Source of the DNA: an uncultured Verrucomicrobiae bacterium
GTDB taxonomy: Bacteria > Verrucomicrobiota > Verrucomicrobiia > Chthoniobacterales > JAFAMB01
Assembly (NCBI GenBank): GCA_963762565.1
Contig: CAVXLD010000001.1
Span: forward strand, 106,498 to 170,497
Direction: 5' to 3'
Length of the DNA stretch: 64,000 nt
Positions within the stretch are counted from its first letter, which is position 1; each line of letters opens with the position of its first letter. The position numbers and the translations under genes were made by a program. The notes under the pieces are model-generated. The model saw only the letters and a list, made by a program, of their open reading frames with translations. It was not told the origin of the DNA and ran no database searches. Below, piece by piece: positions 1 to 64,000 of this stretch.

Positions 1-54
1 AGCAAGAGCCGAACGGTGAGGCGGAGATGGGAAATTAGGCTGCGCATGACAAGC

Positions 55-250
55 AGGAGCTAGGAGCTAGAATCTAGGAGCTAGAAGTTCGCTTCGGGGT
101 TTTTGGATAGTGCAATCGAGGGACAGATTTCGTGCCGTCATTTAACATTCGTTGTGTAAGATTCGCGCTCATTTTGATGTCTCCTAGATCCTAGATTCTA
201 GCTTCTAGCTTCTAGCTCTCTAGCTCCTAGCTCCTAGCTTCTAGCTCCTA
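55..250. repeat. Inverted-word cassette, P arms (GGAGCTAG / CTAGCTCC heptamer arrays)
   Basis: Left arm 55-87 is aggagctaggagctagaatctaggagctagaag. Right arm 181-250 is the longer CTAG-rich reverse-complement array. Unique 93-nt core at 88-180. Confidence 0.85.
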
Positions 251-448
251 CAGCGACCAACAGCCGATAGCCAACGGGTAGGAGCCAGGTCTGCGCGCAC
301 GAGTGGAACTTCGATTGGCTGGGATGAACGACGTTCCCGCTCCATACGCTTTCCGGTTAAGGTTCATGCTGGATCTCCTATGCCTTTTTCCCTTGGCTAC
401 CGGCTGTTAGTCACTGGGAGTTGCCACAGCAAGGTAACGGGGATTCTT

Positions 449-563
449 TCACAACAAGGCCACAAAGGCGCCAAGACTGAACAGGTTCAAAAAAAGGCTT
501 TTTTCGAAATCCACTATCTGTCTCAGTCGTTTTGTCTCTGCGGCCTTTGCGACCTTGCTGTGA
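449..563. repeat. Inverted-word cassette, Z arms (CACAAAGG-type)
   Basis: tcacaacaaggccacaaaggc (449-469) pairs with gcctttgcgaccttgctgtga (543-563), 18/21 complementary. The core contains an A-run/T-run hairpin. Confidence 0.7.
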
Positions 564-766
564 ACTATTCTGTCTCCTTGTTGCGTTCTAAAAATTCACT
601 GATCATGATCAGCACACAAAGTTCGCGAAGCTGGGTCCGCTCTTCCGAACTGAGGCCGTCATCGTTTCCCGCCGATTCTTCCTGCCCCATGACCAATGGG
701 TTTATTTCATGTAATGGCTTCATTATTTTATTCGGTCCTTGAGACACCCATCTTCGTGGCTGAAAT

Positions 767-1516
767 TCATCCACCCACAACCCGAGGGGTAGGTTCTCCT
801 TCGTTTTCGTTGTTCTCGGCCACGATCTGACCGTCGAAGAGATGCACGGTTCGGTCCGCATAACCGGCAAATCGTGGATCATGGGTTACCATACAAATGG
901 TAGCGCCGCCCTGATGCAATTCGGATAGCAAATCCATTACGGCGTCACCGTTTTTGCTATCCAAGTTACCCGTTGGCTCGTCGGCCAGCAGGATCGATGG
1001 TGAACCAACCAACGCTCGGGCTACCGCCACGCGCTGTTGTTGTCCACCACTCAGCTGATTCGGATAGTGCCGTTGCCGATGGCTCATCCCGACTCGATCC
1101 AAGGATTGCAGAACCCGCTGTTTACGTTCGCTCCTGGGCATCTCGCCGCGATAGGTCAATGGTAGTTCGACGTTCTCGTATACCGTCAAGTCACCGATCA
1201 GGTTGAAACTCTGAAAAATGAATCCGATTTCCCGGTTACGGATCCTGGCTCTCTCGGACAGCTTCAGTTGTTCAACTTGCCGCCCATTCAGCCGGTAGGC
1301 CCCTTCCGAAGGCGAGTCTAGCAGACCTAGAATCGATAGGAGCGTCGATTTGCCGCAACCGCTCTGGCCGGCGATCGCCACATATTCGCCCTTCAAAATC
1401 TCGAGATAGATACCGGCTAACGCATGGGTTTCAATCTCGTCAGTAAGAAAGACTTTCTTTATCGCGTCTAGGTGGATGAGGGGTTCTGGGTTCACGTTTG
1501 GCAGTTCGCTGTTCAC
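767..1516 (-). CDS. ABC transporter ATP-binding protein (MacB/LolD-type)
   Basis: Walker A GQSGCGKST, ABC signature LSGGQQQRVAVARAL, Walker B ILLADEPTGNLD. GTG start. Same strand as the FtsX permease and HlyD adaptor. Confidence 0.9.
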   Translation of the reverse strand: MNSELPNVNPEPLIHLDAIKKVFLTDEIETHALAGIYLEILKGEYVAIAGQSGCGKSTLLSILGLLDSPSEGAYRLNGRQVEQLKLSERARIRNREIGFIFQSFNLIGDLTVYENVELPLTYRGEMPRSERKQRVLQSLDRVGMSHRQRHYPNQLSGGQQQRVAVARALVGSPSILLADEPTGNLDSKNGDAVMDLLSELHQGGATICMVTHDPRFAGYADRTVHLFDGQIVAENNENEGEPTPRVVGG

Positions 1517-1604
1517 GGTTGAGGTTGGCGGTTAGCGGTTTGCAGTTGTCGGTTAGCGGTTTCAATCGTTCTCGTCCTCGCTCTCGTAATCGTCCTCGTC
1601 CTCG
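1517..1604. repeat. Unpaired word arrays X' (CGGTTAG/CGGTTTG heptamers, 1517-1563) and Q (CGTCCT hexamers, 1567-1604)
   Basis: Tandem units are readable directly. The same words occur in inverted pairs at 9554-9860, 16685-16770, 29424-29587 and 50329-50457. Confidence 0.8.
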
Positions 1605-1783
1605 ATTCGCTTTGGTTTCTGTTCACGGTGGGCGTTTTAGCGTGGTAGGCACGAAATAGTAATCGGTGCTCGTGTTTCGCGCTGGGTAGCCGGTTAGCGA
1701 CCGTTGAACCACTTTCACTACACATGCGTGGTAACCAAAGTTTCGGATTCATTTGAAATTTTTTCGGAGTTTTATTTTTCCGT

Positions 1784-1814
1784 ACCAATCACCAATCACT
1801 TCTCACCTCTCACG
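1784..1814. repeat. H-type word array (CACCAAT / CACTTCT heptamers), unpaired
   Basis: accaatcaccaatcacttctcacctctcacg lies immediately downstream of the permease stop (1820). It is related to the arrays at 4465-4545 and 8107-8155. Confidence 0.7.
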
Positions 1815-1819
1815 TTCCC

Positions 1820-4246
1820 TCACTCCTGCCGCAATGCGGTCACGGGATCTATATTCATCGCTCGTCGTGCAGGTAAATAATTCGCGAGTAGACCAACCGC
1901 GATTAAAAGGAAAATCACTCCCAGGAAAGTCTCTGGATCGGTTGCTCTAACACCGTAAAGCAGGCCTTGGATCAGTTGGGTCAGGCAGACAGCCGCGAAC
2001 AAACCGATGGCAATCCCGAGCCCGATCAGCTTTCCTGCTTGAACCAAAAGCAGGAAGAACAGATCTCGCCGTTGGGCGCCGATAGCGGCGCGCACCGCGA
2101 TTTCCCGGGTTCGCTGCGCGACTCCGTATGATATAACGCTGTAGATTCCCATCGCGGCCAGGATCAGCGCTACTACTGCAAAACTACCAACAAAGCAGAG
2201 GTTTAGGCTCCGATCACCTATGGATTCCGCAATCAATTGGGACCACGGTTTAACCCTGTCCAGCGGCACCATAGGATCGATCTCGGCGATCTTCTGCCGT
2301 ATAGGATTAACGAGAGTTTGAGGATCGATTGAATCTGCCGCCCGAACAACCAAGACCATACCCAGTGCCAGATTTGATCCTCCAAGCCCGTAATGCGGCG
2401 CCTGGCTTACCGGATAATAGAATTCATCGCGAACCGGGGCCGTTAATCCAAAGTGATGGACGTCGCCGACAACGCCAACAATGGTCCCGGTCCAACCGCT
2501 TTCGTTATCGATCTTATTTCCAATCGCGTCTTGAGGGCTCTTCCAGAACCGAAGCGCCATCGAACGGTTGATAAGAATTCTTGGAGGAACATCCGGCCCG
2601 TCTTCTGGGCTAAAAAGGCGTCCAGCAATTAGCGGAATGCCGGCGGATCGAAAATAGTCACCATTGATCACGCGGAATTGGGCAACCGGTTCATGGCCTG
2701 GAGCAAACGCAGGTCTGCCCACAATCTGGAATCCAGTATCGGTATCTCCCCCAGTTAATGGTAACAAAGTAATTGCTCCAGCTGCGGTTACTCCGGGGAT
2801 CCCAGCCATCTTTTGTTGGATCGATTGATAAAAGGACCGAACGGATTCATCCGTGGGATAGCGGGCAGGCGGCAACGAAAGCGAAGCGGTTAAGATTTTC
2901 TCAGGGTGTTGTATACCGGAATCGGTTTCCTCTACCTTAAGAAAAGAACGGAGTAGCAGGCCGGCGCAACTGAGCACAACCAGCGCGCAGCTAATCTCGG
3001 CGATGACCAGCCCATTTCTTATCAGGGCTTGACGGATCCCACCCGCTGAGCCGCGCGAGGTCTCTCGGAGCACATGCTGCGGTCCTACTCGGTCGGCCAC
3101 CGCGAGCGCCGGCACTAGTCCACAAACGGTTCCAATCAGAAGGGTAAGCACCAATGAAAACAGAAGACCAAGCGCATTCATGTGGATTTCGGATGCGCGA
3201 GCCAAATGGTCTTGGGCTAGAAATGTGAATACTCTTGTCCCCCAACCAGCTAAAATGATTCCCAGGAGCCCTCCGCTAATGCCCAGCAAGAGACTCTCCG
3301 CCAGCGACTGTCGGGCTAACCGCCAACGGCTTGCACCAAGCGAAGCTCGAATGGCGAACTCTCGCCTTCGGTTCAACGCCCGCGACAACAACAGATTCGC
3401 CAAATTGAACGACGCGATCAGCAGCATGCAGGCAACCGCCCCTTGCAGCATCAAGAGCCCGGCACGCTGGCTGCCAACCATGTCCTCCTGCAGCGGAACC
3501 AGTCGCACGCCAAAGCCGGTATTATTCTTCTGGTCTTCGCGCGCAAGATCAGCAGCGATTTCCGACATCTGGTTCCTGGCTTGGGTGATATTCACACCCG
3601 GTTTCAGTCTTCCGTAAATCTGAAGCCAACGATTTCCCCGATCCGCGCTTTGCCCCGGATTGAATACTAGCGGTATCCAGAGTTGAACCGTTTCATCTGG
3701 AAAATGAAACCAGCCCGGCGCAATCCCAACGACCGAATAAGTCTCCGCATTTAATTGAATGCGCTTCCCAAGAGCTGCTTCGGCAGATCCAAATAACTCC
3801 CGGCCCAGACCTTCGCCCAGAACGACAACATGCCCTTGTCCGGGGTTATCTTCATTCGGCAAAAAGCTCCGACCTAGGTGTGGGCTAACGCCCATCAAGT
3901 TAAAATAATTTGGCGAGACAGCTGCGATCGAAATTTCTTGGGCGCCTTGATTACTCTCCAGAGCAATTTTTCGCGTTCGGCAGGCCGCCATCTCATCGAA
4001 GACAGTGTTTCGGTCCCTCCAATCCTGGAAGTCTAAAACTGAAACCTCGCTGTACGGCCAAGCCGGTTCCCAGTCAGAGTAAATGTGCACCAGTTGTTTA
4101 GGCTGAGAGACTGGAAGTGACCTGAGTAATACCGCGTCGACTATACTGAACACGGTGACATTCGCCCCAATGCCAATCCCCAGCGTCAACACCGCCATGG
4201 CTGTAAAGCCGGGGGATTTCGCTAAGAGGCGTAGGGCATGGCGCAT
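1820..4246 (-). CDS. Duplicated FtsX/MacB-type ABC permease (ADOP-family-like)
   Basis: 808 aa. The N-terminus MRHALRLLAKSPGFTAMAVLTLGIGIGANVTVFSIVDAVLLRSLP is typical of the duplicated orphan permease family. There are two TM-bundle/periplasmic-domain halves. Confidence 0.85.
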   Translation of the reverse strand: MRHALRLLAKSPGFTAMAVLTLGIGIGANVTVFSIVDAVLLRSLPVSQPKQLVHIYSDWEPAWPYSEVSVLDFQDWRDRNTVFDEMAACRTRKIALESNQGAQEISIAAVSPNYFNLMGVSPHLGRSFLPNEDNPGQGHVVVLGEGLGRELFGSAEAALGKRIQLNAETYSVVGIAPGWFHFPDETVQLWIPLVFNPGQSADRGNRWLQIYGRLKPGVNITQARNQMSEIAADLAREDQKNNTGFGVRLVPLQEDMVGSQRAGLLMLQGAVACMLLIASFNLANLLLSRALNRRREFAIRASLGASRWRLARQSLAESLLLGISGGLLGIILAGWGTRVFTFLAQDHLARASEIHMNALGLLFSLVLTLLIGTVCGLVPALAVADRVGPQHVLRETSRGSAGGIRQALIRNGLVIAEISCALVVLSCAGLLLRSFLKVEETDSGIQHPEKILTASLSLPPARYPTDESVRSFYQSIQQKMAGIPGVTAAGAITLLPLTGGDTDTGFQIVGRPAFAPGHEPVAQFRVINGDYFRSAGIPLIAGRLFSPEDGPDVPPRILINRSMALRFWKSPQDAIGNKIDNESGWTGTIVGVVGDVHHFGLTAPVRDEFYYPVSQAPHYGLGGSNLALGMVLVVRAADSIDPQTLVNPIRQKIAEIDPMVPLDRVKPWSQLIAESIGDRSLNLCFVGSFAVVALILAAMGIYSVISYGVAQRTREIAVRAAIGAQRRDLFFLLLVQAGKLIGLGIAIGLFAAVCLTQLIQGLLYGVRATDPETFLGVIFLLIAVGLLANYLPARRAMNIDPVTALRQE

Positions 4247-4256
4247 GGCGGGGGAA

Positions 4257-4545
4257 GTGATTAGTGATTAGTGATTGGTGGTGCTGCGCTCACGCCGATC
4301 GGCCGTTTTTTGCGTTCTCACGAAAAAAGCAACCTCACAGACCGGCAGCGAATACACTGGAAAGGGCGAATCGATTAGTCCTCTGGAGTCGTGGCGTTTC
4401 CAAAAGCTCTCACGATGCGCGATTTGTTTATTGAAAATTTTCATTTTGTTAGCTCCATCACGCTCACCAATCACCAATCACCAATCACCAATCACCAATC
4501 ACCAATCACCAATCACCAATCACCAATCACCAATCACCAATCACC
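4257..4545. repeat. Inverted-word cassette, H'/H arms (GTGATTA... vs CACCAAT x about 11.5)
   Basis: Left arm 4257-4283 is gtgattagtgattagtgattggtggtg. Right arm 4465-4545 is an 81-nt CACCAAT array. Unique core is about 180 nt. The cassette fills the permease/adaptor intercistronic gap. Confidence 0.9.
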
Positions 4546-5869
4546 TCAGTTGTATGCGTTCATGACTATCAAAGGCGCTGGTATCGGACAGAATCACGTG
4601 GTCACCCGGCGTTAGGCCATTTAGGATTACAACTTTGGTGGCGGAACCACGACCCAACTGGACCTTAGTTCTGGTGGCGGTGACACCATCTGCACTCAAC
4701 CGGAACAAACCGATAGTAGAATCATCCTGGCCGAAAGCGGGTCGACCGACGTAGATGGCATCAGCTAAACGTTCGAGTTCGATGGTTCCTTCCACACTCA
4801 GGTCGGGTCTAGCTCCTTTAGGTAGTTCGATCCCGTGAAAGGTAACATCGACGAGCACGGTCCCTTCGCTCACCGCCGGATCGATTCGAGCCACCGTACC
4901 GCTGACGATACTGCCGTTGCGCATATCAACTTGCGCGGTCTGCCCGATGGCAATGTCCCGGGCTTGAGTTTCCGGGATTTTGATTTGTGCTTTCAGCTTG
5001 GTGTTGTCCGCCACTCGGGCAAGGTTGGTGCCGGCAGAAACCCGCTGCCCGACCTCGACAGCGATTTGCTGGAGGACACCGTTCATTCCGGCTCGCACCT
5101 GTAGGGCATCGACCTGTCCATGGCGTAATTCGGCTTGGGCTTCGGCCTGTTCGAGATCCGTTTGGGCAACTGCCATTCGCGGCGCCATGGATCTCTTCGC
5201 GAATTCGTAACGCTGTTTCTGTACCTCAAAATTCGCGGATAATTCCGTGGCTGCGATCTTCGCCTTCTGAAAGTCGAGAGTCGAAATCAGGCCGCCTTTC
5301 GACAACCGTTCATCTGCCTCAAACTCGGCCTGAGCGGTGTCGCGATCGGCCTGAGCTTTGGTCAAGTTGGCCTGTTGCTCCAGCATTTCTCCTTCTAGCT
5401 CCGCTTGTAGCTGGGTCAGTTTCGCTTGAGCGCTCTTGGCTGCGGCATCCGCGTCCCTCGCTTCTTGCTCTAACTCGGCGCTGCTCAACTTCAATATCAC
5501 GGAATCCGCGGTTACTTCTGTTCCCGGCCAGATCACGATTTGCTCGACTCGGGCGTCGGTTCGGGCAGGGATCCAACGGACGTCTTCGGGAACTAGCGTT
5601 CCGATTCCACGCACGTCGCGAATCAGCGGTCCGCGCGACACGGTATCAATCCAGACCGAGCTTCGGTCTACCGAGGGCAGAGCCGGTTCAAGCCGGGCAA
5701 CAAAAATACTAACTCCGGTCACCACCGCTGCCGCCAGCAAAAGCAGCAACACATTTCTGCGCCATTTCTTTTGGCGGTAACCGATTCGCGGAATGTCCAT
5801 CCGAGAACCGTCCGCCGGGACAGAGAAAACTGGTTCTACTTTCTTTTTTGGCAGCACGCTGAGCGTCAC
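4541..5869 (-). CDS. HlyD/MacA-family periplasmic adaptor (membrane fusion protein)
   Basis: 442 aa with an N-terminal TM segment, a long coiled-coil (AELEQEARDADAAAKSAQAKLTQLQAELE...) and beta-barrel C-terminal domains. The stop TGA lies inside the last CACCAAT unit. Confidence 0.85.
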   Translation of the reverse strand: MTLSVLPKKKVEPVFSVPADGSRMDIPRIGYRQKKWRRNVLLLLLAAAVVTGVSIFVARLEPALPSVDRSSVWIDTVSRGPLIRDVRGIGTLVPEDVRWIPARTDARVEQIVIWPGTEVTADSVILKLSSAELEQEARDADAAAKSAQAKLTQLQAELEGEMLEQQANLTKAQADRDTAQAEFEADERLSKGGLISTLDFQKAKIAATELSANFEVQKQRYEFAKRSMAPRMAVAQTDLEQAEAQAELRHGQVDALQVRAGMNGVLQQIAVEVGQRVSAGTNLARVADNTKLKAQIKIPETQARDIAIGQTAQVDMRNGSIVSGTVARIDPAVSEGTVLVDVTFHGIELPKGARPDLSVEGTIELERLADAIYVGRPAFGQDDSTIGLFRLSADGVTATRTKVQLGRGSATKVVILNGLTPGDHVILSDTSAFDSHERIQLR

Positions 5870-5871
5870 GG

Positions 5872-6114
5872 TTAAGTATTTTGGACAAAGCAGACCGGTT
5901 GGATATTCTGTTGATCAGCGACGACTGCAGAAGCTCTCGGAGAGTAGGATTGCGCAGAAGCCGGTGTGATCTGAGACAGACTGAAGAGAATGCTGATCGC
6001 GGTGCTTGCGGCAAAGACCGCCCACACGGCGGACTCTACGAAACCAGTACTACGAACCGCTTTTTGGGATTCTCGTTGAAATTCCATGATCGAAGAGAAT
6101 GGGATGATTTTCAT
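5872..6114 (-). CDS. Small hypothetical exported/membrane protein (leader ORF of the pump operon)
   Basis: ATG at 6114 is preceded by GAAGG 8 nt upstream. A hydrophobic stretch AVWAVFAASTAISILFSLSQITPASA resembles a signal peptide. The stop is 2 nt from the adaptor start. No family recognised. Confidence 0.35.
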   Translation of the reverse strand: MKIIPFSSIMEFQRESQKAVRSTGFVESAVWAVFAASTAISILFSLSQITPASAQSYSPRASAVVADQQNIQPVCFVQNT

Positions 6115-6140
6115 AATAACAGCCTTCGTCCATCCCATAG

Positions 6141-6156
6141 GCATTTGCCGTGCCAA
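6141..6156 (-). promoter_or_regulatory. Candidate sigma-54 (-24/-12) promoter
   Basis: The minus strand reads cTTGGCACGgcaaATGCc. That is TGGCACG 7/7, with GG-to-GC spacing identical to the consensus TGGCACG-N4-TTGCW. It lies upstream of the leader ORF and pump operon, and an NtrC-type activator is encoded nearby. Confidence 0.5.
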
Positions 6157-6189
6157 GCCAGAAAGTCGCTATCTAAGCGGCTTTCTATG

Positions 6190-6267
6190 AACGACTTATA
6201 AAAAGTCGTTATTTTAGAACCCTATGGAAAACGATCTCAAAATAGGATTGCGATTCTCAATTTGAGA
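6190..6267. promoter_or_regulatory. Possible upstream activator/bending sites for the sigma-54 promoter
   Basis: Perfect 8-bp-stem AT-rich hairpin aacgactt-ataaa-aagtcgtt (6190-6210) and imperfect palindrome tctcaaaat...aatttgaga (6235-6267), 35-110 bp upstream of the -24 element. Confidence 0.3.
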
Positions 6268-6268
6268 C

Positions 6269-6439
6269 GGAAGGGTGAGGGCAAAAGGGCGAAGGGGCGA
6301 GGTTTAAGTGGACTCAGTGGACGGAGTGCACGAAGTGTGCCGCGCCAAACGCCAAACGCCAAACGCCAAACGCCAAACGCCAAACGCCAAACGCCAAACG
6401 CCAAACGCCTTTCACCTTTCACTCTTCACCTTGCCTTCC
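6269..6439. repeat. Composite cassette: purine-rich G arms enclosing an R word (AGTGGACNN) and a K array (GCCAAAC x about 9)
   Basis: ggaagggtgagggcaaaagggcgaagg (6269-) pairs with cctttcacctttcactcttcacc (6408-6439). Inside are taagtggactcagtggacggagtg and a GCCAAAC array at 6344-6409. Confidence 0.8.
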
Positions 6440-7803
6440 GCGGCGAGCAGAGGTAGACGCAGTTCGGCAATGCAGCCGATGATTCCGTCGATGCGATTCT
6501 CGAGTGTCAGGCTGCCGCCATGGGCTTCTGCGATTTGGCGGCAGAGGACCAGGCCGATTCCGGAACCACCGGACTTGGTCGTGAAGAATGGGACGAACAA
6601 GTTTGTGGGATTAGCGATTCCGCTGCCTTCGTCGATGACCTGGACTAGCCAATCGTTTTGTGACCTGTTCCAGGCGATTTCCACGTCTCGACCTTTCTCT
6701 AAACTGGCATCAACGGCGTTCTTCACCAGATTGATCAAGAGTTGCTCTATTTGATCGCGATCAATATTGACCACGGCTTTCTCCGTCGACGCCATTTTCA
6801 CCGTGAGACGCGTCTCCAAGGCGACTACCTGGCGGACGATTGGGCCAAGCTCGACCGGACGTAAGGTCGGGGGAGGCAACCGGGCCAGCCGGGCATAGGC
6901 GGTCATAAAGCGACCTAACGCTGAGGCCCGATCCCTAATGATCCCCATCCCACCCCGTAGGTCACTTTCCCAAGAGCTTGGCCGGGCGGCCGGGGTGAGG
7001 GTGAGCAGATCGCTTAAACTCTCGGCAATCGACTGGATCGGAGCTAAAGAATTGTTAATTTCATGGCCAAGGACTCGGATCAATCTTTGCCAGGCAATCC
7101 GTTCCTCTTCGCGCAAGGCGCGGCCGAGATCGGTTAGCACTAATAGTTGATGAGGGCGACCGCCTTCGCGGAAAGTGCTACGGCGCAGACCTAAGCGAGT
7201 TCCGGATCGACCAGGAAAATCTCGATCTATGAGACGAACCGGATCTCCAACCAGACAATCATCGAGACCTAACTCAATTGCATCATGTCCGAGAGCATGT
7301 TCCTCACGGCGCATTAACAGATGGGCGCCGGCATGGTTCATCAGTCGTAGCTTTCCGTCTTCGTCGAAGGTAAAAACCGCGATTTCGACAGCGTCGATTA
7401 CCGCTTTTAACAATGCGCTCGCTTCGGTGGCTTGTCGTCTTTCGACTAACAATTGGTCGCCCAACGCGTTGACTTCCCGCATGACTTCACCCAAAGAATC
7501 GGCTTGGCGAGCTGCCCGGGCGCGCAACGAATAATCACCTTCGCGGAGTGCAGCGAGTAAATTTGTCAACGTGCGGATAGGAAAAAGCACCTGTTGCCGC
7601 ACAGCAGAAACGGCAGCGATCCAAATTCCGACCGCAACAACGCCGATAGTAACCCGGACTGACAAAGGCCAGGATGAATGCCAGAGCAAGAACAATGTTG
7701 CGGCCACTGCAGGCCCACCCGCAACGAAGGTAAGAACCTGGACGGAGCTTTCAAATGGTAGATTCCGCCAGCGGAGTAATGGACGTCGCGAGGAGTCGTG
7801 CAT
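6412..7803 (-). CDS. Sensor histidine kinase (2 TM with about 7-aa loop, HAMP, PAS, HisKA, HATPase)
   Basis: H-box VLGHEINNSLAPI, G-boxes DEGSGI and GGSGIGL. The two TM helices are separated only by HSSWPLS, which is the intramembrane-sensing type. The last residues GKVKSER and the stop are encoded by the repeat arm. Confidence 0.85.
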   Translation of the reverse strand: MHDSSRRPLLRWRNLPFESSVQVLTFVAGGPAVAATLFLLWHSSWPLSVRVTIGVVAVGIWIAAVSAVRQQVLFPIRTLTNLLAALREGDYSLRARAARQADSLGEVMREVNALGDQLLVERRQATEASALLKAVIDAVEIAVFTFDEDGKLRLMNHAGAHLLMRREEHALGHDAIELGLDDCLVGDPVRLIDRDFPGRSGTRLGLRRSTFREGGRPHQLLVLTDLGRALREEERIAWQRLIRVLGHEINNSLAPIQSIAESLSDLLTLTPAARPSSWESDLRGGMGIIRDRASALGRFMTAYARLARLPPPTLRPVELGPIVRQVVALETRLTVKMASTEKAVVNIDRDQIEQLLINLVKNAVDASLEKGRDVEIAWNRSQNDWLVQVIDEGSGIANPTNLFVPFFTTKSGGSGIGLVLCRQIAEAHGGSLTLENRIDGIIGCIAELRLPLLAAEGKVKSER

Positions 7804-7844
7804 TTAGAAGAGGTAATTTCACGCCAAGACGCAAAGACGCAAAG

Positions 7845-8155
7845 GTGATTCGTGATTCGTGATTAGTGATTAGTGATTGGTGATTGGTGGAGGCACTTGG
7901 TGGGGCGAGGCTCCCGAAAGAGTAAGAAGTTCTATCAGAGCTCCCGATGTTTCGCCGCTAAAGAGTTTGTTAGGCCTATTGACGCGCCGAGCCGGGGCCC
8001 AGCGATAGACCACGGCTCGGCGCCCTTAACGGCCTAGCATCGCGGGTCGGCGGGGTTAACCGCAAGGGCTTCGCTATCGCGATGGACCTTTCGGGAGCCT
8101 CGCCCCACCAATCACTTCTCACCAATCACCGATCACGTCTCGCCCTACCAATCAC
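7845..8155. repeat. Nested cassette: H' array / F1 element / H array
   Basis: gtgattcgtgattcgtgattagtgattagtgattggtgattggtgg (7845-7890) pairs with caccaatcacttctcaccaatcaccgatcac... (8107-8155), enclosing F1 copy 1. Confidence 0.85.
7899..8109. mobile_element. F1 palindromic element, copy 1 (MITE-like or structured RNA; 211 bp)
   Basis: Terminal inverted repeats ggtggggcgaggctcccgaaag / ctttcgggagcctcgccccacc. Conserved central hairpin gcgccgagccggggcccagcgatagaccacggctcggcgc (7984-8023). Confidence 0.75.
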
Positions 8156-9567
8156 AGCCCATATTGCTGCAACCGCCGGTAAAATGTGCTACGACTCAAA
8201 CCGAGAGCTTCCGCAGCGCGTCGAGCATTACCACCGTACCGATTAAGCGCTTTCTTGATTAACAACTTCTCGATGTCCTCCAAGGTCATTTCATCGAGGC
8301 GCGATGAATCAGACGGAGTTTGTCCTCCGATATCGGCCAAGCCGAGATCCGGAGGCCGGATCTGAGCACTGTCTGTCATCAGAACGGCGCGTTCTATGGT
8401 GTGATCGAGTTCCCGCACGTTCCCCGGCCACCGATGATAGGTGAGAGCCTTCTCGGCAGCAGGGTCAATCCCGGTAATCCGCTTAGCGTACCGGCTAGCA
8501 TGACGGTCCAAGAAGTGTTGGGCCAACGGAACGATGTCTTCCGGCCGGTCGCGCAAAGGCGGAATCTGAATCTCGACTGTTCGCAGTCGGAAATAGAGGT
8601 CTCGCCTGAACCGGCCCGATTCAACCTCAGCCGGTAAATCGGAATTCGTCGCCGACAAAAGCCTGACACTCGCGCGCCGAGTTTTGGAAGAACCGAGCCG
8701 CTCAAACTCGCCGGTCTCAACCGTGCGCAAAAGTTTGGCCTGTTGCGAGAGTGGAATATTCCCGATCTCATCCAGAAATAAGGTCCCTCCGTCGGCGATC
8801 TCGAAACGTCCGGCCCGCTCACTCTTGGCGTCCGTAAAGGCTCCTTTCATGTGGCCGAACAGTTCGCTTTCAAACAGGTTCTCGTTCAGGCCTCCCATGT
8901 TGACTGTCACAAAGGCCTTTTCAGCTCGCTGACTGGCGACATGAATCGCTCGCGCCACCACGCCCTTTCCCGTCCCGTTTTCGCCGGTGACCAAGACATT
9001 CGCATCAGAAGGCGCAATTCGTTGGATCGTCTCGACGACGGCGCGCATTCCCGATGATTGGGCGATTAGTCCAGTGGTCGCTAACGCCGTTTTCCGACTG
9101 GGCATCAGGCCGGCATCTCCGCGAAGGACCTGATTTTCCGACTCCAATCGCTCGCCGCGCAGCTCGGCAGCCGAAAAATCAAGCTGCGTGCGCACAATGG
9201 CCGAGACGCGCGAATTTTCCCAGGGCTTTTCAAAGAAGTCCCGAGCGCCGGTTCGCATGGCAGCAACCGCCAGATCGACCGTCGCCCACGCCGTCATGAC
9301 TACAATTGGTGGAGCGCCCTCGATTTTTTTGATCTGGGCGATAAGCTCGAGACCTTCCTGGCCGCCCGTCGTATCACGAGCGTAATTGAGGTCCAACAAT
9401 ATCAGCGAGACCTCGCTATTTTCGAGAGTCTCCATCACCTCTTTAGGAGAAGTCGCCAACGCAGTCTCGTACCCTTCCTTCGCGAGAAGTATTCGGAGCG
9501 CCTCCCGGACAGCGGCTTGGTCATCGGCGATCAGGATGCGGGGTTTTTTTGCGGGTTCTCGGTTCAC
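8152..9567 (-). CDS. Sigma-54-dependent response regulator (NtrC family enhancer-binding protein)
   Basis: REC domain (ILIADDQ...), AAA+ Walker A GENGTGKG, GAFTGA-type loop KGAFTDA, C-terminal Fis-type HTH LGLSRSTFYRRLQQYGL. The ORF is open to 9654, but residues 1-29 are repeat-encoded, so the GTG at 9567 (MNREPAKKPRILIADD) is the likelier start. Confidence 0.88.
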   Translation of the reverse strand: MNREPAKKPRILIADDQAAVREALRILLAKEGYETALATSPKEVMETLENSEVSLILLDLNYARDTTGGQEGLELIAQIKKIEGAPPIVVMTAWATVDLAVAAMRTGARDFFEKPWENSRVSAIVRTQLDFSAAELRGERLESENQVLRGDAGLMPSRKTALATTGLIAQSSGMRAVVETIQRIAPSDANVLVTGENGTGKGVVARAIHVASQRAEKAFVTVNMGGLNENLFESELFGHMKGAFTDAKSERAGRFEIADGGTLFLDEIGNIPLSQQAKLLRTVETGEFERLGSSKTRRASVRLLSATNSDLPAEVESGRFRRDLYFRLRTVEIQIPPLRDRPEDIVPLAQHFLDRHASRYAKRITGIDPAAEKALTYHRWPGNVRELDHTIERAVLMTDSAQIRPPDLGLADIGGQTPSDSSRLDEMTLEDIEKLLIKKALNRYGGNARRAAEALGLSRSTFYRRLQQYGL

Positions 9568-9860
9568 GGTTCGCAGTTCACGGTTGGCGGTTGCGGTTGG
9601 AGTTGTTCCTCGTCCTCGTTCACGTCGTCGTCCTCGTCCTCGAAAGGTTTGCACCGGGACCCAGCGGCAACATCCGCTCTATGTTGATACAGGAAATAAC
9701 AATCATCGAAAAAGCCTTACAAGATACGCGTGACCAGTAGAAAGGCCCATTCGCGAAGAATTAGCAACAACTTCTCATTGGTTGCGTGAGGATAACCGAG
9801 GGGACAACCGCAAACTGCAAGCCGCTAACCTTGACACCCTCGAGGACGAGGACGAGAACG
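9554..9860. repeat. Cassette with non-nested word order X'-Q-core-X-Q'
   Basis: X' at 9554-9600 (ggttcacggttcgcag...), Q at 9608-9642 (cctcgtcctcg...), X at 9805-9830 (caaccgcaaactgcaagccgctaacc), Q' at 9837-9860 (ccctcgaggacgaggacgagaacg). Confidence 0.8.
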
Positions 9861-9933
9861 ATTATCAGCCAGCAGCCGTGCCCCGCACTGTGTGCATTGA
9901 CGACGCTGAGGGTGTTAGTAGACTCCGCAACCA

Positions 9934-10296
9934 ATGGAAGTGATTAATCGTAACGAGGTCGCGGCATTCGTCGGACCGGATGGCGGCATTATCCGGGAGC
10001 TTGCTGCTAGCCGGAATTCATCGGCCCGAAAACAGAGTTTGGCCGAGGCTACGATTCCGGTCGGAGGAACGGTTACCGAACATTTTCACAAAACCACAGA
10101 AGAGTTTTACTACATCCTCAGCGGAACCGGCCTGATGAAGATCGAGGACGAACTGAGAGAAGTGGGTCCGGGAGACACGGTTATTATCATTCCCGGTAAA
10201 CGCCACAAGATCACAAACAACGGCCAAGTTCCGTTAGTTCTGCTGGCGTGCTGTTCACCTGAATGGACTGCAGAAGATCAGGTGCTGGTGGACTGA
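9934..10296 (+). CDS. Cupin domain protein
   Basis: 120 aa with the two cupin motifs GGTVTEHFHKTTEEFYYILSG and GDTVIIIPGKRHKITNNG. Confidence 0.75.
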   Translation: MEVINRNEVAAFVGPDGGIIRELAASRNSSARKQSLAEATIPVGGTVTEHFHKTTEEFYYILSGTGLMKIEDELREVGPGDTVIIIPGKRHKITNNGQVPLVLLACCSPEWTAEDQVLVD

Positions 10297-10304
10297 TTAA
10301 AACC

Positions 10305-10809
10305 AAATTTCACCACAGAGACACAGAGGACACGGAGAACTGATCACAGACTAATTATAACACTTTACATTTATGGTGTGTATGCGATGATCGGAATATG
10401 GAAGGGTTTAGAAATGACCTAACGCATGCCGCAATCGGCATGGCCATCGAAGTACACCGGGAGCTCGGCCCCGGGCTCCTCGAATCGGCTTACGAAGAAT
10501 GCCTCGCCTACGAGTTGCACCAATCCTCCTTGAGATTTGTTCGACAAAATCCCTTGCCTATCAAATACAAAGGCTTGGAGCTAGAATGCGGCTACCGGGT
10601 AGACCTCCTCATTGAAGATGAGCTAGTTATCGAGTTAAAGAGCGTCGAAGAGCTGCTCCCGATCTTCGATGCCCAAGTCTTAACCTACATGAAGTTGGCC
10701 GACAAGCATTTAGGGCTGTTGATCAATTTTAACGTGCCAATGCTGAAAACGGGAATCAAAAGATTTGTCCGTTGAGCTCCGTGTCCTCTGTGTCTCTGTG
10801 GTGAAATTT
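10305..10809. mobile_element. ORF-bearing cassette with perfect 33-bp terminal inverted repeats (U word CACAGAG-type)
   Basis: aaatttcaccacagagacacagaggacacggag (10305-10337) is the exact reverse complement of 10777-10809. It encloses only the GxxExxY gene. Confidence 0.85.
10398..10775 (+). CDS. GxxExxY family protein (PD-(D/E)XK-like)
   Basis: 125 aa. Motif GLLESAYEECLAYEL matches GxxExxY, followed by YRVDLLIEDELVIELKS, which is typical of the family. Confidence 0.85.
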   Translation: MEGFRNDLTHAAIGMAIEVHRELGPGLLESAYEECLAYELHQSSLRFVRQNPLPIKYKGLELECGYRVDLLIEDELVIELKSVEELLPIFDAQVLTYMKLADKHLGLLINFNVPMLKTGIKRFVR

Positions 10810-10813
10810 TGTT

Positions 10814-12175
<1,362 letters not shown>

Positions 12176-12375
12176 GAGAAACGGGGAGCAGATTTTATCC
12201 CAAACTGTTTAAGCAATCGGTGAGTTATTAGAAAAGGATAAAAAAGAACGAACGCAGCAAATGATGGGCAACTGTGCATTATTCTAAGCGAGGCGCTCCG
12301 GAAACTGGGTAACAAAGCCGCCTAGAAACGGTCTGGCTTAAGCAGAAAGCGATTTTCCCCTCGTCGTGCGCGCAC

Positions 12376-13070
12376 CCCGGTTTTTACCCCAAAGGGGTAA
12401 TAGGACTCAGCCTGGGGTTTTAACCCCAGGAATGCGCCAAAAAAAAGACCCCCGCCCTGAAAGGGCGGCAGATTTTTGGAATGACAAATACATCAATATA
12501 TTATGTAATAGATACAATGTCTTAATCACTGGCACGCATCTTGATTCACCTTGTCTTTTCGACCAAGAACCGGGTCGCGTTCTTGCAATCTCAACAGCTC
12601 CGATCTGAAGTTCACGCGTATCTTACTGCGACTTTACGCGCCCTGGATTGCGAACCCGTTCAGGTCGGCGGAGTCAGCGATCACGTACATCTACTCTTTG
12701 GTCTTTCCCGAACCGTCTCGCTGGTAGATGTAGTTAAACAGCTTAAAACCAGCTCCACGAAGACGATTCGAGAGAAAGGTCATCACGCTTTCAGTTGGCA
12801 AACCGGCTACGGCGCCTTCTCAGTCAGCGAATCGAATAAAAGCGCAGTCATCGACTACATCATCAATCAAGAAATCCACCATCGTAAGATGACATTCCAA
12901 GAAGAAATCAGGGTGCTTCTAACCAAGCACAGTATGCGTTTCGATGAGCGATACGTCTGGGATTGAGACACTCTCAATCTGCCGCCCTTTCAGGGCGGGG
13001 CATTTTTGGGGCGCATTCCTGGGGTTAAAACCCCAGGCTGAGTCCTATTACCCCTTCGGGGTACAACCCC
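12376..13070 (+). mobile_element. Y1 (HUH) transposase element flanked by about 95-bp inverted REP-like repeats (RAYT-like unit)
   Basis: Left 12376-12471 and right 12979-13070 are near-identical reverse complements. Each contains the hairpins ggggttttaacccc and cccgccctgaaagggcgg. Confidence 0.8.
12517..12966 (+). pseudogene. IS200-like / REP-associated tyrosine transposase homologue with an in-frame TAA at codon 3
   Basis: Reads ATG TCT TAA then SLARILIHLVFSTKNR. HUH motif at HVHLL and catalytic-Tyr region WQTGYGAFSV. The longest intact ORF restarts at TTG 12541. Confidence 0.7.
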
Positions 13071-13135
13071 AACGTCCGAAAGATCGGCGCTTCGTTAGAA
13101 CCTGACGTTCTTTCGGGAGGCGCACCCTAGCAACG

Positions 13136-14233
13136 TCACAAATTCCCTCGTTTTGCCTGCTCGCGTTCTAACGCTTCAAACAACGCTTTGAAATTACCTG
13201 CTCCGAAACCCTGACTGCCATGACGGCGGATAACTTCATAAAACACTGTTGGCCGATCCTCAACGGGTTGGCTGAAAATCTGAAGCAGGTAACCTTCTTC
13301 ATCTCGGTCGACAAGAATGCCCCGACGCCCTAATTCGCGATAGTCTTCTTCAATCTCGCCGATCCGTGACGGTAGTTCTTCGTAGTAGGTCTCCGGCACC
13401 CGCAGAAAGTCGACTCCTGCCGCGCGTAAAGCATCAACCGTGGCAATGATATCTTTCGTCGCTAGAGCGATATGTTGCACCCCGGGCCCGCCGTAGTGAA
13501 TCAGGTATTCCTCGATCTGGCTGCGCCTTTTTCCTTCCGCTGGTTCATTAATCGGAAACTTGATGCGTCCGGAACCGTTTTGCATGACTTTGCTCATCAG
13601 GGCCGAATAGTCAGTACTGATGTCTTTATCGCTGAAGTGGGTTAGCTGGCTAAACCCAAGGACTTCACGATAGAAATCAACCCAATGATTCATCTGCCCT
13701 AATTCGACGTTCCCAACGATGTGGTCGATGGCCGCGATCCCGGTCTCTGGCGCCGGAGGCTGATTGGCGATTTCTTTAAAGCCTGGAAAGATCCCGCGAT
13801 AGTTTCGGCGCTCAATGAAACTGTGTACCGTGTCTCCATAGGTAGCGATCGAGGCTCGCACGAAGCGTCCGCTGCCGTCCTCAAATTCTTGTGGTTCTTG
13901 AACACCTTTGGCGCCTCGGCGCAAAGCCTCTTGATAAGCAGCTCGAGCATCACTAACTCTCAATGCGATATCGCGAACGCCATCGCCATGACGCGCAATG
14001 TGTCGTGATACGTCTGGCGCAGAATCCGGAGCAAGTGGTGAAGTTAAGAGAAAATGAACCTGGCCTTTTTTTAGCAACCAGGAGGCGCGATCTCGCACTC
14101 CGGTTTCCAGACCTGAGTAGGCAATTGGAACCAAGCCGAGGGCCGTGCGGTAGTAATGAGCGGCTTGCCGAGCATTTGATACGTAGAACTCGACGTAATC
14201 AATTCCGTGAAAATCGAAAGGATCTGAACTCAT
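13136..14233 (-). CDS. hppD: 4-hydroxyphenylpyruvate dioxygenase
   Basis: 365 aa. Two VOC-fold halves, the C-terminal GFGAGNFKALFEALEREQ motif, and PINEPAEGKRRSQIEEYL. Confidence 0.92.
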   Translation of the reverse strand: MSSDPFDFHGIDYVEFYVSNARQAAHYYRTALGLVPIAYSGLETGVRDRASWLLKKGQVHFLLTSPLAPDSAPDVSRHIARHGDGVRDIALRVSDARAAYQEALRRGAKGVQEPQEFEDGSGRFVRASIATYGDTVHSFIERRNYRGIFPGFKEIANQPPAPETGIAAIDHIVGNVELGQMNHWVDFYREVLGFSQLTHFSDKDISTDYSALMSKVMQNGSGRIKFPINEPAEGKRRSQIEEYLIHYGGPGVQHIALATKDIIATVDALRAAGVDFLRVPETYYEELPSRIGEIEEDYRELGRRGILVDRDEEGYLLQIFSQPVEDRPTVFYEVIRRHGSQGFGAGNFKALFEALEREQAKRGNL

Positions 14234-14339
14234 ATGGGCTTCTTCGGTTTTGAGTGACGCGTACTCCCAGACGCATCATTGGAGGTGATATTCAGGCTAT
14301 CATTAAGTAGAGAATGAAACAACGGAAAGGACGACCTTT

Positions 14340-14361
14340 GGTGGGGCGAGCCTCCGGAAAG
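14340..14361. repeat. Solo F1-type terminal repeat (left-end half site)
   Basis: ggtggggcgagcctccggaaag directly abuts F2 copy a. No matching right end is nearby. Confidence 0.6.
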
Positions 14362-14364
14362 ACC

Positions 14365-14583
14365 GGTAGGGCGAAAATCTCGGCGCGCCCAACGGAAACC
14401 ATTTTTTTTGTGACTCAATCGCGCCGGATTTGAGCCATGCGTGGGCCCTGCATCGTCCGGGACGCAATCGTTCTGTGGCGTGTCGAACCGTCGGAAGTTG
14501 CGGCTCCACGGAGCGGCTCAAATCCGGCGCGGTTAGACGTTTTAAAAAACGCATCCTGGGCGCGCCGAGATTTTCGCCCTACC
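14365..14583. mobile_element. F2 palindromic element, copy a (219 bp)
   Basis: TIRs ggtagggcgaaaatctcggcgcg / cgcgccgagattttcgccctacc, plus an inner inverted repeat cgcgccggatttgagcc...ggctcaaatccggcgcg. A second copy is at 32815-33032. Confidence 0.8.
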
Positions 14584-15187
14584 GGTCCTGGGTCGGCAAA
14601 GCGTGGGTACCCAAGATTCCGCGATCCGGAATACCATACGCCGTGCGCGACTCTGCAATGATACCAAGAGTATCTTTCGACTCGGGGACGAGACGATAAA
14701 TACGCCCTTTGGGGATAATCACATAATCACCGGGACGATAAGGCAGGATGCCGAACTCGGTCTCGAAGACACCAACCCCACGATGGAAGAAATAGAGTTC
14801 GTCGCCATCGACCGTTCGATAGAGGAACGGCATTGCCTCACGCCTCCGAGTTAAATAGAGCGAGAACGAACGCCGGGCACATGCCGCCATGGATTGCATC
14901 AACAAGGCCGGCGTTCCTTTCGGGTCCGCTAAATCCAGCGTCTCGATCGTCCGGCAATCCATAGCGATCGGCTTTAGAGAACCTTCAATCCGCTTCCAGG
15001 CCGAGGGCATCTCTTTAGCGTAAAGATGGGTGGCTTCACCAAAAAAGCCTTCGCGGCCATACTCCATTTCATAGGTCCCTTCCGGGACACCAACGTGCGC
15101 CTGATTCGGATAAACGCCGTTTTTAAGGGGGAAGCGCTGCATGCTGGCAATGTATTCCGGGGGCCGGGGAGCACAAGAGCGTGGCAC
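14579..15187 (-). pseudogene. hmgA: Homogentisate 1,2-dioxygenase, N-terminal about half only (truncated at the F2 element)
   Basis: 202 aa. NQAHVGVPEGTYEMEYGREGFFGEATHLYAKEMPSAW and the cupin segment DGDELYFFHRGVGVFETEFGILPYRPGDYVIIPKG resemble the short bacterial HGD family. It lies upstream of hppD. The ORF ends on a TAG inside the F2 terminal repeat, and no C-terminal half follows. Confidence 0.6.
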
Positions 15188-15206
15188 GCGGTAAGGGGTG
15201 GCAGCA

Positions 15207-15439
15207 CAAGTAAGCAGTAAGCAGTTTAGGAGCTAGAATCTAGGAGCAAGGAGGGCGGGGGCTTGGCAGCCGACGGTGCGGGTGGCATGCGAGTAATCAG
15301 TGATCGGTAAGTCAGTAGTCAGTGCTGAAGGCGGATCGATCACTGCTTACTGCTTACTTTGAGACTCCTGGCTATCTTTCGTCCAACGTCCGCCAGACCC
15401 CCGACCCGTTAGCTCCTAGATTCTAGCTCCTAGCTCCTC
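15207..15439. repeat. Composite cassette: V word (AAGCAGT), P arms, inner V*/V' hairpin
   Basis: V at 15207-15224, P at 15226-15253 (ttaggagctagaatctaggagcaaggag), inner hairpin at about 15306-15357 (gtaagtcagtagtcagtg ... cactgcttactgcttac), P' at 15409-15439. Confidence 0.8.
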
Positions 15440-15481
15440 TTTTTTCGAGCTTTCTGAACGATTCCGGCTATAAACCCTGGC

Positions 15482-15895
15482 GTGAACCTTTGGCAAAAAT
15501 TGAGCTTATTGGCTGTGGTCGCCTTGCTCTTACCCTTCGTCGCTTCAGCTCAAGAGCAGGCAAGTAAGTATCATTACGACGGGATCTACAAAGGGACGGT
15601 CCTGATCGACCTTTTGGTGAACGGAAATGACAAGCAACGGGCTAAGGCCCAGGCCGTTTTTTATCCGGACGGGCGCCTGCTCGTGTTGACGGTCGAATCG
15701 CCGCAAGTTCGCAACCCGATGAATATCAAAGGCGTGCTCCGAAAAAACGTCTTTACCGGAAACTGGAAGAAAGGGCTCTTCGGGACTGATCTTTCTGTCG
15801 AAGCCACCTTCCACAGTGGCTCCGCTGTACTCATCGTTACCGAGAAAAACAAGAAACCTGAGAAATGGTTCTTTACGAAGGTAAGCGGAGCGTGA
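15482..15895 (+). CDS. Hypothetical secreted protein
   Basis: GTG start. Signal peptide MNLWQKLSLLAVVALLLPFVASA|QE. No family recognised. Confidence 0.5.
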   Translation: MNLWQKLSLLAVVALLLPFVASAQEQASKYHYDGIYKGTVLIDLLVNGNDKQRAKAQAVFYPDGRLLVLTVESPQVRNPMNIKGVLRKNVFTGNWKKGLFGTDLSVEATFHSGSAVLIVTEKNKKPEKWFFTKVSGA

Positions 15896-15928
15896 CTTCG
15901 TTGTGAGAAGTGATGGTGAGGCGAGGCG

Positions 15929-15969
15929 GCCTCCTGGCTCCTAGATTCTAGCTTCTAGCTTCTAGCTCC
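15929..15969. repeat. P' word array overlapping the TetR stop codon
   Basis: cctcctggctcctagattctagcttctagcttctagctcc. The last TetR residues KKGARS and the stop TAG are encoded by this array. Confidence 0.8.
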
Positions 15970-16596
15970 TTTTTTGGATCGCTTCGGCGCTGTTTCTTGG
16001 GCCTGGTGCAAGCGCGCGAGCATCATCTCGATAGCTGTGTCCAGACAATGTTGCGCGGAGTATAACGTTAGGGCCCCATGGCTTCGCCGGAGAGAATCTA
16101 TGAAGATGACTCCTTCCAGCATATCGATGAGCATCTCAACGTCCGCGCCGCGCCGCGGTTTTTTTTGCTGCGAGGTCAACAGCGTGTTCATCGCCGAACG
16201 CATCGGCCTGAAAACGTCGTGCAAGACGTCGCGATGATCTTTGCTGAAATGATGCAACTCACCGAGCAGTACCCGGATGATAGGCAGACTCTCATCCATT
16301 AGCCGGTGTTGAAGCTTGGCGTAATGTAATAAAGCGGCGCGCAGGTCGCCGGGTGGCTCGTGCACAACAGGCGGCTCAATCCGCCGCGCAAAAAAACGTT
16401 CTACTACGGCGCGCAAAAGCTTTTCCTTCGTGCCAAAGCGGCGAAAGAGCGTCATTTCGCTGAGGCCGGCTTCGATGGCGATTTCCCGGGTGGTAGCGCC
16501 TTTTAGGCCTTTACGCGCAAATACCCGGGCGGCAGCATCAAGAAGTCTTTCTGCAGCGTTGCTTCTTTGGGGGGTCTGACTCTGGGGTCGACGCAC
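15955..16596 (-). CDS. TetR/AcrR family transcriptional regulator
   Basis: N-terminal HTH ARKGLKGATTREIAIEAGLSEMTLFRRFGTKEKLL. 213 aa. Confidence 0.85.
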   Translation of the reverse strand: MRRPQSQTPQRSNAAERLLDAAARVFARKGLKGATTREIAIEAGLSEMTLFRRFGTKEKLLRAVVERFFARRIEPPVVHEPPGDLRAALLHYAKLQHRLMDESLPIIRVLLGELHHFSKDHRDVLHDVFRPMRSAMNTLLTSQQKKPRRGADVEMLIDMLEGVIFIDSLRRSHGALTLYSAQHCLDTAIEMMLARLHQAQETAPKRSKKGARS

Positions 16597-16684
16597 TGAT
16601 TACCGCAAGCAAAGTCGCAAATGCTAGGCGCAAGTCAACTTTTAATCATACTTAACCTCTTACATCGGTTGATATTACGTTGAG

Positions 16685-16770
16685 GGGTTTGCAGTTTGCG
16701 GTTGACGGTTGGGGGTGGCGGCTTCGGCCGTCAATGAACCGCTAACGGCAAACCGCCAACCGCCCAACCC
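16685..16770. repeat. X-word hairpin (GGTTTGC/GGTTGAC heptamers vs complement)
   Basis: gggtttgcagtttgcggttgacggttggg (16685-16713) pairs with gaaccgctaacggcaaaccgccaaccgcccaaccc (16736-16770), with a short loop. Confidence 0.8.
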
Positions 16771-16775
16771 TCAGG

Positions 16776-16793
16776 CCGTCACAGAAATGTCAC
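16776..16793 (+). promoter_or_regulatory. Candidate Pho box
   Basis: CCGTCACAGAAATGTCAC: two GTCAC half sites with 11-bp periodicity, about 60 bp upstream of pstS. Compare the E. coli consensus CTGTCATAAAACTGTCAC. Confidence 0.45.
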
Positions 16794-16852
16794 AAAGCAG
16801 AGTTTGCCCGAAGCGCGACTTTCGATCAGTGGAAGAATGACTGCTTCAGACT

Positions 16853-17869
16853 ATGAAAACTACCTCATCACGGTTTGCCGGGTTGATCGCGCTGATCGCG
16901 ATTTCGCCTCTGTCAGTTCACGCAGCTACCCAGCTGCAGGGAGCGGGAGCAACCTTTCCGGCACCACTCTATCAGCGTTGGATCGCTGAGTTCTCCAAAG
17001 CAAACCCAGGAATTCAGATCAATTATCAAGGCGTTGGGAGCGGCGCGGGTATCAAGCAATTCACAGACGGTCTGGTGACGTTCGGCGCAAGCGATGCCGC
17101 AATGACTGACGCACAAATTGCTAAAGTAAAGCAAGGCGCGGTGCTGATTCCAGCGACCGCCGGCAGCATTGTATTGGCCTACAACCTCCCTGGGGTTGAA
17201 ACTCTGAAGTTGTCTCGCGACGCATACGCCGGGATCTTCTTGGGCAAGATCACCAAATGGAGCGACCCGGCTATAACGAAGACCAACGAGGGGGTAAAGC
17301 TTCCAGATTTGAACATTACGGTTTGCACCCGCTCTGACAGCAGCGGCACAAACTTTGTATTTACGGGCCACTTGTCTGCTATAAGCGCCGATTTTAAGAA
17401 CCAAGTTGGACAGGGAACGTCTGTGACCTGGCCTGCGGGTGTGGCCGGCCAAGGCAATGACGGCGTCACCGCGCTCATTAAACAAACCCAAGGCGCCATC
17501 GGTTACGTCGAGTACGGTTACGCAAAGAATAACAAGATTCCTTTCGCACAACTACAGAACAAAGCAGGCGAGTTCGTAGAGGCCACCCCGGCGTCTGGAG
17601 CAGCAACGCTAAATACTACTGAGTTCCCGCCGAATATTCTGCGCGCTTGGCCGAGCGATCCTGCTGCGAAAGATGCTTATCCAATCGCCACGTTCACTTG
17701 GCTTCTCCTGTACAAGACCTACAGCGACAAAGACAAGCTCGCAGAGCTAAAGAAGTTCGTAACATATGGGTTGACCGATGGCCAGAAACTGTCCGACTCT
17801 CTCGGGTATATACCTATGCCTCCTGAGGTAGTGCAGAAGTGTGAGGCTGCGTTGGCCACCGTTCAATAG
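16853..17869 (+). CDS. pstS: Phosphate ABC transporter substrate-binding protein
   Basis: Signal peptide, then ATQLQGAGATFPAPLYQRWIAEF and SDSSGTNFVFT motifs typical of PstS. Confidence 0.92.
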   Translation: MKTTSSRFAGLIALIAISPLSVHAATQLQGAGATFPAPLYQRWIAEFSKANPGIQINYQGVGSGAGIKQFTDGLVTFGASDAAMTDAQIAKVKQGAVLIPATAGSIVLAYNLPGVETLKLSRDAYAGIFLGKITKWSDPAITKTNEGVKLPDLNITVCTRSDSSGTNFVFTGHLSAISADFKNQVGQGTSVTWPAGVAGQGNDGVTALIKQTQGAIGYVEYGYAKNNKIPFAQLQNKAGEFVEATPASGAATLNTTEFPPNILRAWPSDPAAKDAYPIATFTWLLLYKTYSDKDKLAELKKFVTYGLTDGQKLSDSLGYIPMPPEVVQKCEAALATVQ

Positions 17870-17891
17870 AGCCCTTACTATAACGAATCCA

Positions 17892-18848
17892 ATGACAGAC
17901 GGAGCCGAGTCCCCGACGCCAAGCTTTCACCGAAAAGGGTTTCGGTTCGACTTGTTCCGTGTATTTACGTGGGTGGCCTCCGTGGCAACGGTTGCCACCC
18001 TCGTTTGTATTGCCGCCAGTATTCTGATCCAGGCGTGGCCGGCCATTGCTCGCTTTGGCCTGGGCTTTTTTACCACTGTCGCGTGGAAGACCAGCGATCC
18101 GGAGAACTATGGAGTGCTTCCGTACCTGGTGGGGACAGCCCTCAGCTCGCTGATCGCTCTGTTACTGGCTTTACCGCTTGGCGTTCTTATTGCGATTTTC
18201 TTGAGTGAAAATTTCTTGGCGCTTCCTCTGCGTCATACGGTTCGGTTTGTGGTAGAGCTGCTAGCGGCGATTCCCAGTGTTATATACGGATTATGGGGTA
18301 TCGCAGTGGTGATCCCCATTGTTCAGCGGATCGGCGGATCCATCGCCGGAGCGCTTGGGTTCCTGCCCCTGTTTGCAGGTCCGTCTTCCGGAAACAGCAT
18401 GCTAACCGCAAGTTTGGTTCTAGCGTTGATGGTATTGCCAACCATCACGGCGATCTCAAGAACCGCGCTGGTAGCCGTGCCTGGGCAATTGCGAGAGGGA
18501 TCGTACGCGATTGGCGCGACCCGCTGGGAGACAATTTTTGGTGTCTTGTTACCGACGGCTGCCCCCGGCATCGTGGCGGCCACGATTCTGGCGTTTGGCC
18601 GCGCCATGGGTGAAACCATGGCTGTCGCCATGCTCATTGGAAATAGCCCTCGACTGACTTGGTCGCTGCTTTCGCCGGCTGGAACACTGGCCAGTTTAAT
18701 TGCCAATAAGTTTGGTGAAGCAGAGGACTTGCAAGTGAGCGCGCTTTTGTACGCCGCATTTGCTCTGATGCTCTTTACCTTGCTGGTGAACGTTATCGGC
18801 GAGTTGGTACTACGCCGAGCCCAAAAATCAATCAGCGGGTTGCGCTAA
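17892..18848 (+). CDS. pstC: Phosphate ABC transporter permease PstC
   Basis: Polytopic, with the EAA-type loop REGSYAIGATRWETIFGVLLP. The ATG at 17892 avoids the overlap with pstS that the 17841 ORF start would create. Confidence 0.9.
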   Translation: MTDGAESPTPSFHRKGFRFDLFRVFTWVASVATVATLVCIAASILIQAWPAIARFGLGFFTTVAWKTSDPENYGVLPYLVGTALSSLIALLLALPLGVLIAIFLSENFLALPLRHTVRFVVELLAAIPSVIYGLWGIAVVIPIVQRIGGSIAGALGFLPLFAGPSSGNSMLTASLVLALMVLPTITAISRTALVAVPGQLREGSYAIGATRWETIFGVLLPTAAPGIVAATILAFGRAMGETMAVAMLIGNSPRLTWSLLSPAGTLASLIANKFGEAEDLQVSALLYAAFALMLFTLLVNVIGELVLRRAQKSISGLR

Positions 18849-18852
18849 CATC

Positions 18853-19743
18853 ATGTCGACCGCAGTTTTCAATCAAAATCTAGCGCCGGAAATGAAGGCC
18901 CAGAGCATCAGAGATCGGTTGCGCTTGGGTCGAAACCTATTTTGGACGGTGATCTGCGTCCTGGCTTCGTTTCTAACGCTGATCCCTCTCTTCTCGATCA
19001 TATTTCTGGTGGTCAGCAACGGGATTGGTTTGCTGACACCCAGCGTGTTTTTCCAGCTCCCGCCAGCTCCTGGACAAGAAGGAGGCGGTCTAGGAAATGC
19101 GATTCAGGGCACAGCGCTTATGGTCGGAATTGCGATTTTCATCGCCGCGCCTCTTGGCATTTTATCCGCCGTCTATATTTCCGAATATGACAAGCGTTCC
19201 GTGCTGGCGGCGACAGTCAGATTCATTGCCAAACTGTTGACCGGCATCCCGTCGATCATTTGTGGTATGTTCGCGTTTGCGACCATCGTCGTAAGCACCC
19301 ATACAAAATCGTCTATTGCCGGCGGCGTTGCGCTGGCGGTTCTGGCTTTGCCCACAATCCTCTTAACGGCAGAACAAGCTCTGCTAGGAGTACCGCATGC
19401 TTTGCGCGAGGCCTCGTACGGTATGGGCGCGACGAAATTTCAAACCATCTTTCGCGTGGTTTTGCCCGAAGCCGTCCCGGCAATCATGACTGGGTTAATG
19501 TTGGCAATAGCCCGAGCTGCTGGCGAAACTGCACCGGTCCTGTTCACGGCGACTTCCAGCGCGTATTGGCTCTCGTCCCTGATGGAACCGACCCAATCGC
19601 TGGCAGAGCTCATTTATCGGTTCGGTAAATATCCATACCCTCACCTGATCCAGCTGGCCTGGACCGCTTCACTGGTGCTCGTCGTTCTCGTCACCCTGAC
19701 GAATGTGACCGCCCAGTTAGTGTTTGCTAAGCGGAGACGGTAA
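18853..19743 (+). CDS. pstA: Phosphate ABC transporter permease PstA
   Basis: Polytopic, with the loop REASYGMGATKFQTIFRVVLPEA. Confidence 0.9.
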   Translation: MSTAVFNQNLAPEMKAQSIRDRLRLGRNLFWTVICVLASFLTLIPLFSIIFLVVSNGIGLLTPSVFFQLPPAPGQEGGGLGNAIQGTALMVGIAIFIAAPLGILSAVYISEYDKRSVLAATVRFIAKLLTGIPSIICGMFAFATIVVSTHTKSSIAGGVALAVLALPTILLTAEQALLGVPHALREASYGMGATKFQTIFRVVLPEAVPAIMTGLMLAIARAAGETAPVLFTATSSAYWLSSLMEPTQSLAELIYRFGKYPYPHLIQLAWTASLVLVVLVTLTNVTAQLVFAKRRR

Positions 19744-19785
19744 AAGACAGCGAATGGGCGAGTAGGCGCACCGGCGAAAGGGCGT

Positions 19786-20054
19786 GGTAGGGCGAGGCTC
19801 CCGAACACCAAGGGGTTTTCGCGGAGCTGGGATCGGACCAGACACCCATTATCGTTGCGACGCCTTAAATCCCGCCGAGCCGTGGTCCCAGCGCTCGCCA
19901 AACCGATGGGATCAGCTTCATTTTTCGGCCGTGCGCGGGGGGTGGCACGTTGAATATCCGCGGCTCGGCATTTCTAGCGGCCTTTGATCACGACGGGCAG
20001 CACACGTCGTGGTCCTTGGAAAAAGGTTTGGAAATGCGGGAGCCTCGCCCTACC
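19786..20054. mobile_element. F1 palindromic element, copy 2 (269 bp, enlarged centre)
   Basis: TIRs ggtagggcgaggctcccgaa / cgggagcctcgccctacc. The central ccgccgagccgtgg...ccgcggctcgg stem is retained around a roughly 58-bp larger interior. Confidence 0.7.
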
Positions 20055-20061
20055 AAACTGC

Positions 20062-21645
20062 TCACTTCGCATACCCCACGGGCGACTTGCCGCCGGGCTC
20101 GAGCTGAGCGGACGGCTTGGGGCCGCCCCAAAGGAACGTGATGGCGGCACTAACGACGTCGATGCTGACGCCGAACTTCCCGCTGACGTTATGGCCTAGG
20201 CTGTCGGTAAAATTGACCGCCGCGTCTTGCGCAAAAAGGTGGGCATAACCAACGTCGAACGCGACGAAAGAGCACGGCTGCCAGCGGAGCCCGGCAGAGA
20301 GGAAATAACGGCTGTTATCCGGGATCCGGGGATCTCGAGTCTGGGCGCTCTGGATCGGGGTTTCATCGTAAGCGAAGCCGGCGCGGAGCGTGAGTTGTTT
20401 TAGGGCATACCATTCAAAGCCGATCGAATAACGGAGCGAATCATCGTACTGAAGATTCAAGACGTTCGTTGGAGTAGATGGATTGCTAAAGGTGATATCG
20501 ACCTGTTGCAGCCGGTTCCAGCGAGTCCACTCAATGTCACCCATCACGGCAAATTTCTGGAGAAATCGTTGGTAGAGGCTGAAGTGATAGATCGCCGGAA
20601 GATCCAACCCGGCGCTGGCGTTTTGATTAAAGAACACATCTTGCAGTGCGCTGGGGAAAGGGAATTGGACCGGTGCTCCGATCGCGTTGAGACTCGGAAC
20701 TCCCCGAAATTCGCCAGTCCCTTGCAAAGTATGGTCGATGGCGGAGCGATAGCTAAACCCGAATCGGCCATCCTGCAGAAACTCGAGTTCGTTACCTTTG
20801 AGGTATTCGAAGATGAATCCAACAGTAAACCCCACGCTCCAATCGTCCCCTTGAACCTCGGCCACCCCATCGCGCCCTTGGGGCACGAAACCGGCCGCAG
20901 AATAGGCCCGCTCCGTCGCTGCCACCACCCCGGGGATAGCGGCCAACGGGACTCCGGAGGCGGCAAGTCGCGCCGGGAGCGCAGCATAGAAAGGAGCCAA
21001 GGTTTCCGCCCCGATCTCGCCAAAATCAATCGCTTGGGTGAGCCGGGCTGAGGCGTATTGGACGTCTAGTCCGGCTCCGATGGAAATTCTATCAAGGAAA
21101 CGGTAAGCGATAGTCGGCTGGATATCGAACGTTGTTAGTTTAGTCCTCAGCGCTGCATAGCGACCCACCCAATCGGGTTCATAGTTTGTCTCAAGACCGA
21201 AGGGAACAGTAAGTCCGATCCCGACACTCAAATCGCCGTAAACAGGACTCCGGAACAATGGTTGAGAAAGATAAACATTCGGAATCAGATGATCGACGCC
21301 AGGGTCGCCGCCATTTCCTCCGGTTAGCGGTTCATTGTTGAACGGAGTTCCGGGCGCGACTAAGTGAGAGCCCTGATTCTGGAAGGTGGCGTTGGGGATA
21401 ATAAATTGTCCGCCGATTTGCAACTGGCCCTGGTCGAGCAACGCAAGTCCGGCCGGATTGAAAAAGATGGTTGAGGCGTCCTCGGCCTGAGCAGCGCCAC
21501 CGGCATACGCGCTGCCCAAGCTGGAGACGCTTTGTTCGTTTAAAGCAAAGCTGCCCGCCCAGCTTGCCGGCGGGGTCCAAATCAGGAACGTAACAAAGCC
21601 AATTACAGTAGAGAACGACTTCCGCCATCCTGGTGCAGAGTTCAT
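20062..21645 (-). CDS. fadL: Outer-membrane long-chain fatty acid / hydrophobic compound channel (FadL/TodX/OmpP1 family)
   Basis: The ATG at 21645 gives MNSAPGWRKSFSTVIGFVTFLIWTPPASWA|GSFALNEQSVSSLGSAYAGGAA, a typical FadL N-terminus. The ORF extension to 21942 is non-homologous. Confidence 0.85.
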   Translation of the reverse strand: MNSAPGWRKSFSTVIGFVTFLIWTPPASWAGSFALNEQSVSSLGSAYAGGAAQAEDASTIFFNPAGLALLDQGQLQIGGQFIIPNATFQNQGSHLVAPGTPFNNEPLTGGNGGDPGVDHLIPNVYLSQPLFRSPVYGDLSVGIGLTVPFGLETNYEPDWVGRYAALRTKLTTFDIQPTIAYRFLDRISIGAGLDVQYASARLTQAIDFGEIGAETLAPFYAALPARLAASGVPLAAIPGVVAATERAYSAAGFVPQGRDGVAEVQGDDWSVGFTVGFIFEYLKGNELEFLQDGRFGFSYRSAIDHTLQGTGEFRGVPSLNAIGAPVQFPFPSALQDVFFNQNASAGLDLPAIYHFSLYQRFLQKFAVMGDIEWTRWNRLQQVDITFSNPSTPTNVLNLQYDDSLRYSIGFEWYALKQLTLRAGFAYDETPIQSAQTRDPRIPDNSRYFLSAGLRWQPCSFVAFDVGYAHLFAQDAAVNFTDSLGHNVSGKFGVSIDVVSAAITFLWGGPKPSAQLEPGGKSPVGYAK

Positions 21646-21807
21646 GGGGGATACAAAAACGAAGCGTTGTGGGGGAGGAATACTACAACAGCAAAAAAGT
21701 AAGAACCGTTTTTGGCCGCAGTTACAAGCCAATTCCGCTAAACCAGCAGCAAATAAGCTTGCAAAGTCGAGCTTCAGAATGAGATTGGGTTTAGCGGGAC
21801 GGCGGTG

Positions 21808-21831
21808 CTGGAAGTTAAGGCTGGAAGTTAA
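21808..21831 (+). promoter_or_regulatory. Direct repeat CTGGAAGTTAA x2 upstream of fadD (possible regulator site)
   Basis: Copies at 21808-21818 and 21821-21831, with 13-bp periodicity, in the fadL/fadD divergent region. There is also a 10-bp inverted repeat ccgctaaacc...ggtttagcgg. Confidence 0.3.
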
Positions 21832-21848
21832 TTTAACGAAGGTATCTG

Positions 21849-23699
21849 ATGGCTGAATCGCTCCGTCCCGGGTCTTCCATGAGTAGTCCGTTATCGACGA
21901 CTCCCACTCGCGTTTTTGACCTGCTAGTTCACCAACAGGCACATTATCCGAAGACCGATTCGCTGGCTTACAAGGTGAACGGCGTGTGGGTGAAATTTAG
22001 TACGTCCGAGGTGCTCTCCATCGTCGAGCACCTAGCCTGCGGGCTCCAGCTGGCCGGCATTAGAGCCGGGGATAAGATCGCCAACGTCACCGATAACAAT
22101 CGACCGGAGTGGAACTTCATCGATCTCGCCAGTCTGACGCTCGGCGCCGTTCATGTCCCGATCTACCCCAACGCCTCACCCGACGATTATCGATTCATCC
22201 TCTCTGATGCCCGCCCGAGCCTGGTTTTCGTCTCCAATCAGCGTCTGTTAGAGTTCATCCGGCCGATCGCAGCCGAGATTCCGGACATCGGACACATCTA
22301 TACTTACGATGAGGTGACGGGGGCTGACTCCTGGAAGAAATTGGCTGAAGCGGGGAAAACCGCGCTGCTTGACACTGCGAACAGGGAAAAGTTAGCGGAG
22401 ACACGAGCTGCCGTTAAACCAGAAGATCTGGCCACGCTCATTTACACGTCGGGTACGACCGGACAACCAAAAGGGGTTATGCTTTCGCACGCCAATCTCG
22501 TGAGCAACGCCATGGCGGCCGCGGAGATTCTACAGCCGTGCGGCCATGAGCGAGCTCTTTCGTTCCTTCCTTTGTGCCACATTTACGAGCGAACCGTGGC
22601 CAATATGTACGCCTATGTCGGCACCTCGATCTATTACGCGGAAAACTTGGACTCTATCGGGCAAAATCTGAGGGAAGTTCAACCGGATACCTTCAGCAGC
22701 GTTCCCAGACTCCTGGAAAAGATGTACGAACGGATTCTGGCTCGGGGTGAACAACTCTCTGGATTGCAGCGGCGCATCTTTTTCTGGGCGCTTAATCTCG
22801 GGTTGAACTTTGATCCGGACGCTCATTGCCCGTGGTTCAAACGGCTGCAATTAGCAATCGCAGATTTTCTAGTGTTCCGGAAGTGGCGAGAAGCGTTCGG
22901 CGGGAGAGTCAGCGGGATAATTTCAGGGTCCGCCGCCCTCCAGCCGCGGTTAGCACGCGTGTTCTTTGCTGCTGGGATCTCCGTTTGGGAAGGCTATGGA
23001 CCAACGGAGGCGGCGCCGGTGATCGCGGTCAATCGGCCTAAAACCACCTTGCACAAGCTGGGGACAGTTGGACCAGTTATTCCGGGCGGAGAAATCAAAA
23101 TTGCCGAGGACGGCGAAATTCTCTATCGCGGTCCGAACGTGATGATGGGCTACTATCAGCGCCCGGATCTTACCAAGGAAGCAATCGATTCAGAGGGCTG
23201 GCTTCACACCGGTGACGTCGGGGAGATGGATGGCCCATTGCTTAAGATCACTGATCGTAAGAAAGAGATCTTTAAGACTTCCGGCGGAAAATACATTGCT
23301 CCTCAACAGGTCGAAAATCAGCTGAAAGAATCGCGTTTCATCGCCCAGTGCATCGTTGTCGGTGAAAATCATAAGTTCCCGGCGGCATTGATCGTTCCTC
23401 AATTTGACGCAGTGCGATCTTGGCTGACGACACAGAATGAAGAGATCGAGGATCGAACGGAGATGTCGAAACATCCGAAGGTGATTGAGTTGATTCAGAG
23501 TGAAATTGATCACTGTAATTCGCGTTTTGGCCGTTATAGCCAGATTAAGAAATTTGCTCTCGTAGCAGAGGAATGGACCATCGCCAGCGGAGAACTAACG
23601 CCAACATTGAAACTGAAGCGCAAACAAATCTTGAAGAAGCACGCCAAGGAGATCGCCGCTTTATATGAGAAAGAGGAGTTGGCGTCCGCCACCTATTAG
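21849..23699 (+). CDS. fadD: Long-chain fatty acid-CoA ligase (AMP-dependent synthetase)
   Basis: AMP-binding motif YTSGTTGQPKGVMLSH and C-terminal GELTPTLKLKRK. An alternative start is at 21879. Confidence 0.9.
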   Translation: MAESLRPGSSMSSPLSTTPTRVFDLLVHQQAHYPKTDSLAYKVNGVWVKFSTSEVLSIVEHLACGLQLAGIRAGDKIANVTDNNRPEWNFIDLASLTLGAVHVPIYPNASPDDYRFILSDARPSLVFVSNQRLLEFIRPIAAEIPDIGHIYTYDEVTGADSWKKLAEAGKTALLDTANREKLAETRAAVKPEDLATLIYTSGTTGQPKGVMLSHANLVSNAMAAAEILQPCGHERALSFLPLCHIYERTVANMYAYVGTSIYYAENLDSIGQNLREVQPDTFSSVPRLLEKMYERILARGEQLSGLQRRIFFWALNLGLNFDPDAHCPWFKRLQLAIADFLVFRKWREAFGGRVSGIISGSAALQPRLARVFFAAGISVWEGYGPTEAAPVIAVNRPKTTLHKLGTVGPVIPGGEIKIAEDGEILYRGPNVMMGYYQRPDLTKEAIDSEGWLHTGDVGEMDGPLLKITDRKKEIFKTSGGKYIAPQQVENQLKESRFIAQCIVVGENHKFPAALIVPQFDAVRSWLTTQNEEIEDRTEMSKHPKVIELIQSEIDHCNSRFGRYSQIKKFALVAEEWTIASGELTPTLKLKRKQILKKHAKEIAALYEKEELASATY

Positions 23700-23771
23700 A
23701 GAGCGTGGCGAGGAACGTGCAGGGCGACGGTTGCAAGTGCCGGGAGGACAGGACATTTGGAATACTGAATC

Positions 23772-25061
23772 ATGAAGGAACCGATTTATATCGTTGCCGG
23801 GGTCCGCACTCCGTTTGCCAAGTCAGGGACTATCCTGGCGGACACCACGGCGATGGACCTGGGTAAGACCGTAGCCAGCCTCCTGATGGCAAAGACAGGA
23901 CTTGCGCCCGAGAAGATCGAGGAAGTCATCTTCGGATGTGTCGGGCAACCAGCGGAAGCACCTAATATCGCGCGAGTCATTGCCCTGCGTGCCGGTCTGC
24001 CTGAATCCGTGCCGGCCGTTACCGTCCATCGAAACTGCGCGTCGGGGTTCGAAGCCGTGACCCAAGCTGCCGAGAAAATGATCGCGGGTCGCGGTGATGT
24101 CTTCCTCGTGGGCGGCGTCGAAAGCATGTCACAGATACCGCTGCTTTATTCCTATGAAACTGCTAAAAAATTGGGCGCGTTCGCCCGTGCAAAAAATATT
24201 GCTCACAAATTTCAAGCGGCTACCCAATTTCGGTTAAGCGATCTGAAGCCGGAGGTTGCGTTACAGCTTGGTCTTTCCGATCCGGTTTGTGGCCTCAATA
24301 TGGGGCAAACCGCCGAGAACGTGAGTCGTGATTTCAATATTTCGCGTGAAGAACAGGACAGCTTTGCGATGCAATCCCATCATCGCGCCATTGCGGCTCG
24401 GGCGAATCTGGATGCCGAAATCACGCCGGTGTACCTGTCCAGATCTAAGAACGGCAAAGCCTACCTGCAGCAGGACAACGGGCCACGAGAGAACCAAACG
24501 ATGGAAGCTCTGGCCAAACTCAAGCCGGTGTTCGAAGCGAACACTGGTACGGTGACGGCTGGTAACTCGTCTCAAATCACGGATGGAGCAACTGCGCTTC
24601 TTTTAATGACCGAGAAAGGCTTAAAGGAGTCTGGTTTAACGCCATTAGGCCGGCTGCTCGGGTATGACTACGTGGGGCTGGATCCTGCCAGGATGGGCAT
24701 GGGGCCGATCCATGCGATTCATCGGGTAGAGCAGCGAGTCGGTCTTGGGTTGAAAGACGCCTCTATCATCGAGATCAACGAGGCCTTTGCGGCCCAGGTG
24801 CTAGCCTGTCAAAAAGCGGCTGTCTCGGCGGAATGGAGCAAGAAGCATCTCGGAAGAGATTCAGCTCTGGGAGAAATCCCGGATGAGATCCTCAACGTGA
24901 ACGGAGGAGCAATCGCTCTGGGTCACCCCGTTGGAGTGACCGGATCGCGTTTAGTGCTTACCGCGTTAAAGGAACTTCACCGTAGGCAGGCCGATAAGGC
25001 GTTGGTTGCTCTGTGCGTTGGGGGCGGCCAAGGAGGGGCGCTTTGGCTAACGCGAAATTGA
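23772..25061 (+). CDS. fadA: Acetyl-CoA C-acyltransferase (3-ketoacyl-CoA thiolase)
   Basis: Active-site Cys in VHRNCASGFEAV. C-terminal NVNGGAIALGHPVGVTGSR and CVGGGQGGA. Confidence 0.92.
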   Translation: MKEPIYIVAGVRTPFAKSGTILADTTAMDLGKTVASLLMAKTGLAPEKIEEVIFGCVGQPAEAPNIARVIALRAGLPESVPAVTVHRNCASGFEAVTQAAEKMIAGRGDVFLVGGVESMSQIPLLYSYETAKKLGAFARAKNIAHKFQAATQFRLSDLKPEVALQLGLSDPVCGLNMGQTAENVSRDFNISREEQDSFAMQSHHRAIAARANLDAEITPVYLSRSKNGKAYLQQDNGPRENQTMEALAKLKPVFEANTGTVTAGNSSQITDGATALLLMTEKGLKESGLTPLGRLLGYDYVGLDPARMGMGPIHAIHRVEQRVGLGLKDASIIEINEAFAAQVLACQKAAVSAEWSKKHLGRDSALGEIPDEILNVNGGAIALGHPVGVTGSRLVLTALKELHRRQADKALVALCVGGGQGGALWLTRN

Positions 25062-25093
25062 TATTACCCTAAAGGAATAGAAGGAAACGAAAC

Positions 25094-27226
25094 GTGGATC
25101 GAACCATTACTTGTGAAGTTCGCGGGCCCGGGATCGCCTTTTTAACTTTCGATCGCCCTGGCTCGGCGGCCAATATTTTCGATCAGGCGACCTTTGAACA
25201 GCTGAATGCGTTGTTGGATCAAGTAGAGAACGACTCGTCCGTACGCGGTCTGGTCATCGTTAGTGCAAAGCCAAAGATCTTCATCGCAGGAGCCGATCTC
25301 ACCGGATTCTCTAAGGACCCGAGCGGAGAGAACCTGGCAAAGATCGTCGATCAAGGGCAACTCACCTTTGATCGCATCGCTAATTTGAAGTTCCCGACGG
25401 TCGCAGCGATCCACGGGGTCGCGCTTGGCGGTGGGCTTGAGATTGCGTTGGCCTGCGACTATCGAATTGCCTCACTCGATTCAGCAACCAAGGTAGGGCT
25501 GCCGGAGACAAGTCTCGGTATCATCCCCGCGTGGGGAGGTTGCACGCGCCTTCCCCGATTAGTGGGGTTACCGACCGCTCTCGAGGTGATCCTGTCCGCG
25601 AGACAATATCCCACCCGACAAGCCCAGAAACTCGGCTTGATCGACGATTCCACTTATCGCGAACGATTGGACGGCCTGGCCACAAAAATGATTGTTGATG
25701 GCCGCGGACGAAAGCGGGAGACCAAGACTCATTTTTCCAATATCTCACTACTCCCAGCGATCATTGCTGACCGAGTAAAAAAGAAGACGATCGAAAAGAC
25801 GCGCGGACACTACCCTGCTCCTTTGAAAGCCCTCGAAGTTGTGGTCAACGGGCTGAAGAGCACAACTGCGGTCTCCTTCGAGAACGAAAAGAATGCTTTC
25901 ATCGAACTGACAAAAGGTGAGGTCGCCCAAAACTTGATTCGAATCTTCTTTCTGCAGGAACGCTCCAAGAAATTGACGATTGGGGATCTTAAACCGGAAG
26001 TTAAACCCAAGCGGGTTCTCGTGGTGGGAGCTGGGCTGATGGGCTCGGGAATCGCGCAATGGCTGAGCGCGCGCGGGCTCAATGTGGTTCTAAAGGATGT
26101 CGGACCGGACCCCCTGGCTAAAGGTCTGCAGTCCATCGAGCGAGTTTATCGTGACGCCGTCAAACGGAAGATTCTAAGTGAGGTCGATGCCCGCGCCGGG
26201 TTTGATCGAATTTTGCCGATCTACGAGGATGTGCCGTTAACGAACGTCGATCTCGCCATAGAAGCGGCTGTCGAAAAACTCGACCTAAAGAAACAGATTT
26301 TTTCGGAGCTCGAGCCGAAAATTCCAAACACTCTGCTGATTGCATCAAACACGTCCGGACTTTCGATTGACACGATTTCGGAGGGACTGACTCATCCCGA
26401 GAAAGTCGTCGGGGTTCACTTTTTCAATCCGGTCCATCGCATGCAATTGGTTGAGGTCGTGCGCGGCTCGCGGACCAGCGAAACCGTGCTGGCGATGGCG
26501 ATTCAGTTCGTTAAATCAATCGGTAAGTTACCGGTGCTAGTGAAGGATAGCCCGGGCTTTTTAGTGAATCGGATCTTGCTGCCGTACTTGGTGGAGGCCA
26601 TTAGAATTTTTTCTGAAGGGCACAGCGTCGAAGCGATCGACCGGGCAATACTGGATTTCGGAATGCCGATGGGCCCGCTGCGCCTCAACGATGAGGTCGG
26701 GCTAGATGTTTCGCTGCATGTCGGAAGTGATTTGGCTGCGCGAGTATCGCATCTGCCACCCCTCAATAATGTGTTACCTCGAATGATTCAGAAGGGCTGG
26801 TTAGGGAAAAAGTCCGGAACCGGCTTTTACATTTATCGAGATCAGTCAGAGACACCCAACCCAGGGCTCAAGGAGTTGCAGCCATCCATCGAACCAACCA
26901 ATGCCAATCAACTGACGGACCGATTGATTTTTATTATGGTCAATGAAGCCGCCAGAGTATTGGAAGAAAAGGTGGTAACCGATCCGGCAGATGTGGATTT
27001 CGGAATGATCATGGGCACCGGTTGGGCGCCGTTCCGCGGCGGCCCATTAAAGTACGCAGACACCGTCGGAATCTCCACTGTGGTCAGCCGGTTAACCCAT
27101 TTGGCCGGAAAGTTTGGAGAACATTTTAAACCGTGTGCGCTGCTCAACGACATGGTTAATCACGGAGGCACGTTTTTCGGGCCGGTAGGATCCAACGCTG
27201 AAGTAAGTCGGGCGACTGGCTCCTAA
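25094..27226 (+). CDS. fadB: Fatty-acid oxidation complex alpha subunit (enoyl-CoA hydratase / 3-hydroxyacyl-CoA dehydrogenase)
   Basis: N-terminal crotonase fold (KIFIAGADL, GGGLEIALACD) and NAD-binding VLVVGAGLMGSGIAQW. 710 aa, GTG start. Confidence 0.92.
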   Translation: MDRTITCEVRGPGIAFLTFDRPGSAANIFDQATFEQLNALLDQVENDSSVRGLVIVSAKPKIFIAGADLTGFSKDPSGENLAKIVDQGQLTFDRIANLKFPTVAAIHGVALGGGLEIALACDYRIASLDSATKVGLPETSLGIIPAWGGCTRLPRLVGLPTALEVILSARQYPTRQAQKLGLIDDSTYRERLDGLATKMIVDGRGRKRETKTHFSNISLLPAIIADRVKKKTIEKTRGHYPAPLKALEVVVNGLKSTTAVSFENEKNAFIELTKGEVAQNLIRIFFLQERSKKLTIGDLKPEVKPKRVLVVGAGLMGSGIAQWLSARGLNVVLKDVGPDPLAKGLQSIERVYRDAVKRKILSEVDARAGFDRILPIYEDVPLTNVDLAIEAAVEKLDLKKQIFSELEPKIPNTLLIASNTSGLSIDTISEGLTHPEKVVGVHFFNPVHRMQLVEVVRGSRTSETVLAMAIQFVKSIGKLPVLVKDSPGFLVNRILLPYLVEAIRIFSEGHSVEAIDRAILDFGMPMGPLRLNDEVGLDVSLHVGSDLAARVSHLPPLNNVLPRMIQKGWLGKKSGTGFYIYRDQSETPNPGLKELQPSIEPTNANQLTDRLIFIMVNEAARVLEEKVVTDPADVDFGMIMGTGWAPFRGGPLKYADTVGISTVVSRLTHLAGKFGEHFKPCALLNDMVNHGGTFFGPVGSNAEVSRATGS

Positions 27227-27316
27227 CCATGAAATGGTTGCAGAGCGCTCGGAAACTGACGACAACCGGCCCCGGTTTGAAAAGTGGGCGACCTCTCGGT
27301 GAGCGGTCTGCAAATC

Positions 27317-27440
27317 GGGGAGGGCGCGCGTCCCCGCGCGCCGCGAGGACGTGGCACAACCTAAAGGTGTATGTTGGCCCCCGATTACAACACATGCTCG
27401 GCTTCGGCGACAACGGATCGCGGGGACGCGATCCCTCCCG
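27317..27440. repeat. W-type cassette: GGGGAGGG + GC tetraloop hairpin ... hairpin + CCCTCCC
   Basis: ggggagggcgcgcgtccccgcgcgcc (27317-27342) and ggatcgcggggacgcgatccctccc (27416-27440). The same design recurs at 49063-49180. Confidence 0.7.
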
Positions 27441-27455
27441 GTCGCTCGGTTTCGC

Positions 27456-29360
27456 ATGCAAAGTGATAAACTAGCGTTTGACCGCAGTTATCCGCCGATC
27501 GAACGGGCGTTCGCTGGGTTCGATCCGGCAGATCTACAAGCCTATCTCGACGGAGAGTTCGTGGAGACACGAAACTTCGTGAAGAGCATCATTACCCGGC
27601 CAGAGTTTCGTTATTTCGAGGGCACTGATCTGCATGCCTATAGAAAACAGGTGCTCGACTGGTTGCGCGCGATTTCAGATGCCGGCCTGGGGCGCTTGTT
27701 TTTGCCTCCGGAGCTCGGCGGCGAGGCCAACTTAAGGAAATTGATAGCGGTCGTGGAGACCCTCAGTTTCCATGATGGGAGCCTCCTGATCAAACTCGGT
27801 GTGCAATTCGGGCTCTTCGGAGGGAGCATTCACCAGCTGGGGACGGAATATCATCATCGGGCATATTTGCCTAAAGCAGCCGCCTGCGAGTTATTCGGAG
27901 GCTTTGCCATGACCGAGATCGGTCATGGCTCAAACGTCCAAGCTTTGGAGACAACCGCTCTGTATGATGCTGAACACCGGGAATTCATCATCAACAGTCC
28001 ATCGTACAGTTCGGGGAAGACTTTTATCGGCAATGCTGCTGTCGACGGACGGTTCATGGTTGTGTTCGCGCAGTTGCATATTGGAGCCACAATCCATGGG
28101 GTCCACGCCTTCGTAGTTCCAATCCGGGATGCAAGCGGCCAGGCTCTTCCCGGGATTGCGATCGAAGACAACGGGCTCAAGCTCGGTCTTAACGGGGTAG
28201 ATAACGGTCGCATCTGGTTTCAGAACGTGCGGGTGCCTAAGACAGAACTATTGAATCGGTTTGCAGAGGTAACCGACGACGGCCAATACCGGAGCCAGAT
28301 CAAGAGCAATAATCGCCGTTTCTTCACGATGATCGGCACGTTAGTGAACGGTCGCATCACCATGGCTTTAGCCGCGAACAGTATGGCGAAATCAGCGCTT
28401 ACTATCGCGATCCGTTACGCAGCGCGTCGACGGCAATTTGGAGAAGCCGTCCAGGAAACGCTGGTGCTGGATTACCCGGCAACCCAACGGAGGCTCATGC
28501 CCTTGCTGGCCAATGTTTACGCCTTTGACTTTGCGGTGAAACGCCTTGCTCAGGTCCGCGAAACCTCGCCATCGACCAGTGCACGCCCAATCGAAACTTT
28601 AGCCGCTGGCATCAAGGCTTTCTCTACGTGGAACGCAATCCGCACTATCCAGATCTGCCGGGAAAGCTGCGGCGGCGAAGGTTATCTGTTTGTGAACCGG
28701 TTCGCGGCCCTGAAAGCTGATGCCGATATTTTCACCACCTTCGAGGGCGACAACACTGTCCTGATGCAGCTAGTCGCCAAGAACCTCCTTGGGGAGCTAC
28801 AGGACCAGCTTAAAGAGATGAAGCCTGGCCGGATTGCCCGTTTTTTTCTGGATCAGCGATTAAGAGTGCTAAAAGGGAAATTTGCCAGCCTGGCGACCGA
28901 CAGCGCCTCCGAGCTGACTCCCGAGCACCAGCTAAGTCACTTCCGGTTTCGCGAATCAACCCTGCTGCTCCGGTGCGGCGAAGCGTTTCGGCGGTTGGTT
29001 CGCCATAAGGCGATAGATGCATACTCCGCTTTTAGTCAGCTACAGCCGGAATTACTGGAGCTAGCAGAGGCTTACGCCGAACGCCAGGTGCTGGAAAGCT
29101 TTCTTCAAGGCATCACGGACATATCCAACCAAACGTTACAGCGGCCATTGCGCAAGCTGGCTGACCTTTTCGCTCTTTACCATCTGGAGAAACACAAAGG
29201 TTGGTTCTTGGAGAACGGTTTCATGTCGGCAAAAAAATCGAAGGCGATCACAAAACAGATCACTGGTTTGTGCGCCCAGGTTCGGCTTGATGCGGTCGGA
29301 CTAGTAGATGCCTTCGGTATCCCCGACCAGTGCCTCAGCGCCCCGATTGCGTTGGGGTAG
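27456..29360 (+). CDS. Acyl-CoA oxidase / ACOX-type acyl-CoA dehydrogenase
   Basis: FAMTEIGHGSNVQALETTA and NGLKLGLNGVDNGRIWFQNVRVP, about 630 aa, typical of ACOX. The ATG at 27456 avoids a repeat-encoded N-terminal extension. Confidence 0.85.
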   Translation: MQSDKLAFDRSYPPIERAFAGFDPADLQAYLDGEFVETRNFVKSIITRPEFRYFEGTDLHAYRKQVLDWLRAISDAGLGRLFLPPELGGEANLRKLIAVVETLSFHDGSLLIKLGVQFGLFGGSIHQLGTEYHHRAYLPKAAACELFGGFAMTEIGHGSNVQALETTALYDAEHREFIINSPSYSSGKTFIGNAAVDGRFMVVFAQLHIGATIHGVHAFVVPIRDASGQALPGIAIEDNGLKLGLNGVDNGRIWFQNVRVPKTELLNRFAEVTDDGQYRSQIKSNNRRFFTMIGTLVNGRITMALAANSMAKSALTIAIRYAARRRQFGEAVQETLVLDYPATQRRLMPLLANVYAFDFAVKRLAQVRETSPSTSARPIETLAAGIKAFSTWNAIRTIQICRESCGGEGYLFVNRFAALKADADIFTTFEGDNTVLMQLVAKNLLGELQDQLKEMKPGRIARFFLDQRLRVLKGKFASLATDSASELTPEHQLSHFRFRESTLLLRCGEAFRRLVRHKAIDAYSAFSQLQPELLELAEAYAERQVLESFLQGITDISNQTLQRPLRKLADLFALYHLEKHKGWFLENGFMSAKKSKAITKQITGLCAQVRLDAVGLVDAFGIPDQCLSAPIALG

Positions 29361-29365
29361 TTTAG

Positions 29366-29636
29366 AAAGGAGCTAGGAGCCAGAATCTAGGAGCTAGGGG
29401 GTGTGTCGTAGCTCCAAGATAGTCGTTCTCGTCGTCGTCCTCGTCCTCGTTCTCGATGAGGCGCGCGCTAGCATCACCGATGTGACAAACAGAGGCGTGT
29501 TCGCGAAGATCAAAGTCGTCGGTGATTCGAAAATGCCCGGAGAAAACAAACGTCTCGAGGACGAGGACGACGACGAGCACGAGAACGACTTCGGCGGAGC
29601 CACTACACGCCCTCCTAGCTCGTGGATTCTAGCTCC
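29366..29636. repeat. Two-layer nested cassette P-Q-core-Q'-P'
   Basis: P at 29366-29398, Q at 29424-29455 (cgttctcgtcgtcgtcctcgtcctcgttctcg), Q' at 29554-29587, P' at 29611-29636 (cctcctagctcgtggattctagctcc). Core is about 98 nt. Confidence 0.9.
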
Positions 29637-29653
29637 AAACTCCTTGCTCTTGT

Positions 29654-30337
29654 TCACGCGCCCTGGGCCTGGTAGACCCCCTTAAGGTCGACCGAGAGAC
29701 TCGGGTCAGCCAAGACCCGGGGATCGATCTTCAGGCTATCCGCTATAATGTGCCGGAGCCGCTCGAGATGGACGTTCTTCCGATCCAACTGATTTTGGCT
29801 GGCCCACCGGGCGGCGGCAACGATCAAGCTGGACACTTGCTCGGCCGTTAACTTCTCGGTGTTGATGATGATATCGAAATCGCTCCGATCGTTACTGTCG
29901 ATCCCGTAGAGGCGAAGGTACCGTTTCCGGTTCTGTTCGTCTCTCTGCAACGTACGGTAGAGCACGGACTCGTAGGTCAGACCTTTATCGACCTCCCGGC
30001 GGAAAATCCGCTTGGCTCGTTCCTCCAGTGAAGCCTGTAACCAAACCCGGAGATCGGCATTCACCAGCCAGGCGGCCAGGCGTGAACCCACGACTACCTT
30101 CGGCTGAAGTGAGAGCCGGATTTGATTCAAGTCGGTCAGGTAGTCGAAAGTTCGGTTCTGCTGCGATTGTTCATGAATTTCTTCAAAGCTGACTCCGATA
30201 TCGGCCGCCAAATCCCGAAAGGTGTAATTCACGACCTTGAGCCCCAAGGTCCGGCCGACATTCATTGTGGCCGTGGTGTTACCGCAACCGCTTAAACTGG
30301 AGATCGCAATCCTTAATGACTTTGAATCCGGGTGCAC
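29654..30337 (-). CDS. Cytidylate-kinase-like family protein (atypical P-loop)
   Basis: 227 aa. The P-loop-like SSLSGCGNTT has Asn where the Walker A Lys is expected. The overall layout resembles archaeal-type CMP kinase-like proteins. Its start lies 4 bp downstream of the fcl stop. Confidence 0.45.
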   Translation of the reverse strand: MHPDSKSLRIAISSLSGCGNTTATMNVGRTLGLKVVNYTFRDLAADIGVSFEEIHEQSQQNRTFDYLTDLNQIRLSLQPKVVVGSRLAAWLVNADLRVWLQASLEERAKRIFRREVDKGLTYESVLYRTLQRDEQNRKRYLRLYGIDSNDRSDFDIIINTEKLTAEQVSSLIVAAARWASQNQLDRKNVHLERLRHIIADSLKIDPRVLADPSLSVDLKGVYQAQGA

Positions 30338-30341
30338 GCCG

Positions 30342-31271
30342 TTAAACTTTCCTGTTTTTGAGAAACCATTCGTACGTCGACTCGATCCCTTTACGCAGAG
30401 GGATCTTTGCCTGCCAGCCCAGCTTGCTGAGCTTGCTCACATCTAGAAGCTTCTGCGGCGTTCCATCCGGCTTGGTGCTGTCAAATTCCAGCGTCCCGGT
30501 AAAGCCGACGACGTCGCAAACCAACTCCGCCAACTCTCGAATCGTCACATCCCGGCCGCAGCCAACGTTAACGATCTCGGGGGAGTCATAGTGCTCGATC
30601 AGAAACGCAACCGCATCCGCTAAATCGTCGGTGTGCAAAAATTCGCGCCTCGGATTACCTGTGCCCCAAACGACGATGCTTGCGTTGCCGGAGACTTTGG
30701 CTTCGTGCGCCTTTCTTAGCAAGGCTGCCAGGACATGTGAGTTCTGCAGGTCGAAGTTGTCGTCCGGACCATAGATGTTTGTCGGCATCAGGGAAACAAA
30801 GTTCGCCCCGTATTGGCGAGCGTAAGCCTGACAAAGTTTGATCCCGGTTATCTTCGCCAATGCATAGGGTTCGTTGGTGGCCTCAAGCGGACCCGTCAAT
30901 AGGGCATCTTCAGATATGGGTTGAGGCGCGAGCCGCGGATAAATGCACGAGCTTCCCAAGAAGAGCAGCTTCTTCACACCGGCCAGAAAGCTCGCAGCAA
31001 TGACGCTGTTTTGGATTTCCAGGTTTTCTAATAGGAACTCAACGGGAGACTGGTAGTTCGCCTGAATCCCACCCACTTTGGCCGCCGCCACGACGACTAC
31101 TTGGGGCTTGGCAGCCTTGAGGAATTCTTCGACTGCTCCCCGCTCCCGCAGATCAAGTTCCTGTCTGGTTCTTGTGAACAGCTCGATCCCGGGTTTCTGC
31201 GCGAGATTGCGAACGATCGCGCTCCCTACTAAACCTCGATGGCCAGCGACAAAAACGGAGCGGAATCGCAT
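30342..31271 (-). CDS. fcl: GDP-L-fucose synthase (GDP-4-keto-6-deoxymannose epimerase/reductase)
   Basis: VFVAGHRGLVGSAI Rossmann motif, YALAKITGIK (YxxxK). 309 aa, collinear with Fcl/WcaG. Confidence 0.92.
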   Translation of the reverse strand: MRFRSVFVAGHRGLVGSAIVRNLAQKPGIELFTRTRQELDLRERGAVEEFLKAAKPQVVVVAAAKVGGIQANYQSPVEFLLENLEIQNSVIAASFLAGVKKLLFLGSSCIYPRLAPQPISEDALLTGPLEATNEPYALAKITGIKLCQAYARQYGANFVSLMPTNIYGPDDNFDLQNSHVLAALLRKAHEAKVSGNASIVVWGTGNPRREFLHTDDLADAVAFLIEHYDSPEIVNVGCGRDVTIRELAELVCDVVGFTGTLEFDSTKPDGTPQKLLDVSKLSKLGWQAKIPLRKGIESTYEWFLKNRKV

Positions 31272-31304
31272 GAGGCAGCTTAGCTAACGCGTTTTTTTGG
31301 ACTG

Positions 31305-31496
31305 GTCAACGGCAGAGGAGCTAGGAGCTAGAATCTAGGAGCTAGGAGGGTACGGACAAAAGTGGACGGAGTGGACTGAGTAGACGCAGTGGACAGAGTG
31401 GAACCGGCCACCGGCCGATGCGCCTGATTGCGTCCACTAAGTCCACACTGTCCCCGCCGATACGCCGACACGCCCTCCTAGCTCCTGGATTCTAGC
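31305..31496. repeat. Multi-word nested cassette P-R-core-R'-S'-P'
   Basis: P at 31305-31340, R at 31351-31391 (agtggacggagtggactgagtagacgcagtggacagagtgg), R' at 31420-31443, S' at 31444-31464 (ccgccgatacgccgacacgcc), P' at 31464-31496. Lies in the fcl/ribBA divergent region. Confidence 0.85.
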
Positions 31497-31558
31497 TCCT
31501 GGCTCCCTTCTTCGGATTCGACAACGGCGTTAGGCCGAGTTTCTTATACCCCATCTTA

Positions 31559-32779
31559 ATGGTAAGTTTAAACGACCTTATGAACTTTGAGTTCGATCCG
31601 ATCGAGGAGGCGCTGGTCGCCTTGCGCGAGGGAAAGCCGGTGATTGTGACCGACGACGCTCAGCGTGAAAATGAGGGCGACCTGATTTTGGCAGCGGAAA
31701 AGGCGACTCCAGAGACGATCAGTTTCATGATTCGTTACACCTCGGGCGTGATTTGTGTTCCGATGGAAGGTTCCGCTCTGGACCGTTTGGATTTGCCTTT
31801 GATGACCCGAAGGAATACCGAGTCAATGCGCACGGCATATACCATCTCGGTCGACGCAAAGAATGGGGTCACGACCGGAATATCGGCGGCGGACCGCTCT
31901 CGAACGATCCGACTCCTGGCGGACCCAAGTACCGAGGTCGACGATCTGGTTAGGCCGGGGCACGTTTTCCCCCTACGGTATCGTCGGGGCGGCGTGTTGC
32001 GCCGAGCTGGCCATACAGAGGCGGCAGTCGATTTAGCCCGGCTGGCAGGACTACGTCCAGCCGGCGTTCTGGCTGAAATCGTCAACGATGACGGCACCAT
32101 GGCACGCTTGCCGGAGCTCTTTGCCTTTAAGGACAAGTTTGGCCTCAAGATATGCACGATCGAAAATCTGATCGCTTACCGGCGGGTTCGAGAAAAACTC
32201 ATCGTCAAAGAGACAGATGTCGAACTGCCGACGGACTACGGCGATTTTCGGTTGCATCTCTATCGATCCGTTGTGGACAATGTCCATCACCTGGCGCTTA
32301 CGACCGGACCTTTGCCGCCGGTAAACCCAACGCTGGTTCGGGTGCATAGCGAGTGTTTAACCGGTGATGTGTTCGGTTCTCGCCGATGCGACTGCGGCAA
32401 TCAACTGCACGCCGCGTTACAGCAGATTCAAAATGAGGGTGCAGGTATCCTCGTATACATGAGACAGGAAGGCCGAGGGATCGGCTTAGCCGCCAAGATC
32501 CAGGCTTACAAACTCCAGGAAGAGGGTCTCGACACGGTCCAGGCAAACGAGAAACTCGGTTTCCCTAGCGATCTGCGCGAGTATGGCCTCGGGGCACAGA
32601 TTTTAGTCGATCTTGGAGTCCACGATATCCGTCTACTCACGAATAACCCAAAGAAAGTCATTGGGCTGGAAGGTTACGGTCTAAACATCATCGACCAGAT
32701 CCCGATCCGGGTTCCGGCGAATCCGCACAACGAGAAGTATCTCGAAACCAAAAAACTTAAGCTGGGACACTTGCTGTAA
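31559..32779 (+). CDS. ribBA: Bifunctional 3,4-dihydroxy-2-butanone-4-phosphate synthase / GTP cyclohydrolase II
   Basis: DDAQRENEGDLI (DHBP synthase) and VRVHSECLTGDVFGSRRCDCG (GCH II zinc site). Confidence 0.95.
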   Translation: MVSLNDLMNFEFDPIEEALVALREGKPVIVTDDAQRENEGDLILAAEKATPETISFMIRYTSGVICVPMEGSALDRLDLPLMTRRNTESMRTAYTISVDAKNGVTTGISAADRSRTIRLLADPSTEVDDLVRPGHVFPLRYRRGGVLRRAGHTEAAVDLARLAGLRPAGVLAEIVNDDGTMARLPELFAFKDKFGLKICTIENLIAYRRVREKLIVKETDVELPTDYGDFRLHLYRSVVDNVHHLALTTGPLPPVNPTLVRVHSECLTGDVFGSRRCDCGNQLHAALQQIQNEGAGILVYMRQEGRGIGLAAKIQAYKLQEEGLDTVQANEKLGFPSDLREYGLGAQILVDLGVHDIRLLTNNPKKVIGLEGYGLNIIDQIPIRVPANPHNEKYLETKKLKLGHLL

Positions 32780-32814
32780 GGTGAGAAGTGAGAGGTGATT
32801 AGTGGGACGTGACT

Positions 32815-33032
32815 GGTAGGGCGAAAATCTCGGCGCGGCCTACGGGAACCACCTTCCTGGCTGAACCGCGCCGGATTTGAGCCATGCGTGCGCGGTGTAT
32901 TGCCCACGACGTTATTGCTCACCGTCGGATCGAAGCCAGCGAGGTGGTCCATCCACGGCGCGGCTCAAATCCGGCGCGCACGGTCCCAGCGCAGGTGGCC
33001 CATCCTCAACGCGCCGAGATTTTCGCCCTACC
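32815..33032. mobile_element. F2 palindromic element, copy b (218 bp)
   Basis: It has the same 23-bp TIRs and inner cgcgccggatttgagcc / ggctcaaatccggcgcg repeat as copy a. Lies between ribBA and ribH. Confidence 0.8.
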
Positions 33033-33046
33033 GGAGTCTCGGCCAT

Positions 33047-33066
33047 TTCGGGAGCCTCGCCCTACC
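33047..33066. repeat. Solo F1-type terminal repeat (right-end half site)
   Basis: ttcgggagcctcgccctacc lies 14 bp after F2 copy b. This mirrors the F1 left half next to F2 copy a. Confidence 0.6.
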
Positions 33067-33114
33067 ATCCTGGCCCTTGCGGGCAATCTTGGCCGGAGTA
33101 TCGTCCCAAGCTCA

Positions 33115-33591
33115 ATGTCGAATCAGTTTCCAATTCGTCCCGATACGCAGACTGAGACGTGGCGGTTCGGAATCGTGGCCAGCGAATACAACCGCGAATA
33201 TGTGGACGGGCTAGTTGGATTTGCCAAGGACGAGCTTCTAGCGATCGCCCCCAAGAGCGAGGCGACGGTTGTTCGGGTGCCCGGCTCTTTCGAAATCCCG
33301 ATCGGGGTGCAGGCGGTCATCGAGCATCAGCCTATCAATGCAGTTCTCGCCTTTGGCGTTATCTTCGATGGCGAGACCATGCACGCAGAGCTGATTGCTG
33401 GCGCAGTGACTACTGCGCTAATGAATCTGAGTCTGCAGCATAAGATCCCGATTTTACACGAAGTACTTGTTGTTAAAACGGATGAACAGGCCAAGGAACG
33501 ATGTTTATTACCCAAGATAAACCGGGGTATAGAAGCCGCCCGCGCTGCGATCCGGATCTTAAGTACCCTGAGCAACCTGGCAAAGGAGTAG
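33115..33591 (+). CDS. ribH: 6,7-dimethyl-8-ribityllumazine synthase
   Basis: WRFGIVASEYNREYVDGL and VVRVPGSFEIP. The ATG at 33115 is used because the ORF extension to 32884 is encoded by the F2 element. Confidence 0.92.
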   Translation: MSNQFPIRPDTQTETWRFGIVASEYNREYVDGLVGFAKDELLAIAPKSEATVVRVPGSFEIPIGVQAVIEHQPINAVLAFGVIFDGETMHAELIAGAVTTALMNLSLQHKIPILHEVLVVKTDEQAKERCLLPKINRGIEAARAAIRILSTLSNLAKE

Positions 33592-33594
33592 GCT

Positions 33595-34029
33595 ATGGGG
33601 AAGCGACGAGAAGGCAGAGAAGCGGCCGTGCAACTTTTGTTTCATTGGGATCTAAACGCTCAGCAACCATTAGAGGAGGCTGATCTGGATGGGTTCTGGC
33701 AGCTTCGAACCGCCAATCAAGCCACTAAAGAGTTTGCCACCCGGGTGGCCAGCGGAGTGATCGCGGAGCAAGGTATCATCGACGAAAAGATCACCCGTTA
33801 CACGGCCAACTATGAACTGAAACGGATCTCGGCAGTCGACCGCAATATTCTGCGAGTGGCCATTTACGAGATGCTTTTTTGCAATGACGTTCCACCCATT
33901 GTCGCAATCAACGAAGCGATCGAGATCGCCAAAAAGTTTGGCACTGAAGAATCCGGGAAATTTGTGAATGGCGTGCTCGACCGGGTAAAACTTGATCTGA
34001 ATCGCCCACTAAGAACGGCGGCGAGTTAG
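33595..34029 (+). CDS. nusB: Transcription antitermination factor NusB
   Basis: 144 aa with REAAVQLLF, ISAVDRNILRVAIYEM and INEAIEIAKKFG. Confidence 0.9.
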   Translation: MGKRREGREAAVQLLFHWDLNAQQPLEEADLDGFWQLRTANQATKEFATRVASGVIAEQGIIDEKITRYTANYELKRISAVDRNILRVAIYEMLFCNDVPPIVAINEAIEIAKKFGTEESGKFVNGVLDRVKLDLNRPLRTAAS

Positions 34030-34086
34030 AATGTTCGCGCAGCACTCCCGATTCTGGCTAACCGAGGGCGTGCCATCCCGGGCACG

Positions 34087-34959
34087 TTGATCAAACGAAA
34101 ACAGCGACATTCTATGGCTTTTGGATTTCTCAAAGATTTGTTCGACCGGTTTTCCGGAAAACCCGTCGACTGGGACGAGCTCGAGGAGAGCCTCATTCGT
34201 GCCGACATTGGGGTCCCGATGACGCTTGAAATCATCAAAGCTCTGCAAGAAAGGCCAAACGTCAGCGCCAAAGAAATCGTTAATGTAGTCAAGCAGCACA
34301 TCGAACAGATTCTTCCCCTGGCCAATCCGCGCCTCAGACCACTACCGGATCGTCCGAAAGTTATTTTGATGACCGGAGTGAACGGCACGGGAAAAACGAC
34401 CTCCACCGCCAAGCTTGCGCATGTTCTTAGGAGAGAACGTCACTCAGTGATGTTGGCGGCAGCCGATACCTTTCGGGCGGCTGCGATCGAACAGCTCAAG
34501 ATTTGGGGTGAACGCGTTGGCGTCGAGGTCGTCGCGGGTGAATATCAAGCGGATCCGGCTGCGCTTTGCTATGACGCCTATTCCGCTGCCAACAAGAGGA
34601 ACATTGAGTTCTTGATCTGTGACACCGCCGGACGTCTTCACACCCGCTACAATTTAATGCAGGAACTCGGCAAAATTGTCCGCACTCTGCAGAAACATGA
34701 TCCAGCAACCCCGCACGAAAGCTTGCTTGTAGTGGACGCAACCACCGGGAGCAACGCGCTCGTTCAAGCTCGCGAATTCAAGGAAGCCATCGGGTTGACC
34801 GGTCTCGTGCTCACTAAACTGGACGGCTCTGGAAAAGGCGGTATCGCAGTCGCCATTCAACAAGAGCTGGGTATCCCTCTCCGGTTCATCGGCACCGGGG
34901 AGAAAGTGGGCGATTTCGCGTATTTCGATCGGGAGCAATTCGTTGATCAGCTGTTATAG
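34087..34959 (+). CDS. ftsY: Signal recognition particle receptor FtsY (NG domain only)
   Basis: GVNGTGKTTS, DTAGRLH, TKLDGSGKGG. The start may be the ATG at 34114 (MAFGFLKDLF). Confidence 0.92.
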   Translation: MIKRKQRHSMAFGFLKDLFDRFSGKPVDWDELEESLIRADIGVPMTLEIIKALQERPNVSAKEIVNVVKQHIEQILPLANPRLRPLPDRPKVILMTGVNGTGKTTSTAKLAHVLRRERHSVMLAAADTFRAAAIEQLKIWGERVGVEVVAGEYQADPAALCYDAYSAANKRNIEFLICDTAGRLHTRYNLMQELGKIVRTLQKHDPATPHESLLVVDATTGSNALVQAREFKEAIGLTGLVLTKLDGSGKGGIAVAIQQELGIPLRFIGTGEKVGDFAYFDREQFVDQLL

Positions 34960-34974
34960 GATTAATCCGCACCT

Positions 34975-36576
34975 ATGGCTGACCGGCACCCTCTGAAAAT
35001 AGCTGCTGCTGAACCCCCGAAGTCGACAGTCAAGGCGGACCATCGGTCCCACGGTTTACGCTTCGGTCCGCCGCAACCTTTCTCGTACGATTGGCTCAAG
35101 CAGCATGCAGAGAATCTCGCGGCGAAGGAATATCAGTCTCCCCCACTGCCTGACCCGAACATTGTCGCTAACATCGACTATGACGCTTACGGCAAGCTAA
35201 AATATAAGCAGGACTTCGCTCTTTATGGAGACGGCCAGACCGGGGTCTTTCCCATTACCTTCATGTTTGTGGGGCATTATTTCCCGAAGACGGTCCGGAT
35301 GTATGCTGTCGAGAAAGGGGCTGAGATCGCCCGCGAGATTCTCTACGACCCTGAATATTTCGACATTCCGGCCAACAGTGTCGCTAAAAAACTTCCCACT
35401 GAGCCTTCCTGCATGGCCGGCTTTTGGGTCATGGAAGCGAAGACCGGCCCACTCGATTGGCATAAGGAAGAGCCATGGGCAACCTTTCTCGGCGCCTCTT
35501 ATTTCCGGGCCAAGGGAGAACTCGGACAAGTTGGTATATCGGCTCGCGGTATCGCGCTAACACCCGGAGGAAGTGGGCCTGAAGAATTCCCAGACTTTGT
35601 GGCGTTCTGGTTTAGTCCAGCCGAATCCGCCACTGAACCGCTCAACTGCTATGCCCTGCTTGACGGCCCAAGCGTCACCGGTGCTTATCGCTTCGCCCTC
35701 CAGCGAACCAAGGCTGTGATCACGGACGTTGAAGCGACCCTTTTCTTCCGTAACCCCGTCGAGCGGCTCGGCTTAGCCCCCCTCACCTCGATGTACTGGT
35801 ACTCAGAGACCGTGAAACCCGTAGCGGTGGACTGGCGACCGGAGGTTCACGATTCCGATGGACTAGCCATGTGGACCGGCAACGGGGAGCGCATCTGGCG
35901 TCCCTTGAATAACCCGCCACGGATCGTGATATCGAGTTTTTCGGATGAGAATCCTCGCGGCTTTGGGTTGATGCAACGAGACCGCAGCTTCGACCATTAT
36001 CTCGATGGCGTCATGTATGAGAAGCGGCCTTCAGTCTGGATCGAGCCGCTCGGCAATTGGGGCTCCGGTGCGGTTCATCTGGTCGAGATTCCGACGGGCG
36101 ATGAAATCAACGATAACATCATTACCTATTGGTGCCCAACTAAGCCGGTGCAGGCAAAGGACCGGATCGCGCTCCGCTACCGTCTGCATTGGGTCGCGGA
36201 CGAGCCCTATCCTCCACCGCTCGCTCGCTGCGTCGCGACTCGCCTCGGACGGGGAGGACGACCAGGCCAGCCTCATCCTGCTGGCGTTCGAAAATTCGTA
36301 GTTGAATTCCTCGGCGGCCCATTGACGGCGCTGCCTGATAATGCAAGACCGGAGCCGGTACTCTGGGCGTCGCGGGGCAAATTTTCCTACTTTAAGGTAG
36401 AGAAAGCCCCCGGTAGCACACTCGGTCTTTGGCGAGCGGAATTCGATCTGGAAGCGGATGGACACGATCCGGTTGAGATGCGCCTTTTCTTAAGGACACC
36501 GGATCAAGTGCTGACTGAAACCTGGCTTTATCAGTATCATCCGTTTCATGTTGAAGGAGCTCCAGTCGGAAATTGA
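34975..36576 (+). CDS. Glucan biosynthesis protein, OpgG/OpgD (MdoG) family
   Basis: 533 aa. PFSYDWLKQHAENLAAKEYQSP and the overall beta-sandwich family pattern. No obvious signal peptide on the annotated N-terminus. Confidence 0.8.
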   Translation: MADRHPLKIAAAEPPKSTVKADHRSHGLRFGPPQPFSYDWLKQHAENLAAKEYQSPPLPDPNIVANIDYDAYGKLKYKQDFALYGDGQTGVFPITFMFVGHYFPKTVRMYAVEKGAEIAREILYDPEYFDIPANSVAKKLPTEPSCMAGFWVMEAKTGPLDWHKEEPWATFLGASYFRAKGELGQVGISARGIALTPGGSGPEEFPDFVAFWFSPAESATEPLNCYALLDGPSVTGAYRFALQRTKAVITDVEATLFFRNPVERLGLAPLTSMYWYSETVKPVAVDWRPEVHDSDGLAMWTGNGERIWRPLNNPPRIVISSFSDENPRGFGLMQRDRSFDHYLDGVMYEKRPSVWIEPLGNWGSGAVHLVEIPTGDEINDNIITYWCPTKPVQAKDRIALRYRLHWVADEPYPPPLARCVATRLGRGGRPGQPHPAGVRKFVVEFLGGPLTALPDNARPEPVLWASRGKFSYFKVEKAPGSTLGLWRAEFDLEADGHDPVEMRLFLRTPDQVLTETWLYQYHPFHVEGAPVGN

Positions 36577-36614
36577 CGAGTCCATCCAAAGCGCGATACA
36601 GGCTCGTATCACGT

Positions 36615-37064
36615 ATGAAAACCGCCTCCGTGCGCGACTTGCGCAACCGCTTCGCAGATATCGCCAAATGGATCGAAGACGGGGAAAAAGTCGCTATCAC
36701 ACGTAACTGAGCTATTTTCGCTACTCTCTCGCCGGCAACTCCAAGACCAGCTCGTAAACCGGATTGGGCTGCCCGGTTCAGACAGTATCAGGCGGTAGGG
36801 CGAAAACTATCGAAGAAGAGACGGAAGAGTCCTGGTCCAATTTGCGGGATTGACAGCATGCCAGGCGACGCCCCCAGTAGAGTAGACGAATGTGTTCCGG
36901 CGAGCCGATGAACTCAGCGCCAAACACGCCCGTTCAGCTCCACAACGGACGATCGATTTAATCCACGTCGCATCGCCCTCGAAAGCGACGCAAAAAATTT
37001 TCTATCCTTCGATAATCGACAACGTCTTCTGGCGAGGGCTGCCGGACTAAGAACTAATCCCTGA
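36615..37064 (+). pseudogene. Decayed type II toxin-antitoxin pair (Phd/YefM-like antitoxin + PIN/VapC-like toxin remnant)
   Basis: MKTASVRDLRNRFADIAKWIEDGEKVAITRN-TGA-AIFATLSPA shows a stop where Gly is expected. Downstream PIN C-terminus ELSAKHARSAPQRTIDLIHVAS, then a frameshift, then LESDAKNFLSFDNRQRLLARAAGL, with an in-frame TAG upstream. Confidence 0.5.
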
Positions 37065-37763
37065 GTCTCGCGCCAGGTATAAGCCACGAGAACTGAATGC
37101 GTCTGGCAAATACTCGACGCTGAGACGTGCTCGCCGAAAAAGGTCCTTCCACTGATCGTGGTCTAACAAAAGCAACTCATGCCTTTCGACCGCATACCTG
37201 ACATCTATTCCATCTGCGAACAAATGATGCCCGATCAATATCGCGACATCCCCCTTCCTATCGCTCGTCATCAGGCGGCAAACCTTTCGCCGGTCGTCTG
37301 CTCCAGTAGCGATGTTGGCCTCGCCGGCACGCCACGCGTTAGGCTCGATAAAAGGCTCGATAAAGATGGCTCCTCCCGGGGCCAAATGGGCCTTGAAACA
37401 ACCCAGGGCTGATAGAATCGCTTCAGCCGTTAGCAGGTGCCCAATCGCGCTGAACAGACAGATCAGAAGGTCGAACTTGCGCCCCAGCTCGAATCGCTGC
37501 ATATCGGCGACTTGAAAATTTCCATCGGGCCGTTTTTCGCTCGCGATCCTCACAAGAGCGGGCTCAAGATCGATACCGGCTACTTCGTATTCGGGCAAGA
37601 AGCGGAGGTGTTCGCCTGTGCCGCATGCGATGTCTAAGATTGTGCGTCCCTCGGGAACAAATCGACGAAAAAGCTCCCGTAACCGATCGGTTTCTCCCCG
37701 GTAATCCTTCTTAGAGTAAACTAGGTAATAATATTCGGCGGAAGCAGAATACATAGCCTGCAT
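37047..37763 (-). CDS. Class I SAM-dependent methyltransferase
   Basis: Motif I ILDIACGTGEHL. 238 aa. Confidence 0.8.
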   Translation of the reverse strand: MQAMYSASAEYYYLVYSKKDYRGETDRLRELFRRFVPEGRTILDIACGTGEHLRFLPEYEVAGIDLEPALVRIASEKRPDGNFQVADMQRFELGRKFDLLICLFSAIGHLLTAEAILSALGCFKAHLAPGGAIFIEPFIEPNAWRAGEANIATGADDRRKVCRLMTSDRKGDVAILIGHHLFADGIDVRYAVERHELLLLDHDQWKDLFRRARLSVEYLPDAFSSRGLYLARDSGISS

Positions 37764-37949
37764 GGTAACAAATGCGCAGGCATTTGTGTACCATGCAGGC
37801 TACCGCAGAATGATCCGGCAAAGCCGGACAATTCTGCTGAAATCTACAGAGAGAGATTCCGACAGCCGACTTTTCCGGCGTAGCCGGAGAAGTCGGCTCA
37901 TAGCCTGCGCAGCCGAAAAATGCCTGCGCATTTTTCGGCTGCGCAGGCT
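37755..37949. repeat. Hairpin-dense intergenic region with two related palindromes (AGCCTGC...AAATGC family)
   Basis: 37755-37801 is agcctgcatggtaacaaatgc-gcag-gcatttgtgtaccatgcaggct, overlapping the methyltransferase ATG. 37902-37949 is agcctgcgcagccgaaaaatgc-ctgc-gcatttttcggctgcgcaggct, touching the CNNM stop. Two further hairpins lie between them. Confidence 0.8.
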
Positions 37950-39340
37950 TAGTTTGCAGCCACTTCTTCAGACGGTTGAACCTGGCGTTTTTTGAAGTGG
38001 AGCTGGAAAATCCTGAGACCGTCCGTTTGGGTTATCGTCACTAAATATTCCTCAATCTGGACTTGTTCGCCCTGTTTGGGTAAGTGTCCGAGGAGCTGGA
38101 CGACATACCCGCCGATAGTGGCCACTTCGGGGTTCTCCAGGTGAAGATCAGCCAGCTCTTGGAGCTCGTAGAGGTTCAGTTGACCCTGGACGACGAACTC
38201 TTCTTCGTTGAGCCGGATAAATTCTCGAGCTGGTTCCTGATCGAACTCATCCTTGATTTCACCAACCAATTCTTCCAGCACATTGTCCATTGTTACAATC
38301 CCAACCGCTCCCCCAAACTCATCCACTACCACCGCCAAATGCACTCTTTTTGCCAGGAATGTATTCAGCAGCTTATCCAATGGCATAAATTCCGGGACCG
38401 GTAGAAGATCGCGCTTGATCGCTAAAAGATCCGGCTTGGGCTTCTTCATCTCCTTCATCAGGTCTTTGATATGAATCAGACCAATCGTGTTGTCGAGATG
38501 GCCCTGAACCAAAGGGAAGCGAGTGTGTGCCGACTCGATCGCGACCTGAAGATTGGCTTCGAAGGAATCTTGGGCGTCCAAGTAGATCACATCTCCCCGC
38601 GGTGTCATAATATCTCGAACAACGCGGCGTCGAAAATCCAACGCGTTAATGAGGAGCTCCCTACTCAGCGCAGTAACCTCCGTTTTGGAATCGCTTTCGG
38701 TAAGGATAACCCGGAGTTCTTCCTCGCTATGGCCTAGCTCATTTTCGGCCACCGGATCCAGACGCAGAAGCTTCAGGATCTCCCTGGCCGAGACTTGCAG
38801 GAACCAGATGGCGGGCCTGAAGATAAGGTAAAATAGATGTAACGGCGCGCACAGCCAGAGACTGGTCTCAAGAGCTTTCCGAATCGAGACGGTTTTCGGG
38901 GTTAATTCGCCAAGAACAATGTGAAAGTAGGTGATCAGAGCAAACGCCAATGTGATCGAGACGCCATCAACCACCGCTGGTGAGTTAATACCTACGTGAG
39001 AGAGGAGCGGTGAAAGCAGGCCGGCGACATAAGGTTGCCCGATCCAACCCAGGGCCAGGCTGGCTAGTGTGACTCCCAACTGAGTCGCCGATAGATAAGC
39101 ATCCAGATTTGCGATGACATGCTTGGCTAAACGCGCCCTCCGATTCCCCTCCTCTTCAAGAAGATCAAGCTGGCTGGATCGGACTTTGACCAAGGCGAAT
39201 TCCGAGGCCACAAAGAATCCATTCAGAAAAATCAGAAGCAGTATAACGAAGAGGTGGGTGAACACCCCACTAGGGGTAGTGTCCTCTGTCTCCGCACCCA
39301 GGAATGGTAAAACCATCCCTAAAGAAATCGCCATGATCAT
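37949..39340 (-). CDS. CNNM/HlyC/CorC-family transporter (DUF21 TM domain + CBS pair + CorC_HlyC)
   Basis: 463 aa. N-terminal 4-TM DUF21, CBS pair (VRDIMTPRGDVIYLD...), C-terminal transporter-associated domain. Confidence 0.88.
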   Translation of the reverse strand: MIMAISLGMVLPFLGAETEDTTPSGVFTHLFVILLLIFLNGFFVASEFALVKVRSSQLDLLEEEGNRRARLAKHVIANLDAYLSATQLGVTLASLALGWIGQPYVAGLLSPLLSHVGINSPAVVDGVSITLAFALITYFHIVLGELTPKTVSIRKALETSLWLCAPLHLFYLIFRPAIWFLQVSAREILKLLRLDPVAENELGHSEEELRVILTESDSKTEVTALSRELLINALDFRRRVVRDIMTPRGDVIYLDAQDSFEANLQVAIESAHTRFPLVQGHLDNTIGLIHIKDLMKEMKKPKPDLLAIKRDLLPVPEFMPLDKLLNTFLAKRVHLAVVVDEFGGAVGIVTMDNVLEELVGEIKDEFDQEPAREFIRLNEEEFVVQGQLNLYELQELADLHLENPEVATIGGYVVQLLGHLPKQGEQVQIEEYLVTITQTDGLRIFQLHFKKRQVQPSEEVAAN

Positions 39341-39634
39341 TGGAAATTAGGCCATTCTCAAGCACCAGGTATTGCTGTCGGTTCCATAGTCCGCCTTCGT
39401 CCCTTTCTGCGGGACTTCCGCCGTCGCTAAAGCTATGGCGGACAAGTCAGCGCGACAAGCCTACCTCGAAATGCCGAGAGAGCCTTGAAATGGCCGGTCT
39501 TTTTCGCAAGGAACGAGACCCGACATTTCGAGATCCTCGCGGGCTCAGCAATGAACTTACCCTCGATTACCAGCGATCTATCGACTGGACAGCATCGTTT
39601 ACGCTGCTGCCACCTGACGGTCAAGAGTGAAGAT

Positions 39635-39648
39635 CCCGCGGCTGCGGG
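39635..39648 (-). terminator. Possible intrinsic terminator after rpsN
   Basis: cccgc-ggct-gcggg hairpin directly after the stop codon, followed on the minus strand by AUCUUCACUCUU. The stem is short. Confidence 0.35.
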
Positions 39649-39649
39649 A

Positions 39650-39919
39650 CTACCAACTCGATTTAGTGACTCCAGGAATCAATCCCTGGGAAGCACACTC
39701 CCGAAAAGCAATTCGGGATAGGCGAAAGCGCCGGTTGAAGCTACGGCGGCGCCCGCTTTGTTCACAGCGATTAACCAAGCGCGTCGGACTGGCGTCTCGC
39801 GGGAGCTGGGCGAGCCCTTCGTAGTCGCCTTTAGCCTTTAATTCGGCTCGTAGGGCGGCATACTTCTTCACCGTCTTCAGCTTCCGTTTGTTCCTTTCAA
39901 TCCAAGCTTTCTTCGCCAT
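39650..39919 (-). CDS. rpsN: 30S ribosomal protein S14 (long, non-zinc-ribbon form), not in a ribosomal operon
   Basis: MAKKAWIERNKRKLKTVKKYAALRAELKAKGD...FRLSRIAFRECASQGLIPGVTKSSW. 89 aa, no CxxC pairs. Confidence 0.93.
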   Translation of the reverse strand: MAKKAWIERNKRKLKTVKKYAALRAELKAKGDYEGLAQLPRDASPTRLVNRCEQSGRRRSFNRRFRLSRIAFRECASQGLIPGVTKSSW

Positions 39920-39973
39920 AGAGGAGTGACGACCATACAGGGAAGCGCCCTCTTTTCAACGGAAAAATTAAGG

Positions 39974-40217
39974 GAAAGGAGCTAGGAGCCAGAATCTAGG
40001 ATCTAGGAGAAAACGTGTAGGCGGGTTGGCGTATCGACGTTTCGGCGTGCGCTGGACGCCGCGATCGAATGGGATCCGCCTTCGCCAAGCCTTCGGCGCG
40101 ACGGGCTTTATGGGACCTGTAGGACCTACCTGATTGACGCATACCTCCGGTGAGTCTAATCGGCTTTGCCACACCCACACGCGCGTCTCTCCTGGCTCCT
40201 GGATTCTGGCTCCTTTC
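39974..40217. repeat. P-arm cassette with S-like inner words
   Basis: gaaaggagctaggagccagaatctaggatctaggag (39974-40009) pairs with ctcctggctcctggattctggctcctttc (40189-40217). Core is about 180 nt. Confidence 0.85.
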
Positions 40218-40394
40218 TTAGGGCGTCCGGCCGATCCAAGCAGGGATCTGAACAGGGATACTCGAACCGGAAACATAATCCTGGGAATAGCTGGCCGGAG
40301 CATACTCACGGTGACCGGCGATATAGACGAAAGCGAGGAGGTTCAGCGTTCCTACAGTGATGAAAGCGATCAGTGGCAAACGGAATTTTTTCAT
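40218..40394 (-). CDS. Small hypothetical membrane protein (58 aa)
   Basis: MKKFRLPLIAFITVGTLNLLAFVYIAGHREYAPASYSQDYVSGSSIPVQIPAWIGRTP. Below the ORF-track cutoff. One TM helix. Downstream of the PHP-GT4 gene on the same strand. Confidence 0.3.
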   Translation of the reverse strand: MKKFRLPLIAFITVGTLNLLAFVYIAGHREYAPASYSQDYVSGSSIPVQIPAWIGRTP

Positions 40395-40639
40395 GGACCG
40401 AGGCTAACGCCGGTCCGTGTTTCTATTAAATCGATAGATTATCTATGATTATCGTTTGTATCGATGTACCGCCTTGGGACGGATCCTTGCCGGCACTGAC
40501 GACGGTTCAACCGAAAGTGGACCTAGTGGACTGAGTGGACGTAGTTGCGAATGCCTTTGCTTGATAGACGCCCCTAAGGCAGCAGAAATACTGCGGAGTA
40601 GCCGGAGTGTTTCTGCCGTAGCCTGCTTCGGCGAGCAGC

Positions 40640-43054
40640 TTAATGATTCCAGAACTGGCGGAAAGCGTTGGACCAATTGCGGTCCTGGACCCGTTGGCGG
40701 GCGTGATCGCCCATCTGGCGGCGGAGTTCCGGGTCAGCTGCCAAGCGTCGGATCGCCTCAGTAAAGTCCTCTACATCCAGCGATCGCGTGATGAACCCGT
40801 CTACCCCATCGGTGACAAGCTCAGCCGGACCGCCTTGATCGGAAACAACACAGGGTAAACCGGCAGCCTGAGCTTCCAGGACGACATTACCAAAGGTGTC
40901 GGTAGTACTCGGAAAAATGAAAACATCGCTCGAAGCGTAGGCAGCACCGAGCTCCTTTCCTTTCAAATAACCCGTATAGCAGGCTTCGGGTGCAATGTGC
41001 CGTAATTCTTTAAGGTAGGGGCCGTCACCAACAATCAATAGACGAACCGGGAGCTTCTCTTGTCGTAGTCGGTTCACGGCCTTTGCGGCGATATCGAGGT
41101 TTTTCTCCTTTGAAATTCGTCCCACATAAAGAAGTCCGATCTCTTCCGGAGCTTTGCCGAAATGGCTCCAAAACTTCGGATCACGGAGTCCCGGATTGAA
41201 AAGCCGGGTATCGATTCCTCGAGGAAAAATCTTCAGCCGCTCAGGAGCGATCCCGCGCCCAATCCATCGTTGCCGGTAGTACTCAGAGTTGACGTAGACC
41301 AAATCAAGCTGGGAGTAGAACCACTGCATGAAATTCCAGGCCAATGTTTCCATATAGTTGTCCTGGGTGAGAATCCGGACGTACTGGGGAAAGTCCGTGT
41401 GATAGATGCCCACGGCGCGTATATCGAGAATTTTGGCTGCAACCAATGCGGTTAAACCGACTGGCCCCGGCGTACTGATAATCAACTCGGTGAATCGCTC
41501 ACTCTGGACGTAGTCGATCATATGCAACACCGGCGGGAAGCTCAGCTTTTGCAACTCGTATTCTGGCAACTCGAACTCGCCAATCGGAACAAAGTTCTTG
41601 ATTGGGATATCAGCAATTCCGATCTGCTGACGCGAAGTGACGACAATGAGATCGGCTCCACTTTCCAGGCCGGCCGCCGTCATTTTTCGGATCGTAGTGG
41701 TGACGCCGTTTACGTCTTCCAAGGTGTCGGTAAACCAAGCCCGTTTCGTGTTTTGCAGAACGTCCGGGACGAAATTTACGGTACCTAAACAAATGTCGGT
41801 CAATCGGCTCCGGGACGGCGCCTGGCTATGGTAGCCGTAGAAATAGGGGCCCAGCAGTAAAGCGAGCGGCGTCAAAGCACTGAGCGTTTGCACAGCGTCC
41901 ATCACGTTGCCGGCAGAGATTTGCTGGACAAAACGATCAAAGAACCGAAACCCGAGCTGGTTAAAGACGGTAGCAACGAGCAAGAATGCTCGTCGTTCGG
42001 GTTCCTGAACTCCCTGGGTCTCCTTCGCAAGTTGAGCTTGGACGTCCTGATTCCCGAAATAATTAGCGAGCTCAGGCCAGAGGGACAGGTTCACCGGCTT
42101 GGCTAACTCGAAGATCTTGCCGGAGACGATTCCGTTAAAGATGAGACCGATCTTCTCGCCAATACTGAAATGGGTGGGGTTTTTGCCTTCTAAAAACCGC
42201 GAGATAACGACCTCCAAGAAACCCAGATTCGGGCTAACTGCAGCTGAGAACTTGTCCTTGGCGAATTGGTACGCGGTATTGTAGAGGCCGTGAGCAATCA
42301 CCAACGGGGTACCGCCGAACCCGCGAGTGACGCAATCACCATGCTCCAAGTAGTGCAGAAAATCGCGGATAGATTCTGCATCCGCTGTTTCTGTGTAGGC
42401 GGAACCGGGAAAGATTCCGGCATGATCATCGGAGCCAGCCACCAGCACCTTACGCCACGGTTCTGGATGAGTTGGCGCAAGTTTTTGGCGCTCGGCAAAT
42501 TCATCGATCCTTTCCGGCGTCAGCGAACGAAAAACGAAGCGGGCAACCTCGCTCAACAAGCTGTCTCGCAGACCGTTGACCCCTTCGAAATGCTTGAACA
42601 GCAGGATCAGCTTTTGGACGTGATCGGCAGTCAGACGACGGTCTTTGTCGTAGAAAGGATGGGCCACAGCATGGCAGATCCCATTGCGACTTAGATACTC
42701 TCGTACCTCGAAAATATTCCGGCGTAGTTCCTGGATCTCGGAATGCTGCGTTTCGGAGATATTCCAAACGAGCAGATGCACTGACACACGGTCGTCGGGG
42801 AACTCAGCTCCGACTTCGACACTGACGAAGCTGCCGGGTAAGCTGGCGATTTCCAGACAACCGTCGATGCGATTGTGGTCAGTGAAAGTCACAAAAGTCA
42901 TCCCCTTCTCTTTGAGCCGATGATAAAGGGCGCGCGGAGCAGAATAACTATCGGGAAAATCGAATCGACGAAAGAGCCACTCAGCGGATCGGTCGCTAAA
43001 CCGGGAGTGGAGATGGAGATCGACTTTAGCTGCCATCCTAGTTTCTGCGGACAT
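40640..43054 (-). CDS. PHP-domain phosphoesterase fused to a GT4 (group 1) glycosyltransferase
   Basis: N-terminus VDLHLHSRFSDRS...VTFTDHN (PHP metal site). C-terminus EKNLD...LLIVGDGPY...FIFPSTTDTFGNVVLEAQAAGLPCVVSDQGGPAELV (GT4, diacylglycerol-glycosyltransferase-like subgroup). 804 aa. Confidence 0.85.
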   Translation of the reverse strand: MSAETRMAAKVDLHLHSRFSDRSAEWLFRRFDFPDSYSAPRALYHRLKEKGMTFVTFTDHNRIDGCLEIASLPGSFVSVEVGAEFPDDRVSVHLLVWNISETQHSEIQELRRNIFEVREYLSRNGICHAVAHPFYDKDRRLTADHVQKLILLFKHFEGVNGLRDSLLSEVARFVFRSLTPERIDEFAERQKLAPTHPEPWRKVLVAGSDDHAGIFPGSAYTETADAESIRDFLHYLEHGDCVTRGFGGTPLVIAHGLYNTAYQFAKDKFSAAVSPNLGFLEVVISRFLEGKNPTHFSIGEKIGLIFNGIVSGKIFELAKPVNLSLWPELANYFGNQDVQAQLAKETQGVQEPERRAFLLVATVFNQLGFRFFDRFVQQISAGNVMDAVQTLSALTPLALLLGPYFYGYHSQAPSRSRLTDICLGTVNFVPDVLQNTKRAWFTDTLEDVNGVTTTIRKMTAAGLESGADLIVVTSRQQIGIADIPIKNFVPIGEFELPEYELQKLSFPPVLHMIDYVQSERFTELIISTPGPVGLTALVAAKILDIRAVGIYHTDFPQYVRILTQDNYMETLAWNFMQWFYSQLDLVYVNSEYYRQRWIGRGIAPERLKIFPRGIDTRLFNPGLRDPKFWSHFGKAPEEIGLLYVGRISKEKNLDIAAKAVNRLRQEKLPVRLLIVGDGPYLKELRHIAPEACYTGYLKGKELGAAYASSDVFIFPSTTDTFGNVVLEAQAAGLPCVVSDQGGPAELVTDGVDGFITRSLDVEDFTEAIRRLAADPELRRQMGDHARQRVQDRNWSNAFRQFWNH

Positions 43055-43096
43055 GACACTAGCTCACGCTGTAGCGCTGGCAAATAATTAGATCGA

Positions 43097-43227
43097 AGCG
43101 CCCCGTGGAGCGTGCCTCGCTTGCGAGTCCGACGAACCACCCATTGCGTATTTCCTCTTTCCGCGGGCTGTCAGGCGAAAATATCTCAGAGTCGGCCTTG
43201 CAAGCGAGGCACGCTCCACGGGGCGCT
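43097..43227. repeat. F3 cassette with perfect 28-bp inverted repeat
   Basis: agcgccccgtggagcgtgcctcgcttgc (43097-43124) is the exact reverse complement of 43200-43227. 75-nt core. Lies between DUF2334 and PHP-GT4, and the right arm contains the DUF2334 stop codon. Confidence 0.9.
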
Positions 43228-43990
43228 ACTTCCCCACCTCAACGCTCGCCGCCTTGAGATGATTGGCGATAAACTTTTCGTACGATAACGGTTGCCGGTC
43301 CTGAAGAGCAGCGGTGACCAAGCTCTTAACATGGGACCAAACTGCGGGAATCTCGCAATCTGCGGGGTGAATCCCGATCCGCAGCAACGGTTTATCTCGT
43401 AACCGAGAAAGCAGACCTTGGTTCCAAGCCAGGCTCACCATCCGCCTCCAAGGGGCTCGAGTGCTCCACACCAACGATCGTGAGTAATAATTGTGAACCC
43501 CGTCAAAAACTTTAACGGAGCCCACATTGGTAATGTAAGAAAACCCCACCTTGCGGACAGCGGCTTCCGCTTCGTAGCCCAAAAGCCAAGCCGGTGCTAC
43601 GAACCCGTTCAGCTTTCGGTCCAGGAATGCCAAGTCCTCAATACCCATTTGGAGGCGGGAAATCGCTTCATCCCTGGCGAGATCGAAAAATTCTCCTTCA
43701 CCGGCCGTGTACACTTGAGTCGTGAATTTGGTAATACCGGCATCCGTTGGTTTGGGATTGCGAGCGTGATAATAGCCGTGCAGCACGGGTTCGTAACCTT
43801 GTCGTACTCGATCTGATACCCACTCTTTGAATGCAACGTTATCCCGGACCGGCGCGTTGTGGTGATGGTTTGGGATGACCAGTAACGAGCCCTCGGAGAC
43901 ACCCAGGCTGCGAAGGGCCTCTATAATTTTGTCACAGCTCGCCTGAGTCAAAGGCGATACATCATGAACGGAAACGACGAGAGCTCTCAT
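43226..43990 (-). CDS. DUF2334-family protein (polysaccharide-deacetylase-like fold)
   Basis: MRALVVSVHDVSPLTQASCDKIIEALRSLGV...LVIPNHHH...VLHGYYH is typical of DUF2334. The ATG at 43990 overlaps the upstream gene by 29 nt. Confidence 0.7.
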   Translation of the reverse strand: MRALVVSVHDVSPLTQASCDKIIEALRSLGVSEGSLLVIPNHHHNAPVRDNVAFKEWVSDRVRQGYEPVLHGYYHARNPKPTDAGITKFTTQVYTAGEGEFFDLARDEAISRLQMGIEDLAFLDRKLNGFVAPAWLLGYEAEAAVRKVGFSYITNVGSVKVFDGVHNYYSRSLVWSTRAPWRRMVSLAWNQGLLSRLRDKPLLRIGIHPADCEIPAVWSHVKSLVTAALQDRQPLSYEKFIANHLKAASVEVGK

Positions 43991-45464
43991 AAAAGTCAGA
44001 CAAACGCTGGCGAAGCCCGAAAACGAGACAGAGTGCACCGCTCACAATCGGAAGCCAATCTCCAAAAGAACCGTAGGGCGTCATATCATTCGCCACCGGA
44101 AAGTCGAGGCTATATGTGGACAATAGACGTGTCCTCGGCGGCGCCTCCTTTACCACTCTGCCGCTAGCGGTCTGCATAAAGGCTCCGGCTCGATCGGACT
44201 CAAAGATGATAGGCCTTCCGAGGGAGACGCCCCAGCAACGAAGGTTCTCGCTAAATTGTTCCTCACCAATCGCTGTCCCTTTCGGAGTATCAACCAAGAC
44301 AACAAATCCTTGAGCCGGGACCTTGAGCCCGGCTTTGAGCGCCTTTAACGACATGCCTTCCTGGTTAATGAATGGAAGTAGCGCAACACCTTTGACGGAA
44401 AAGCTCTGAAGATTCTTGGGAACCTGATCTGCTAAGATTTGAAAACCGGGATTCTTTTGAAACGAGAGCACACTTTTGACTGTGGTCGGAAGATAGGCGG
44501 AATAACCAGAGATGGGTGCATTACTAGCGGCGGCTACCCCTGTGATTACGCCGACATCGGGCGCCGCTGACTTCCGATCGAAGCTCTTAGATTCTATCCC
44601 CCCTTCAGTGATTCGCCGCCAAACCAGCAAATCCGATTTCAAAGCCGCTACTCCAGGAAGCAAACTGTTGAGCTCGCTCGCGCTGGATCCGGGCGATGCC
44701 GTGATGCTAATCCTGAGCTGGAGAGGTTGCGGTCGAGGCTGAGCAAATTGGAAACCGGCGGCGGCAATGACGAAGAGCATCGCCAAAGTAAAAACGATGT
44801 CGAAACGGGCCGCCCAGTTCATCCTCCCCGGCTGCAATGCGAGCCGCCGAATCGCCAGAAAAATGATCGCATTGGCAAATACCGCGATGAAACTCAAACC
44901 GAACGGACCCGTGACTCTAACAATTTGGAGGAGCGGAAGATTTGCGGCGATCGGCAAGCCGACTGGATTCCAAGCGGTCAAGATCATTCCGCGACACCAT
45001 TCTAGGAACGTCCATGAACTTGCGATCAGAACCGCCTGACGGAGATGCGCGGTGGAAACACGCCACGCCTCGGCATTACCGGGCGCCCCCATAAAAATCG
45101 GCTGAAGCCCTTTTTTGCGCTTCTTTTCATCGGGTTTAGCCAGCTCCGGGAGCTTACAGAATCGCCAGACGAACCAACTCCAAACGATACCTAGAAGGCC
45201 AAGCACACCCAGAATCGTTCCGAGCTCTTGATACCGATGTTCTTTCCACAGCCAGTGAAACGTGATGAGAGCAAAGCTCGTGGAAAACAGGGCGCCCTGA
45301 ACGATCACCATTCCCGCTCTTCCTCTTAGGGAAAGCAAAGAGAATAGGATCGGAACAAAAGCAACCCAAATAAGCCAAGACAAGTTCCAGGGAGGCAGAC
45401 CTAGGGCAAGCAAAGCGCCCGCAAGAAGACTCAATAGGAGCTGCCACAACCAAGCCAATCTCAT
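43962..45464 (-). CDS. Apolipoprotein N-acyltransferase (Lnt)-like membrane protein with divergent CN-hydrolase domain
   Basis: N-terminus MRLAWLWQLLLSLLAGALLALGLPPWNLSWLIWVAFVPIL and C-terminus TPYGSFGDWLPIVSGALCLVFGLRQR are collinear with Lnt. The ATG at 45464 overlaps the upstream stop (ATGA). Confidence 0.7.
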   Translation of the reverse strand: MRLAWLWQLLLSLLAGALLALGLPPWNLSWLIWVAFVPILFSLLSLRGRAGMVIVQGALFSTSFALITFHWLWKEHRYQELGTILGVLGLLGIVWSWFVWRFCKLPELAKPDEKKRKKGLQPIFMGAPGNAEAWRVSTAHLRQAVLIASSWTFLEWCRGMILTAWNPVGLPIAANLPLLQIVRVTGPFGLSFIAVFANAIIFLAIRRLALQPGRMNWAARFDIVFTLAMLFVIAAAGFQFAQPRPQPLQLRISITASPGSSASELNSLLPGVAALKSDLLVWRRITEGGIESKSFDRKSAAPDVGVITGVAAASNAPISGYSAYLPTTVKSVLSFQKNPGFQILADQVPKNLQSFSVKGVALLPFINQEGMSLKALKAGLKVPAQGFVVLVDTPKGTAIGEEQFSENLRCWGVSLGRPIIFESDRAGAFMQTASGRVVKEAPPRTRLLSTYSLDFPVANDMTPYGSFGDWLPIVSGALCLVFGLRQRLSDFYESSRRFRS

Positions 45465-46660
45465 GACGCCCCCTTTCGGCGGAGCTCGATAAAGGTTCGC
45501 CAAATTAATAGAACGATGAGCGGATAAATCGCCGGGTGAAATCGTTGAGGAAGCCAAGGCGACGAAAACATAAAAAGGAGCCCTTCAAGCATGGCCAGGA
45601 ACAAATAAAGCCGGGGCATGAATACCTTATTGGCCGAAAAAAAAAGCAATCCGAGGCCTGCAACTAAATGGGTGGGTACAAGCCAAGCCACGTTCCAATT
45701 CTGATATGCCTCCCAGTGCAAGGTGTTCGCCGCCAGCACAACTAAGAACAGTCCGGTAAAACCGAACACCATATAAATGACCGCTGAAATCAATCGAGAC
45801 GCCTTGCGTCCGCGCAACGCCCATAGTCCGATCCAGGCGATAAGCACGGCAGAAAATACAATCTCCGGATCGAATGCTCGAGGTATTCTTGGCAGAGGAC
45901 GAGCTGGAAACAGCCGAACCGGCGCCTGGCCAAAAGCATCATCATTAATTTTAGTCTGGCATACCGCGGACTCGAGGTTTGCCGGCAGAAAACAGGCTTC
46001 CCGAGGCTGAACCAATCGATCAACCCCAGCCCCCAGCAATAAATAAATGCCAAAGCGAATCCAGGGAATCCGATCCAGGTAAGGATCCAACATTTGGCGA
46101 AAGGTTACTCCGGCGACAGTCTTGTCTGCCACAGGCGTTCCGATGATTTTCTCAAAAGCGTCTCGCACTCGGGTTGAGCAGTTATCAAGGAGAAAATCGT
46201 ATCGATAGTAGCGATTCTCTGGGGCGAGATTCGTCTCCAGCGCCTCGAACAAGCTCTGTTTTTGTTCAGGGGTTAGATTTAGTTGGGCTTCAGTTACGCC
46301 TTGACCCAGAGCACCATGCTCCTCGATGTCCGCGGCTCCTTGATCCACCGAAAGCTGGTAAAGAAGGTCGCCTCGCGCAAATCGGAGGTAGAAATTGCCC
46401 ACACTCATGTCAAACGTCCCAAAGTTGTAGAGCCGATCAAATCCAAGTTCTGGATCCAGTATCCGGATCGCGCTGTGTCCGAAAGCTGTATACAGCTCAT
46501 CACCAGGTGAACAGGTCACCAGAGAAATCTTGGTGGCAGGGCTGAGCGCAGGAAGTCCGCCCGGTTGGTTCTCTTCGGCAGCGCGAGCACTCCAACTGAG
46601 CAGGATTAAGGTGGCAAACAGGCCGCAAAAAATACATTTCCAGTCGGTAAACGCCCTCAT
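45461..46660 (-). CDS. DUF4105 (Lnb-like) periplasmic domain protein with C-terminal multi-TM domain
   Basis: Signal peptide MRAFTDWKCIFCGLFATLILLSWSARA, then SLVTCSPGDELYTAFGHSAIRILDPELGFDRLYNFGTFD, characteristic of DUF4105. The ORF extension to 46840 is encoded by the F1 element. Confidence 0.7.
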   Translation of the reverse strand: MRAFTDWKCIFCGLFATLILLSWSARAAEENQPGGLPALSPATKISLVTCSPGDELYTAFGHSAIRILDPELGFDRLYNFGTFDMSVGNFYLRFARGDLLYQLSVDQGAADIEEHGALGQGVTEAQLNLTPEQKQSLFEALETNLAPENRYYRYDFLLDNCSTRVRDAFEKIIGTPVADKTVAGVTFRQMLDPYLDRIPWIRFGIYLLLGAGVDRLVQPREACFLPANLESAVCQTKINDDAFGQAPVRLFPARPLPRIPRAFDPEIVFSAVLIAWIGLWALRGRKASRLISAVIYMVFGFTGLFLVVLAANTLHWEAYQNWNVAWLVPTHLVAGLGLLFFSANKVFMPRLYLFLAMLEGLLFMFSSPWLPQRFHPAIYPLIVLLIWRTFIELRRKGAS

Positions 46661-46800
46661 TGGCGGACTCTGCGATATTTCAACGAGCATCCGTACGCCG
46701 GTTCTTGCGGCAAGGACCAAGACTCTGGCACGAGAAAATCTTCCGTCCAGTACTTTGGTAGGGGGGAACGCCGGGAACGAGCTAGAACGCCGGGAACGCT

Positions 46801-47011
46801 GGTAGGGCGAGGCTCCCGAACCTACACAAAGGGTTAGCAAAGGCTAAACTCCGAGGCGAATCGCTGATACGCTGTACCGACAAACGCGCCGAGCCGTGGC
46901 CCAGCGATAGATCACGGCTCGGCGCGCTTCATGGCCTATGAACACCGTTCGCCAGGTGACGTACATGGCCCTTCGCGATAGCGATGGATTCTTCGGGAGC
47001 CTCGCCCCACC
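46801..47011. mobile_element. F1 palindromic element, copy 3 (211 bp)
   Basis: TIRs ggtagggcgaggctcccgaa / ttcgggagcctcgccccacc. The central hairpin at 46886-46925 is 37/40 identical to copy 1, and the length is the same as copy 1. Confidence 0.8.
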
Positions 47012-47034
47012 AATGATTGTAGCCTAAATCCTCC

Positions 47035-48981
47035 CTACCCCACCCGACGTTCGGCATCCGTGCGTAACCACTCCCAGAGTCGCTTCAGCGCCTGGTCTAG
47101 TTCCGCCTTTGTGGTGGCTAGCGCCTCGCGGCTATCGACGGAGCGCCGGCCGAATAGATAGAACTTGATCTTCGGCTCGGTACCGGACGGCCGAACGGCT
47201 ATTCGCCGCCCATCAGCCAAATGAAACATGGTCATTTTTTCCTTCGGCAATACATCGCCTTCGACATCTCGAATCCCGCCCTCGCTAAAATCCACCACCT
47301 CGGTGACCGCACTAGCATCGATTTCCTTGGGCGGCGATGCCTTATATGACTCTGCCAATCGACGGATCTTTTCCGAGCCCGCTGCTCCCTCGAAGACCAA
47401 TGAATTACCTTTCTCGAGATAATATCCGTACTCGCAATAGATATCATCCAGAAGCTCATCGACGGTCCTATTGAGAGACTTCGCGTAGGCGCACATTTCT
47501 GCAAACATCACCGTCGCGGCGTTGGCATCCTTGTCGCGAACAAAATCCGCGCCGCTGTATCCGTAGCTTTCCTCTCCCCCGAACACAAAAAAGCTCGAAT
47601 GTTCCAGCCTGGCCCGGCGGGTTTCTTCCTCGGTCAATGACCGGTACCGTTGGCGAATCGGCTCCGGCAACTGGTTTTCATATTTGCCCAGTTTCTCGCC
47701 GATATATTTGAAACCGGTCAAAGTCTCAACGCAGCGCAGACCTTCCTTCGAAGCGATCGCCTTCTGCAGGTCAGTCGTGACCAATGTCTTGATGATCACG
47801 CAGCGTTCCTTGTTCGCATCGGTCAGGATCCCGTTCGCCCGATAAGCTTGGATCCGGTAGTAAGCCAATAAAGAACCGATCTGATTTCCGGTCAGCAAAA
47901 CCAATTCACCAGCCCGGTTCCGAACCGCCACTCCCATCCGATCGGCGTCCGGGTCGGTGCCAACCACTAGATCTGCACTGGTCCGGTCAGCCAATTCCAT
48001 TCCTTGAGCGAGCGCTTCTGCATTCTCAGGATTCGGCGATTTAACCGTTGGAAACGCGCCATTTGGTTCCATTTGCTCATCCACTGTCGCGAGATCGAAC
48101 CCGATCTCCCGAAGCACCGGCACTGAGATGACGGCTCCGGTGCCATGGATGGGCGTAAAAACGATTTTGAGATCTTTCTCCCCATTCACCATCTCCGGCC
48201 TAAGTACCAAGGTGCGAAGCCGAGTCTTATAGATCTCATCGAAATCTGCGCCCAACGGAATCACTTTGCCTTGTTCGGTCGCAGGAAGGGCTTCGTAGGT
48301 TTCGCGGGCAATTTCATTAAAACATTGGATTACGCCGGTGGCGTGCGGTTCGACGAGCTGCGCGCCGTCCGAGAAGTAGGCCTTGTAGCCATTATCGTGT
48401 GGTGGGTTATGGCTTGCCGTTATCACAATCCCGGCCGTAGACCCGGTGTGCCGGACAGCAAATGAAAGTTCGGGCGTTGATCGGGCCGACTCAAAGAGGA
48501 AAACGTTGCAGCCTAATTCGGAAGCCACTTTAGCGGCTAGTTCGGCGAACTGGCGCGAGAAATAGCGAGTATCATGAGCAATGCAGAGGCTTGCCCGCTC
48601 GGATACTGCGCTCTTGGCCAAGTGCGCTTTCATATAAGTGACCAATGCCTGAGTCGCCTTGCTGACATTGTAAAAATTCATCGCGTTGGTCCCAACGCAG
48701 GGGTACTGCGGGCAACACGCCGCATTGTGGGCTCCCTGCTCTGCTCCCGTCACTACTCGGCCAATCGATCGGCCGCGAATCCCTCCGGTTCCAAACGCTA
48801 AGGTCCTGAAGAAACGGTCATTCAGTTCAGCCCAAGCCTGAGCCGATAGCAGTTCCGCTACGGAACTCCGGTAGATCGGGTTGTCTCCGGAGCCAAGGAG
48901 CTGCAGCATATTGGCTGCGCTTGACTGCAATAGTGAACCGTCATCCACCGCTTGCTGAATCGTCTTATGCAGGTCGCTCAT
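47035..48981 (-). CDS. Phosphoglucomutase/phosphomannomutase family protein (PgcA-like)
   Basis: Active-site loop TASHNPPHDNGYK, metal loop GTDPDADR. 648 aa. Confidence 0.9.
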   Translation of the reverse strand: MSDLHKTIQQAVDDGSLLQSSAANMLQLLGSGDNPIYRSSVAELLSAQAWAELNDRFFRTLAFGTGGIRGRSIGRVVTGAEQGAHNAACCPQYPCVGTNAMNFYNVSKATQALVTYMKAHLAKSAVSERASLCIAHDTRYFSRQFAELAAKVASELGCNVFLFESARSTPELSFAVRHTGSTAGIVITASHNPPHDNGYKAYFSDGAQLVEPHATGVIQCFNEIARETYEALPATEQGKVIPLGADFDEIYKTRLRTLVLRPEMVNGEKDLKIVFTPIHGTGAVISVPVLREIGFDLATVDEQMEPNGAFPTVKSPNPENAEALAQGMELADRTSADLVVGTDPDADRMGVAVRNRAGELVLLTGNQIGSLLAYYRIQAYRANGILTDANKERCVIIKTLVTTDLQKAIASKEGLRCVETLTGFKYIGEKLGKYENQLPEPIRQRYRSLTEEETRRARLEHSSFFVFGGEESYGYSGADFVRDKDANAATVMFAEMCAYAKSLNRTVDELLDDIYCEYGYYLEKGNSLVFEGAAGSEKIRRLAESYKASPPKEIDASAVTEVVDFSEGGIRDVEGDVLPKEKMTMFHLADGRRIAVRPSGTEPKIKFYLFGRRSVDSREALATTKAELDQALKRLWEWLRTDAERRVG

Positions 48982-49062
48982 AAGTTAGAACTGGTTGGGG
49001 TAACTACTTTATGTGAAGCAACACGCATATTCCAGGCGAGACAACTCGAAAGGAGGTCGAAA

Positions 49063-49180
49063 GGGAGGGATCGCGTCCTCGCGATCCTTCTTTAGCGAAG
49101 CCCGCGACAGAGCAGATCACGCGTTTAGCCAGGTTCACCAGGCAGACCTGGTCGCGGCGCGCGGGGACGCGCGCCCTCCC
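49063..49180. repeat. W-type cassette (second instance)
   Basis: gggagggatcgcgtcctcgcgatcc (49063-49088) and ggcgcgcggggacgcgcgccctccc (49156-49180). A solo F3 arm ccacggcctcgcaagcgaggcacgctccag follows at 49264-49293. Confidence 0.7.
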
Positions 49181-49238
49181 TGCTCTGTGTCACCAATTCA
49201 GCGGATTTCACACGCAATAGCGCCGACGGAATACGGGT

Positions 49239-50180
49239 ATGAACCGCGATTTCCCCTTGCTTACCACGGCCTCGCAAGCGAGGCACGCTCCAGTGTTGCA
49301 GGACAAAATTGAAGCAGCCATTTCACGCCGGTCCGGCCTAAGATCACCCAACACCGACGTTTGCCGTCTGGTCAATGGGACCGGAGACGGCTTGGACGGA
49401 ATCATCATCGACGACTTCGGCGGGCGCTGGCTGGTCTCAAGCAAAGAAGGAGAAAACCGGCCTAAGCTTCCACCGGCATTGGGCTATCGCGCTCTTTATG
49501 CGAAAACCCTTTCGAAAAACGAGAAGACGCGTCCCTCGTACATCGGAGGCGAAGAGTTAACCGCACGTTTCCCCATTCTTGAAGATGGGCTTTCCTACTG
49601 GATCGATTTCCAAAGTGGCTATTCGCAAGGCTTATTCATTGACCAGCGCCTCAATCGCCGCCGGTTACGCGAGCTTTGTCCCGGCAAAACCGTACTCAAT
49701 ACGTTTGCTTATACGTGTAGCTTCGGAGTAGCCGCGGTTTCCGCTGGAGCCAACGCGGTGAACCTGGATCTCTCCCGCAACTACCTCGAATGGGGTCAGC
49801 AAAACTACCAGCTGAACGGTCTGCAACCCCAGCAAAGCGACTTCGTCTATGGCGACGTGTTTGATTGGATGGCCCGTTTCGCCAAACGAGGCCGCCGGTT
49901 CGACATAGTGATACTGGACCCTCCAACGTTTTCACGTAGCCGAGCTTCAGGTGTTTTTCGCGCAGAAAAAGATTACGTAGCGTTGCTAGAACGCGCGCTT
50001 CGCGTGATCGAACCCGCAGGGACCGTTCTTTGCTGCCTGAACGCTCACCATATTTCCGCGGGCGAGTTCAGGTACCTGCTGAAAAGCAGCCTCCCACCTT
50101 CCGCGGGCTTGCTGCAAATGCCAATGCCCGAGGATTTCCCAGGAAGCGATTATCTGAAGAGTTTCTGGGTACGGGTGTGA
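49239..50180 (+). CDS. Class I SAM-dependent (RlmI/YwbD-like) RNA methyltransferase
   Basis: VLNTFAYTCSFGVAAVSAGA and ILDPPTFSRS motifs. The N-terminal about 15 residues are encoded by an F3 arm, so the true start may be the GTG near 49283. Confidence 0.75.
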   Translation: MNRDFPLLTTASQARHAPVLQDKIEAAISRRSGLRSPNTDVCRLVNGTGDGLDGIIIDDFGGRWLVSSKEGENRPKLPPALGYRALYAKTLSKNEKTRPSYIGGEELTARFPILEDGLSYWIDFQSGYSQGLFIDQRLNRRRLRELCPGKTVLNTFAYTCSFGVAAVSAGANAVNLDLSRNYLEWGQQNYQLNGLQPQQSDFVYGDVFDWMARFAKRGRRFDIVILDPPTFSRSRASGVFRAEKDYVALLERALRVIEPAGTVLCCLNAHHISAGEFRYLLKSSLPPSAGLLQMPMPEDFPGSDYLKSFWVRV

Positions 50181-50185
50181 CGGTT

Positions 50186-50457
50186 CGCGTTTGGCGTTTG
50201 GCGTTTGGCGTTTTGGCGTTTTGGCGTTTGGCGTTTGGCGTTGGGCGTTTGGCGTTGGGCGTTGGGCGTTGGGCGTTTGGCGTTGGGCGTTGGGCGTTGG
50301 GCGGTTCACCGTTCGCTGGTTGGCTTTTCGTGCTCGTCCTCGTGCTCGACGAAACCCGGGCCACCTCGAAAAGAGATCCATCATCCCTGTTCTCCTTTTG
50401 CTGGCCATCAATCGCTTTCAGGCGTCGAACGCGCTCTCGAGGACGAGGACGAGAACG
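50186..50457. repeat. K' array (GTTTGGC/GTTGGGC x about 17) followed by a Q-core-Q' cassette
   Basis: Heptamer array at 50186-50304. Q at 50329-50348 (cgtgctcgtcctcgtgctcg) and Q' at 50434-50457 (ctctcgaggacgaggacgagaacg). Confidence 0.9.
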
Positions 50458-50518
50458 ATAGGACCCCTTGCACGAGAGCGAGCCTCACGTATATGATTTC
50501 GCGACCAAACGTTCCCCT

Positions 50519-50707
50519 ATGCTCAGATTCGCTTGCATCCTCATCCTGCCGCTCAGTTTTTTGTTGGCATCCTGTGACAACAACACCCAAGAAGATTCTC
50601 GCTGGGATGTCATCTATAAGGATCTGGACTCCGGCGGCAAAGTTCAGCCGTGGAAAGACGCTCAACAGAGCTGGAACAGCTCTAATCACGGGAAGGACTG
50701 GAACTAG
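50519..50707 (+). CDS. Small lipoprotein (62 aa)
   Basis: MLRFACILILPLSFLLASC with lipobox LLASC. No family recognised. Confidence 0.5.
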   Translation: MLRFACILILPLSFLLASCDNNTQEDSRWDVIYKDLDSGGKVQPWKDAQQSWNSSNHGKDWN

Positions 50708-50717
50708 GGGTTGGCGG

Positions 50718-51167
50718 TTATCCCTTCCGCCACCGCTCAATCACGTAATCGGGAGTCTCTCGAATCTGTTCGGCTAGCTTGAACTTGGGCTCGAATTCTG
50801 GAAAGTAGGCATCCCCATCGTACTCGTTCTTCACGCGGGTAATCAGGAGTTCCCGGCACTGGTCAAGTAGTTGGGCGTAAATTTCGGCGCCGCCGATAAC
50901 AAAAACTTCCGACGAATATTGGTCTGGATCGAATTGGGAAAGATCTCGAATCATTTCGACTCCCGGCCAGGAACGGGTGCGACTGACAACCAGGTTCTGC
51001 CGGCCGGGCAATGGTCGTCCGATTGACTCAAAAGTTCGGCTTCCCATGATGATCGGGTGACCGAAGGTCGCCTCTTTGAACCATTTCTGTTCACCGGGAA
51101 TGCGCCATGGGATCCGGCTTCCACGGCCGATTACGCGAGACGGTGTCATGGCAGCAATAGCGATCAC
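50718..51167 (-). CDS. folA: Dihydrofolate reductase
   Basis: VIAIAAMTPSRVIGRGSRIPW...IIMGSRTFESIGRPLPGRQNLVVSR...VFVIGGAEIY. GTG start at 51167. The longer ORF overlaps thyA and is repeat-encoded. Confidence 0.88.
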   Translation of the reverse strand: MIAIAAMTPSRVIGRGSRIPWRIPGEQKWFKEATFGHPIIMGSRTFESIGRPLPGRQNLVVSRTRSWPGVEMIRDLSQFDPDQYSSEVFVIGGAEIYAQLLDQCRELLITRVKNEYDGDAYFPEFEPKFKLAEQIRETPDYVIERWRKG

Positions 51168-51171
51168 CCGG

Positions 51172-51205
51172 AAATAGCCGATAGCCAATAGCCAATAGCC
51201 GACAG
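51172..51205. repeat. Y' word array (ATAGCCA/ATAGCCG heptamers) between thyA and folA
   Basis: aaatagccgatagccaatagccaatagccgacag. This is the complement of the AATAGCA-type word at 63851-63881. Confidence 0.75.
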
Positions 51206-51252
51206 TCCTGGTGTGGGCGAGGTCACGCCGCCTCCGTTGAACTCCTCTCTCG

Positions 51253-52047
51253 TCATACCGCGATCGGCGCCTTGATGGTCGGATGAGGGTCGTATCCCGC
51301 GAGCTCAATGTCTTCGTACACGAACTCGTGCAAAGTCGCTGGTACTTTCCTAAACTTGATGGTTGGCAGAGCCTTAACTGGCCGGGACAACTGTTCTTTC
51401 ACCTGATCCAGATGATTCAGATAAATATGCAGGTCCCCGAAGGTGTGAATGAAGTCACCTGGCTCCAGATGACAGACCTCGGCGACCATTAAAGTCAGCA
51501 ATGCGTAAGAGGCGATATTAAACGGCACCCCCAGAAACAAATCGGCACTACGTTGGTAGAGCTGGCAGCTCAAACATCCATCCAGCACGTAGAATTGGAA
51601 GAGGGCGTGACAAGGTGGCAAAGCCATTTGCTTTAATTCTCCCGGATTCCATGCAGTCACGATCAATCGACGGCTGTCCGGGTTTTCTTTGATCATGCGA
51701 ACAACTTCACTCAGTTGGTCTACCGGTTGGCCGTCAGCGGTTTTCCAATCTCGCCATTGCGCGCCGTAAACGCGACCCAATTCCCCTTGGGGATCCGCCC
51801 ACTCATCCCAGATCGTGACGCCGTTTTCGTTAAGGAACCGGACATTCGTCTGTCCACGGATAAACCAAAGTAACTCGTGAACGACTGATTTAAAGTGGAC
51901 CCGTTTGGTGGTCACTAAAGGGAACCCCTCGGACAGGTCGAATCGGGCCTGAGCCCCAAAATAGGAGAGTGTGCCAACGCCTGTGCGGTCGTGTTTTGGC
52001 CGGCCCTTCTCCAACACCAAACGGAGCAGTTGATGATACTCTTTCAC
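51253..52047 (-). CDS. thyA: Thymidylate synthase
   Basis: [15 protein letters not shown] (GTG start at 52047), DRTGVGT, catalytic [31 protein letters not shown]. 264 aa. Confidence 0.95.
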
Positions 52048-52062
52048 CGGTACGTAATTTAT

Positions 52063-52352
52063 CCGCAGATTGCGCAGATTACGCAGATTTTTTTTCGGTG
52101 GGGCGAGGCCATAAACCGTGGAGCGTGCCTCGCTTGCGAAGCCGTGGTGAGCAACGCTGACGATGTGGCAGCGCATCCGCCGGCTGCGCTCTTGCGTGTG
52201 AAGTTGCAGGAGGCGGGAGATAGAGCGCTGACCGAAATAGGGCCTGCTTCAAAATGTTGCTTTGTTTACCACGGCCTCGCAAGCGAGGCGCGCTCCAAGG
52301 CTTCGCCTCGCCCTACCCGAAAAAAAATCTGCATAATCCCCGTAATCTGTGG
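52063..52352. repeat. Three-layer nested palindrome (T / F1-like / F3 words) filling the thyA-folE2 divergent region
   Basis: T at 52063-52095 pairs with 52320-52352. cggtggggcgaggc (52096-52109) pairs with cttcgcctcgccctacccg (52301-52319). F3 arms at 52116-52147 pair with 52269-52300. Core is about 120 nt. Confidence 0.9.
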
Positions 52353-52382
52353 ATATTTGGCCTGACAAAACGCGAGTATAGA

Positions 52383-53174
52383 ATGGAACCGAAAGCAACG
52401 ACAGCTCTGGTCGATACGCAAAGCCTTCCGGATCACCGGGAAGTTAGAATCGATCGTGTCGGTGTTACCGATGTGCGTTTCCCGATTGTCGTCCGAGACA
52501 AGGCGCACTCTTCTCAACACACCATTGCCAGGGTGGCCTTGACCGTTGACTTACCACATCACTTCAAGGGCACCCATATGAGCCGCTTCATAGAGGTGCT
52601 TAACGAGCATGGCTCGGTGGTACACGTCGATAATATCAAAGAAATTTTACACCACCTCCAACAGCGCCTTGATGCTCAACAAGCGCACGTCGAATTCGAG
52701 TTTCCGTTTTTTATGGAAAAAAGCGCTCCGGTAACGGGATCGGTCGGCCTGATGGATTATAATGTGCGCTTTACGGCGACCGCCTCCCGCAAGGAGTCCG
52801 ATTTACTCTTAACCGTAATCGTCCCAGTAACGACGCTTTGCCCCTGTTCCAAAGCCATCAGCAAATATGGAGCGCACAATCAACGCGGGCAGGTCACCTT
52901 CAGCATACGGTCTAGCCGGCTGGTTTGGATCGAGGAGCTGATTCAGTTGGTGGAAAGCTCGGCCAGCGCGGAACTATACAGCTTGTTAAAACGTCCCGAT
53001 GAAAAGGCACTGACCGAACGAGCCTACGAGCACCCCGTATTCGTCGAAGATCTGGTCCGCAATATCGCCATCAAAGCCAACGCCGATTCAAGGATCATTT
53101 GGTATCGGATCGAAGCGGAAAACTACGAATCGATCCACAATCATAACGCTTATGCGATGATCGAGAAGGGGTAG
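52383..53174 (+). CDS. folE2: GTP cyclohydrolase FolE2/MptA (GCYH-IB)
   Basis: RIDRVGVTDVRFPI, HHFKGTHMSRF, TTLCPCSKAISKYGAHNQR. ATG at 52383, because the upstream ORF extension is repeat-encoded. Confidence 0.9.
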   Translation: MEPKATTALVDTQSLPDHREVRIDRVGVTDVRFPIVVRDKAHSSQHTIARVALTVDLPHHFKGTHMSRFIEVLNEHGSVVHVDNIKEILHHLQQRLDAQQAHVEFEFPFFMEKSAPVTGSVGLMDYNVRFTATASRKESDLLLTVIVPVTTLCPCSKAISKYGAHNQRGQVTFSIRSSRLVWIEELIQLVESSASAELYSLLKRPDEKALTERAYEHPVFVEDLVRNIAIKANADSRIIWYRIEAENYESIHNHNAYAMIEKG

Positions 53175-53214
53175 GCAGTATTTCCTTCTCGGATTGAATG
53201 CGGGCCCATCGCCC

Positions 53215-53264
53215 GGAAGGGATCGGATCCTCGCGATCAGGAAGGGATCGGATCCTCGCGATCA
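53215..53264. repeat. Perfect 25-bp tandem duplication
   Basis: ggaagggatcggatcctcgcgatca at 53215-53239 and again at 53240-53264. Confidence 0.9.
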
Positions 53265-53396
53265 GTTTGGTGTCGGACCGAGGATGTGATGTAATCTCGG
53301 ACGAAATTACGCCTTGGGCTTTGGCATGTCCCCGCGGCGCGCGGGGATCCTCCGTCGCTAAAGCTATGGCGGACAGGCAGCGCGCTCTCCCCTTTT

Positions 53397-53421
53397 AGCG
53401 GCCTCGGTGAACGAGGCCGCT
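53397..53421. terminator. Possible bidirectional terminator hairpin between convergent folE2 and the YXWGXW gene
   Basis: agcggcctcg-gtgaa-cgaggccgct, a perfect 10-bp GC-rich stem. The T-run lies 5' of the stem on the plus strand, so it is not a canonical U-tail. Confidence 0.4.
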
Positions 53422-53448
53422 CCACGCAAGTGTCTAAGCTAAAGCTGG

Positions 53449-54447
53449 CTAGTCTTGTTTCTTTTCTTTGTCCTTGTTTTCACCCTTCCCTTCGGGTTTA
53501 GCCTTCTGTTCCGCTGGCTTGGCGTTGGTCTCGTGGTGTTCCTTCTGAGTCTCAGCTTTTGGCCTCTCTTCGCGTTTCTCCTGAGCAGCAGCCTCTTTGC
53601 CCTTGCCTTCTACTTTATTTGTTTCTTCTCTGGCTTTTGCGGCCGGCCCGTTACCCTTGGTCGTCTCCTCTTTGGTCCCCTGCTCTTTGGTTGTTTCTTG
53701 TTTGTTTGTTTCTTGTTTAGTCGCCTCTTTGCGCTCCTCTCCCGGAGTCGCCGCGTGGTTCGCTTCTTCGCTGGCTCCTACTTTAGTGACGGCTGTCTTG
53801 GTCGGGTTGCCCTTATTGACAGAGAAGCGTTGGTTTTGGTCGTGAAGCGCTGTGTCTTCGTGAGTACGCTGCTCCTGCGTCGCCTCTAGATGTTGTTCAT
53901 GGGCGGCAGCTTCTTCTTGGGCCGTCGGTTTGGCTTCGATGCCTCCGGGGCCATTGAAGCTGACCCGGTTGACCGTAACATTCCTAATCACCGTCCGGTC
54001 AACGTAGGTGTTGTGAACGACCGTCGTATTCACATGCCAAACGGCGGTGTTACAGAGAAATCTGCCACCTTCCCATCTGCCCCCAACGAAACCGGTTCCA
54101 AAATAACCGAACCCATAGTTAACACCACCGTAGAAGCCGAGATGAAGCCCCCAATACCCGGCATTCCAACCGTAATGTCCTCCTACGAAGCCCCAGTAAC
54201 CTGGCGTCCAAAGATATCCAGGCTGCGGTGCTAAGACCCAGACGCCGGGAACCCAATAATAGTCGTCCTCTCCGTAAGCCCAGTAACCCGGAGTCCAAAT
54301 GTAGCCGTCCCCAGGGCAGAGCGGCTGGTCGAAAACCGGAAGCGGAGGAGGTGCGATCGTGATCGAAATATCTGCTGAGGCGAGCGAGGGCGTCATGCCC
54401 AGCAGTAACGCAAGTAGGATGAATCTAACTCTGATGAACTTCAGCAT
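53449..54447 (-). CDS. Secreted YXWGXW-repeat protein with Lys/Glu/Thr-rich C-terminal tail
   Basis: Signal peptide MLKFIRVRFILLALLLGMTPSLASA. YIWTPGYWAY, YYWVPGVW, YLWTPGYWGF repeats. Tail KEETTKG...KPEGKGENKDKEKKQD. Confidence 0.8.
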   Translation of the reverse strand: MLKFIRVRFILLALLLGMTPSLASADISITIAPPPLPVFDQPLCPGDGYIWTPGYWAYGEDDYYWVPGVWVLAPQPGYLWTPGYWGFVGGHYGWNAGYWGLHLGFYGGVNYGFGYFGTGFVGGRWEGGRFLCNTAVWHVNTTVVHNTYVDRTVIRNVTVNRVSFNGPGGIEAKPTAQEEAAAHEQHLEATQEQRTHEDTALHDQNQRFSVNKGNPTKTAVTKVGASEEANHAATPGEERKEATKQETNKQETTKEQGTKEETTKGNGPAAKAREETNKVEGKGKEAAAQEKREERPKAETQKEHHETNAKPAEQKAKPEGKGENKDKEKKQD

Positions 54448-54744
54448 ATTGTAGGGAGTATTTGTGTCAGGTAATCGTGGTTTGCGGGCCAACCTCGACA
54501 CGGCTTAAGCCGGCCAACGCAAGCGTTTTATCACAAGCTCAACTGTGAGGGCCGATCCGACAGAAAGCGGGGCTGTTCACTGTCTAAACCTAGACCACTA
54601 CATTGATGCTAGGCAGGTATCACCTGCTGTTCCATTAAACCAAAGCAACCATCGATGGTTGCGCAATTCAAAACGGAAAAAGTTTGGGGCGCAATCCGCA
54701 ATAACAGCGGTCGCGCCCCAAGAACTGATATCAGTTGAGGTTAC

Positions 54745-55689
54745 TTACTTCTTCTTGTCTTTGTCCCCACCGCCCTTTTTTGGAGGTGCGCCGCCGCCGT
54801 GATGCTCCGGGGCTTTATTAGTGGTGTGATGCTCGGGGGGGTTGCTAGTGGTGTGGTGCTCGGTGGTATGATGTTCGGTAGTACCATGGTGTTCGGTAGT
54901 ACCATGGTGCTCGGTAGTTCCATGATGCTCGGTAGTTCCATGATGCTCCGTAGTTGCATGCTCGTTCCCGTGATGCTCGGCGCCATGTCCACCGGTAGTC
55001 TCTTTATGTTCCTCCTCGTGAGCCGTCTTCGTCTGGGCCGATTTTCCAGGGTTACCTTTGTTCTCCGAGAACTTTTGGTTATGGTCGTGGAGCGCGTCAT
55101 TATGATGAGCTAGTTGCTCCCCTGTTGGCCCACGATGCGCCTCGTGGTCGAACTTTTCCTCCTCAGCTGTCGGTTTCCGGTCGATTCCGCCGGGTCCGTT
55201 AAAGCTAGCTCGGTTATTCGCCTCTACCCACGAATGGTTAGCGTAAGTATTGTGAATCCCGGCGCCGACATGCCAGCAGGCGCTATTATAAAAGAAATGG
55301 CCGCCTTCCCAATGGCCACCCCAGAACCCGGTTCCGAAATAACCAAATCCATAGTTAATTCCGCCGTAGAATCCGACGTGAGGTCCCCAATAACCGACGT
55401 GCCAAAAGTAGCCTCCATTACCCCAGCCCCACCACCCTGGAGTCCAAAGGAATCCGATCGTCGGCGGCAGTATCCACACGCCAGGGACCCAATAATAGTC
55501 GTCGTCTCCCCAGCCCCAATATCCAGGGCTCCACAAGTATCCATCCCCAGGGCAGGGCGGTTGATCGTAGACCGGGATTGGGGGAGGCGCGACTGTAATC
55601 GATACGTCCGCTGAGGCGAGCAAAGGTGTAAAACCTAGCAGGCCGGCAAACAGCATTAGGTGCACTCGTTTAGTAACGAACTTCAACAT
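54745..55689 (-). CDS. Secreted YXWGXW-repeat protein paralogue with His-rich TTEHHG-repeat tail
   Basis: Signal peptide MLKFVTKRVHLMLFAGLLGFTPLLASA. The Trp/Gly/Tyr-rich core is collinear with the neighbour. The tail is HGAEHHGNEHATTEHHGTTEHHGTTEHHGTTEHHGTTEHHTTEHH. Confidence 0.8.
   Translation of the reverse strand: MLKFVTKRVHLMLFAGLLGFTPLLASADVSITVAPPPIPVYDQPPCPGDGYLWSPGYWGWGDDDYYWVPGVWILPPTIGFLWTPGWWGWGNGGYFWHVGYWGPHVGFYGGINYGFGYFGTGFWGGHWEGGHFFYNSACWHVGAGIHNTYANHSWVEANNRASFNGPGGIDRKPTAEEEKFDHEAHRGPTGEQLAHHNDALHDHNQKFSENKGNPGKSAQTKTAHEEEHKETTGGHGAEHHGNEHATTEHHGTTEHHGTTEHHGTTEHHGTTEHHTTEHHTTSNPPEHHTTNKAPEHHGGGAPPKKGGGDKDKKK
54869..54958. repeat. Five tandem 18-bp coding repeats (HHGTTE units)
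   Basis: atgatgttcggtagtacc / atggtgttcggtagtacc / atggtgctcggtagttcc / atgatgctcggtagttcc / atgatgctccgtagttgc. Confidence 0.85.
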
Positions 55690-55929
55690 AAGATGAACTG
55701 CGATTGTATCAGGCGCCGCACGTTCTCCACGCGACCAAACGGCCACGTCGATGAACGTCAGCATTTGTAAAAAGATCGATCTACAGGCCAATCCCAGAGA
55801 GAGCGGGGTGATATCTGGTAAGACCGGAGAGAGATCTTAAGGATTTAATAGGTTCACCTATTAAACTCGCTAACATGCGACTAGTTGCGCAGGTCGAACA
55901 CGTTGGAATAGCTCGGCGGTGCGTTCCAA

Positions 55930-56026
55930 GTAAGCAGTAAGCAGTAAGCAGTGCTCAGCAATCAGTCGCGCGGCTGATTGAGCAGCACGCCGTTACCGAT
56001 CACTGCTTACCGCTTACCGCTCACTT
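55930..56026. repeat. V-word hairpin cassette (GTAAGCA heptamers vs complement)
   Basis: gtaagcagtaagcagtaagcagtg (55930-53) pairs with cactgcttaccgcttaccgctcactt (56001-26). Confidence 0.8.
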
Positions 56027-56082
56027 ATGGCGCTGGCGAGACCAGGGCTTTAAACCATCCACTTTCTTTGAACGTGAATGGA

Positions 56083-57663
56083 CTAGTCATAGCGCTTCAA
56101 GCGGCTCCAAATCTCCGACAGATTCCGGCGTAATCCGCGGCAGATAAAAATCGGCCGCGCGTTTTCGTAAGGCATTGCATACGGCACGCCGAATTTTCCT
56201 ACGACCTCGACCGAATCACAACCCCGTCGCCAGCGATTCGGATCACCGTTGATGTGTATAATGGTGCTCCCATCATAACCACGGGCGCCCCAAAGAAAGT
56301 ACTGATTTTGTCCGCATAACGCGGGCGGCAATCCGTCCTGTTGACCGTACACGTCCAAAGCGGCTGCTTCTCCGTAATCGACCGCCAGAATGGCCGTTCG
56401 AGAGCGCTCATCGGCGGGCAACGAATGATAGATAGAAGCCACCTGTTTCTCCATGGCTCGCCAACCGAGCTCGTCCGAGAACAGTTGGGTAAGCGGAGCC
56501 CCGACACCCGCGGCCTCTGAGGGCGGTGGAGCAAGGTGAGTAAAATCCAGATAACTCGCCAACACCGGTGGATCCAGGATCGGCAACACGATCGGAGCAC
56601 AGATTAAAGACACGATTAGTGCGGCCATTACCCAGATTGTTCGGAGGATGGGCCCAATCCGCGCCATCATCACTGCACCCACGGCAAACAGCGAGGGGTA
56701 AACCGGGAAGAGATAATAGCTTTTCCCATGAGCGAGGAACACCAGGATGCTTGCCCCGATCAGTCCAACAGACAGAAACCGGGCCGGTTTTAGCGGCGTC
56801 CAAAAGAACGGGACTACGACTCCGGTGATCCATAACGGCGCCAAAAGAATATTCATCTCGAAGACCTGAATAATCTCGAAGCGAATTGGTGATCCCGTCA
56901 GATTCGCACCGGTCGATAAATGATTCGCATGCACTTCAAAAAAGGGCCACCCGTGAAGCGCTTGCCAGATCAGGCTGGGTAGGGCCACGAGGACGGCAAT
57001 CAAGGCTCCAAGCCAAAGTGCCGGCCGGGCCAGGATCCACCGGGCAGAGGTCAGGAGAACACCGACCGCGAGTGGGACTAACCAAAATGCGATCCCGTAT
57101 TTTGCTTCCATGGCCAGACCAGCGACAAGCCCAGCCCAGATGAACGCCCGCCGGTCCTCTTTGATGACCGCCCGAGCAAGAAAATAGGCAAACGCGGTCC
57201 AAGCGATCGGTTCGAAAGTTGGAGTGGTGGTTGTGGTCGTGAGAGCGACGAGCGCGGGAGCGATGCCGGCAGCCAACCCGGCAATCCAAGCGGCAGTCGA
57301 ATTACCTCCTAGCAGCCTGGCGAAAGAAGCCGTCAGCAGAACTAGTCCGGCCGCCGCTGCCACTGCTGGTAAACGCAATAGCCATGGGTTGTCGCCAAAG
57401 AGTTGCGTAGTAGCAGCTAATAGCGGAACCAGCGGGGGCTGATCGACGTATCCAAAGTCTGGATGCCTTCCGCAAACGATGAAATAAAGCTCATTTCGGA
57501 AAATGTCGTAACGGCCGGCAACAGCCAGATGAACCAGCCCAATAACAAGTGCGATCAGCCACTCGACTGGAAACGCCGTCAGCGTCGTGAACGCCGACGA
57601 CGGCTTCTGATGGCGCTCGGTTCCTTGGTCTACCGAGGAGCCTGCTTGTCCTTTACTTCTCAT
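56083..57663 (-). CDS. GT39/ArnT-like (PMT_2) membrane glycosyltransferase
   Basis: 526 aa, polytopic. N-terminal loop NELYFIVCGRHPDFGYVDQPPLVPLLA is typical of the ArnT/PMT_2 family. Overlaps the marR stop by 4 nt. Confidence 0.85.
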   Translation of the reverse strand: MRSKGQAGSSVDQGTERHQKPSSAFTTLTAFPVEWLIALVIGLVHLAVAGRYDIFRNELYFIVCGRHPDFGYVDQPPLVPLLAATTQLFGDNPWLLRLPAVAAAAGLVLLTASFARLLGGNSTAAWIAGLAAGIAPALVALTTTTTTPTFEPIAWTAFAYFLARAVIKEDRRAFIWAGLVAGLAMEAKYGIAFWLVPLAVGVLLTSARWILARPALWLGALIAVLVALPSLIWQALHGWPFFEVHANHLSTGANLTGSPIRFEIIQVFEMNILLAPLWITGVVVPFFWTPLKPARFLSVGLIGASILVFLAHGKSYYLFPVYPSLFAVGAVMMARIGPILRTIWVMAALIVSLICAPIVLPILDPPVLASYLDFTHLAPPPSEAAGVGAPLTQLFSDELGWRAMEKQVASIYHSLPADERSRTAILAVDYGEAAALDVYGQQDGLPPALCGQNQYFLWGARGYDGSTIIHINGDPNRWRRGCDSVEVVGKFGVPYAMPYENARPIFICRGLRRNLSEIWSRLKRYD

Positions 57664-58145
57664 CCCTCGAGGCCAGGATCCGGTGCGACCGGTACATCAG
57701 CATCGGCCAATTGGCGCATGAGTTGAGCAGCAAGGCGCAGAAGCTCTCTCTCAACTGGGGTTAAGATGGACGACATTGCGGTGGCCAGCCAAGTTGCCTG
57801 CCGGCGGGCGTCATTCCTGAGCAAGTCTTCACCCAGCGCGGTGATCTCAGTTAACGATTGGCGGCGATCGACCAGGTCTGGGCGTCGAACGATCAAATTG
57901 CTTTCTTCAAGGTCGGTCAGGGTTCGGGTCAATGACTGCGGTTGTACGCGTTCCTTGGCCGCTAAAGCTGTAACCGTCAAAGGCCCGCTCAGAGCGAGGC
58001 GACCTAAGACACTGAGCTTTGATGGACTGAGACCGTGACTCATCCGTTCGGCCCGCAATCGTCGATAAAGCTGGGTAGCGCCTCGGCGAAGGGCGCGGGC
58101 GGCGGCCATGGTTTCCTCGGGTTCGGACAGAGATTGGGCAGGCAT
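57660..58145 (-). CDS. MarR family transcriptional regulator
   Basis: Winged HTH LSPSKLSVLGRLALSGPLTVTALAAKERVQPQSLTRTLTDLEESNLIVRRPDLVDRRQ. Confidence 0.88.
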   Translation of the reverse strand: MPAQSLSEPEETMAAARALRRGATQLYRRLRAERMSHGLSPSKLSVLGRLALSGPLTVTALAAKERVQPQSLTRTLTDLEESNLIVRRPDLVDRRQSLTEITALGEDLLRNDARRQATWLATAMSSILTPVERELLRLAAQLMRQLADADVPVAPDPGLEG

Positions 58146-58148
58146 TAT

Positions 58149-58170
58149 TTACTAAGCTATAGCTTAGTAA
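58149..58170. promoter_or_regulatory. Perfect 22-bp palindrome, probable MarR operator
   Basis: ttactaagctatagcttagtaa lies 4 bp upstream of the marR start. The core aagctatagctt recurs at 58285-58296. Confidence 0.55.
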
Positions 58171-58300
58171 TTTCTGGGTGGCAAACGGTTAAATCTACAT
58201 GGCATACCAGCAGGCGTATGACGGATAGGACTTATGGGACCAATGGGACTTATGGGAGCGGCAGGGAAGCGCGCCACTTTTATTAAGCTATAGCTTTACT

Positions 58301-58462
58301 TTAGGTCACGGTTCTAGCGGAATCGTCTTCCTCATCCCGCACCTTGTAATACACGATCTCCGAGTCATTCGGATCCAGGTTATGAATCATGCCACTCGGC
58401 ATGAAACCGGCCTTGGCGAATAACGCCTGCATCGGCTCGTTGCTCGTGCGAGCAACATCTTT
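58301..58462 (-). pseudogene. GNAT acetyltransferase C-terminal remnant
   Basis: KDVARTSNEPMQALFAKAGFMPSGMIHNLDPNDSEIVYYKVRDEEDD is bounded upstream by an in-frame TAG. Only the last roughly 50 residues of a GNAT fold remain. Confidence 0.4.
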
Positions 58463-58505
58463 CTAGGCTAGGCAATTCAAAGACTAACCGCTACTCTTCA
58501 CGTTC

Positions 58506-60164
58506 GTGAAGACTAGCACCTCGATTTGGTCTTCTTTGCGTAATCCGGTCTACCTGCGAGTTTGGACGGCTTTGGTAGTATCAGGATGCTGTGTCACAGC
58601 TCAGGACACGGCCGCGACCTGGGCTATGAACTCAAAGGGAGCCTCCGCGCTCTTGCTTTCGATGATGTCGAGCGCCAGCACTCTCCCTTTTTTTCTCTTC
58701 ACACTTCCGGCCGGCGCACTCGGCGATTTGATGGATCGACGGCGACTGCTGCAGGTTTTCAGCTGTTGGTTATCAGTCAGCGCCGCCCTGCTAGCCGTCT
58801 GCGCGTTCCTGAATAAATTAAGCCCGGAAATTATCCTTGCCGGCGTATTCTTGCTCGGAATCGGCTTTGCTTTTCAGGCTCCCGTGTCCTCGGCTGCGAT
58901 CCCGGAAATTGTAGGAAAGGAAGACCTCCCTTCGGCAACAGCACTTGGGGGAGTTCAAATGAATTTATCCGGGATCATCGGGCCAGCCATTGGCGGTCTA
59001 TTAGTGCCGCTGGTCGGCGTAAGCGGTGTATTCAGTATAAACGCCGCCGCATTTCTTCTCGTGCTTCTGGCGATCAGTAGCTGGCCCCGCAAAAAAAACC
59101 CGATCCAAGCTCAACTGGAAAGCTTCTCCGATTCAGTGATCGGCGCATTCCGTTTTATGAAGTATGCGCCCGGTGTCCGAGTTATTCTACTGCGAAATCT
59201 ACTGTTCGGCATCTTGATCGGTGCGACGCCGGCGTTGTTGCCCGTGGTCGGGCTGAAGGCGCTTCATTTCGATTCATTACACTTGGGGTTTGTGTTCACC
59301 TGCATGGGAATCGGTTCATTAACAGGCGCCATTGTGATTCTCGAACCCGCCAGAAAAAGGCTAAGACCGAACCAGATGACTCTGTTAACCGGCCTTGTTT
59401 TAGCCATTAGCTACGCCTTGATGGCGGTGGTACGAAATCCACAGATTTTTCTTGTGGTGGCCGCGATAGCGGGCGCCGCTTGGACGATTTCCGCTTCCGA
59501 GCTTTGGGTTGCAGGTCAACGGGTCATACCCGATTGGATCCGAGGCCGGCTCAACGCTACGCAGATGATGGTGTCTCAAGGAGGCGTTGCATTAGCCGGT
59601 ATTCTTTGGGGAGCCTTAGCAACCGTGCTCGGCATACAGTGGGCCCTGATCTGCGCGAGCATCATGGGAATCGCTAGCGCGCTCGCCGCGAAACTTTTAT
59701 CCATCGATTTTTCAGCGTCGGTCAACCTGGACCCTCACCCGTTGCCCACTCTCGGACCCTTGCCTTATTTACCGCAGGCAAACGATGGTCCGATCACGAC
59801 CGCAATGGAGATCGAGGTCGCGCCGGAAAACCATGTCCGCTTTTTCCGCCTGATGATCCAACTGCGCCTGGTCTTTATGCGAAACGGCGCCTTTAACGCT
59901 CGCTTGGACCAGGACATGACAAATCCAAATCGATTTCGCCTGTACTCGATGGTGAAGTCCTGGTCAGAATTTCAGAAGCTTGGCGAACGCATCACCCGGG
60001 ATGAACATGTGCTCTGGGCCGAACTCTGGACCTTGCATGTGGGGACGGAAGCACCGACGGCGAAACGTTACCTCGGCATTCAACAATGGACCGCGCCAGA
60101 TTCTTTAGCCACGCGGCTGAAACCTATCTCCAATTTTGCGCCTTCGGGCGAAGAGAGGAGCTAG
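58506..60164 (+). CDS. MFS transporter (former DUF894 / enterobactin-exporter-like) with about 140-aa C-terminal soluble extension
   Basis: SLRNPVYLRVWTALVVSGCCVTAQDTAATWAM, 12 predicted TM helices. The stop TAG lies inside a GGAGCTAGGAGG word. Confidence 0.85.
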   Translation: MKTSTSIWSSLRNPVYLRVWTALVVSGCCVTAQDTAATWAMNSKGASALLLSMMSSASTLPFFLFTLPAGALGDLMDRRRLLQVFSCWLSVSAALLAVCAFLNKLSPEIILAGVFLLGIGFAFQAPVSSAAIPEIVGKEDLPSATALGGVQMNLSGIIGPAIGGLLVPLVGVSGVFSINAAAFLLVLLAISSWPRKKNPIQAQLESFSDSVIGAFRFMKYAPGVRVILLRNLLFGILIGATPALLPVVGLKALHFDSLHLGFVFTCMGIGSLTGAIVILEPARKRLRPNQMTLLTGLVLAISYALMAVVRNPQIFLVVAAIAGAAWTISASELWVAGQRVIPDWIRGRLNATQMMVSQGGVALAGILWGALATVLGIQWALICASIMGIASALAAKLLSIDFSASVNLDPHPLPTLGPLPYLPQANDGPITTAMEIEVAPENHVRFFRLMIQLRLVFMRNGAFNARLDQDMTNPNRFRLYSMVKSWSEFQKLGERITRDEHVLWAELWTLHVGTEAPTAKRYLGIQQWTAPDSLATRLKPISNFAPSGEERS

Positions 60165-60242
60165 GAGGAAGTGTATGGGCGTGTGGGCGTATCGGCGTGT
60201 CGGCGATGTGAGCGCTGAAGGCGCGATAGACTCGGAAATTCA

Positions 60243-60913
60243 TCACTGGCGGTTATCGATCCAGAGCACTCGATAGACTAGATTCGGTTCGCGGAAATGC
60301 GGGCGCTCGGAACGACCCGCAATGGTGAATCCCCAGGATGTAATCAGCTGCTCTGTCGATGGTTCTCGGGACGGATCCTCGCCGCGGGTTTTTGCTTCAT
60401 TGAATGTCCCGATGATAAGGCGGCCGCCCGAGATCACGACGTGTTGCTGCGACTTTCGGTTTCTCGTTGAGATTTGAGTAGCCGCCCGATTAGGTCCGAT
60501 TGCCTTTTTGGTGGAACGTATTCCAAACCAGTCCTGACAAAATCATAACGGCGGGGCGGATTCCAATCGATCGCGTTACCTAGAAACAGACGCTCCCTCC
60601 ATTGCGGTAACCGCTGCCGCGCTAGCTCAATCAATTCCGGTGAAAAATCCAGGCCGTACGGTTCGATGCGATAACCCTTCGCCGAAACCCAGTCGAAAAG
60701 GCACTCAAGTAAAAAGCCATTGGCGCATCCGATATCCAAGAACGCTCCATCACGATCAACACTGTCGGCGATTAGGCCACGAGCTTGTGTCCAATGGTCC
60801 TGGTCTCCACTATGGCCGGATTGGGCTCTCGGATTACCACCTGAGAGATACGCTACGGTCAGCCTCGCACGGTTTTCCCGGTACCAAGCGGCATCATCCA
60901 TTCCGTCTGCCAT
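60243..60913 (-). pseudogene. Class I SAM-dependent methyltransferase split into two ORFs (frameshift or GTGA-coupled split)
   Basis: 60434-60913 carries motif I FLDIGCANGFLLE and ends ...LIGRLLKSQRETESRSNTS. 60243-60437 continues in another frame as VISGGRLIIGTFNE (post-II/III region). Together they make one fold. Confidence 0.5.
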
Positions 60914-60963
60914 AGCATTATCGCTGGGAAAACTGTTTTAGTACTTGCTCGGGATTCAAGCTA

Positions 60964-61265
60964 ATGAAAATCACGATGAACAACGACGAACTTCGCGCGC
61001 TCAATCAAAACGGAAAATCTATCAGATTGCCTGGGTCACCCGGGACCTAGAAAAGAGCATGAGAGCTTGGGTGGAAAACCTGAAAATCGGGCCTTGGACG
61101 GTGCTCACATTCACTGACCAATCGCTCAAGTACCTTGAGGTCGACGACAAACCGGTTACTGCGCCTTTCAAGTTCTTGATCGGGATTTCCTGGATCGGCG
61201 GCGAGAGAACACTTAGCCGCTACAAAAAGAAACCTAACCGCAGATTAACGCAGATTTACGCTTAA
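60964..61265 (+). pseudogene. VOC (glyoxalase/dioxygenase-fold) family fragment, frameshifted and truncated by a T-word cassette
   Basis: MKITMNNDELRALNQNGK shifts frame in the run ggaaaatc into IYQIAWVTRDLEKSMRAWVENLKIGPWTVL. Homology stops at ISWIG, where the cgcagatt repeats begin. Confidence 0.45.
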
Positions 61266-61441
61266 AGACAATAAGACCACGAACGGACTCGAATGTTAAC
61301 AACCGGTTCACGGAGCGCGGAGAGGCCATTATTATCTCTCTAGCTTACCCTTTTCTCAATCGGCTTGCCGAAAACTCGTGTCAATTCGTGTGCATTCGCG
61401 GTTTATTCCAAATCTGCGTCAATCTGCGTTCATCTGCGGTT
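61236..61441. repeat. T-word cassette (CGCAGATTN units inverted around about 148-nt core)
   Basis: aaccgcagattaacgcagatttacgc (61236-61261) pairs with aaatctgcgtcaatctgcgttcatctgcggtt (61410-61441). Confidence 0.85.
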
Positions 61442-61464
61442 CGTCTCTTTTGGCCCGCAGCAGT

Positions 61465-62241
61465 CTAGCGCGGCGTCCAGACAGCGGGCCACGTCGATCC
61501 CACTTGAGTGAACCCATATTTCGCCAGAATTGGCCGGCTGGTTGGAAGGGCGTCAACCCGCAGGTAGTGTGTTGATTTGAATTCCTTAGCCCGCGCGATC
61601 CGAGCCGACAAAAGAGCCCGATAAACTCCGCGGCCACGAAATTCATCGAGCACGCTACCGCCCCATAGCCCGGCAAACTGGGTTTGGGAGGAAGCAGTCA
61701 CTCGCCCCATACCAGCCGGCTTTTCATTCACATAGGCGATGAAGGCAAGATCCCGCCGGAGCGGGTCATTTTGATTGAACCGAAGTAACTCACCTGTGGT
61801 AAAAGATGCTCCCCAAATCTCCGTTTCAAGCTGAAGGAAACACTCGATCGCGCGCTCGTCATTGACCGGTCTAACGGTGATGCCTGCCGGGAACGGCGCC
61901 ACTAGACTTGGCGGCAGGGCCTCTAAATCCAGAATCATGAGCGCTTCTTCTGTTCCTATCGCGAACCCCCGTTGACGCAACCGTTCAAGCAAATCAGCCG
62001 GTTCATCGTGACGGTAAACCTTCCATTCAAAAGTTCGCGCCAACTTGTTGAAATAGTCGATCTCGGAGTCGATGATTTTTACCGATTCTTCAGCGGAGAA
62101 GTTCGAATAGACGATAGCGTTACGGTTCCCGAGTTTGGCGATCCCGCGGACCACACCCTGCGTCCTTTCCAATGTGGTGTCTGGGTCAGGTATCGTCTGC
62201 CGCTCGGTGTCAAGACACGACAATATTTCTAGGTAGTTCAT
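61465..62241 (-). CDS. GNAT family N-acetyltransferase
   Basis: 258 aa. Acetyl-CoA motif A LDEFRGRGVYRALLSARIARA. C-terminal ILAKYGF. Confidence 0.85.
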   Translation of the reverse strand: MNYLEILSCLDTERQTIPDPDTTLERTQGVVRGIAKLGNRNAIVYSNFSAEESVKIIDSEIDYFNKLARTFEWKVYRHDEPADLLERLRQRGFAIGTEEALMILDLEALPPSLVAPFPAGITVRPVNDERAIECFLQLETEIWGASFTTGELLRFNQNDPLRRDLAFIAYVNEKPAGMGRVTASSQTQFAGLWGGSVLDEFRGRGVYRALLSARIARAKEFKSTHYLRVDALPTSRPILAKYGFTQVGSTWPAVWTPR

Positions 62242-62270
62242 CGGTGGTTGTACGGCTCGTCTAGGGTATC

Positions 62271-63814
62271 ATGAGTCGCAACTTCGTTGGTGCAACCGTT
62301 CGACCAAATCGGCTTGACAGGATTGCGTGTATTTGCCAGAAGCGCTTTGTGTCTCGCTCTGTTTGGTCGAGCTCGCGGGATTGCTCTGAGTCCGGTGCGA
62401 GCGCAGGTAGGTTTTTGGCCATTCGGCTGGTCGTGAGTAGTTTTTCACGCGTTATAGTTGGGTCGTTAGCATTGTTTTCAGCTAGTTCGCCATCGGGCCT
62501 CCAGGCACAGTACAGTGATACCAAGATCGGCGAATACCTAAACTATGCATTGGGGGCTACTAACGGCAGTGTTTATGTTGGCTATAACTCGATCGGTTAT
62601 GCATCACCGGTCATTTACACGACCGCTGCCGGTTGGACCGGTCTACCGTATTCGGCCGGATTTGACCCATCATACCCCTATTATGGATATGCGAACGGGG
62701 TCAGCCGCGATGGCACGGTGGTATCAGGTTATACCTGGGGAGAAGTTTCCAACGGAGTGTATGTGCAGTACGCGGTCTATTGGGTAAACGGTACAGAACA
62801 AATAGTCCCTGCGCCGCCGGATGATGCCCAACCTAGCCTAATGGCTGCGACCGCCGTTTCGGGTGATTGGAGTACACTATTGGTCGAGGATACAACCGGC
62901 TCTAATCCATCGAAGGTCGAGACGTATGTGTACCAGATCGCAACCCAAACTTTCACTTCGGTTGGTTATTTAGGCACGGCGACTCAGCAGGCGTACGGCG
63001 CTGCGCTCAACTATGACGGTTCACAGCCGCCACGGGGTACAGCAACTTAGACAACGGTGACAACGATGGTTTCCTGTGGACCCAGAAATCGGGCCTGCAA
63101 GATCTTGGTGTCCCCCAACCGGGAACTTACTATGTTGAGCCCACATGCATGAGCGATGACGGAACGGTCATTTTCGGCCGGTACACCGTGGGCGGCGGAT
63201 GGGTTGGGTTCCGGTACACTACGTCCGGTGGATTTCAAGATACTGGAGGTATCAGTATCAGCGGATGCACGGCCGACGGAACCGAAGCCTTCGGGATTGA
63301 GAACCTCTATTTTCCTGCTATTTGGACCACAACCGTGGGTGGTGGCTATCTTGATTTTTGGCTGAAAGCGCATGGAATCAAGGCCAAACTAGGCGATCTT
63401 ATGGCACCGGTAACCATCTCGCCGGACGGTTCTCTATTAACCTCAATCGGACCGTTTGTGTATCTGAACGACCAAATCTGGTACGGAACTTATCAGATCG
63501 GGTTACCTTCTCCGCTTAACATTGCACCGCTCATCACAACTAAAGTTGTTAACTTATCGACGGCTTATGAGACGACTTTAACTGTTCCTGCGCCCGGTGT
63601 GATTCAATACGCGGAATTTACCACCGGGGCGACCGCTGGGGTTGTCGCTAAACCCAAGAACGCCGCGAGCTTTCATCTCAAAGCCAACGGTTCATTCTCC
63701 TATACGCCGAAAAATGGGTATAGAGGTAAGACCGATGATTTTACCTATCACTTAGTGGGTCCAGGCGGAACGAGTACCGCTGCGCAGGTGAAAATCTACG
63801 TCGCAGCGCCTTGA
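62271..63814 (+). pseudogene. Secreted repeat protein (HAF-family-like repeats + C-terminal Ig/cadherin-like domain), interrupted by one frameshift near 63015-63050
   Basis: Recurrent xxVSxDGTVVxG / FxW...G..DLG units (ANGVSRDGTVVSGYTW, CMSDDGTVIFGRYT, DNDGFLWTQKSGLQDLG). The second frame is open from about 63015, so the two ORFs read as one protein. The start codon is uncertain. Confidence 0.5.
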
Positions 63815-63850
63815 GCGCCGGCTGCGGAAGCTCGCCTTAGGCTCGCTTCC

Positions 63851-63928
63851 GAATAGCAAATAGCAGATAGCAAATAGCAAATTCACGCTACCCAACGCTG
63901 GGTTCGCTGACCCTTTGCTATTTGCTAT
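63851..63928. repeat. Y-word cassette (AATAGCA heptamers inverted)
   Basis: gaatagcaaatagcagatagcaaatagcaaa (63851-63881) pairs with tttgctatttgctat (63914-63928). Arm lengths are unequal. Confidence 0.8.
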
Positions 63929-64000
63929 CCGACGAGTCGGGCGGCTGCCCATGCGCGTCAAGATAAGGAGTCGACTCATAAAGCTGCGAGTCTTTGAAAG

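Follow-up and report, generated by a model that had tools for sequence, protein, structure and literature searches.

What are the short tandem-repeat words in the intergenic DNA of an uncultured Verrucomicrobiae bacterium, and how did they come to lie in inverted pairs around a core? An earlier note on this 64,000-nucleotide stretch of DNA (the window) described such cassettes in nearly every intergenic region and took them for a family of hairpin-forming modules. We find that the intergenic DNA of this genome, from an uncultured soil Verrucomicrobiota, is packed with long layered hairpins that have short tandem repeats as their stems.

Arrays and inverted repeats in the window

Array detection with TRF (period 5-10 nt) gave 56 merged arrays totaling 1761 nt. 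Non-coding DNA makes up 18% of the window yet holds 89% of the short-period array bases. Among mutually similar arrays separated by <400 nt, 12 pairs were inverted and none direct, and the identical test on 79 loci from other Chthoniobacterales species returned 23 inverted and 0 direct pairs, which agrees with the inverted pairing first described and not with random orientation. The inverted-repeat score exceeded that of all 175 size-matched coding controls in 15/35 intergenic regions and their 95th percentile in 26/35. "Nearly every" region was nevertheless too strong. Tandem-word arms were present in ~15 regions and non-tandem arms in ~6 further ones. Of the examples listed at the time, only 6269-6439 fails, being four unpaired arrays in a row; the others were confirmed. 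A 25-mer of the AGGAGCT arm occurred 12 times with ≤3 mismatches (expected 0). Folding z-scores reached -14.5 (-10.9 with a DNA fold tool). The proposed family-like class of hairpin-forming cassettes with a modular vocabulary does exist. Ten or more assemblies produced independently carry the cassettes as well, at 96-99.9% identity, ruling out an assembly artifact.

Table 1. Cassettes, solo arms and gene-bearing elements in the window.
Position	Strand	Feature	Further observations
55..250	unstranded	AGGAGCT-arm cassette; left arm 55-87, right arm 181-250 (~10 units)	Flanked by operon genes of the - strand
449..563	unstranded	GCAAAGG-type-word palindromic cassette	38 bp pair across centre
1498..1810	unstranded	Unpaired composite half (GGTTNNC x9)(TCGTCC x6)	CACCAAT array of another family starts at 1784, after the composite half; no hairpin on folding (z = -0.2); probably a fusion of two half-cassettes
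4254..4547	unstranded	GTGATTR / CACCAAT cassette; arms 27 and 81 nt	Unit number varies among strains
6278..6432	unstranded	Four adjacent arrays: AGGGCGAA, AAGTGGACG, CGCCAAA x9.6, CCTTTCA	No inverted partners; CGCCAAA array 2 units shorter in L002; IS481 at the site in L001
7821..8144	unstranded	ACGCAAAG and GTGATT/CACCAAT arms around W1 element	W1 ~215 nt (7897-8111), arms TTGGTGGGGCGAGGCTCCCGAAAG, internal hairpin W5
9554..9861	unstranded	Crossing cassette: GGTTNNC array, TCCTCG array, core, AACC-type array, CGAGGA array	Word order not obtainable by simple nesting
10296..10818	+	GxxExxY (PDDEXK_3) gene 10398-10775 in 42-nt inverted repeat with CACAGAG words	
12376..13070	+	Element with Y1 (HUH) transposase gene 12541-12966	~95-nt terminal inverted repeats (TIRs) of three small hairpins; Rfam Acido-Lenti-1 match at 13018-13063
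14336..14590	unstranded	W1, then palindrome W2-W3-core-W3'-W2'; 87 bp paired	W2 GTAG-tagged; adjoins truncated hmgA; palindrome and 32811-33034 are paralogues
15205..15442	unstranded	AGTAAGC and AGGAGCT arms, AGTAATC hairpin inside	
15930..15967	unstranded	Solo AGCTCCT arm	Between convergent genes
16686..16772	unstranded	GGTTTGC / AACCGCC hairpin	Extra units in one arm or both in other strains
19784..20056	unstranded	W1 element copy without tandem-word arms	
29362..29642	unstranded	Nested cassette; 91 bp paired	AGGAGCT arm, unique layer, TCGTCC array, core, CGAGGA array, unique layer', AGCTCCT arm
31312..31510	unstranded	AGGAGCT arms around AGTGGACNN / GTCCAC arrays	Nearly complete palindrome, 78 bp; DNA fold z = -10.9
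32810..33086	unstranded	W2-W3 element and solo W1'	rib operon, between ribBA and ribH
37764..37940	unstranded	Multi-hairpin cassette; fold z = -14.5	Missing from L004, with only small native palindrome AGCCTGCAAGGCT there
39972..40218	unstranded	AGGAGCT cassette, inner modules TGGGCGTG-type and ATGGGACC-type	
43095..43229	unstranded	W4 pair (CCGTGGAGCGTGCCTCGCTTGCGAG)	37 nt, 95% complementary
46880..47014	unstranded	Partial W1/W5 element, right half only	
50187..50460	unstranded	GCGTTTG x16 (unpaired), GGTT-type array, TCGTGC / CGAGGA hairpin at 50326-50460	
52058..52357	unstranded	Outside to inside: CGCAGATT arms, W1-like layer, W4 and core	97 bp paired; fold z = -13.1
55926..56028	unstranded	AGTAAGC / GCTTACY hairpin	
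61234..61443	unstranded	CGCAGATTNN / AATCTGCG cassette	
63850..63930	unstranded	AATAGCA / TTTGCTA hairpin	Paralogue at unrelated locus L144

Arms, interiors and paralogues

The arms that define families were either conserved 25-45-nt sequences with an internal 6-10-nt periodicity or non-tandem, and two non-tandem arms bear a 5' GTAG tag. The AGGAGCT arm is a conserved, dispersed sequence of ~35 nt. Its internal variant unit AGAATCT was common to the window, L002, L003, and L004, and an exact 25-mer matched at least 120 metagenome contigs. The partner arm lay on the inner side in 68/127 cases and on the outer side in 0. This conservation, dispersal and polarity led us to reject the words as free-standing microsatellites. 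Arm orientation was constant relative to the interior, and arms co-varied, with left AGGAGCCA accompanying right TGGCTCCT. Arms were much more conserved across species than cores, which would also fit selection on function. Word sets were lineage-specific, with AACCTGT in L006-L008 and AATGACG in Udaeobacter-like loci.

Elements nested one within another formed onion-like palindromes that mix tandem-word and non-tandem arms, and the unequal arms, nesting and crossing already pointed out were all present. Palindromy continued across the "unique" layers. Many cores, described earlier as unique, are neither unique nor unstructured but further palindrome or nested modules; the cores of 43/59 AGGAGCT cassettes had no detected relative. 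They showed no sign of the suggested small-RNA cargo: when the full window was scanned against Rfam at gathering thresholds, no match fell inside them. Target-site duplications were absent (0-1 nt in 67/75 cassettes), and no internal transposase was found in the gene-less cassettes.

We counted paralogues at loci without genes in common with the window. The composite ~95-nt arm AGGAGCT+U+TCGTCC of the nested cassette at 29362 was matched by paralogues at 12 or more unrelated loci in metagenomes and the W1 element at 8, and the W2-W3 element and the AATAGCA cassette likewise had paralogues at gene-unrelated loci. Because the arms are conserved and dispersed and composite cassettes have paralogues, these are families of repeat elements and not unrelated constructs. 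The earlier note was right to exclude both a CRISPR array and copies of a single element.

Turnover and the gene-bearing loci

Strains 96-99.9% identical to the window differed by unit number, clean cassette loss, replacement of an interior by a paralogue, and deletions ending in cassettes. Both the presence/absence and the unit-number variation sought among relatives were seen, and whole-unit indels between strains bear out that arms change unit number independently. The cassettes at orthologous intergenic regions differed among the window, L003, L004, and L006. The AATCAGT cassette was present in L003, L004, L207, L208, and L211 and cleanly missing from the window clade, and a 273-nt palindromic insert was restricted to L208. 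At the 15205 locus, L207 had the interior swapped for a paralogue of the window's 39984-40214. One site was occupied alternately by the Y1 element or a W2-W3 cassette, and a 932-nt deletion had both endpoints within cassettes. All indels ≥6 nt relative to strain L211 fell at intergenic coordinates, most of them in inspected cassettes. The single polarizable gain/loss event was a loss, and strain comparisons did not catch a de novo insertion. The cassettes behave like small gene-less mobile repeats, relatives of REPINs and MITEs, with copying, swapping, resizing, and deletion seen even where strains are nearly identical.

Two loci with genes had been counted as cassettes of the same design. The GxxExxY locus was orthologous and stable across species, and its stem covaries, with three compensatory changes preserving the pairing; it is a stable, vertically inherited gene and not a mobile member of the design. 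The Y1 element has a layout like TIRtron/RAYT, and the lineage has Y1 transposases with TIRs. Solo TIR pairs stood alone in L156 and, from a by-eye comparison of L118 with L103, apparently within an AGGAGCT cassette. In ~1.6 Mb of related sequence, we found no transposase gene with a tandem-word arm beside it.

Origin of the cassettes and comparison with known repeats

We consider it fairly probable that the cassettes form a community of mobile repeats that are palindromic and non-autonomous (REPIN/BIME/MITE-like), with stems resembling STRR. The best explanation is that the intergenic DNA of a Chthoniobacterales (Verrucomicrobiota) lineage is populated by small dispersed repeats, palindromic and gene-less, of at least 8-10 families.

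Functional RNA hairpins under selection, whether bidirectional terminators, insulators, mRNA stabilizers or RNase III sites, are an unlikely alternative, in which the vocabulary would consist of stems compatible with host machinery and E. coli REP/BIME in operons serve as the cited model. The very stable folds, the arm conservation, the compensatory changes in the GxxExxY stem, T-runs 3' of some right arms, and the many cassettes located inside operons (macAB/ADOP, rib), between their genes, fit this account. However, G·U and A·C counts of 24 and 18 gave no sense-strand excess of G·U, and the sense strand was the better folder in only 12/19 co-directional regions, which also leaves the proposed RNase III substrates without strand-asymmetry support. 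Cassettes also sit between divergent promoters (4/9 such regions scored above all controls for inverted repeats), most Chthoniobacterales have a hairpin-free ribBA-ribH spacer of 14-60 nt, and cassettes were lost or swapped among close strains with the neighboring genes unchanged.

Origin in place, without mobility, appears more doubtful. Intergenic hairpins would gain mirrored arrays via slippage and quasi-palindrome template switching, and words in common would be convergence. Whole-unit indels, including one unit gained in each arm of 16686-16772 in L207, are as expected, CACCAAT is the terminal heptamer of W1 (...CCCCACCAAT), and the 37764-37940 cassette echoes the small native palindrome AGCCTGCA/GCAGGCT of L004. 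But convergence cannot yield arms of 25-35 nt that are identical and share one internal variant unit at ≥120 unrelated loci in several species, nor paralogues of composite units; slippage explains resizing, not spread.

Still less probable is a role of the arrays as binding sites, each word having its own lineage-specific DNA- or RNA-binding protein (nucleoid-organizing, regulatory or OB-fold/CSP-like heptamer binders), with inversion for dimeric or looping complexes. The lineage-specific vocabularies, strictly fixed arm orientation and partnerless single arrays would suit such sites, but a candidate protein was not found, the words per genome are many and different, palindromy reaches through non-vocabulary layers, and fast presence/absence turnover at orthologous sites speaks against site-specific regulation. 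Telomerase-like or RT-like templated end-addition at double-strand breaks, placing the same repeat on both 3' ends and hence inverted fixed-polarity arrays around filler, predicts the 68:0 5'-arm polarity, unequal arms, and newer layers inside older ones at breaking hairpin apices, but is very improbable given the arms' shared cassette-specific variants, the same behavior in non-tandem arms and unique palindromic layers, the copying of whole composite units, and the lack of a reverse transcriptase within the window.

For a community of mobile repeats, spread may proceed via a single-stranded hairpin intermediate with Y1/HUH (RAYT/TIRYT-type) transposases acting in trans, and/or via ectopic gene conversion primed on common arms; a putative hairpin-acting enzyme is a reasonable idea. 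The apex or center of pre-existing palindromes would be the preferred insertion point. Replication slippage would create and resize the tandem words, and slippage across the hairpin could remove a cassette. Joint inheritance, together with correction through intra-palindrome template switching, would keep the arms complementary. The majority of copies are probably neutral or selfish, with any effects on transcripts being secondary.

The analogies drawn at the outset, REP/BIME and STRR, were the right ones. Two non-tandem arms share the GTAG tag of REPs, whereas the tandem-word arms fall outside the REP definition because they are not palindromic themselves and carry no GTAG tag. AGGAGCT cassettes differ from classical MITEs and REPINs in their cores, most of which lack a detected relative, while the cassette stems resemble STRR.

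Inverted word arrays and the anatomy of their arms

Tandem Repeats Finder resolved 56 merged arrays with periods of 5–10 nt (mostly 7) in the window. Non-coding DNA, which makes up 18% of the window on a gene map built from Pfam and NCBIfam matches, held 89% of the array bases. Similar neighboring arrays <400 nt apart formed 12 inverted pairs and no direct pair, and the same comparison at 79 loci from other Chthoniobacterales species gave 23 inverted vs 0 direct, which upholds the proposal of an earlier sequence-only note that the words pair in inverted orientation and are not oriented at random. In 15 of the 35 intergenic regions the best inverted repeat outscored that of every size-matched coding control (n = 175), and in 26 of 35 it passed the 95th percentile of the controls. 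The claim of a cassette in "nearly every" intergenic region goes too far. Intergenic regions folded far better than dinucleotide shuffles (z down to −14.5; −10.9 for 31312–31510 with the DNA fold tool), in agreement with the hairpins proposed earlier. About 15 regions had tandem-word arms and about six more had non-tandem arms, and cassettes occurred in tandem, convergent, and divergent gene contexts. Every example cassette named in the earlier note was recovered at its listed position, with the single exception of 6269–6439, which is four unpaired arrays in a row.

RibBA relatives placed the window in the uncultured Verrucomicrobiota, order Chthoniobacterales, with the closest proteins (94% and 92% identical) in the MAG contigs L003 and L004. 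Exact-protein look-ups found contigs from different assemblies, at least 10 in number, with 96–99.9% identity to parts of the window, and all carried the cassettes. This recurrence in at least 10 independent assemblies excludes an assembly artefact, a concern the earlier note had raised. The noisy long-read contig L001 (ENA) contained poly-T-rich junk, probably an assembly or basecalling error at the hairpin, which was set aside.

The AGGAGCT arm was a conserved sequence of ~35 nt, (A)AGGAGCTAGGAGCYAGAATCYAGGAGCTAGGAGGG, with the odd unit AGAATCT at the identical position in every copy from the window and the related contigs L002–L004; the words are parts of conserved arms and not independent microsatellites. 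There were 12 such arms in the 64-kb window vs 0 expected, and an exact 25-mer of the arm matched at least 120 soil-metagenome contigs. For 68 of the 127 arms among the matches listed, a reverse-complement partner lay inward of the arm within 600 nt; no arm had a partner on its outer side, and a single arm had a direct copy nearby. Each word in the window likewise kept one fixed polarity.

Tandem-word arms were mostly outermost, and W1 elements or ATGGGACTY 9-mers were innermost. The order was not strict, because AGTAAKC arrays were found both outside and inside AGGAGCT arms. Many of the "unique cores" described earlier turned out to be continued palindrome; most innermost cores were unique. 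In several metagenome copies pairing continued beyond the arms into unique sequence, for ~23–25 nt more in L084, L134, and L188. At 9554–9861 the partner words of a composite half-arm stood in crossing and not nested order, so both word pairs cannot form in one hairpin.

Features of the cassettes and their surroundings. Positions are those of the window unless a contig is named; L numbers are contigs or loci of other assemblies (strains, related species, or soil metagenomes).
Feature	Location	Extent or sequence	Observation
W1		GGTAGGGCGAGGCTCCCGAAAG	Non-tandem arm module, starts with GTAG
W2		GGTAGGGCGAAAATCTCGGCGCG	Non-tandem arm module, starts with GTAG
W3, W4			Further non-tandem arm modules
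W5			Internal hairpin, non-tandem
Continued palindromes	31312–31510; 14336–14590; 29362–29642; 52058–52357	78–97 bp	Span the center
Composite half-arm	9554–9861; 1498–1605; 50305–50348		GGTTNNC array joined to TCGTCC array, one unit at three sites
Composite arm	At least 12 unrelated loci	~95 nt	AGGAGCT + unique layer (U) + TCGTCC
W1 element	8 unrelated loci plus three window copies	~215 nt
W2-W3 element	14361–14585; 32811–33034; L203; L084; L148; L202	~225 nt
AATAGCA cassette	L144		Paralogue
ribBA–ribH spacer	Window		W2-W3
ribBA–ribH spacer	L003	ACGCAAAG	8-mer arms
ribBA–ribH spacer	L004		AGGAGCT arms around W1, W1 around W5
ribBA–ribH spacer	L006–L008	AACCTGT	Heptamer arms
Y1/HUH transposase element	12376–13070		Pfam Y1_Tnp, E = 1.6e-21
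Acido-Lenti-1 (RF01687)	13018–13063; also 12411–12430		One Y1 TIR hairpin
Solo Y1 TIR pair	L156 8061–8217
Second Y1 family	L103 4037–4459	GGCGCGAAGCGCTG...TTTAGCCTAGGCTGAGTCT	46% identical; sequence is that of its own TIRs
AGGAGCT cassette core	L118 ~2440–2600		Resembles the L103 TIRs (by eye)
GxxExxY (PDDEXK_3) cassettes	10296–10818; L215 2414–2930; L216 2406–2920; L218 2439–2931
Homogentisate dioxygenase gene	14579–15187 (−); 14234–14578	202 aa	Cut, HgmA_N only
rpsN (ribosomal protein S14)	39650–39919 (−)		84–91% conserved across species, far above flanking genes; directly adjoins an AGGAGCT cassette
Phd/YefM-type antitoxin-like ORF	36594–36707 (+)	38 aa	Truncated; Pfam E = 3e-4, below gathering score
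Tandem repeats in WXXGXW-repeat gene (54745–55791, −)	54799–54960	18, 27, and 36 nt	Up to 5 copies
Segment beside MFS_3 gene	60933–61200	~250 nt	No Pfam match; 81–86% conserved in L123, L125, and L140, where it adjoins the MFS_3 gene
Methyltransferase gene	60434–60913		Between the MFS_3 gene and the 60933–61200 segment (window)
Poly-T-rich junk	L001 4304–4929	~600 nt	Within the 4257–4545 cassette
IS481-family insertion	L001 660–2110		Within a CGCCAAA/CACCAAT array

Some observations in the window stand beside the cassettes. The antitoxin-like ORF sits in a 470-nt intergenic region that is ~100 nt in L003 and L004, the repeats of the WXXGXW gene are coding and unrelated to the intergenic cassettes, and the segment beside the MFS_3 gene may represent either a conserved small gene or an RNA.

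Turnover and dispersal of the cassettes

Species at ~83% gene nucleotide identity kept gene order and carried a different cassette per species in the same intergenic region, as in the ribBA–ribH spacer. This spacer is 14–60 nt long and without a hairpin in most other Chthoniobacterales, so the cassettes there are gains and not an ancestral functional hairpin. A conserved function at ribBA–ribH was rejected: across 80 species the gains were lineage-restricted and no hairpin was conserved.

Comparison of orthologous intergenic regions, suggested in the earlier note, showed presence/absence differences as well as arrays that differed between strains by whole-unit indels, the latter bearing out its idea that the arms slip independently. 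The AATCAGT cassette (143–148 nt) was present in L003, L004, L207, L208, and L211 and precisely absent from the window, L209, L210, and L212, leaving the junction CATTTG/GAATACTGAATC; its absence in the latter four is a loss. L208 alone had a 273-nt palindromic insert. At 29362–29642, the left arm and interior were replaced in L207, L208, and L211 and a solo right arm remained. A 932-nt deletion in L209 had both ends within cassettes and took out an hmgA fragment. All indels of at least 6 nt that separate the window from L211 (98.5% identity) fell at intergenic coordinates, most of them in cassettes that were inspected. No insertion of a new cassette into an empty site was caught among the strains compared. 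The truncated homogentisate dioxygenase gene of the window abuts a W1-W2-W3 cassette, and L208 has an intact gene of 398 aa.

The cores of 59 distinct AGGAGCT cassettes formed 43 clusters. Similar cores had similar flanks too, except in L089/L119, and are therefore orthologues, so most cassettes are individually unique; whole-cassette paralogues within this set were rejected on the same grounds, L089/L119 excepted. Paralogy emerged only in a wider search, at loci without any window gene, for composite arms, W1 and W2-W3 elements, and the AATAGCA cassette. The earlier statement that the cassettes are "not copies of one mobile element" stands; W1, W2-W3, and the composite arms nevertheless recur as units. 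At the 15205 locus, L207 had an interior homologous to window 39984–40214 with the outer right arm and flank unchanged, the result of one of two processes, transposition into the arms or arm-primed gene conversion. No target-site duplication was found: in 67 of 75 cassettes its length was 0–1 nt, as expected by chance, and polymorphic sites gave no clear case. AGGAGCT arm pairs 611–1609 nt apart enclosed ordinary genes (acylphosphatase-like and aldo-keto-reductase-like ORFs, by eye), and no recognizable transposase was found between them.

Genes enclosed by inverted repeats

Y1 transposase. The Y1 protein had an HVH (HUH) motif visible in alignment, and its gene was flanked by terminal inverted repeats (TIRs) of ~95 nt, built of three small hairpins. 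The Acido-Lenti-1 "RNA motif" here probably represents a DNA hairpin, either of a transposon end or of REPIN-like kind. The distant species L218 carried the element at this locus too, and strain L203 lacked it, having a W2-W3 cassette in its place. The element matches the TIRtron/RAYT pattern (PMC3733652) of a vertically kept, single-copy Y1/HUH gene between long inverted repeats, with solo pairs of the repeats elsewhere. A cassette "of the same design" had been proposed for this gene; an inverted-repeat-flanked Y1 gene is indeed present, but its TIRs bear no relation to the tandem-word arms. All Y1 genes found in the window and ~1.6 Mb of related loci examined (window, L218, and the second family in L103) were likewise flanked by their own TIRs, unrelated to word arms, and none was flanked by word arms. 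The resemblance of an L118 cassette core to the L103 TIRs would mean a Y1-associated repeat nested within tandem-word arms.

GxxExxY. An inverted repeat of ~31–42 nt enclosed the GxxExxY gene in all four species, with homologues at 74–86% protein identity in the same purine-salvage cluster. Three G-C to A-U double changes kept the stem paired, and an invariant TTATAACACTTTA lay upstream of the ORF. The whole cassette was inverted relative to its neighbors in L218, which suggests inversion between its arms. The gene is vertically inherited at one site and not mobile on this timescale. Its role as a mobile or mobilizing gene was rejected, as the homologues are same-site orthologues and no other copies occurred in the loci; this cassette is not a mobile member of the design to which the earlier note assigned it.

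Mechanism and comparison with known systems

We observed conserved oriented arms, nesting, dispersed paralogues, slippage, clean loss, and interior exchange, and we lean towards reading the cassettes as non-autonomous palindromic mobile repeat families. Such repeats would propagate through single-stranded hairpins handled in trans by Y1-type enzymes, which insert without duplications and recognize hairpins, as is established for IS200/IS605 and has been proposed for RAYTs (PMC3116915). Insertion would favor palindrome centers, ectopic conversion on shared arms may also contribute, arms could stay complementary via co-inheritance and intra-palindrome template switching, and loss may proceed via slippage across the hairpin. 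Even granting mobile repeats, it is rather doubtful that Y1 enzymes are the motor for the tandem-word families.

A functional role as RNA hairpins, which has the strong folds on its side, seems unlikely to us. In co-directional contexts, stem mismatches comprised 24 G·U on the sense transcript vs 18 A·C, and the sense strand folded better in 12 of 19 regions; together with the mixed gene contexts, this small sample gave no evidence of selection on the transcript. Neither measure gave a signal of RNA-level selection, although RNA effects may still occur, and the RNase III-type substrates envisaged in the earlier note found no support there. Checked against Rfam at the gathering threshold, the window held one known RNA family, Acido-Lenti-1 on the Y1 TIR, with no rRNA match, and no tRNA was found in it. 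Equally unlikely is that the cassettes are a distinct class of mobile DNA, gene-less palindromes with arms of tandem recognition words. In such a class, insertion at the apex of existing hairpins could build concentric, onion-like palindromes, shared arms could serve as portable homology that swaps interiors between loci, and the driver could be an unrecognized structure-specific Chthoniobacterales enzyme or a Y1 enzyme used anew. Local slippage and template switching alone are improbable as the origin; slippage was seen in the strains, and paralogues were seen at unrelated loci. We give still less credence to protein-binding arrays, a reading favored by the fixed polarity of the words and disfavored by the change of cassettes at orthologous sites, and templated end-addition is very improbable.

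Intergenic tandem repeats of heptamer type, long noted and unexplained in some bacterial genomes, can on the evidence of these cassettes form the stems of dispersed palindromic elements and need not be free microsatellites. Soil metagenomes contain many near-identical strains, a natural system for palindrome gain, resizing, swap, and deletion, which bears on REPIN-like DNA spread, the onset of genome rearrangements, and intergenic contig breaks in abundant soil Verrucomicrobiota. The cassettes are the fastest-evolving sites of the lineage and can therefore serve to mark strains. Annotation can mistake them for ORFs or structured RNAs, as with Acido-Lenti-1 on a transposase TIR.

Among known systems, REPINs and REPs (PMC3116915, PMC3733652) are likewise extragenic, dispersed, clustered, and nested without target-site duplication, with inverted conserved arms, a less conserved spacer, a long hairpin, and, in the same genome, a Y1 transposase present in single copy whose flanking repeats are related. 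The inverted doublet of REPINs recurs here in the array counts of both window and related loci and, among the matches listed, in the inner-side partners of AGGAGCT arms. A REP unit is a 20–40-nt imperfect palindrome, often with 5′ GTAG/CGTC, whereas tandem-word arms such as AGGAGCT, GTGATTR, and TCGTCC lack both an internal stem and the GTAG tag; W2 alone has these features (GTAG and GGGCG...CGCCC), and W1 weakly. GTAG REPs of RAYT type were already reported in Verrucomicrobia, in Opitutus terrae (PMC3733652). REPIN spacers are ~30 nt and of conserved length, whereas cassette spacers are 13–485 nt and mostly unrelated, and cassettes differ further in their many families per genome and layered order. 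The REP definition does not fit them: their arms are neither palindromic nor tagged with GTAG, and no RAYT flanked by such arms turned up in the ~1.6 Mb covered, a sample and not a whole genome. TIRtrons/TIRYTs (PMC3733652) resemble 12376–13070 alone, in a Y1_Tnp gene between long TIRs with solo pairs elsewhere, and differ from the other cassettes in that these TIRs are unrelated to tandem-word arms.

Like MITEs, the cassettes are small (under ~500 bp), non-coding, and polymorphic in presence/absence, with TIRs. W1, W2-W3, and the AGGAGCT+U+TCGTCC composite have the conserved extent, shared interiors, and dispersed paralogues of MITEs, whereas most AGGAGCT cassettes differ in their interiors. 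They do not qualify as MITEs, since they lack target-site duplications and no autonomous, transposase-encoding element was seen with ends like theirs. The BIMEs of enterobacteria are mosaics of few motifs in alternating orientation, intergenic and intra-operon, and the cassettes are alike in this; the REP variants of BIMEs are joined by fixed linkers and, unlike the cassettes, form no concentric palindromes and have no 6–10-nt tandem units.

The cassette words differ from the STRR1–3 consensus, and the host is a member of the Verrucomicrobiota, not a cyanobacterium. STRR/TAACTGA repeats share with the cassettes lineage-specific tandem heptamers that are almost all intergenic and vary in copy number between relatives; theirs are described as direct-repeat sets, whereas the cassette arrays are overwhelmingly inverted pairs forming hairpin stems, with other words in another phylum. 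For the TAACTGA heptamers of Beggiatoaceae, Cyanobacteria, and Bacteroidetes, 169 direct vs 1 indirect were counted in BOGUAY (PMC4679880). CRISPR arrays have 24–48-nt direct repeats with unique, evenly sized spacers, whereas the units here are 6–10 nt, head to tail, without direct neighboring pairs, so the exclusion of CRISPR made earlier stands. The stem-loop intervening sequences of 23S rRNA with GxxExxY/S23p ORFs similarly place an ORF inside a conserved covarying stem, but in rRNA and not in a purine-salvage gene cluster, and the cassettes sit between protein-coding genes and not in a 23S rRNA helix. No description of these elements in Chthoniobacterales was found in the literature searched. 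Overall, the REP/BIME and STRR analogies drawn earlier were apt: in how they work the cassettes come closest to REPINs, BIMEs, and nested MITEs, and their stems look like STRR/TAACTGA-type heptamer repeats.

Follow-up and report, generated by a model that had tools for sequence, protein, structure and literature searches.

In the window, that is, the whole 64-kb stretch of DNA analysed here, the genes for a histidine kinase and an NtrC-family activator lie beside those of a MacAB-like pump with an ADOP-family permease. We consider it likely that together they form an inducible module for envelope efflux or detoxification under a dedicated sigma-54 two-component system, a judgement that covers the whole chain of steps set out below. 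Sequence and comparative evidence supports the gene content, the kinase topology, the co-conservation of the genes, the promoter and the enhancer. Comparison across loci indicates that most related soil Acidobacteriota and Verrucomicrobiota carry the module too.

Gene content of the module

The genes are as follows.

8152-9567, minus strand: NtrC-family sigma-54 enhancer-binding response regulator, 471 aa from GTG 9567 (REC; Sigma54_activat, 222 bits; AAA_lid_14; HTH_8)
6412-7803, minus strand: histidine kinase (Pfam, NCBIfam, hydropathy, AlphaFold2 model, alignment and PDB profile match)
5872-6114, minus strand: small single-pass membrane protein, 80 aa, from ATG 6114; first gene of the predicted sigma-54 operon
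4541-5869, minus strand: periplasmic adaptor, or membrane fusion protein (MFP) (HlyD_3, HlyD_D23; TIGR01730, 115 bits against a cutoff of 95)
1820-4246, minus strand: ADOP-family duplicated MacB/FtsX-type permease, 808 aa (TIGR03434, 869 bits against a cutoff of 622)
767-1516, minus strand: ABC ATPase, MacB/LolD/DevA/DarD group, not fused to the permease (PF00005, 117 bits)
565-723, minus strand: second small ORF, 52 aa, conserved, with the core DDGLSSEERTQLRELCVLIMISEFLE
47 to 1, minus strand: second ADOP permease, start only, with the N-terminus MRSLISHLRLTVRLL, leaving the window at its left edge

The preliminary description had reported a block of six genes ending at position 767. All six do lie on the minus strand, each with the domains claimed for it, but the block is not complete at that point: it extends leftwards through the 52-aa ORF to the start of a second ADOP gene. 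The core DDGLSSEERTQLRELCVLIMISEFLE is encoded at the equivalent position in the relatives L087, L170, L171 and L172, and the 52-aa ORF had no NCBIfam match. The N-terminus MRSLISHLRLTVRLL matches ADOP paralogues 3' of the ATPase gene in L087, and at least two ADOP genes follow the ATPase gene in L087, L170 and L171. The spacers between the ADOP, adaptor and ATPase genes are each about 300 nt long with very stable predicted folding, and the activator-kinase spacer likewise folds very stably. On the coding strand, the intervals between pump genes contain no match to an intrinsic terminator. Termination or processing of the transcript could occur in the stable spacers, so the genes form a predicted rather than a proven single operon.

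Assignment of the 808-aa permease to the ADOP family was borne out, since it is a full-length member of TIGR03434 with duplicated MacB_PCD and FtsX domains (two of each). Hydropathy gave eight hydrophobic helices; the two periplasmic core domains span about residues 41-261 and 432-682, and the nearest solved chains are Spr0695 (5xu1) and MacB (5nik). The ADOP family was named 'orphan' because a neighbouring ATPase gene is usually absent. In contrast to the family as first described, the ADOP gene adjoins ATPase and adaptor genes in the window and in most related loci. ATPase orthologues share 70-84% identity across phyla, and the best NCBIfam matches of the window ATPase all scored below their own cutoffs. 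The adaptor has a single N-terminal membrane anchor (residues 40-58 by hydropathy), and its start may be ATG 5800 (MDIPR), as in most relatives.

The reading of the pump as tripartite gained some support from TolC-type genes inside the module at 12 of 172 related loci, two of which (L079 and L019) have TolC-type genes with sigma-54 sites of their own. Within the 64-kb window, however, no TolC-type gene or other outer-membrane channel gene was found. The MacB superfamily also holds non-transporting mechanotransmitters, for example FtsEX (PMC7828314).

The ORF heading the pump genes had been called a leader. Its helix and the conservation of its homologues indicate instead a conserved 80-aa single-pass membrane protein, with one hydrophobic helix (residues 25-46 by hydropathy); its homologues fall into 62 clusters and share 59-96% identity. 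The first 31 residues of the protein hardly vary, in contrast to its C-terminal tail. The family is confined to the clade of the window and matched nothing in Pfam or NCBIfam. The stop codon of the ORF and the GTG of the MFP gene are separated by 2 nt. TTG 6156 was considered as the start and rejected in favour of ATG 6114, as it falls inside the promoter. In other Verrucomicrobiota the proteins at the equivalent position are anchored by their C-termini: a conserved N-terminal part lies in the cytoplasm and hardly any tail extends outside; no small ORF was found in the acidobacterial modules.

Conservation of the arrangement

Co-conservation of the two-component pair with the pump genes, proposed from this one locus, was found across genomes. 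Of 80 species-level loci, 63 have adaptor, ATPase and ADOP genes beside the pair and in its orientation, and two have them divergent. Pump genes were missing beside the pair in the remaining 15, of which 14 have incomplete flanks and one is an exception with full flanks. The activator gene lies directly upstream of the kinase gene in 74 of the 80 loci (the other six have less than 1.4 kb of upstream flank), and a median of 164 nt separates the activator gene from the last pump gene. A reverse search from the adaptor, which counted listed loci of at least 6 kb, agreed: the activator-kinase pair stands directly upstream in most listed loci whose upstream sequence exceeds about 3 kb.

Gene order and orientation are fixed within each phylum. 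L087, L170, L171 and L172 have the gene order of the window, L172 lacking the first ADOP gene. The number of ADOP genes per module ranges from one to more than four, and the copies beside the kinase are 28-40% identical. The pair occurs without an adjacent pump in L002 (56% kinase identity) and L088 (79%), so adjacency is not obligatory. From its conservation across genomes, we conclude that the arrangement is more than a chance one.

Predicted promoter and enhancer

Three elements were located upstream of the small membrane protein gene.

6140-6156, minus strand: putative sigma-54 type -24/-12 promoter element, T-TGGCAC-GGCAA-ATGC-C (TTGGCACGGCAAATGC at 6156-6141)
6233-6269, minus strand: putative enhancer (UAS), two dyads, TCTCAAATTGAGA and TCCTATTTTGAGA, 20 bp apart, about 80-115 bp upstream of the -24 element
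6167-6210, minus strand: two short dyad-symmetric elements, AACGACTT-tttat-AAGTCGTT and CGCT-tagat-AGCG, between enhancer and promoter

A promoter had been placed at 6141-6156, and the element is there as stated. In TTGGCACGGCAAATGC the GG and GC stand in the canonical register. It has two mismatches to TGGCAC-N5-TTGCW, the -12 element being ATGC and not TTGC, and is consequently missed by a one-mismatch scan; it was the top-scoring sigma-54 site on both strands of the whole window, and it is conserved in six relatives. More widely, a sigma-54 site scoring at least 18 was found upstream of 14 of 17 MFP orthologues (82%), against 8% of background segments, and in 12 of the 17 the site lies 25-66 nt ahead of the start of the adaptor alignment.

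The dyads TCTCAAATTGAGA and TCCTATTTTGAGA have no other match in the 64-kb window, and the putative enhancer is invariant across six close relatives while its flanks diverge. The dyad TCCCR-N4-YGGGA occurs upstream of 48 of 76 MFP orthologues, where about three would be expected by chance (our estimate from the overall frequency of the dyad), and these pump-operon upstream regions hold 48 of the 72 dyad sites in 1.86 Mb. In L001 a dyad and a sigma-54 site lie upstream of its own activator gene, so targets beyond the pump promoter exist. The symmetry of the elements at 6167-6210 is kept by compensatory changes in the arms, with double changes in 6 of 19 pairs among relatives, evidence that is weak because only six sequences were compared. 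On comparative grounds, regulation of the pump operon by the kinase/activator pair is strongly supported.

Kinase and activator

The kinase had been described as two membrane helices joined by a short loop, and both hydropathy and the AlphaFold2 model agreed with this layout; neither gave any sign of an unrecognised periplasmic domain, which had been named as a finding that would refute the link to the pump. In order, the protein comprises two membrane helices, a loop of 5-7 residues (HSSWP/LS) between them, a HAMP-like region, PAS, DHp with His247 and the catalytic domain. By hydropathy the membrane helices span residues 23-41 and 47-68. The model (mean pLDDT 69) has helices at 17-41 and 47-88 linked by residues 42-46, a second long helix at 103-138, a PAS fold at 141-225, DHp at 232-306 and then the catalytic domain. 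In the window sequence HAMP, PAS and HisKA scored below the Pfam thresholds (E values of 0.003, 0.0005 and 0.002, respectively); PAS was called in homologues, and the kinase profile aligns to PAS-DHp-CA of ThkA. HAMP and PAS equal the catalytic core in conservation (62-67% identity); among the folded parts, the membrane hairpin is conserved least (43-46%). With HAMP and PAS regions conserved to this degree, the kinase does not qualify as a minimal intramembrane sensor of the Bce/Lia type.

The activator scored below every cutoff when compared with the PrsR, AtoC, ZraR, NtrC and NtrX families (NtrX, 325 bits against a cutoff of 600). Its orthologues span 461-476 aa, and the GAFTDA loop is present in all 79 of them; GAFTDA is among the loop variants that retain transcription activation (PMC4641369). 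An extension of the ORF back to 9654 is readable and was rejected as repeat-derived.

Proposed mechanism

We propose that the membrane-anchored kinase, which has no periplasmic domain, would signal through its HAMP-like and PAS regions and phosphorylate the adjoining activator. The activator would bind the two dyad sites about 100 bp upstream and remodel sigma-54 RNA polymerase at TGGCAC-N5-ATGC (6140-6156), giving a transcript that would carry, in order, the small membrane protein, the adaptor, the ADOP permease, the ABC ATPase, the second small ORF and one or more additional ADOPs. One ADOP chain would act as a covalent pseudo-dimer of MacB-type halves and, with two ATPase subunits and an adaptor ring, would build a MacAB-like machine, completed by an outer-membrane channel presumably encoded elsewhere. 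This machine would expel periplasmic or membrane-borne compounds. Phosphotransfer, pump assembly and the direction of transport are steps that we infer by homology. Signal perception most probably takes place within or at the membrane, through either the kinase hairpin itself or an accessory partner (the small protein or the pump), and the PAS domain would transmit the signal or add a cytoplasmic input. A dedicated sigma-54 switch of this kind would offer an experimental handle on the very large, uncharacterised ADOP family.

Alternative explanations

The input step could follow the Bce systems more closely, with a sensor-less kinase switched by the conformational cycling of ADOP and ATPase, so that pump activity and not a compound would be the signal. 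This would suit the two-helix hairpin with its minimal loop and no periplasmic domain, the tight and wide co-location with a MacB-superfamily transporter, the invariant G29 and P31 of TM1 and nearly invariant W61 of TM2, and the precedent of BceAB-BceS (PMC11009047; PMC7828314). It sits less well with the HAMP and PAS domains, with the low conservation of the hairpin, with a duplicated eight-helix permease of the MacB and not the BceB type, and with the loop motif GD(W/F)xPKVQWT, which is found in most relatives and missing from the clade of the window. The variable number of ADOP genes per module argues against one-to-one pairing of kinase and permease, and the low identity of the copies is likewise a poor fit to a co-evolving pair. 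Among six Bce features checked, one was found and four were not; to our knowledge, Bce-type kinases have neither HAMP nor PAS domains. We regard such flux sensing as rather unlikely; it would sharpen the input step of the explanation favoured above, not displace that explanation. Equally doubtful in our view is NtrY-like sensing by the cytoplasmic PAS domain, which would reduce the hairpin to an anchor and the pump to one target of a regulon answering an intracellular cue (redox, a metabolite or a compound that has entered). The conservation of the PAS and HAMP regions, the JGI annotation of the family as NtrY, the alignment to ThkA, the relatives that keep the pair without an adjacent pump, and the sites at the activator gene of L001 all favour it. 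Nevertheless, the dyad is found almost only upstream of pump operons and at a single place in the window, the activator falls well under the NtrX cutoff, a search for ligand-binding residues identified none, and the PAS domain may only pass signals on.

Peptide export with quorum sensing would make the small ORF a precursor whose variable C-terminal part leaves through the ABC pump and is detected by the kinase, on the pattern of bacteriocin or pheromone loci in Gram-positive bacteria. The ORF does lie immediately before an ABC exporter with a conserved N-terminus and a variable tail, the window copy has PASA-QS, resembling a signal-peptidase site, after its hydrophobic segment, and the NCBIfam matches include darobactin exporter proteins (DarD as the top match of the ATPase, DarB and DarC as lower-ranked matches of ADOP and MFP, respectively). 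But the AXA-like site is not kept in relatives, which have ASV, VAV or no such site, the counterparts in other Verrucomicrobiota have almost no tail outside, acidobacterial modules have no small ORF at all, the DarB, DarC and DarD scores are far under their cutoffs, and the cluster contains no maturation enzyme or peptidase domain, all of which leaves this reading very unlikely. Finally, the two-component and pump genes might be neighbours with no functional link. Acidobacteriota and Verrucomicrobiota genomes hold many ADOP genes, so random adjacency is not negligible, and L002 and L088 lack adjacency. This idea is already contradicted by the comparative data, and we give it almost no credence: adjacency in 65 of 80 loci with a single full-flank exception, fixed order and orientation, specific co-location of an adaptor and ATPase orthologue and not just any ADOP, and the position of a conserved sigma-54 promoter with its enhancer right where the pump operon begins all speak against it.

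Comparison with known systems

The efflux module that we favour resembles BceRS-BceAB, which confers antimicrobial-peptide resistance in Firmicutes, in a kinase membrane part of two helices with a very short external loop, in a kinase gene adjoining a MacB/FtsX-superfamily ABC transporter with a separate ATPase (regulation here being predicted), and in the co-conservation of two-component system and transporter across genomes (PMC11009047). It differs in that the window kinase has a PAS domain and BceS none; BceB has ten helices and one external domain, whereas ADOP has eight helices and two MacB-type periplasmic domains; an OmpR-type regulator and a sigma-70 promoter there correspond to an NtrC-type regulator and sigma-54 here; and Bce modules lack both an adaptor, which is present here, and an outer-membrane channel. 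Flux sensing was shown experimentally for Bce and is a hypothesis here.

With MacAB-TolC of E. coli, DevBCA and DarBCD the module shares an adaptor, a permease that combines FtsX helices with a MacB core, and an ABC ATPase from the same clade; as in MacAB-TolC, TolC-type genes belong to some related modules, although not in the window. Unlike MacB, in which the ATPase is fused to a four-helix permease that forms a homodimer, the window permease is a single duplicated chain whose ATPase is encoded apart, an arrangement closer to DevC/DevA or LolCDE. Every equivalog score fell short of its cutoff, and we know of no sigma-54 control of MacAB.

An NtrC-family activator at a sigma-54 promoter of envelope-related genes also recalls ZraSR and PspF/PspBC. 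Psp signalling involves the small single-pass proteins PspB and PspC, whose genes belong to the target operon, a parallel to the small protein encoded first in the operon here; no sequence relationship between this protein and PspB or PspC was found. ZraS, however, has a periplasmic metal-binding domain, PspF lacks a receiver domain and is controlled by PspA, and the targets of these circuits are not ABC pumps.

A survey has reported that, in Opitutia, Bacteroidia and gamma-Proteobacteria, genes of COG0577 (FtsX-type permease) and COG1136 (ATPase) are enriched in predicted sigma-54 promoters, and presents this as the first sigma-54 link to the FtsX-type transporter family (PMC12316311, PLoS One 2025). 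That in silico result weakens the novelty of the link between sigma-54 and FtsX-type permeases. The portion of the paper available to us does not describe a dedicated kinase/activator family, enhancer dyads, the ADOP subfamily or small membrane proteins, and its text has zero occurrences of 'Acidobacteri'. The enrichment at COG0577 and COG1136 genes in Opitutia lends independent prior support to the predicted sigma-54 control.

Gene block and pump proteins

Six genes on the minus strand form one co-oriented block, an observation of the preliminary description that both the ORF list and the family scans bore out. They are listed below in order of transcription from activator to ATPase, together with two further features downstream of them.

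Features at positions 1-9567 of the window
8152-9567, minus strand, NtrC-family response regulator (the activator), with REC, sigma-54 interaction AAA+ and HTH_8 domains
6412-7803, minus strand, histidine kinase, from the ORF list and family scans
5872-6114, minus strand, small ORF of 80 codons, from the ORF list
4541-5869, minus strand, periplasmic adaptor (MFP), TIGR01730 at 115.3 bits (cutoff 94.9), also HlyD_3 and HlyD_D23
1820-4246, minus strand, ADOP permease of 808 aa, TIGR03434 at 869.1 bits (cutoff 622.3)
767-1516, minus strand, ABC ATPase, a separate gene
565-723, minus strand, conserved 52-codon ORF 3' of the ATPase gene, with the core DDGLSSEERTQLRELCVLIMISEFLE
1-47, minus strand, start of a further ADOP permease with the N-terminus MRSLISHLRLTVRLL, leaving the window at its left edge

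The permease is a bona fide member of the ADOP family of duplicated MacB/FtsX-type permeases, with a match to TIGR03434 that spans residues 1-808, the full length of the protein, above the curated cutoff. Two MacB_PCD domains (PF12704) and two FtsX domains (PF02687) in one chain mark an internal duplication, and hydropathy gives eight helices in a 4 + 4 pattern; it gives one anchor helix for the adaptor and one helix for the product of the small ORF. The descriptive hallmark of the family is to be 'orphan', that is, to have no adjoining ABC ATPase gene. The window permease is not an orphan, as the ATPase gene lies 304 nt downstream of the ADOP gene, and ATPase orthologues adjoin ADOP genes in most related loci.

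Since the N-terminus of a second ADOP is encoded at 1-47, the cluster is larger than the block originally delimited (767-9567). Close relatives carry at least two extra ADOP genes where this second ADOP begins, and no other ADOP gene was found in the remaining 54 kb of the window. The DDGLSSEERTQLRELCVLIMISEFLE core is encoded at the same position in four related loci (L087, L170, L171, L172). In many modules a second ATPase paralogue, with about 45-50% identity to the window ATPase, was observed beside the orthologue of 70-84% identity; the window clade has only one.

Linkage of the two-component pair and the pump

For the forward search, one genome per species was searched with an alignment of the kinase and the best 80 loci were kept, mostly from Acidobacteriota with some from Verrucomicrobiota; homologues of the window proteins were placed in these loci by tblastn. 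The activator gene lay directly upstream of the kinase gene in 74 of the 80, the other six having less than 1.4 kb of upstream flank. Pump genes adjoined the pair in 65 of these species-level loci (63 co-oriented, 2 divergent). Fourteen of the 15 loci without pump genes had a flank below 5 kb, and L085 was the only locus of the 80 with both flanks and no pump.

Two gene orders were found. In Acidobacteriota, the adaptor and ATPase genes are followed by one to at least four ADOP genes, often by a second ATPase paralogue (about 45% identity), and then by activator and kinase, with a median gap of 164 nt before the activator. In Verrucomicrobiota and in the window, activator and kinase come first and the pump genes follow. 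Compared with their counterparts in the window, ATPases were 70-84% identical, activators 55-69%, kinases 50-58% and adaptors 44-62%; neighbouring ADOPs reached only 28-40%.

In the reverse search, metagenome contigs were queried with an adaptor alignment. Among the matches listed that spanned at least 6 kb, most of those whose upstream sequence exceeded about 3 kb had the activator-kinase pair directly upstream of the adaptor. Four of the related loci share the gene order of the window, one of them with 81% kinase identity (L087) and the others with 66-78% identity in the small ORF (L170, L171, L172). The exceptions, with a pair and no adjoining pump, were L002 (56% kinase identity) and L088 (79%). 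The preliminary description had made its proposed link depend on the two-component genes being conserved together with the pump genes, and by both searches they are. On this count the predicted regulatory coupling of the kinase/activator pair to the pump withstands refutation by a wide margin.

Predicted sigma-54 promoter and enhancer

The helix-turn-helix of the activator is of the Fis type. Its AAA+ loop reads GAFTDA in place of GAFTGA in 79 of 79 orthologues, a form among the variants that keep the ability to activate transcription (PMC4641369).

A -24/-12 site, T-TGGCAC-GGCAA-ATGC-C, with GG and GC in canonical register, was found at 6156-6140 on the minus strand. It has two mismatches to the textbook pattern TGGCAC-N5-TTGCW and was therefore missed by a strict scan with one mismatch allowed, whose only match, an unrelated one at 12530, was no more than expected by chance. 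We replaced the strict scan with a weighted sigma-54 score combined with conservation, by which the site at 6140-6156 had the top weighted score of the entire window on both strands. Sites scoring at least 18 stood upstream of 14 of 17 adaptor orthologues, compared with 8% of random 730-nt segments, and sites scoring at least 20 upstream of 5 of 17, compared with 0.2%. In 12 of the 17, the site precedes the adaptor alignment by 25-66 nt, and in the others by 130-660 nt, some of these with an intervening small ORF, as in the window (287 nt).

The loci also have in common a dyad, rTCCCR-N4-YGGGAC, about 100-130 bp upstream of the sigma-54 sites, with a second copy or half-site some 22 bp after the first. 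Of the 72 occurrences of the strict dyad in 1.86 Mb, 48 fall within 900 nt upstream of an adaptor gene. Seventy-six adaptor genes had a long enough flank; 48 of them have the dyad, where about 3 would be expected by chance, as estimated from its overall frequency. The clade of the window carries a variant dyad whose centre is 3 nt long. It occurs in the window as TCTCAAATTGAGA and TCCTATTTTGAGA (6233-6269, 20 bp apart), the sole dyad matches in the 64 kb, and no enhancer copies were found elsewhere. When the window was aligned with five relatives, three stretches were invariant: the block CGTCTCAAATTGAGAATCnnAATCCTATTTTGAGATC, the promoter (TGGCAyGsCAAATGCCT) and the 5' leader as far as the ATG. 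The DNA around them could not be aligned. By its sequence, this is the classic layout of a predicted NtrC-type enhancer, a -24/-12 promoter and a target gene. No convincing IHF site was seen by eye between enhancer and promoter.

Two short dyad-symmetric elements were observed at 6167-6210 (minus strand), between the enhancer and the sigma-54 promoter, and in six relatives compensatory changes preserve their symmetry. They might form RNA hairpins when transcription reads through from the kinase gene, or act as a DNA-bending element. One related locus, L001 (82% kinase identity), has the window-type dyad TCTCAAATTGAGA together with a TGGCAC-N6-TGC site at 7802-7995, in front of its activator gene, which suggests that the activator may regulate its own gene there; no such pair of dyad and sigma-54 site was found upstream of the window's own activator. 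Scans for sigma-70 promoters and terminators gave counts equal to the shuffled expectation and were set aside, apart from the observation that no terminator was found by scan between the pump genes.

The kinase

The kinase has 463 aa, with hydrophobic segments at 23-41 and 47-68 and HSSWP(LS) between them by hydropathy. An AlphaFold2 model built from 25 homologues (mean pLDDT 69; membrane hairpin 79-88) has a helix at 17-41, a loop at 42-46 and a helix at 47-88, followed by a second long helix at 103-138, which is of low confidence as a monomer, a PAS fold at 141-225, DHp helices at 232-306 and the catalytic domain. The topology leaves no room for a periplasmic domain, and the layout originally described, two membrane helices joined by a very short linker, proved right. 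HAMP, PAS_8 and HisKA all fall below the Pfam thresholds in the window kinase; PAS families are recorded for its homologues, and the family profile aligns with the solved kinase ThkA across PAS-DHp-CA. Of the folded parts, the membrane hairpin varies most among distant homologues, at 43-46% pairwise identity (34% in the loop), compared with 62-67% in the HAMP, PAS, DHp and catalytic regions; G29 and P31 of TM1 are invariant.

Named two-component systems were also compared with the pair. The JGI name for the kinase, from NtrY/NtrX, was rejected, with the NtrX equivalog model NF051870 at 324.9 bits against a cutoff of 600 and only two helices compared with the multi-helix N-terminus of NtrY. PrsK/PrsR of the PEP-CTERM system, the activator's top NCBIfam match, likewise fell short (TIGR02915 for the regulator, 388.1 against 502.6 bits; TIGR02916 for the kinase, 68.8 against 300 bits), and AtoSC and ZraSR were ruled out by curated cutoffs.

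Comparison with known systems

Among pumps, the adaptor, of the HlyD/RND_mfp family, is shared with MacAB-TolC. MacB proper was rejected (NF007826 at 231.8 bits for the ATPase and 109.8 bits for the ADOP, against a cutoff of 966): in MacB the ATPase is fused to a 4-helix permease, whereas in the window it is a separate gene and the permease is duplicated. DevBCA and DarBCD were excluded by curated cutoffs. Taken on its domains and gene order, the module would work like a two-component-controlled MacAB-type efflux module. No TolC-type (OEP) gene occurs in the 64-kb window, and in E. coli TolC is likewise unlinked. Of 172 related loci, 12 have an OEP gene within the module: L079 and L019 have it between the kinase and adaptor genes, each with its own sigma-54 site, and several Acidobacteriota have it between the last ADOP and the activator. 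Their presence inside related modules gives some support to a tripartite, diderm-type pump.

The preliminary description had gone further and likened the circuit to the Bce modules of Firmicutes, in which the kinase senses through its transporter. With no periplasmic domain in the kinase, perception would be expected in the membrane or via a partner. Of six features considered, three differ from Bce-type modules and two are shared with them: the two-helix kinase hairpin with its very short linker, and the co-occurrence of a two-component system with an ABC transporter. Bce-like flux sensing is, by analogy, one form that the kinase input might take, but several observations speak against a close analogy. 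Intramembrane-sensing kinases, as Mascher reportedly defined them in 2006, are small and without further input domain, whereas the window kinase carries a HAMP-like helix pair and a PAS fold between membrane and DHp. The PAS domain is strongly conserved, so that the input may also be cytoplasmic. BceB has 10 helices and one large external domain, in contrast to the 8 helices and two MacB-type periplasmic domains of the ADOP, and the ADOP neighbours are variable in number and low in conservation. The regulator also differs, as Bce modules use an OmpR-type protein and the window one with REC, sigma-54 AAA+ and HTH_8. The resemblance is limited to the membrane layout of the kinase and the genomic pairing. 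The original interpretation is partly supported: the regulatory coupling by co-conservation, promoter and enhancer, while sensing through the transporter is a hypothesis, a close Bce analogy being disfavoured by the extra kinase domains, the permease architecture and the variable ADOP neighbours.

In the literature, a 2025 survey (PMC12316311) describes sigma-54 enrichment at genes for FtsX-type permeases and ATPases in Opitutia, Bacteroidia and gamma-Proteobacteria, from promoter predictions alone. Our literature search returned nothing on ADOP together with a sigma-54 two-component system, this general survey being the only relevant item. That search brought up no account of the small proteins, the link to ADOP, the enhancer or the dedicated family of kinases and activators, and ADOP permeases were mentioned only as uncharacterised.

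Small ORFs

The small ORF at 5872-6114, described as a leader ORF, is a real gene. It has 62 protein clusters with 59-96% identity, including one from a Verrucomicrobia MAG. Hardly any variation is seen in residues 1-31 and at the start of the helix, whereas the C-terminal tail is variable, and in the conserved part the nucleotide differences among relatives are largely synonymous. No Pfam or NCBIfam match was found for any of the small ORFs, including 565-723, and the JGI name 'invasion protein IalB' on two members of the family is unsupported.

An exhaustive profile search returned 12 representatives, all of the window type, and the family is confined to the window clade. Other Verrucomicrobiota-type loci encode at the same position a different conserved small protein of about 90-105 aa, with a helix at its C-terminal end and the motifs MKP..FPxxDxNY..YFxxEA..F. 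Homology between the two groups was considered, and hhalign aligned the expected motif, but not significantly (P = 0.011, probability 4%); as the profile search had also returned window-type hits alone, the groups were treated as positional analogues. No such small ORF was found in the acidobacterial modules.

Proposed mechanism and significance

The gene set, kinase topology, co-conservation, promoter and enhancer are established at the level of sequence and comparison, and knowledge of the families suggests how they would act together. The kinase would phosphorylate the activator, which would oligomerise on the dyads and open the sigma-54 promoter, with a small membrane protein, the adaptor, one or more ADOPs and the ATPase as the output of the operon. 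A MacAB-like machine would then assemble from a single ADOP chain, a pair of ATPase subunits and a ring of adaptors, and work with an unlinked outer-membrane channel. A small membrane protein placed first in a regulated operon recalls MgrB and PspBC, which are feedback connectors, and we infer by analogy that it might serve as one.

A more far-reaching reading makes the circuit the diderm equivalent of Bce modules and, beyond that, the master control for the entire ADOP system. According to it, the kinase, having no sensor of its own, reads the working state of the adaptor-ADOP-ATPase machine, possibly via the small membrane protein, and the ATPase, unusually conserved across phyla (70-84% identity, compared with 28-40% in the neighbouring ADOPs), forms with the single adaptor a shared hub for the many scattered 'orphan' ADOPs. 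We regard this reading as a whole as improbable. If true, detoxification of multiple specificities would be under one sigma-54 switch in two dominant soil phyla. If transporter activity really is what the kinase reads, diderms would join Firmicutes in flux sensing, with a different output class.

ADOPs make up a large family of paralogues in two major soil phyla, Acidobacteriota and Verrucomicrobiota. A conserved module with a dedicated kinase, a sigma-54 activator, enhancer and promoter, adaptor, ATPase and ADOP arrays would turn this 'orphan' family into a testable system. Specialists would have a definite promoter, enhancer and regulator to work from for a very large group of uncharacterised permeases, and also a hint that many ADOP paralogues may be served by a conserved ATPase and adaptor. 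A reporter on one promoter could serve to screen for inducers and therefore substrates, the enhancer motif could define the regulon in complete genomes, and the presence of ATPase and adaptor genes beside them suggests how ADOPs obtain their energy.

Spacers and other observations

Tandem arrays of heptamers, and some of hexamers, occupy almost every intergenic spacer (for example 4464-4545, 6343-6409, 7845-7889 and 50187-50303), among them TCACCAA x11.7, CGCCAAA x9.6 and GCGTTTG x16. Arrays at opposite ends of a spacer are often reverse complements (GTGATTG... and ...CAATCAC), so that read-through RNA would form long stems; the spacer between the adaptor and ADOP genes folds at -111 kcal/mol (z = -5.6). 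Between the activator and kinase genes, which abut or overlap in most relatives, lies a MITE-like structured element (7804-8151) with heptamer arms and a perfect 24-bp stem (7897-7920 / 8088-8111), whose RNA folds at -170 kcal/mol (z = -9.5). Its end motif GGGGCGAGGCTCCCGAAAG recurs at 14343, 19789 and 33045 and is paired at 46804/46990.

A search of Rfam with positions 1-10400, at E values up to 1, returned no family apart from a spurious lncRNA match. The sole gathering-level Rfam match in the window is an Acido-Lenti-1 RNA (RF01687) at 13018-13063 on the plus strand, at 38.3 bits just over the gathering score of 37. An envelope gene cluster was also observed at 43226-46840 on the minus strand, with the following genes assigned from domain matches.

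Genes of the envelope cluster
45461-46840, minus strand, Lnb-type protein (Lnb_N + 5TMH_Lnb)
43962-45557, minus strand, LNT_N-domain protein, adjoining the Lnb-type protein
43226-44038, minus strand, DUF2334 protein

This cluster may be relevant to lipoprotein acylation in the lineage.

Follow-up and report, generated by a model that had tools for sequence, protein, structure and literature searches.

Results

F1 is a large family of dyad-symmetric intergenic repeats

The 64-kb stretch of DNA analysed here (the window) carries three copies of a palindromic element, F1. F1 belongs to a new superfamily of REPIN/MITE-like palindromic repeats, and the family is large and old. We give an even chance to a fuller reading, whereby F1, F2 and F3 make up a clade-specific superfamily of soil Chthoniobacterales, made of non-coding DNA repeats that are dyad-symmetric and intergenic, with conserved boxes that serve copying or exchange. 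The F1 boxes are probably recognised by a protein or used for recombination.

F1 reaches well beyond the window: a genome scan gave at least 72 paired copies in at least 88 loci among the matches listed, and the loci among these matches came mostly from five soil Verrucomicrobiota/Chthoniobacterales metagenome-assembled genomes (MAGs). We make no claim for hosts outside the Verrucomicrobiota: MAGs with other labels share the 54–56% GC and may be mislabelled, and the matches in Halobiforma, Gaiellaceae and Chloroflexota were lone 20-mers. A literature search with the F1 terminus sequence and for Udaeobacter repeats gave no match.

Each element consists of two half-units of ~105 nt in inverted orientation. 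Across the 72 copies, the 20-nt terminal repeats match perfectly or nearly so, and the entire 105-nt halves are inverted homologues. Two boxes are nearly invariant, namely the outer 20 nt, made up of the head GGTRGGGCGA followed by GGCTCCCGAA, and the inner 14 nt, GCGCCGAGCCGTGG. The conserved length claimed in the earlier note was borne out by a strong mode at 207–214 nt. About one third of the copies carry 40–150 nt more, and this additional length (about 40, 80 or 150 nt) is always central. F1 elements can take other palindromic modules into their middle; they are also themselves central in larger palindromes, and an element’s own flanks fold together (−21.8 versus −14.3 kcal/mol, p = 3e-7). 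Solo halves persist as well. A coding role was rejected, since lengths vary by 1–3 nt and conservation shows no 3-nt period. A TGGCACG motif recurs in the central inserts, but without the −12 TTGC element of a sigma-54 promoter.

With genes called by a crude longest-ORF heuristic, 15 copies lie between convergent, 30 between tandem and 7 between divergent genes. Copies are scarce in the divergent context (7/52, p = 0.03), and the median distance from the preceding stop codon to the element is 39 nt.

The three F1 copies in the window

The three copies are located where they had first been placed, with lengths of 211, 269 and 211 nt; no strand is assigned to them. They are spaced 12–27 kb apart, with housekeeping genes around. 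Copy 1 (7899–8109; 211 nt) has its termini at 7899–7918 and 8090–8109 and its central stem arms at 7984–7997 and 8010–8023. It is flanked by histidine kinase and sigma-54 response regulator genes, lying 42 nt past the stop codon of the latter, and was found in every sister strain. Copy 2 (19786–20054; 269 nt) sits between convergent ABC permease and FadL-like genes and is kept in four sister strains. Both of its half-units are full (19786–19888 and 19957–20054), and a 68-nt central segment replaces the usual loop; the 58 extra bases described previously were confirmed, and their position is the loop of the central hairpin. Copy 3 (46801–47011; 211 nt) lies 23 nt past the stop codon of a phosphoglucomutase (PGM) gene and shares 93% identity with its counterpart in the sister strain L124. 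In all three, terminus and central stem are separated by 67–70 nt on both sides.

The termini proposed in the earlier note also hold, with the 20-mer GGTRGGGCGAGGCTCCCGAA occurring eight times in the window (≤3 mismatches) against 0.02 expected. Several other claims needed adjustment. The central 40-mers of copies 1 and 3 are indeed highly alike, at 38/40 identical positions instead of the reported 37/40. The cttcgc...gatgga box is a feature of a subfamily, not of the whole family. The linkers, described as largely unrelated, are not so: all half-units fit one profile of ~105 columns with semi-conserved positions, the mean linker identity being 0.42. Among the solo termini listed, those at 14340 and 33047 are true F1 end fragments (25 and 34 nt), whereas those at 52096 and 52301 are heads of an F3 element.

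F2, F3 and outer arrays

Both true fragments directly abut F2 elements. The left-terminus remnant (14340–14364, + strand; 25 nt) adjoins an F2 element of 219 nt at 14365–14583, which has an F1-type head, GGTAGGGCGA, followed by AAATCTCGGCGCG, and an inner palindrome, CGCGCCGGATTTGAGCC. The right-end remnant (33033–33066, − strand; the last 34 nt) adjoins a second F2 element, of 218 nt, at 32815–33032. F2 joins F1 remnants through one-sided, head-anchored junctions. A degenerate F1-end-like fragment (13085–13119, − strand) adjoins a Y1-transposase element. The F3 element (52097–52317; 221 nt) has heads GGTGGGGCGAGGC and GCCTCGCCCTACC around two inverted REP-like hairpins (GCCTCGC-AA-GCGAGGC); like F1, the F2 and F3 elements are assigned no strand. 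Heads of 10–13 nt, GGTRGGGCGA(GGC), are common to F1, F2 and F3, and F1 and F2 share a short vocabulary of GGTRGGGCGA, CGCGCCGAG and GAGCC. Around copy 1, the arms of an outer palindrome are formed by 7-nt repeat arrays, (GTGATTN)n on the left (7843–7889, + strand) and a CACCAAT-like array on the right (8105–8144, + strand). The repeat number of the (GTGATTN)n array differs between strains, and an additional solo head lies nearby at 8140–8149.

F1 stems are conserved as sequence, almost without covariation

The question of structure was addressed with a profile HMM of the half-unit and direct pair counting. Selection on structure, as proposed in the earlier note, was not found, and the covariation expected of the proposed stems received no support: boxes pair at 90.8% versus 90.1% in shuffled controls, with covariation essentially at the R/Y position 4 alone. 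The stems are kept as sequence. Linker pairing across the dyad is 57.9% versus 54.7% shuffled, that is, the linkers are not complementary, and arm identity is 0.39 for own versus 0.365 for foreign arms. The half-unit gives no consensus fold (alifold, about 0 kcal/mol), and sense-strand mismatches show no preference for G-U over A-C (46 versus 38). Predicted folds of F1 are strong (z −5 to −7). No Rfam match at the gathering threshold was obtained in the whole window, and copy 1 searched at E up to 10 returned merely chance miRNA matches (E > 5). The layout of an intrinsic terminator is absent, with an A-run after and a T-run before the element on both strands; only 7–25% of copies have, in the 70 nt downstream, an 8-nt stretch with at least 6 T. 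One case (L056/L073) resembled F1 as the loop of a terminator, but T-runs show no general association with the element. The structured-RNA reading is therefore not supported and, on present evidence, F1 is not a new RNA class.

F1 lacks target-site duplications, and no mobile-element partner was found

In the larger copy set, 0 of 63 copies had a direct repeat of ≥2 nt; instead, the flanks read T|...|A, prolonging the palindrome. No transposase was found inside or beside any copy, including solo halves and the spaces between paired copies, where housekeeping genes reside, and no integrase was found near the copies, whose flanking genes are likewise housekeeping. An autonomous partner was found neither in the window nor in ~0.9 Mb of loci, and viral contigs and plasmids gave no match. 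The Y1 transposase of the window was rejected as a partner since its ends differ, being Acido-Lenti-1-type terminal inverted repeats (TIRs); a RAYT/TIRYT partner was likewise rejected within the one HUH Y1 transposase family seen, as its Y1_Tnp genes in the window, in L008 and in 22/22 metagenome loci are never flanked by F1 heads. With no target-site duplications and no autonomous partner in the sequence covered, F1 is most probably not a classical MITE. The earlier note had taken either uniform decay with these two hallmarks or missing covariation to speak against a structured element; neither hallmark was seen, and covariation is likewise absent.

F1 bodies are replaced at orthologous sites

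In agreement with the earlier note, F1 was not recently amplified: few pairs of copies exceed a linker identity of 0.7, around the mean of 0.42. Constraint on the termini and the central stem was also verified, the boxes being 92% and the linkers 80% identical in four orthologous pairs (Fisher p = 1e-5). The linkers evolve near neutrally, with identities, compared with those of fourfold sites, of 0.78 versus 0.63, 0.85 versus 0.86, 0.63 versus 0.54 and 0.93 versus 0.92–0.98. The nearest paralogs are neighbours.

F1 behaves as mobile or recombinogenic DNA, showing presence, absence and replacement at orthologous sites and body swaps within species. At one intergenic site, close relatives carry F1, F2, another repeat or nothing; one intergenic region has F1 in one relative and F2 in another. 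The PGM-Lnb intergenic region, among relatives with 87–93% PGM identity, holds F1, an F2-like element, an Acido-Lenti-1 TIR doublet or is empty, and in a further case F1 termini are kept around a heptamer-repeat body. The sister strain L124 carries a 209-nt F1 body between the same 13-nt heads and flanks that bracket F3 in the window. The strains with this swap are about 96–98% identical, and the exchange is precise between identical heads and flanks. Copies 1 and 2 are fixed in all five strains, therefore mobility is slow. No empty head-to-head docking site was seen in 937 kb of loci. With ends and centre intact while interiors are swappable, F1 has the look of a mobile or recombining repeat, not of a folded RNA gene.

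Discussion

How might the boxes be maintained? Conserved F1 boxes could act as recognition or pairing sites for a process that copies or exchanges the elements. Such a process might be carried out by a putative trans-acting recombinase or transposase that makes no duplications, or it might consist of template switching or gene conversion at hairpins, anchored by the heads. In either case, concerted evolution and intragenomic selection for being copied would preserve the boxes. Where F1 lies in transcribed 3′ UTRs or operons, a terminal stem of ~23 bp would form, presumably as a by-product of the palindrome and not as a selected function. Counting against this reading, no transposase was found in or beside the copies, the one HUH Y1 family seen carries other ends, no empty head-to-head site turned up in 937 kb, and the slower evolution of boxes in place is equally expected from a host-level function.

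F1 could be a host-selected cis-acting RNA element, transcribed with 3′ UTRs or intercistronic regions, in which the perfect terminal stem of ~23 bp and the central 14-bp stem make a hairpin, either protective or cut by RNase III, that determines the 3′ ends or the stability of the mRNA; such a role has been proposed for REP, ERIC and BIME. The placement just past stop codons, the depletion between divergent genes (7/52, p = 0.03) and the strength of the predicted folds (z −5 to −7) would all fit, as would near-identical boxes on both strands, which suit either orientation, boxes conserved in place in orthologs, and the holding of one site by different families as though they were interchangeable. 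We nevertheless regard it as unlikely, since it is sequence that is conserved and not pairing, with almost nil covariation, sense-strand mismatches that do not favour G-U over A-C, linkers without a consensus fold and no Rfam match. Moreover, T before and A after the element, without a T-run past it, is an intrinsic terminator reversed, the same site is empty of F1 in close relatives, and one copy is located between divergent genes. Alternatively, a sequence-specific host protein, be it a regulator, a nucleoid organiser or, as at BIMEs, a gyrase/IHF-like one, could use F1 as a DNA scaffold; it would bind the central 14+14-bp palindrome and the two heads, which lie ~170 bp from each other, and would need fixed spacing. 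Conservation of the boxes at the sequence level agrees with this, as do the modal length of 207–214 nt, the 67–70-nt spacing held despite linker drift, and the reuse of one short vocabulary by F1 and F2. Central inserts of 40–150 nt in a third of the copies would alter that spacing, however; solo halves persist, turnover is high among close relatives, and neither a candidate protein nor a linked gene was found, making the scaffold distinctly unlikely.

A classical MITE, that is, an IS deletion derivative with ~105-bp TIRs that depends for its movement on a DDE transposase gene elsewhere in the genome, would account for a multi-copy family with subfamilies and for long inverted ends that meet at the centre, the site of variable internal remnants or inserts. 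It is highly unlikely in view of the 0/63 copies with a target-site duplication, the lack of an autonomous copy in the window or the ~0.9 Mb of loci and of any match in plasmid and viral collections, and the body replacement between heads, which is not an outcome of cut-and-paste. An inverton, in which an invertase acts at the 20-bp inverted repeats and flips the 170-bp interior, is suggested by perfect 20-bp inverted repeats around a ~170-bp intergenic segment and by the small palindrome that the earlier note described as “flipped” between copies. Yet the interior has one orientation in five strains (copies 1 and 2) and in three orthologous species pairs, and both orientations at one locus were not seen in the assemblies; in addition, the F1 interior is quasi-symmetric, and inversion would therefore change little. 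We consider an inverton extremely improbable. A more speculative and rather improbable proposal is that the GGTRGGGCGA(GGC) heads are the sites of a putative dedicated site-specific exchange system, which would swap palindromic bodies at fixed intergenic docking positions, the boxes binding its enzyme or a host protein that uses the modules as intergenic insulators. Such a system would resemble the cassette exchange of integrons, with non-coding modules as the cassettes. Like integron attC sites, which serve as recombination sites for cassette exchange, F1 is an imperfect palindrome whose outer and inner boxes are conserved while the stretch between them varies; unlike them, it has no integrase and no cassette array, its boxes show no relation to R/L boxes and its arms are not kept complementary.

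ERIC/IRU and related enterobacterial repeats are imperfect palindromes of 100–200 bp in transcribed intergenic regions, highly conserved across species, with size classes that arise by insertions at fixed internal sites; ERICs have been described as MITE-like with a TA duplication. F1 shares the intergenic palindrome, cross-species conservation and size classes by internal insertion. The sequences are unrelated, however, there is no TA duplication in F1, and F1, unlike ERIC, has heads in common with other families and exchanges bodies. MITEs such as Correia elements are, like F1, short, non-coding and multi-copy, with TIRs and subfamilies; F1 differs in having no target-site duplication, no autonomous partner found, very divergent copies and an inverted repeat over the whole half-element. 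REPINs or REP doublets with RAYT, and the TIR repeats of TIRtrons (Di Nocera et al. 2013, PMC3733652), resemble F1 as extragenic inverted doublets that form one long hairpin without target-site duplication. REPINs and F1 are further alike in a GT[AG]G at the outer end, conserved recognition parts around variable spacers, and the persistence of many diverged copies with partly vertical inheritance, and another verrucomicrobium, Opitutus terrae, is reported to have REP families headed by GTAG or GTGG. Nevertheless, the F1 unit is ~105 nt against 20–40 nt for REP, and its 20-mer terminus, unlike REP, has no stem-loop of its own. The GT[AG]G (GTRG) of F1 pairs with CYAC at the far end, whereas the 5′ GT[AG]G of REP is unpaired, and while RAYT systems have a Y1 gene flanked by the repeats, the Y1 genes present here carry Acido-Lenti-1-type ends. 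In mechanism, F1 matches neither the MITE nor the REPIN definition.

Few soil bacteria outnumber the Chthoniobacterales (the ‘Udaeobacter’-type group), which have hardly any cultured members and poorly known genome dynamics. At the window density of ~1 copy per 20 kb, the superfamily would reach hundreds of copies per genome. It is expected to fragment assemblies made from short reads, it gives rise to false ORFs and to gene starts that are extended, and it provides a natural marker for strain-level variation. Head-anchored body replacement could point the way to a novel recombination activity or be a bacterial example of gene conversion templated by hairpins. Gene calls in the window itself run into elements: the ORF at 32884–33591 begins within F2, and the longest thyA and folE2 ORFs overlap F3.

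F1 copies and the half-unit

F1, a palindromic repeat of about 211 bp, is present in the window in three copies, which lie where the earlier note had placed them: copy 1 at 7899-8109 (211 nt), copy 2 at 19786-20054 (269 nt) and copy 3 at 46801-47011 (211 nt). Its terminus, GGTRGGGCGAGGCTCCCGAA, has eight matches with ≤3 mismatches in the window, where chance would give 0.02, and its 10-nt head has 16 where 0.4 are expected; a half-unit profile HMM recovers exactly six F1 halves plus three fragments. In all three copies, the terminus is separated from the central stem by 67–70 nt on both sides. The central 40-mers of copies 1 and 3 are highly similar as reported, at 38/40 rather than 37/40, and the 58 extra nt of copy 2 indeed sit inside the loop of the central hairpin. 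Among the ends first taken for solo termini, those at 14340 and 33047 are real F1 remnants, short ends that adjoin intact members of a second family, F2 (14365-14583; 32815-33032), while 52096/52301 are heads of a third family, F3. The outer palindrome of copy 1 consists of inverted arrays of 7-nt repeats.

An exact 20-mer scanned in one genome per species matched at least 88 loci, nearly all from five soil Verrucomicrobiota/Chthoniobacterales MAGs, with the window genome outside these, and the copy numbers and host range of F1 are lower bounds. The window too falls in Chthoniobacterales, judging by the organisms named for its protein homologues. Among the loci listed, pairing of termini gave 73 elements and the half-unit HMM 72. 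When the 211-nt class was cut at the centre and left halves were aligned to reverse-complemented right halves, a single clean alignment of ~105 columns was obtained; thus, the F1 unit is the half-element. Running inward, it comprises a 20-nt outer box, the semi-conserved AAAGGCC, GCGRAG and TAGGCC/TACGCC, and the inner box CGCGCCGAGCCGTGG. The linkers between boxes, previously called largely unrelated, are diverged (mean identity 0.42) yet still related and alignable.

Lengths are multimodal (207-214 nt, 38 copies; 218 nt, 1; 233-249 nt, 12; 268-293 nt, 19; 334-348 nt, 2), every class having two full-length halves with the surplus DNA at or beside the centre. In some cases the insert is itself a different small palindromic element (ends CTTGTCCGACGTAG...CTACGTCGGACAAG), found repeatedly in the central stem between GCCGA and GCC (L057 6850-7020, L040 4050-4130, L010 5610-5690, L019 850-1000, L081 7190-7270, L059 4700-4790 and L034 3600-3780, L numbers denoting loci from other genomes). 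At L118 4473-4966, the left half-unit and part of the centre are tandemly triplicated, followed by a single right half. F1 is also carried by MAGs titled Alphaproteobacteria, Acidobacteriota, Actinomycetota and Bryobacterales (L017, L039, L042, L054, L069; end fragments only in L039); their GC of 54-56% equals that of the verrucomicrobial loci, and these doubtful taxon labels may be wrong.

Evolution in place and exchange of bodies

Among the loci listed, all 72 F1 copies are intergenic, at a median of 39 nt from the nearest gene 3' end. Crude longest-ORF calls put 15 copies in convergent, 30 in tandem and 7 in divergent contexts, the last being depleted (binomial p=0.03). The claim that conserved boxes are joined by freer linkers held up in the four orthologous pairs that could be aligned: pooled, 249/272 box positions agree (92%), against 454/569 (80%) in the remainder of the element (odds ratio 2.7, p=1e-5). 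Measured against fourfold-degenerate sites of neighbouring genes, linker identity was 0.78 vs 0.63 (L006/L043), 0.85 vs 0.86 (L035/L055), 0.63 vs 0.54 (L056/L073) and 0.93 vs 0.92-0.98 (copy 3 and sister strain L124), making the linkers neutral to weakly constrained; the boxes evolve ~2.5 times slower. A host function under purifying selection, an advantage in being copied, or concerted evolution through conversion by the many identical boxes elsewhere may each account for this slowness. Similar pairs within one genome are few, and the closest paralogues are physical neighbours (0.88 in L076, 0.80 in L033); at the thyA site of L124, the right half of an F1 is ~80-85% like copy 3, 5 kb away. 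That neighbours are most alike points to local duplication or conversion.

Copies 1 and 2 are kept in 4/4 sister-strain contigs covering each site, where strains differ only in the number of 7-mers, in dispersed substitutions and in one patch of clustered changes. At slightly greater distances, F1 sites are very dynamic. At one orthologous intergenic region, F1 in one MAG corresponds to F2 in a second MAG; at another (L061), intact F1 termini surround a body of inverted 7-mer arrays. Downstream of phosphoglucomutase, among relatives with 87-93% protein identity, three lineages carry F1 with unrelated linkers (left half triplicated in one), and others have an F2-like element, a doublet of Y1-type ends with no gene between them, or no member of these families. 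In relatives at 70-79% protein identity, the region measures only ~30 nt. The most telling case of exchange is the F3 site, where L124 (~96-98% nucleotide identity to the window) shares identical flanks (T8CG...CGA8) and 13-nt heads, GGTAGGGCGAGGC and GCCTCGCCCCACC, but has a normal 209-nt F1 body between them in place of the window's F3 body. Both F2 elements of the window (14365 and 32815) keep one junction exactly at a head position, with an F1 remnant on the opposite side; L016 shows the reciprocal arrangement.

Structured RNA, scaffold or mobile element

The earlier note had read F1 as a structure under selection, to be checked by compensatory changes. The predicted folds of the three window copies do beat shuffled sequence (z −5.3 to −7.3), but any palindrome would give such folds, which alone are no sign of RNA. 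Across 37 aligned sequences, pairing in the terminal and central helices is 90.8%, against 90.1% with partners shuffled among sequences, so the pairing simply mirrors invariant sequence; true covariation is limited to R/Y position 4 and the first position of the linker. In the linker 'helices', pairing reaches 57.9% vs 54.7% shuffled, linkers are no more complementary across their own dyad than to other elements (0.39 vs 0.365), and near-perfect palindromes are few (e.g. L082). No consensus fold of the half-unit was found on either strand, Rfam has no family matching F1, and with the sense strand assigned from the upstream gene where possible, stem transition mismatches lack RNA-type asymmetry (G-U 46, A-C 38). 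On both strands the hairpin has T before and A after, an intrinsic terminator reversed, and downstream T-runs are not enriched. Taken together, these results leave the structured-RNA interpretation unsupported.

Target-site duplications and, within the window and the F1 loci covered, a partner IS were not found; the earlier note had listed both, beside missing covariation, as evidence against a structured element. Direct repeats of ≥2 nt flank 0/63 copies; instead, the palindrome continues outward as T(T)(T) on one side and (A)(A)A on the other. Flanking segments of 30 nt fold with each other at −21.8 kcal/mol when they belong to one copy, vs −14.3 when taken from different copies (p=3e-7), so F1 tends to lie at the centre of symmetry of a larger palindrome that differs from copy to copy. 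No transposase was found inside disrupted copies or between neighbouring ones, the genes bracketed by two copies encoding a glycosidase, an epimerase, a beta-lactamase-fold protein and shikimate dehydrogenase. The GT[AG]G head, together with the GTAG repeats and 'TIRtrons' in the literature (PMC3733652), hinted at a REP/RAYT-type link; since the Y1 transposases in the window, L008 and 22 relatives carry other, Acido-Lenti-1-type ends, we regard this as resemblance only. F1 thus fails defining tests of MITEs (target-site duplication and, in the loci covered, a partner) and of REPINs (short REP hairpin, flanking RAYT), and we class it as REPIN/MITE-like yet a member of neither.

Our favoured reading, to which we give about an even chance, is that F1 belongs to an old, slowly turning-over superfamily of REPIN/MITE-like palindromic intergenic repeats, exchanged or converted through their heads. 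The conserved boxes would then be the sequences needed for exchange, by protein recognition or by pairing for template switching. A host role as a 3' hairpin in RNA, which we consider rather unlikely, or as a DNA-binding scaffold, slightly less probable still, would likewise account for boxes conserved in place and for the position after stop codons; missing covariation and strand bias, central insertions that alter the spacing, and the local dispensability of the element weaken both. A classical MITE is improbable, and an inverton highly so.

Other repeats in the window

F2 (~218-236 nt; also L073 6001-6234, L088 5334-5561, L077 3362-3593 and L042 1290-1525) starts with F1's ten bases, GGTAGGGCGA, followed by AAAWCTCGGCGCG, around an inner palindrome CGCGCCGGATTTGAGCC, and competes with F1 for intergenic sites. 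The F3 body comprises two inverted REP-like hairpins, CCACGGCCTCGCAAGCGAGGCRCGCTCCA (52113-52157, 52259-52303), which also occur singly (43193-43221, 49267-49295). An IS200-like Y1 transposase ORF (12541-12966, + strand) lies in an element spanning 12379-13069, whose 73-nt inverted ends (12379-12451, 12997-13069; made of three small hairpins) differ in type from F1. The right end contains the sole Rfam match in the window, Acido-Lenti-1 (13018-13063); the same end type is found in the L008 homologue (94-nt ends), in 22 soil-metagenome relatives and, as a doublet without a gene, in L115. It is thus possible that the Acido-Lenti-1 'RNA motif' represents the terminal repeat of a Y1-transposase element. 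The window's element is polymorphic: it is absent from sister strain L089, where an F2-like element occupies the site.

Tandem 7-nt repeats (GTGATTN, CACCAAT, CGCCAAA, CTAGCTC and others), varying in copy number between strains, form inverted arrays around intergenic modules (7843-7889/8105-8144; 4464-4545; 6343-6409 vs 50220-50306; 50-87/184-250; 15216-15253/15399-15442). A 42-nt inverted repeat (10296-10337 and 10777-10818, 95% complementary) surrounds a 125-aa ORF (10398-10775; PDDEXK_3 in the L089 gene table), and the unit may be another small mobile one. A homogentisate dioxygenase gene fragment (14579-15187, HgmA_N only) adjoins F2, and the segment 14365-15299 is wholly missing in L089. 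Finally, ~140 nt (27309-27453) at the start of ORF 27351-29360 match two CAWBNT010000001 sites (L042, L069) at 84-85% and L046 at 76% identity, and could represent a leader or N-terminal region conserved among paralogues.
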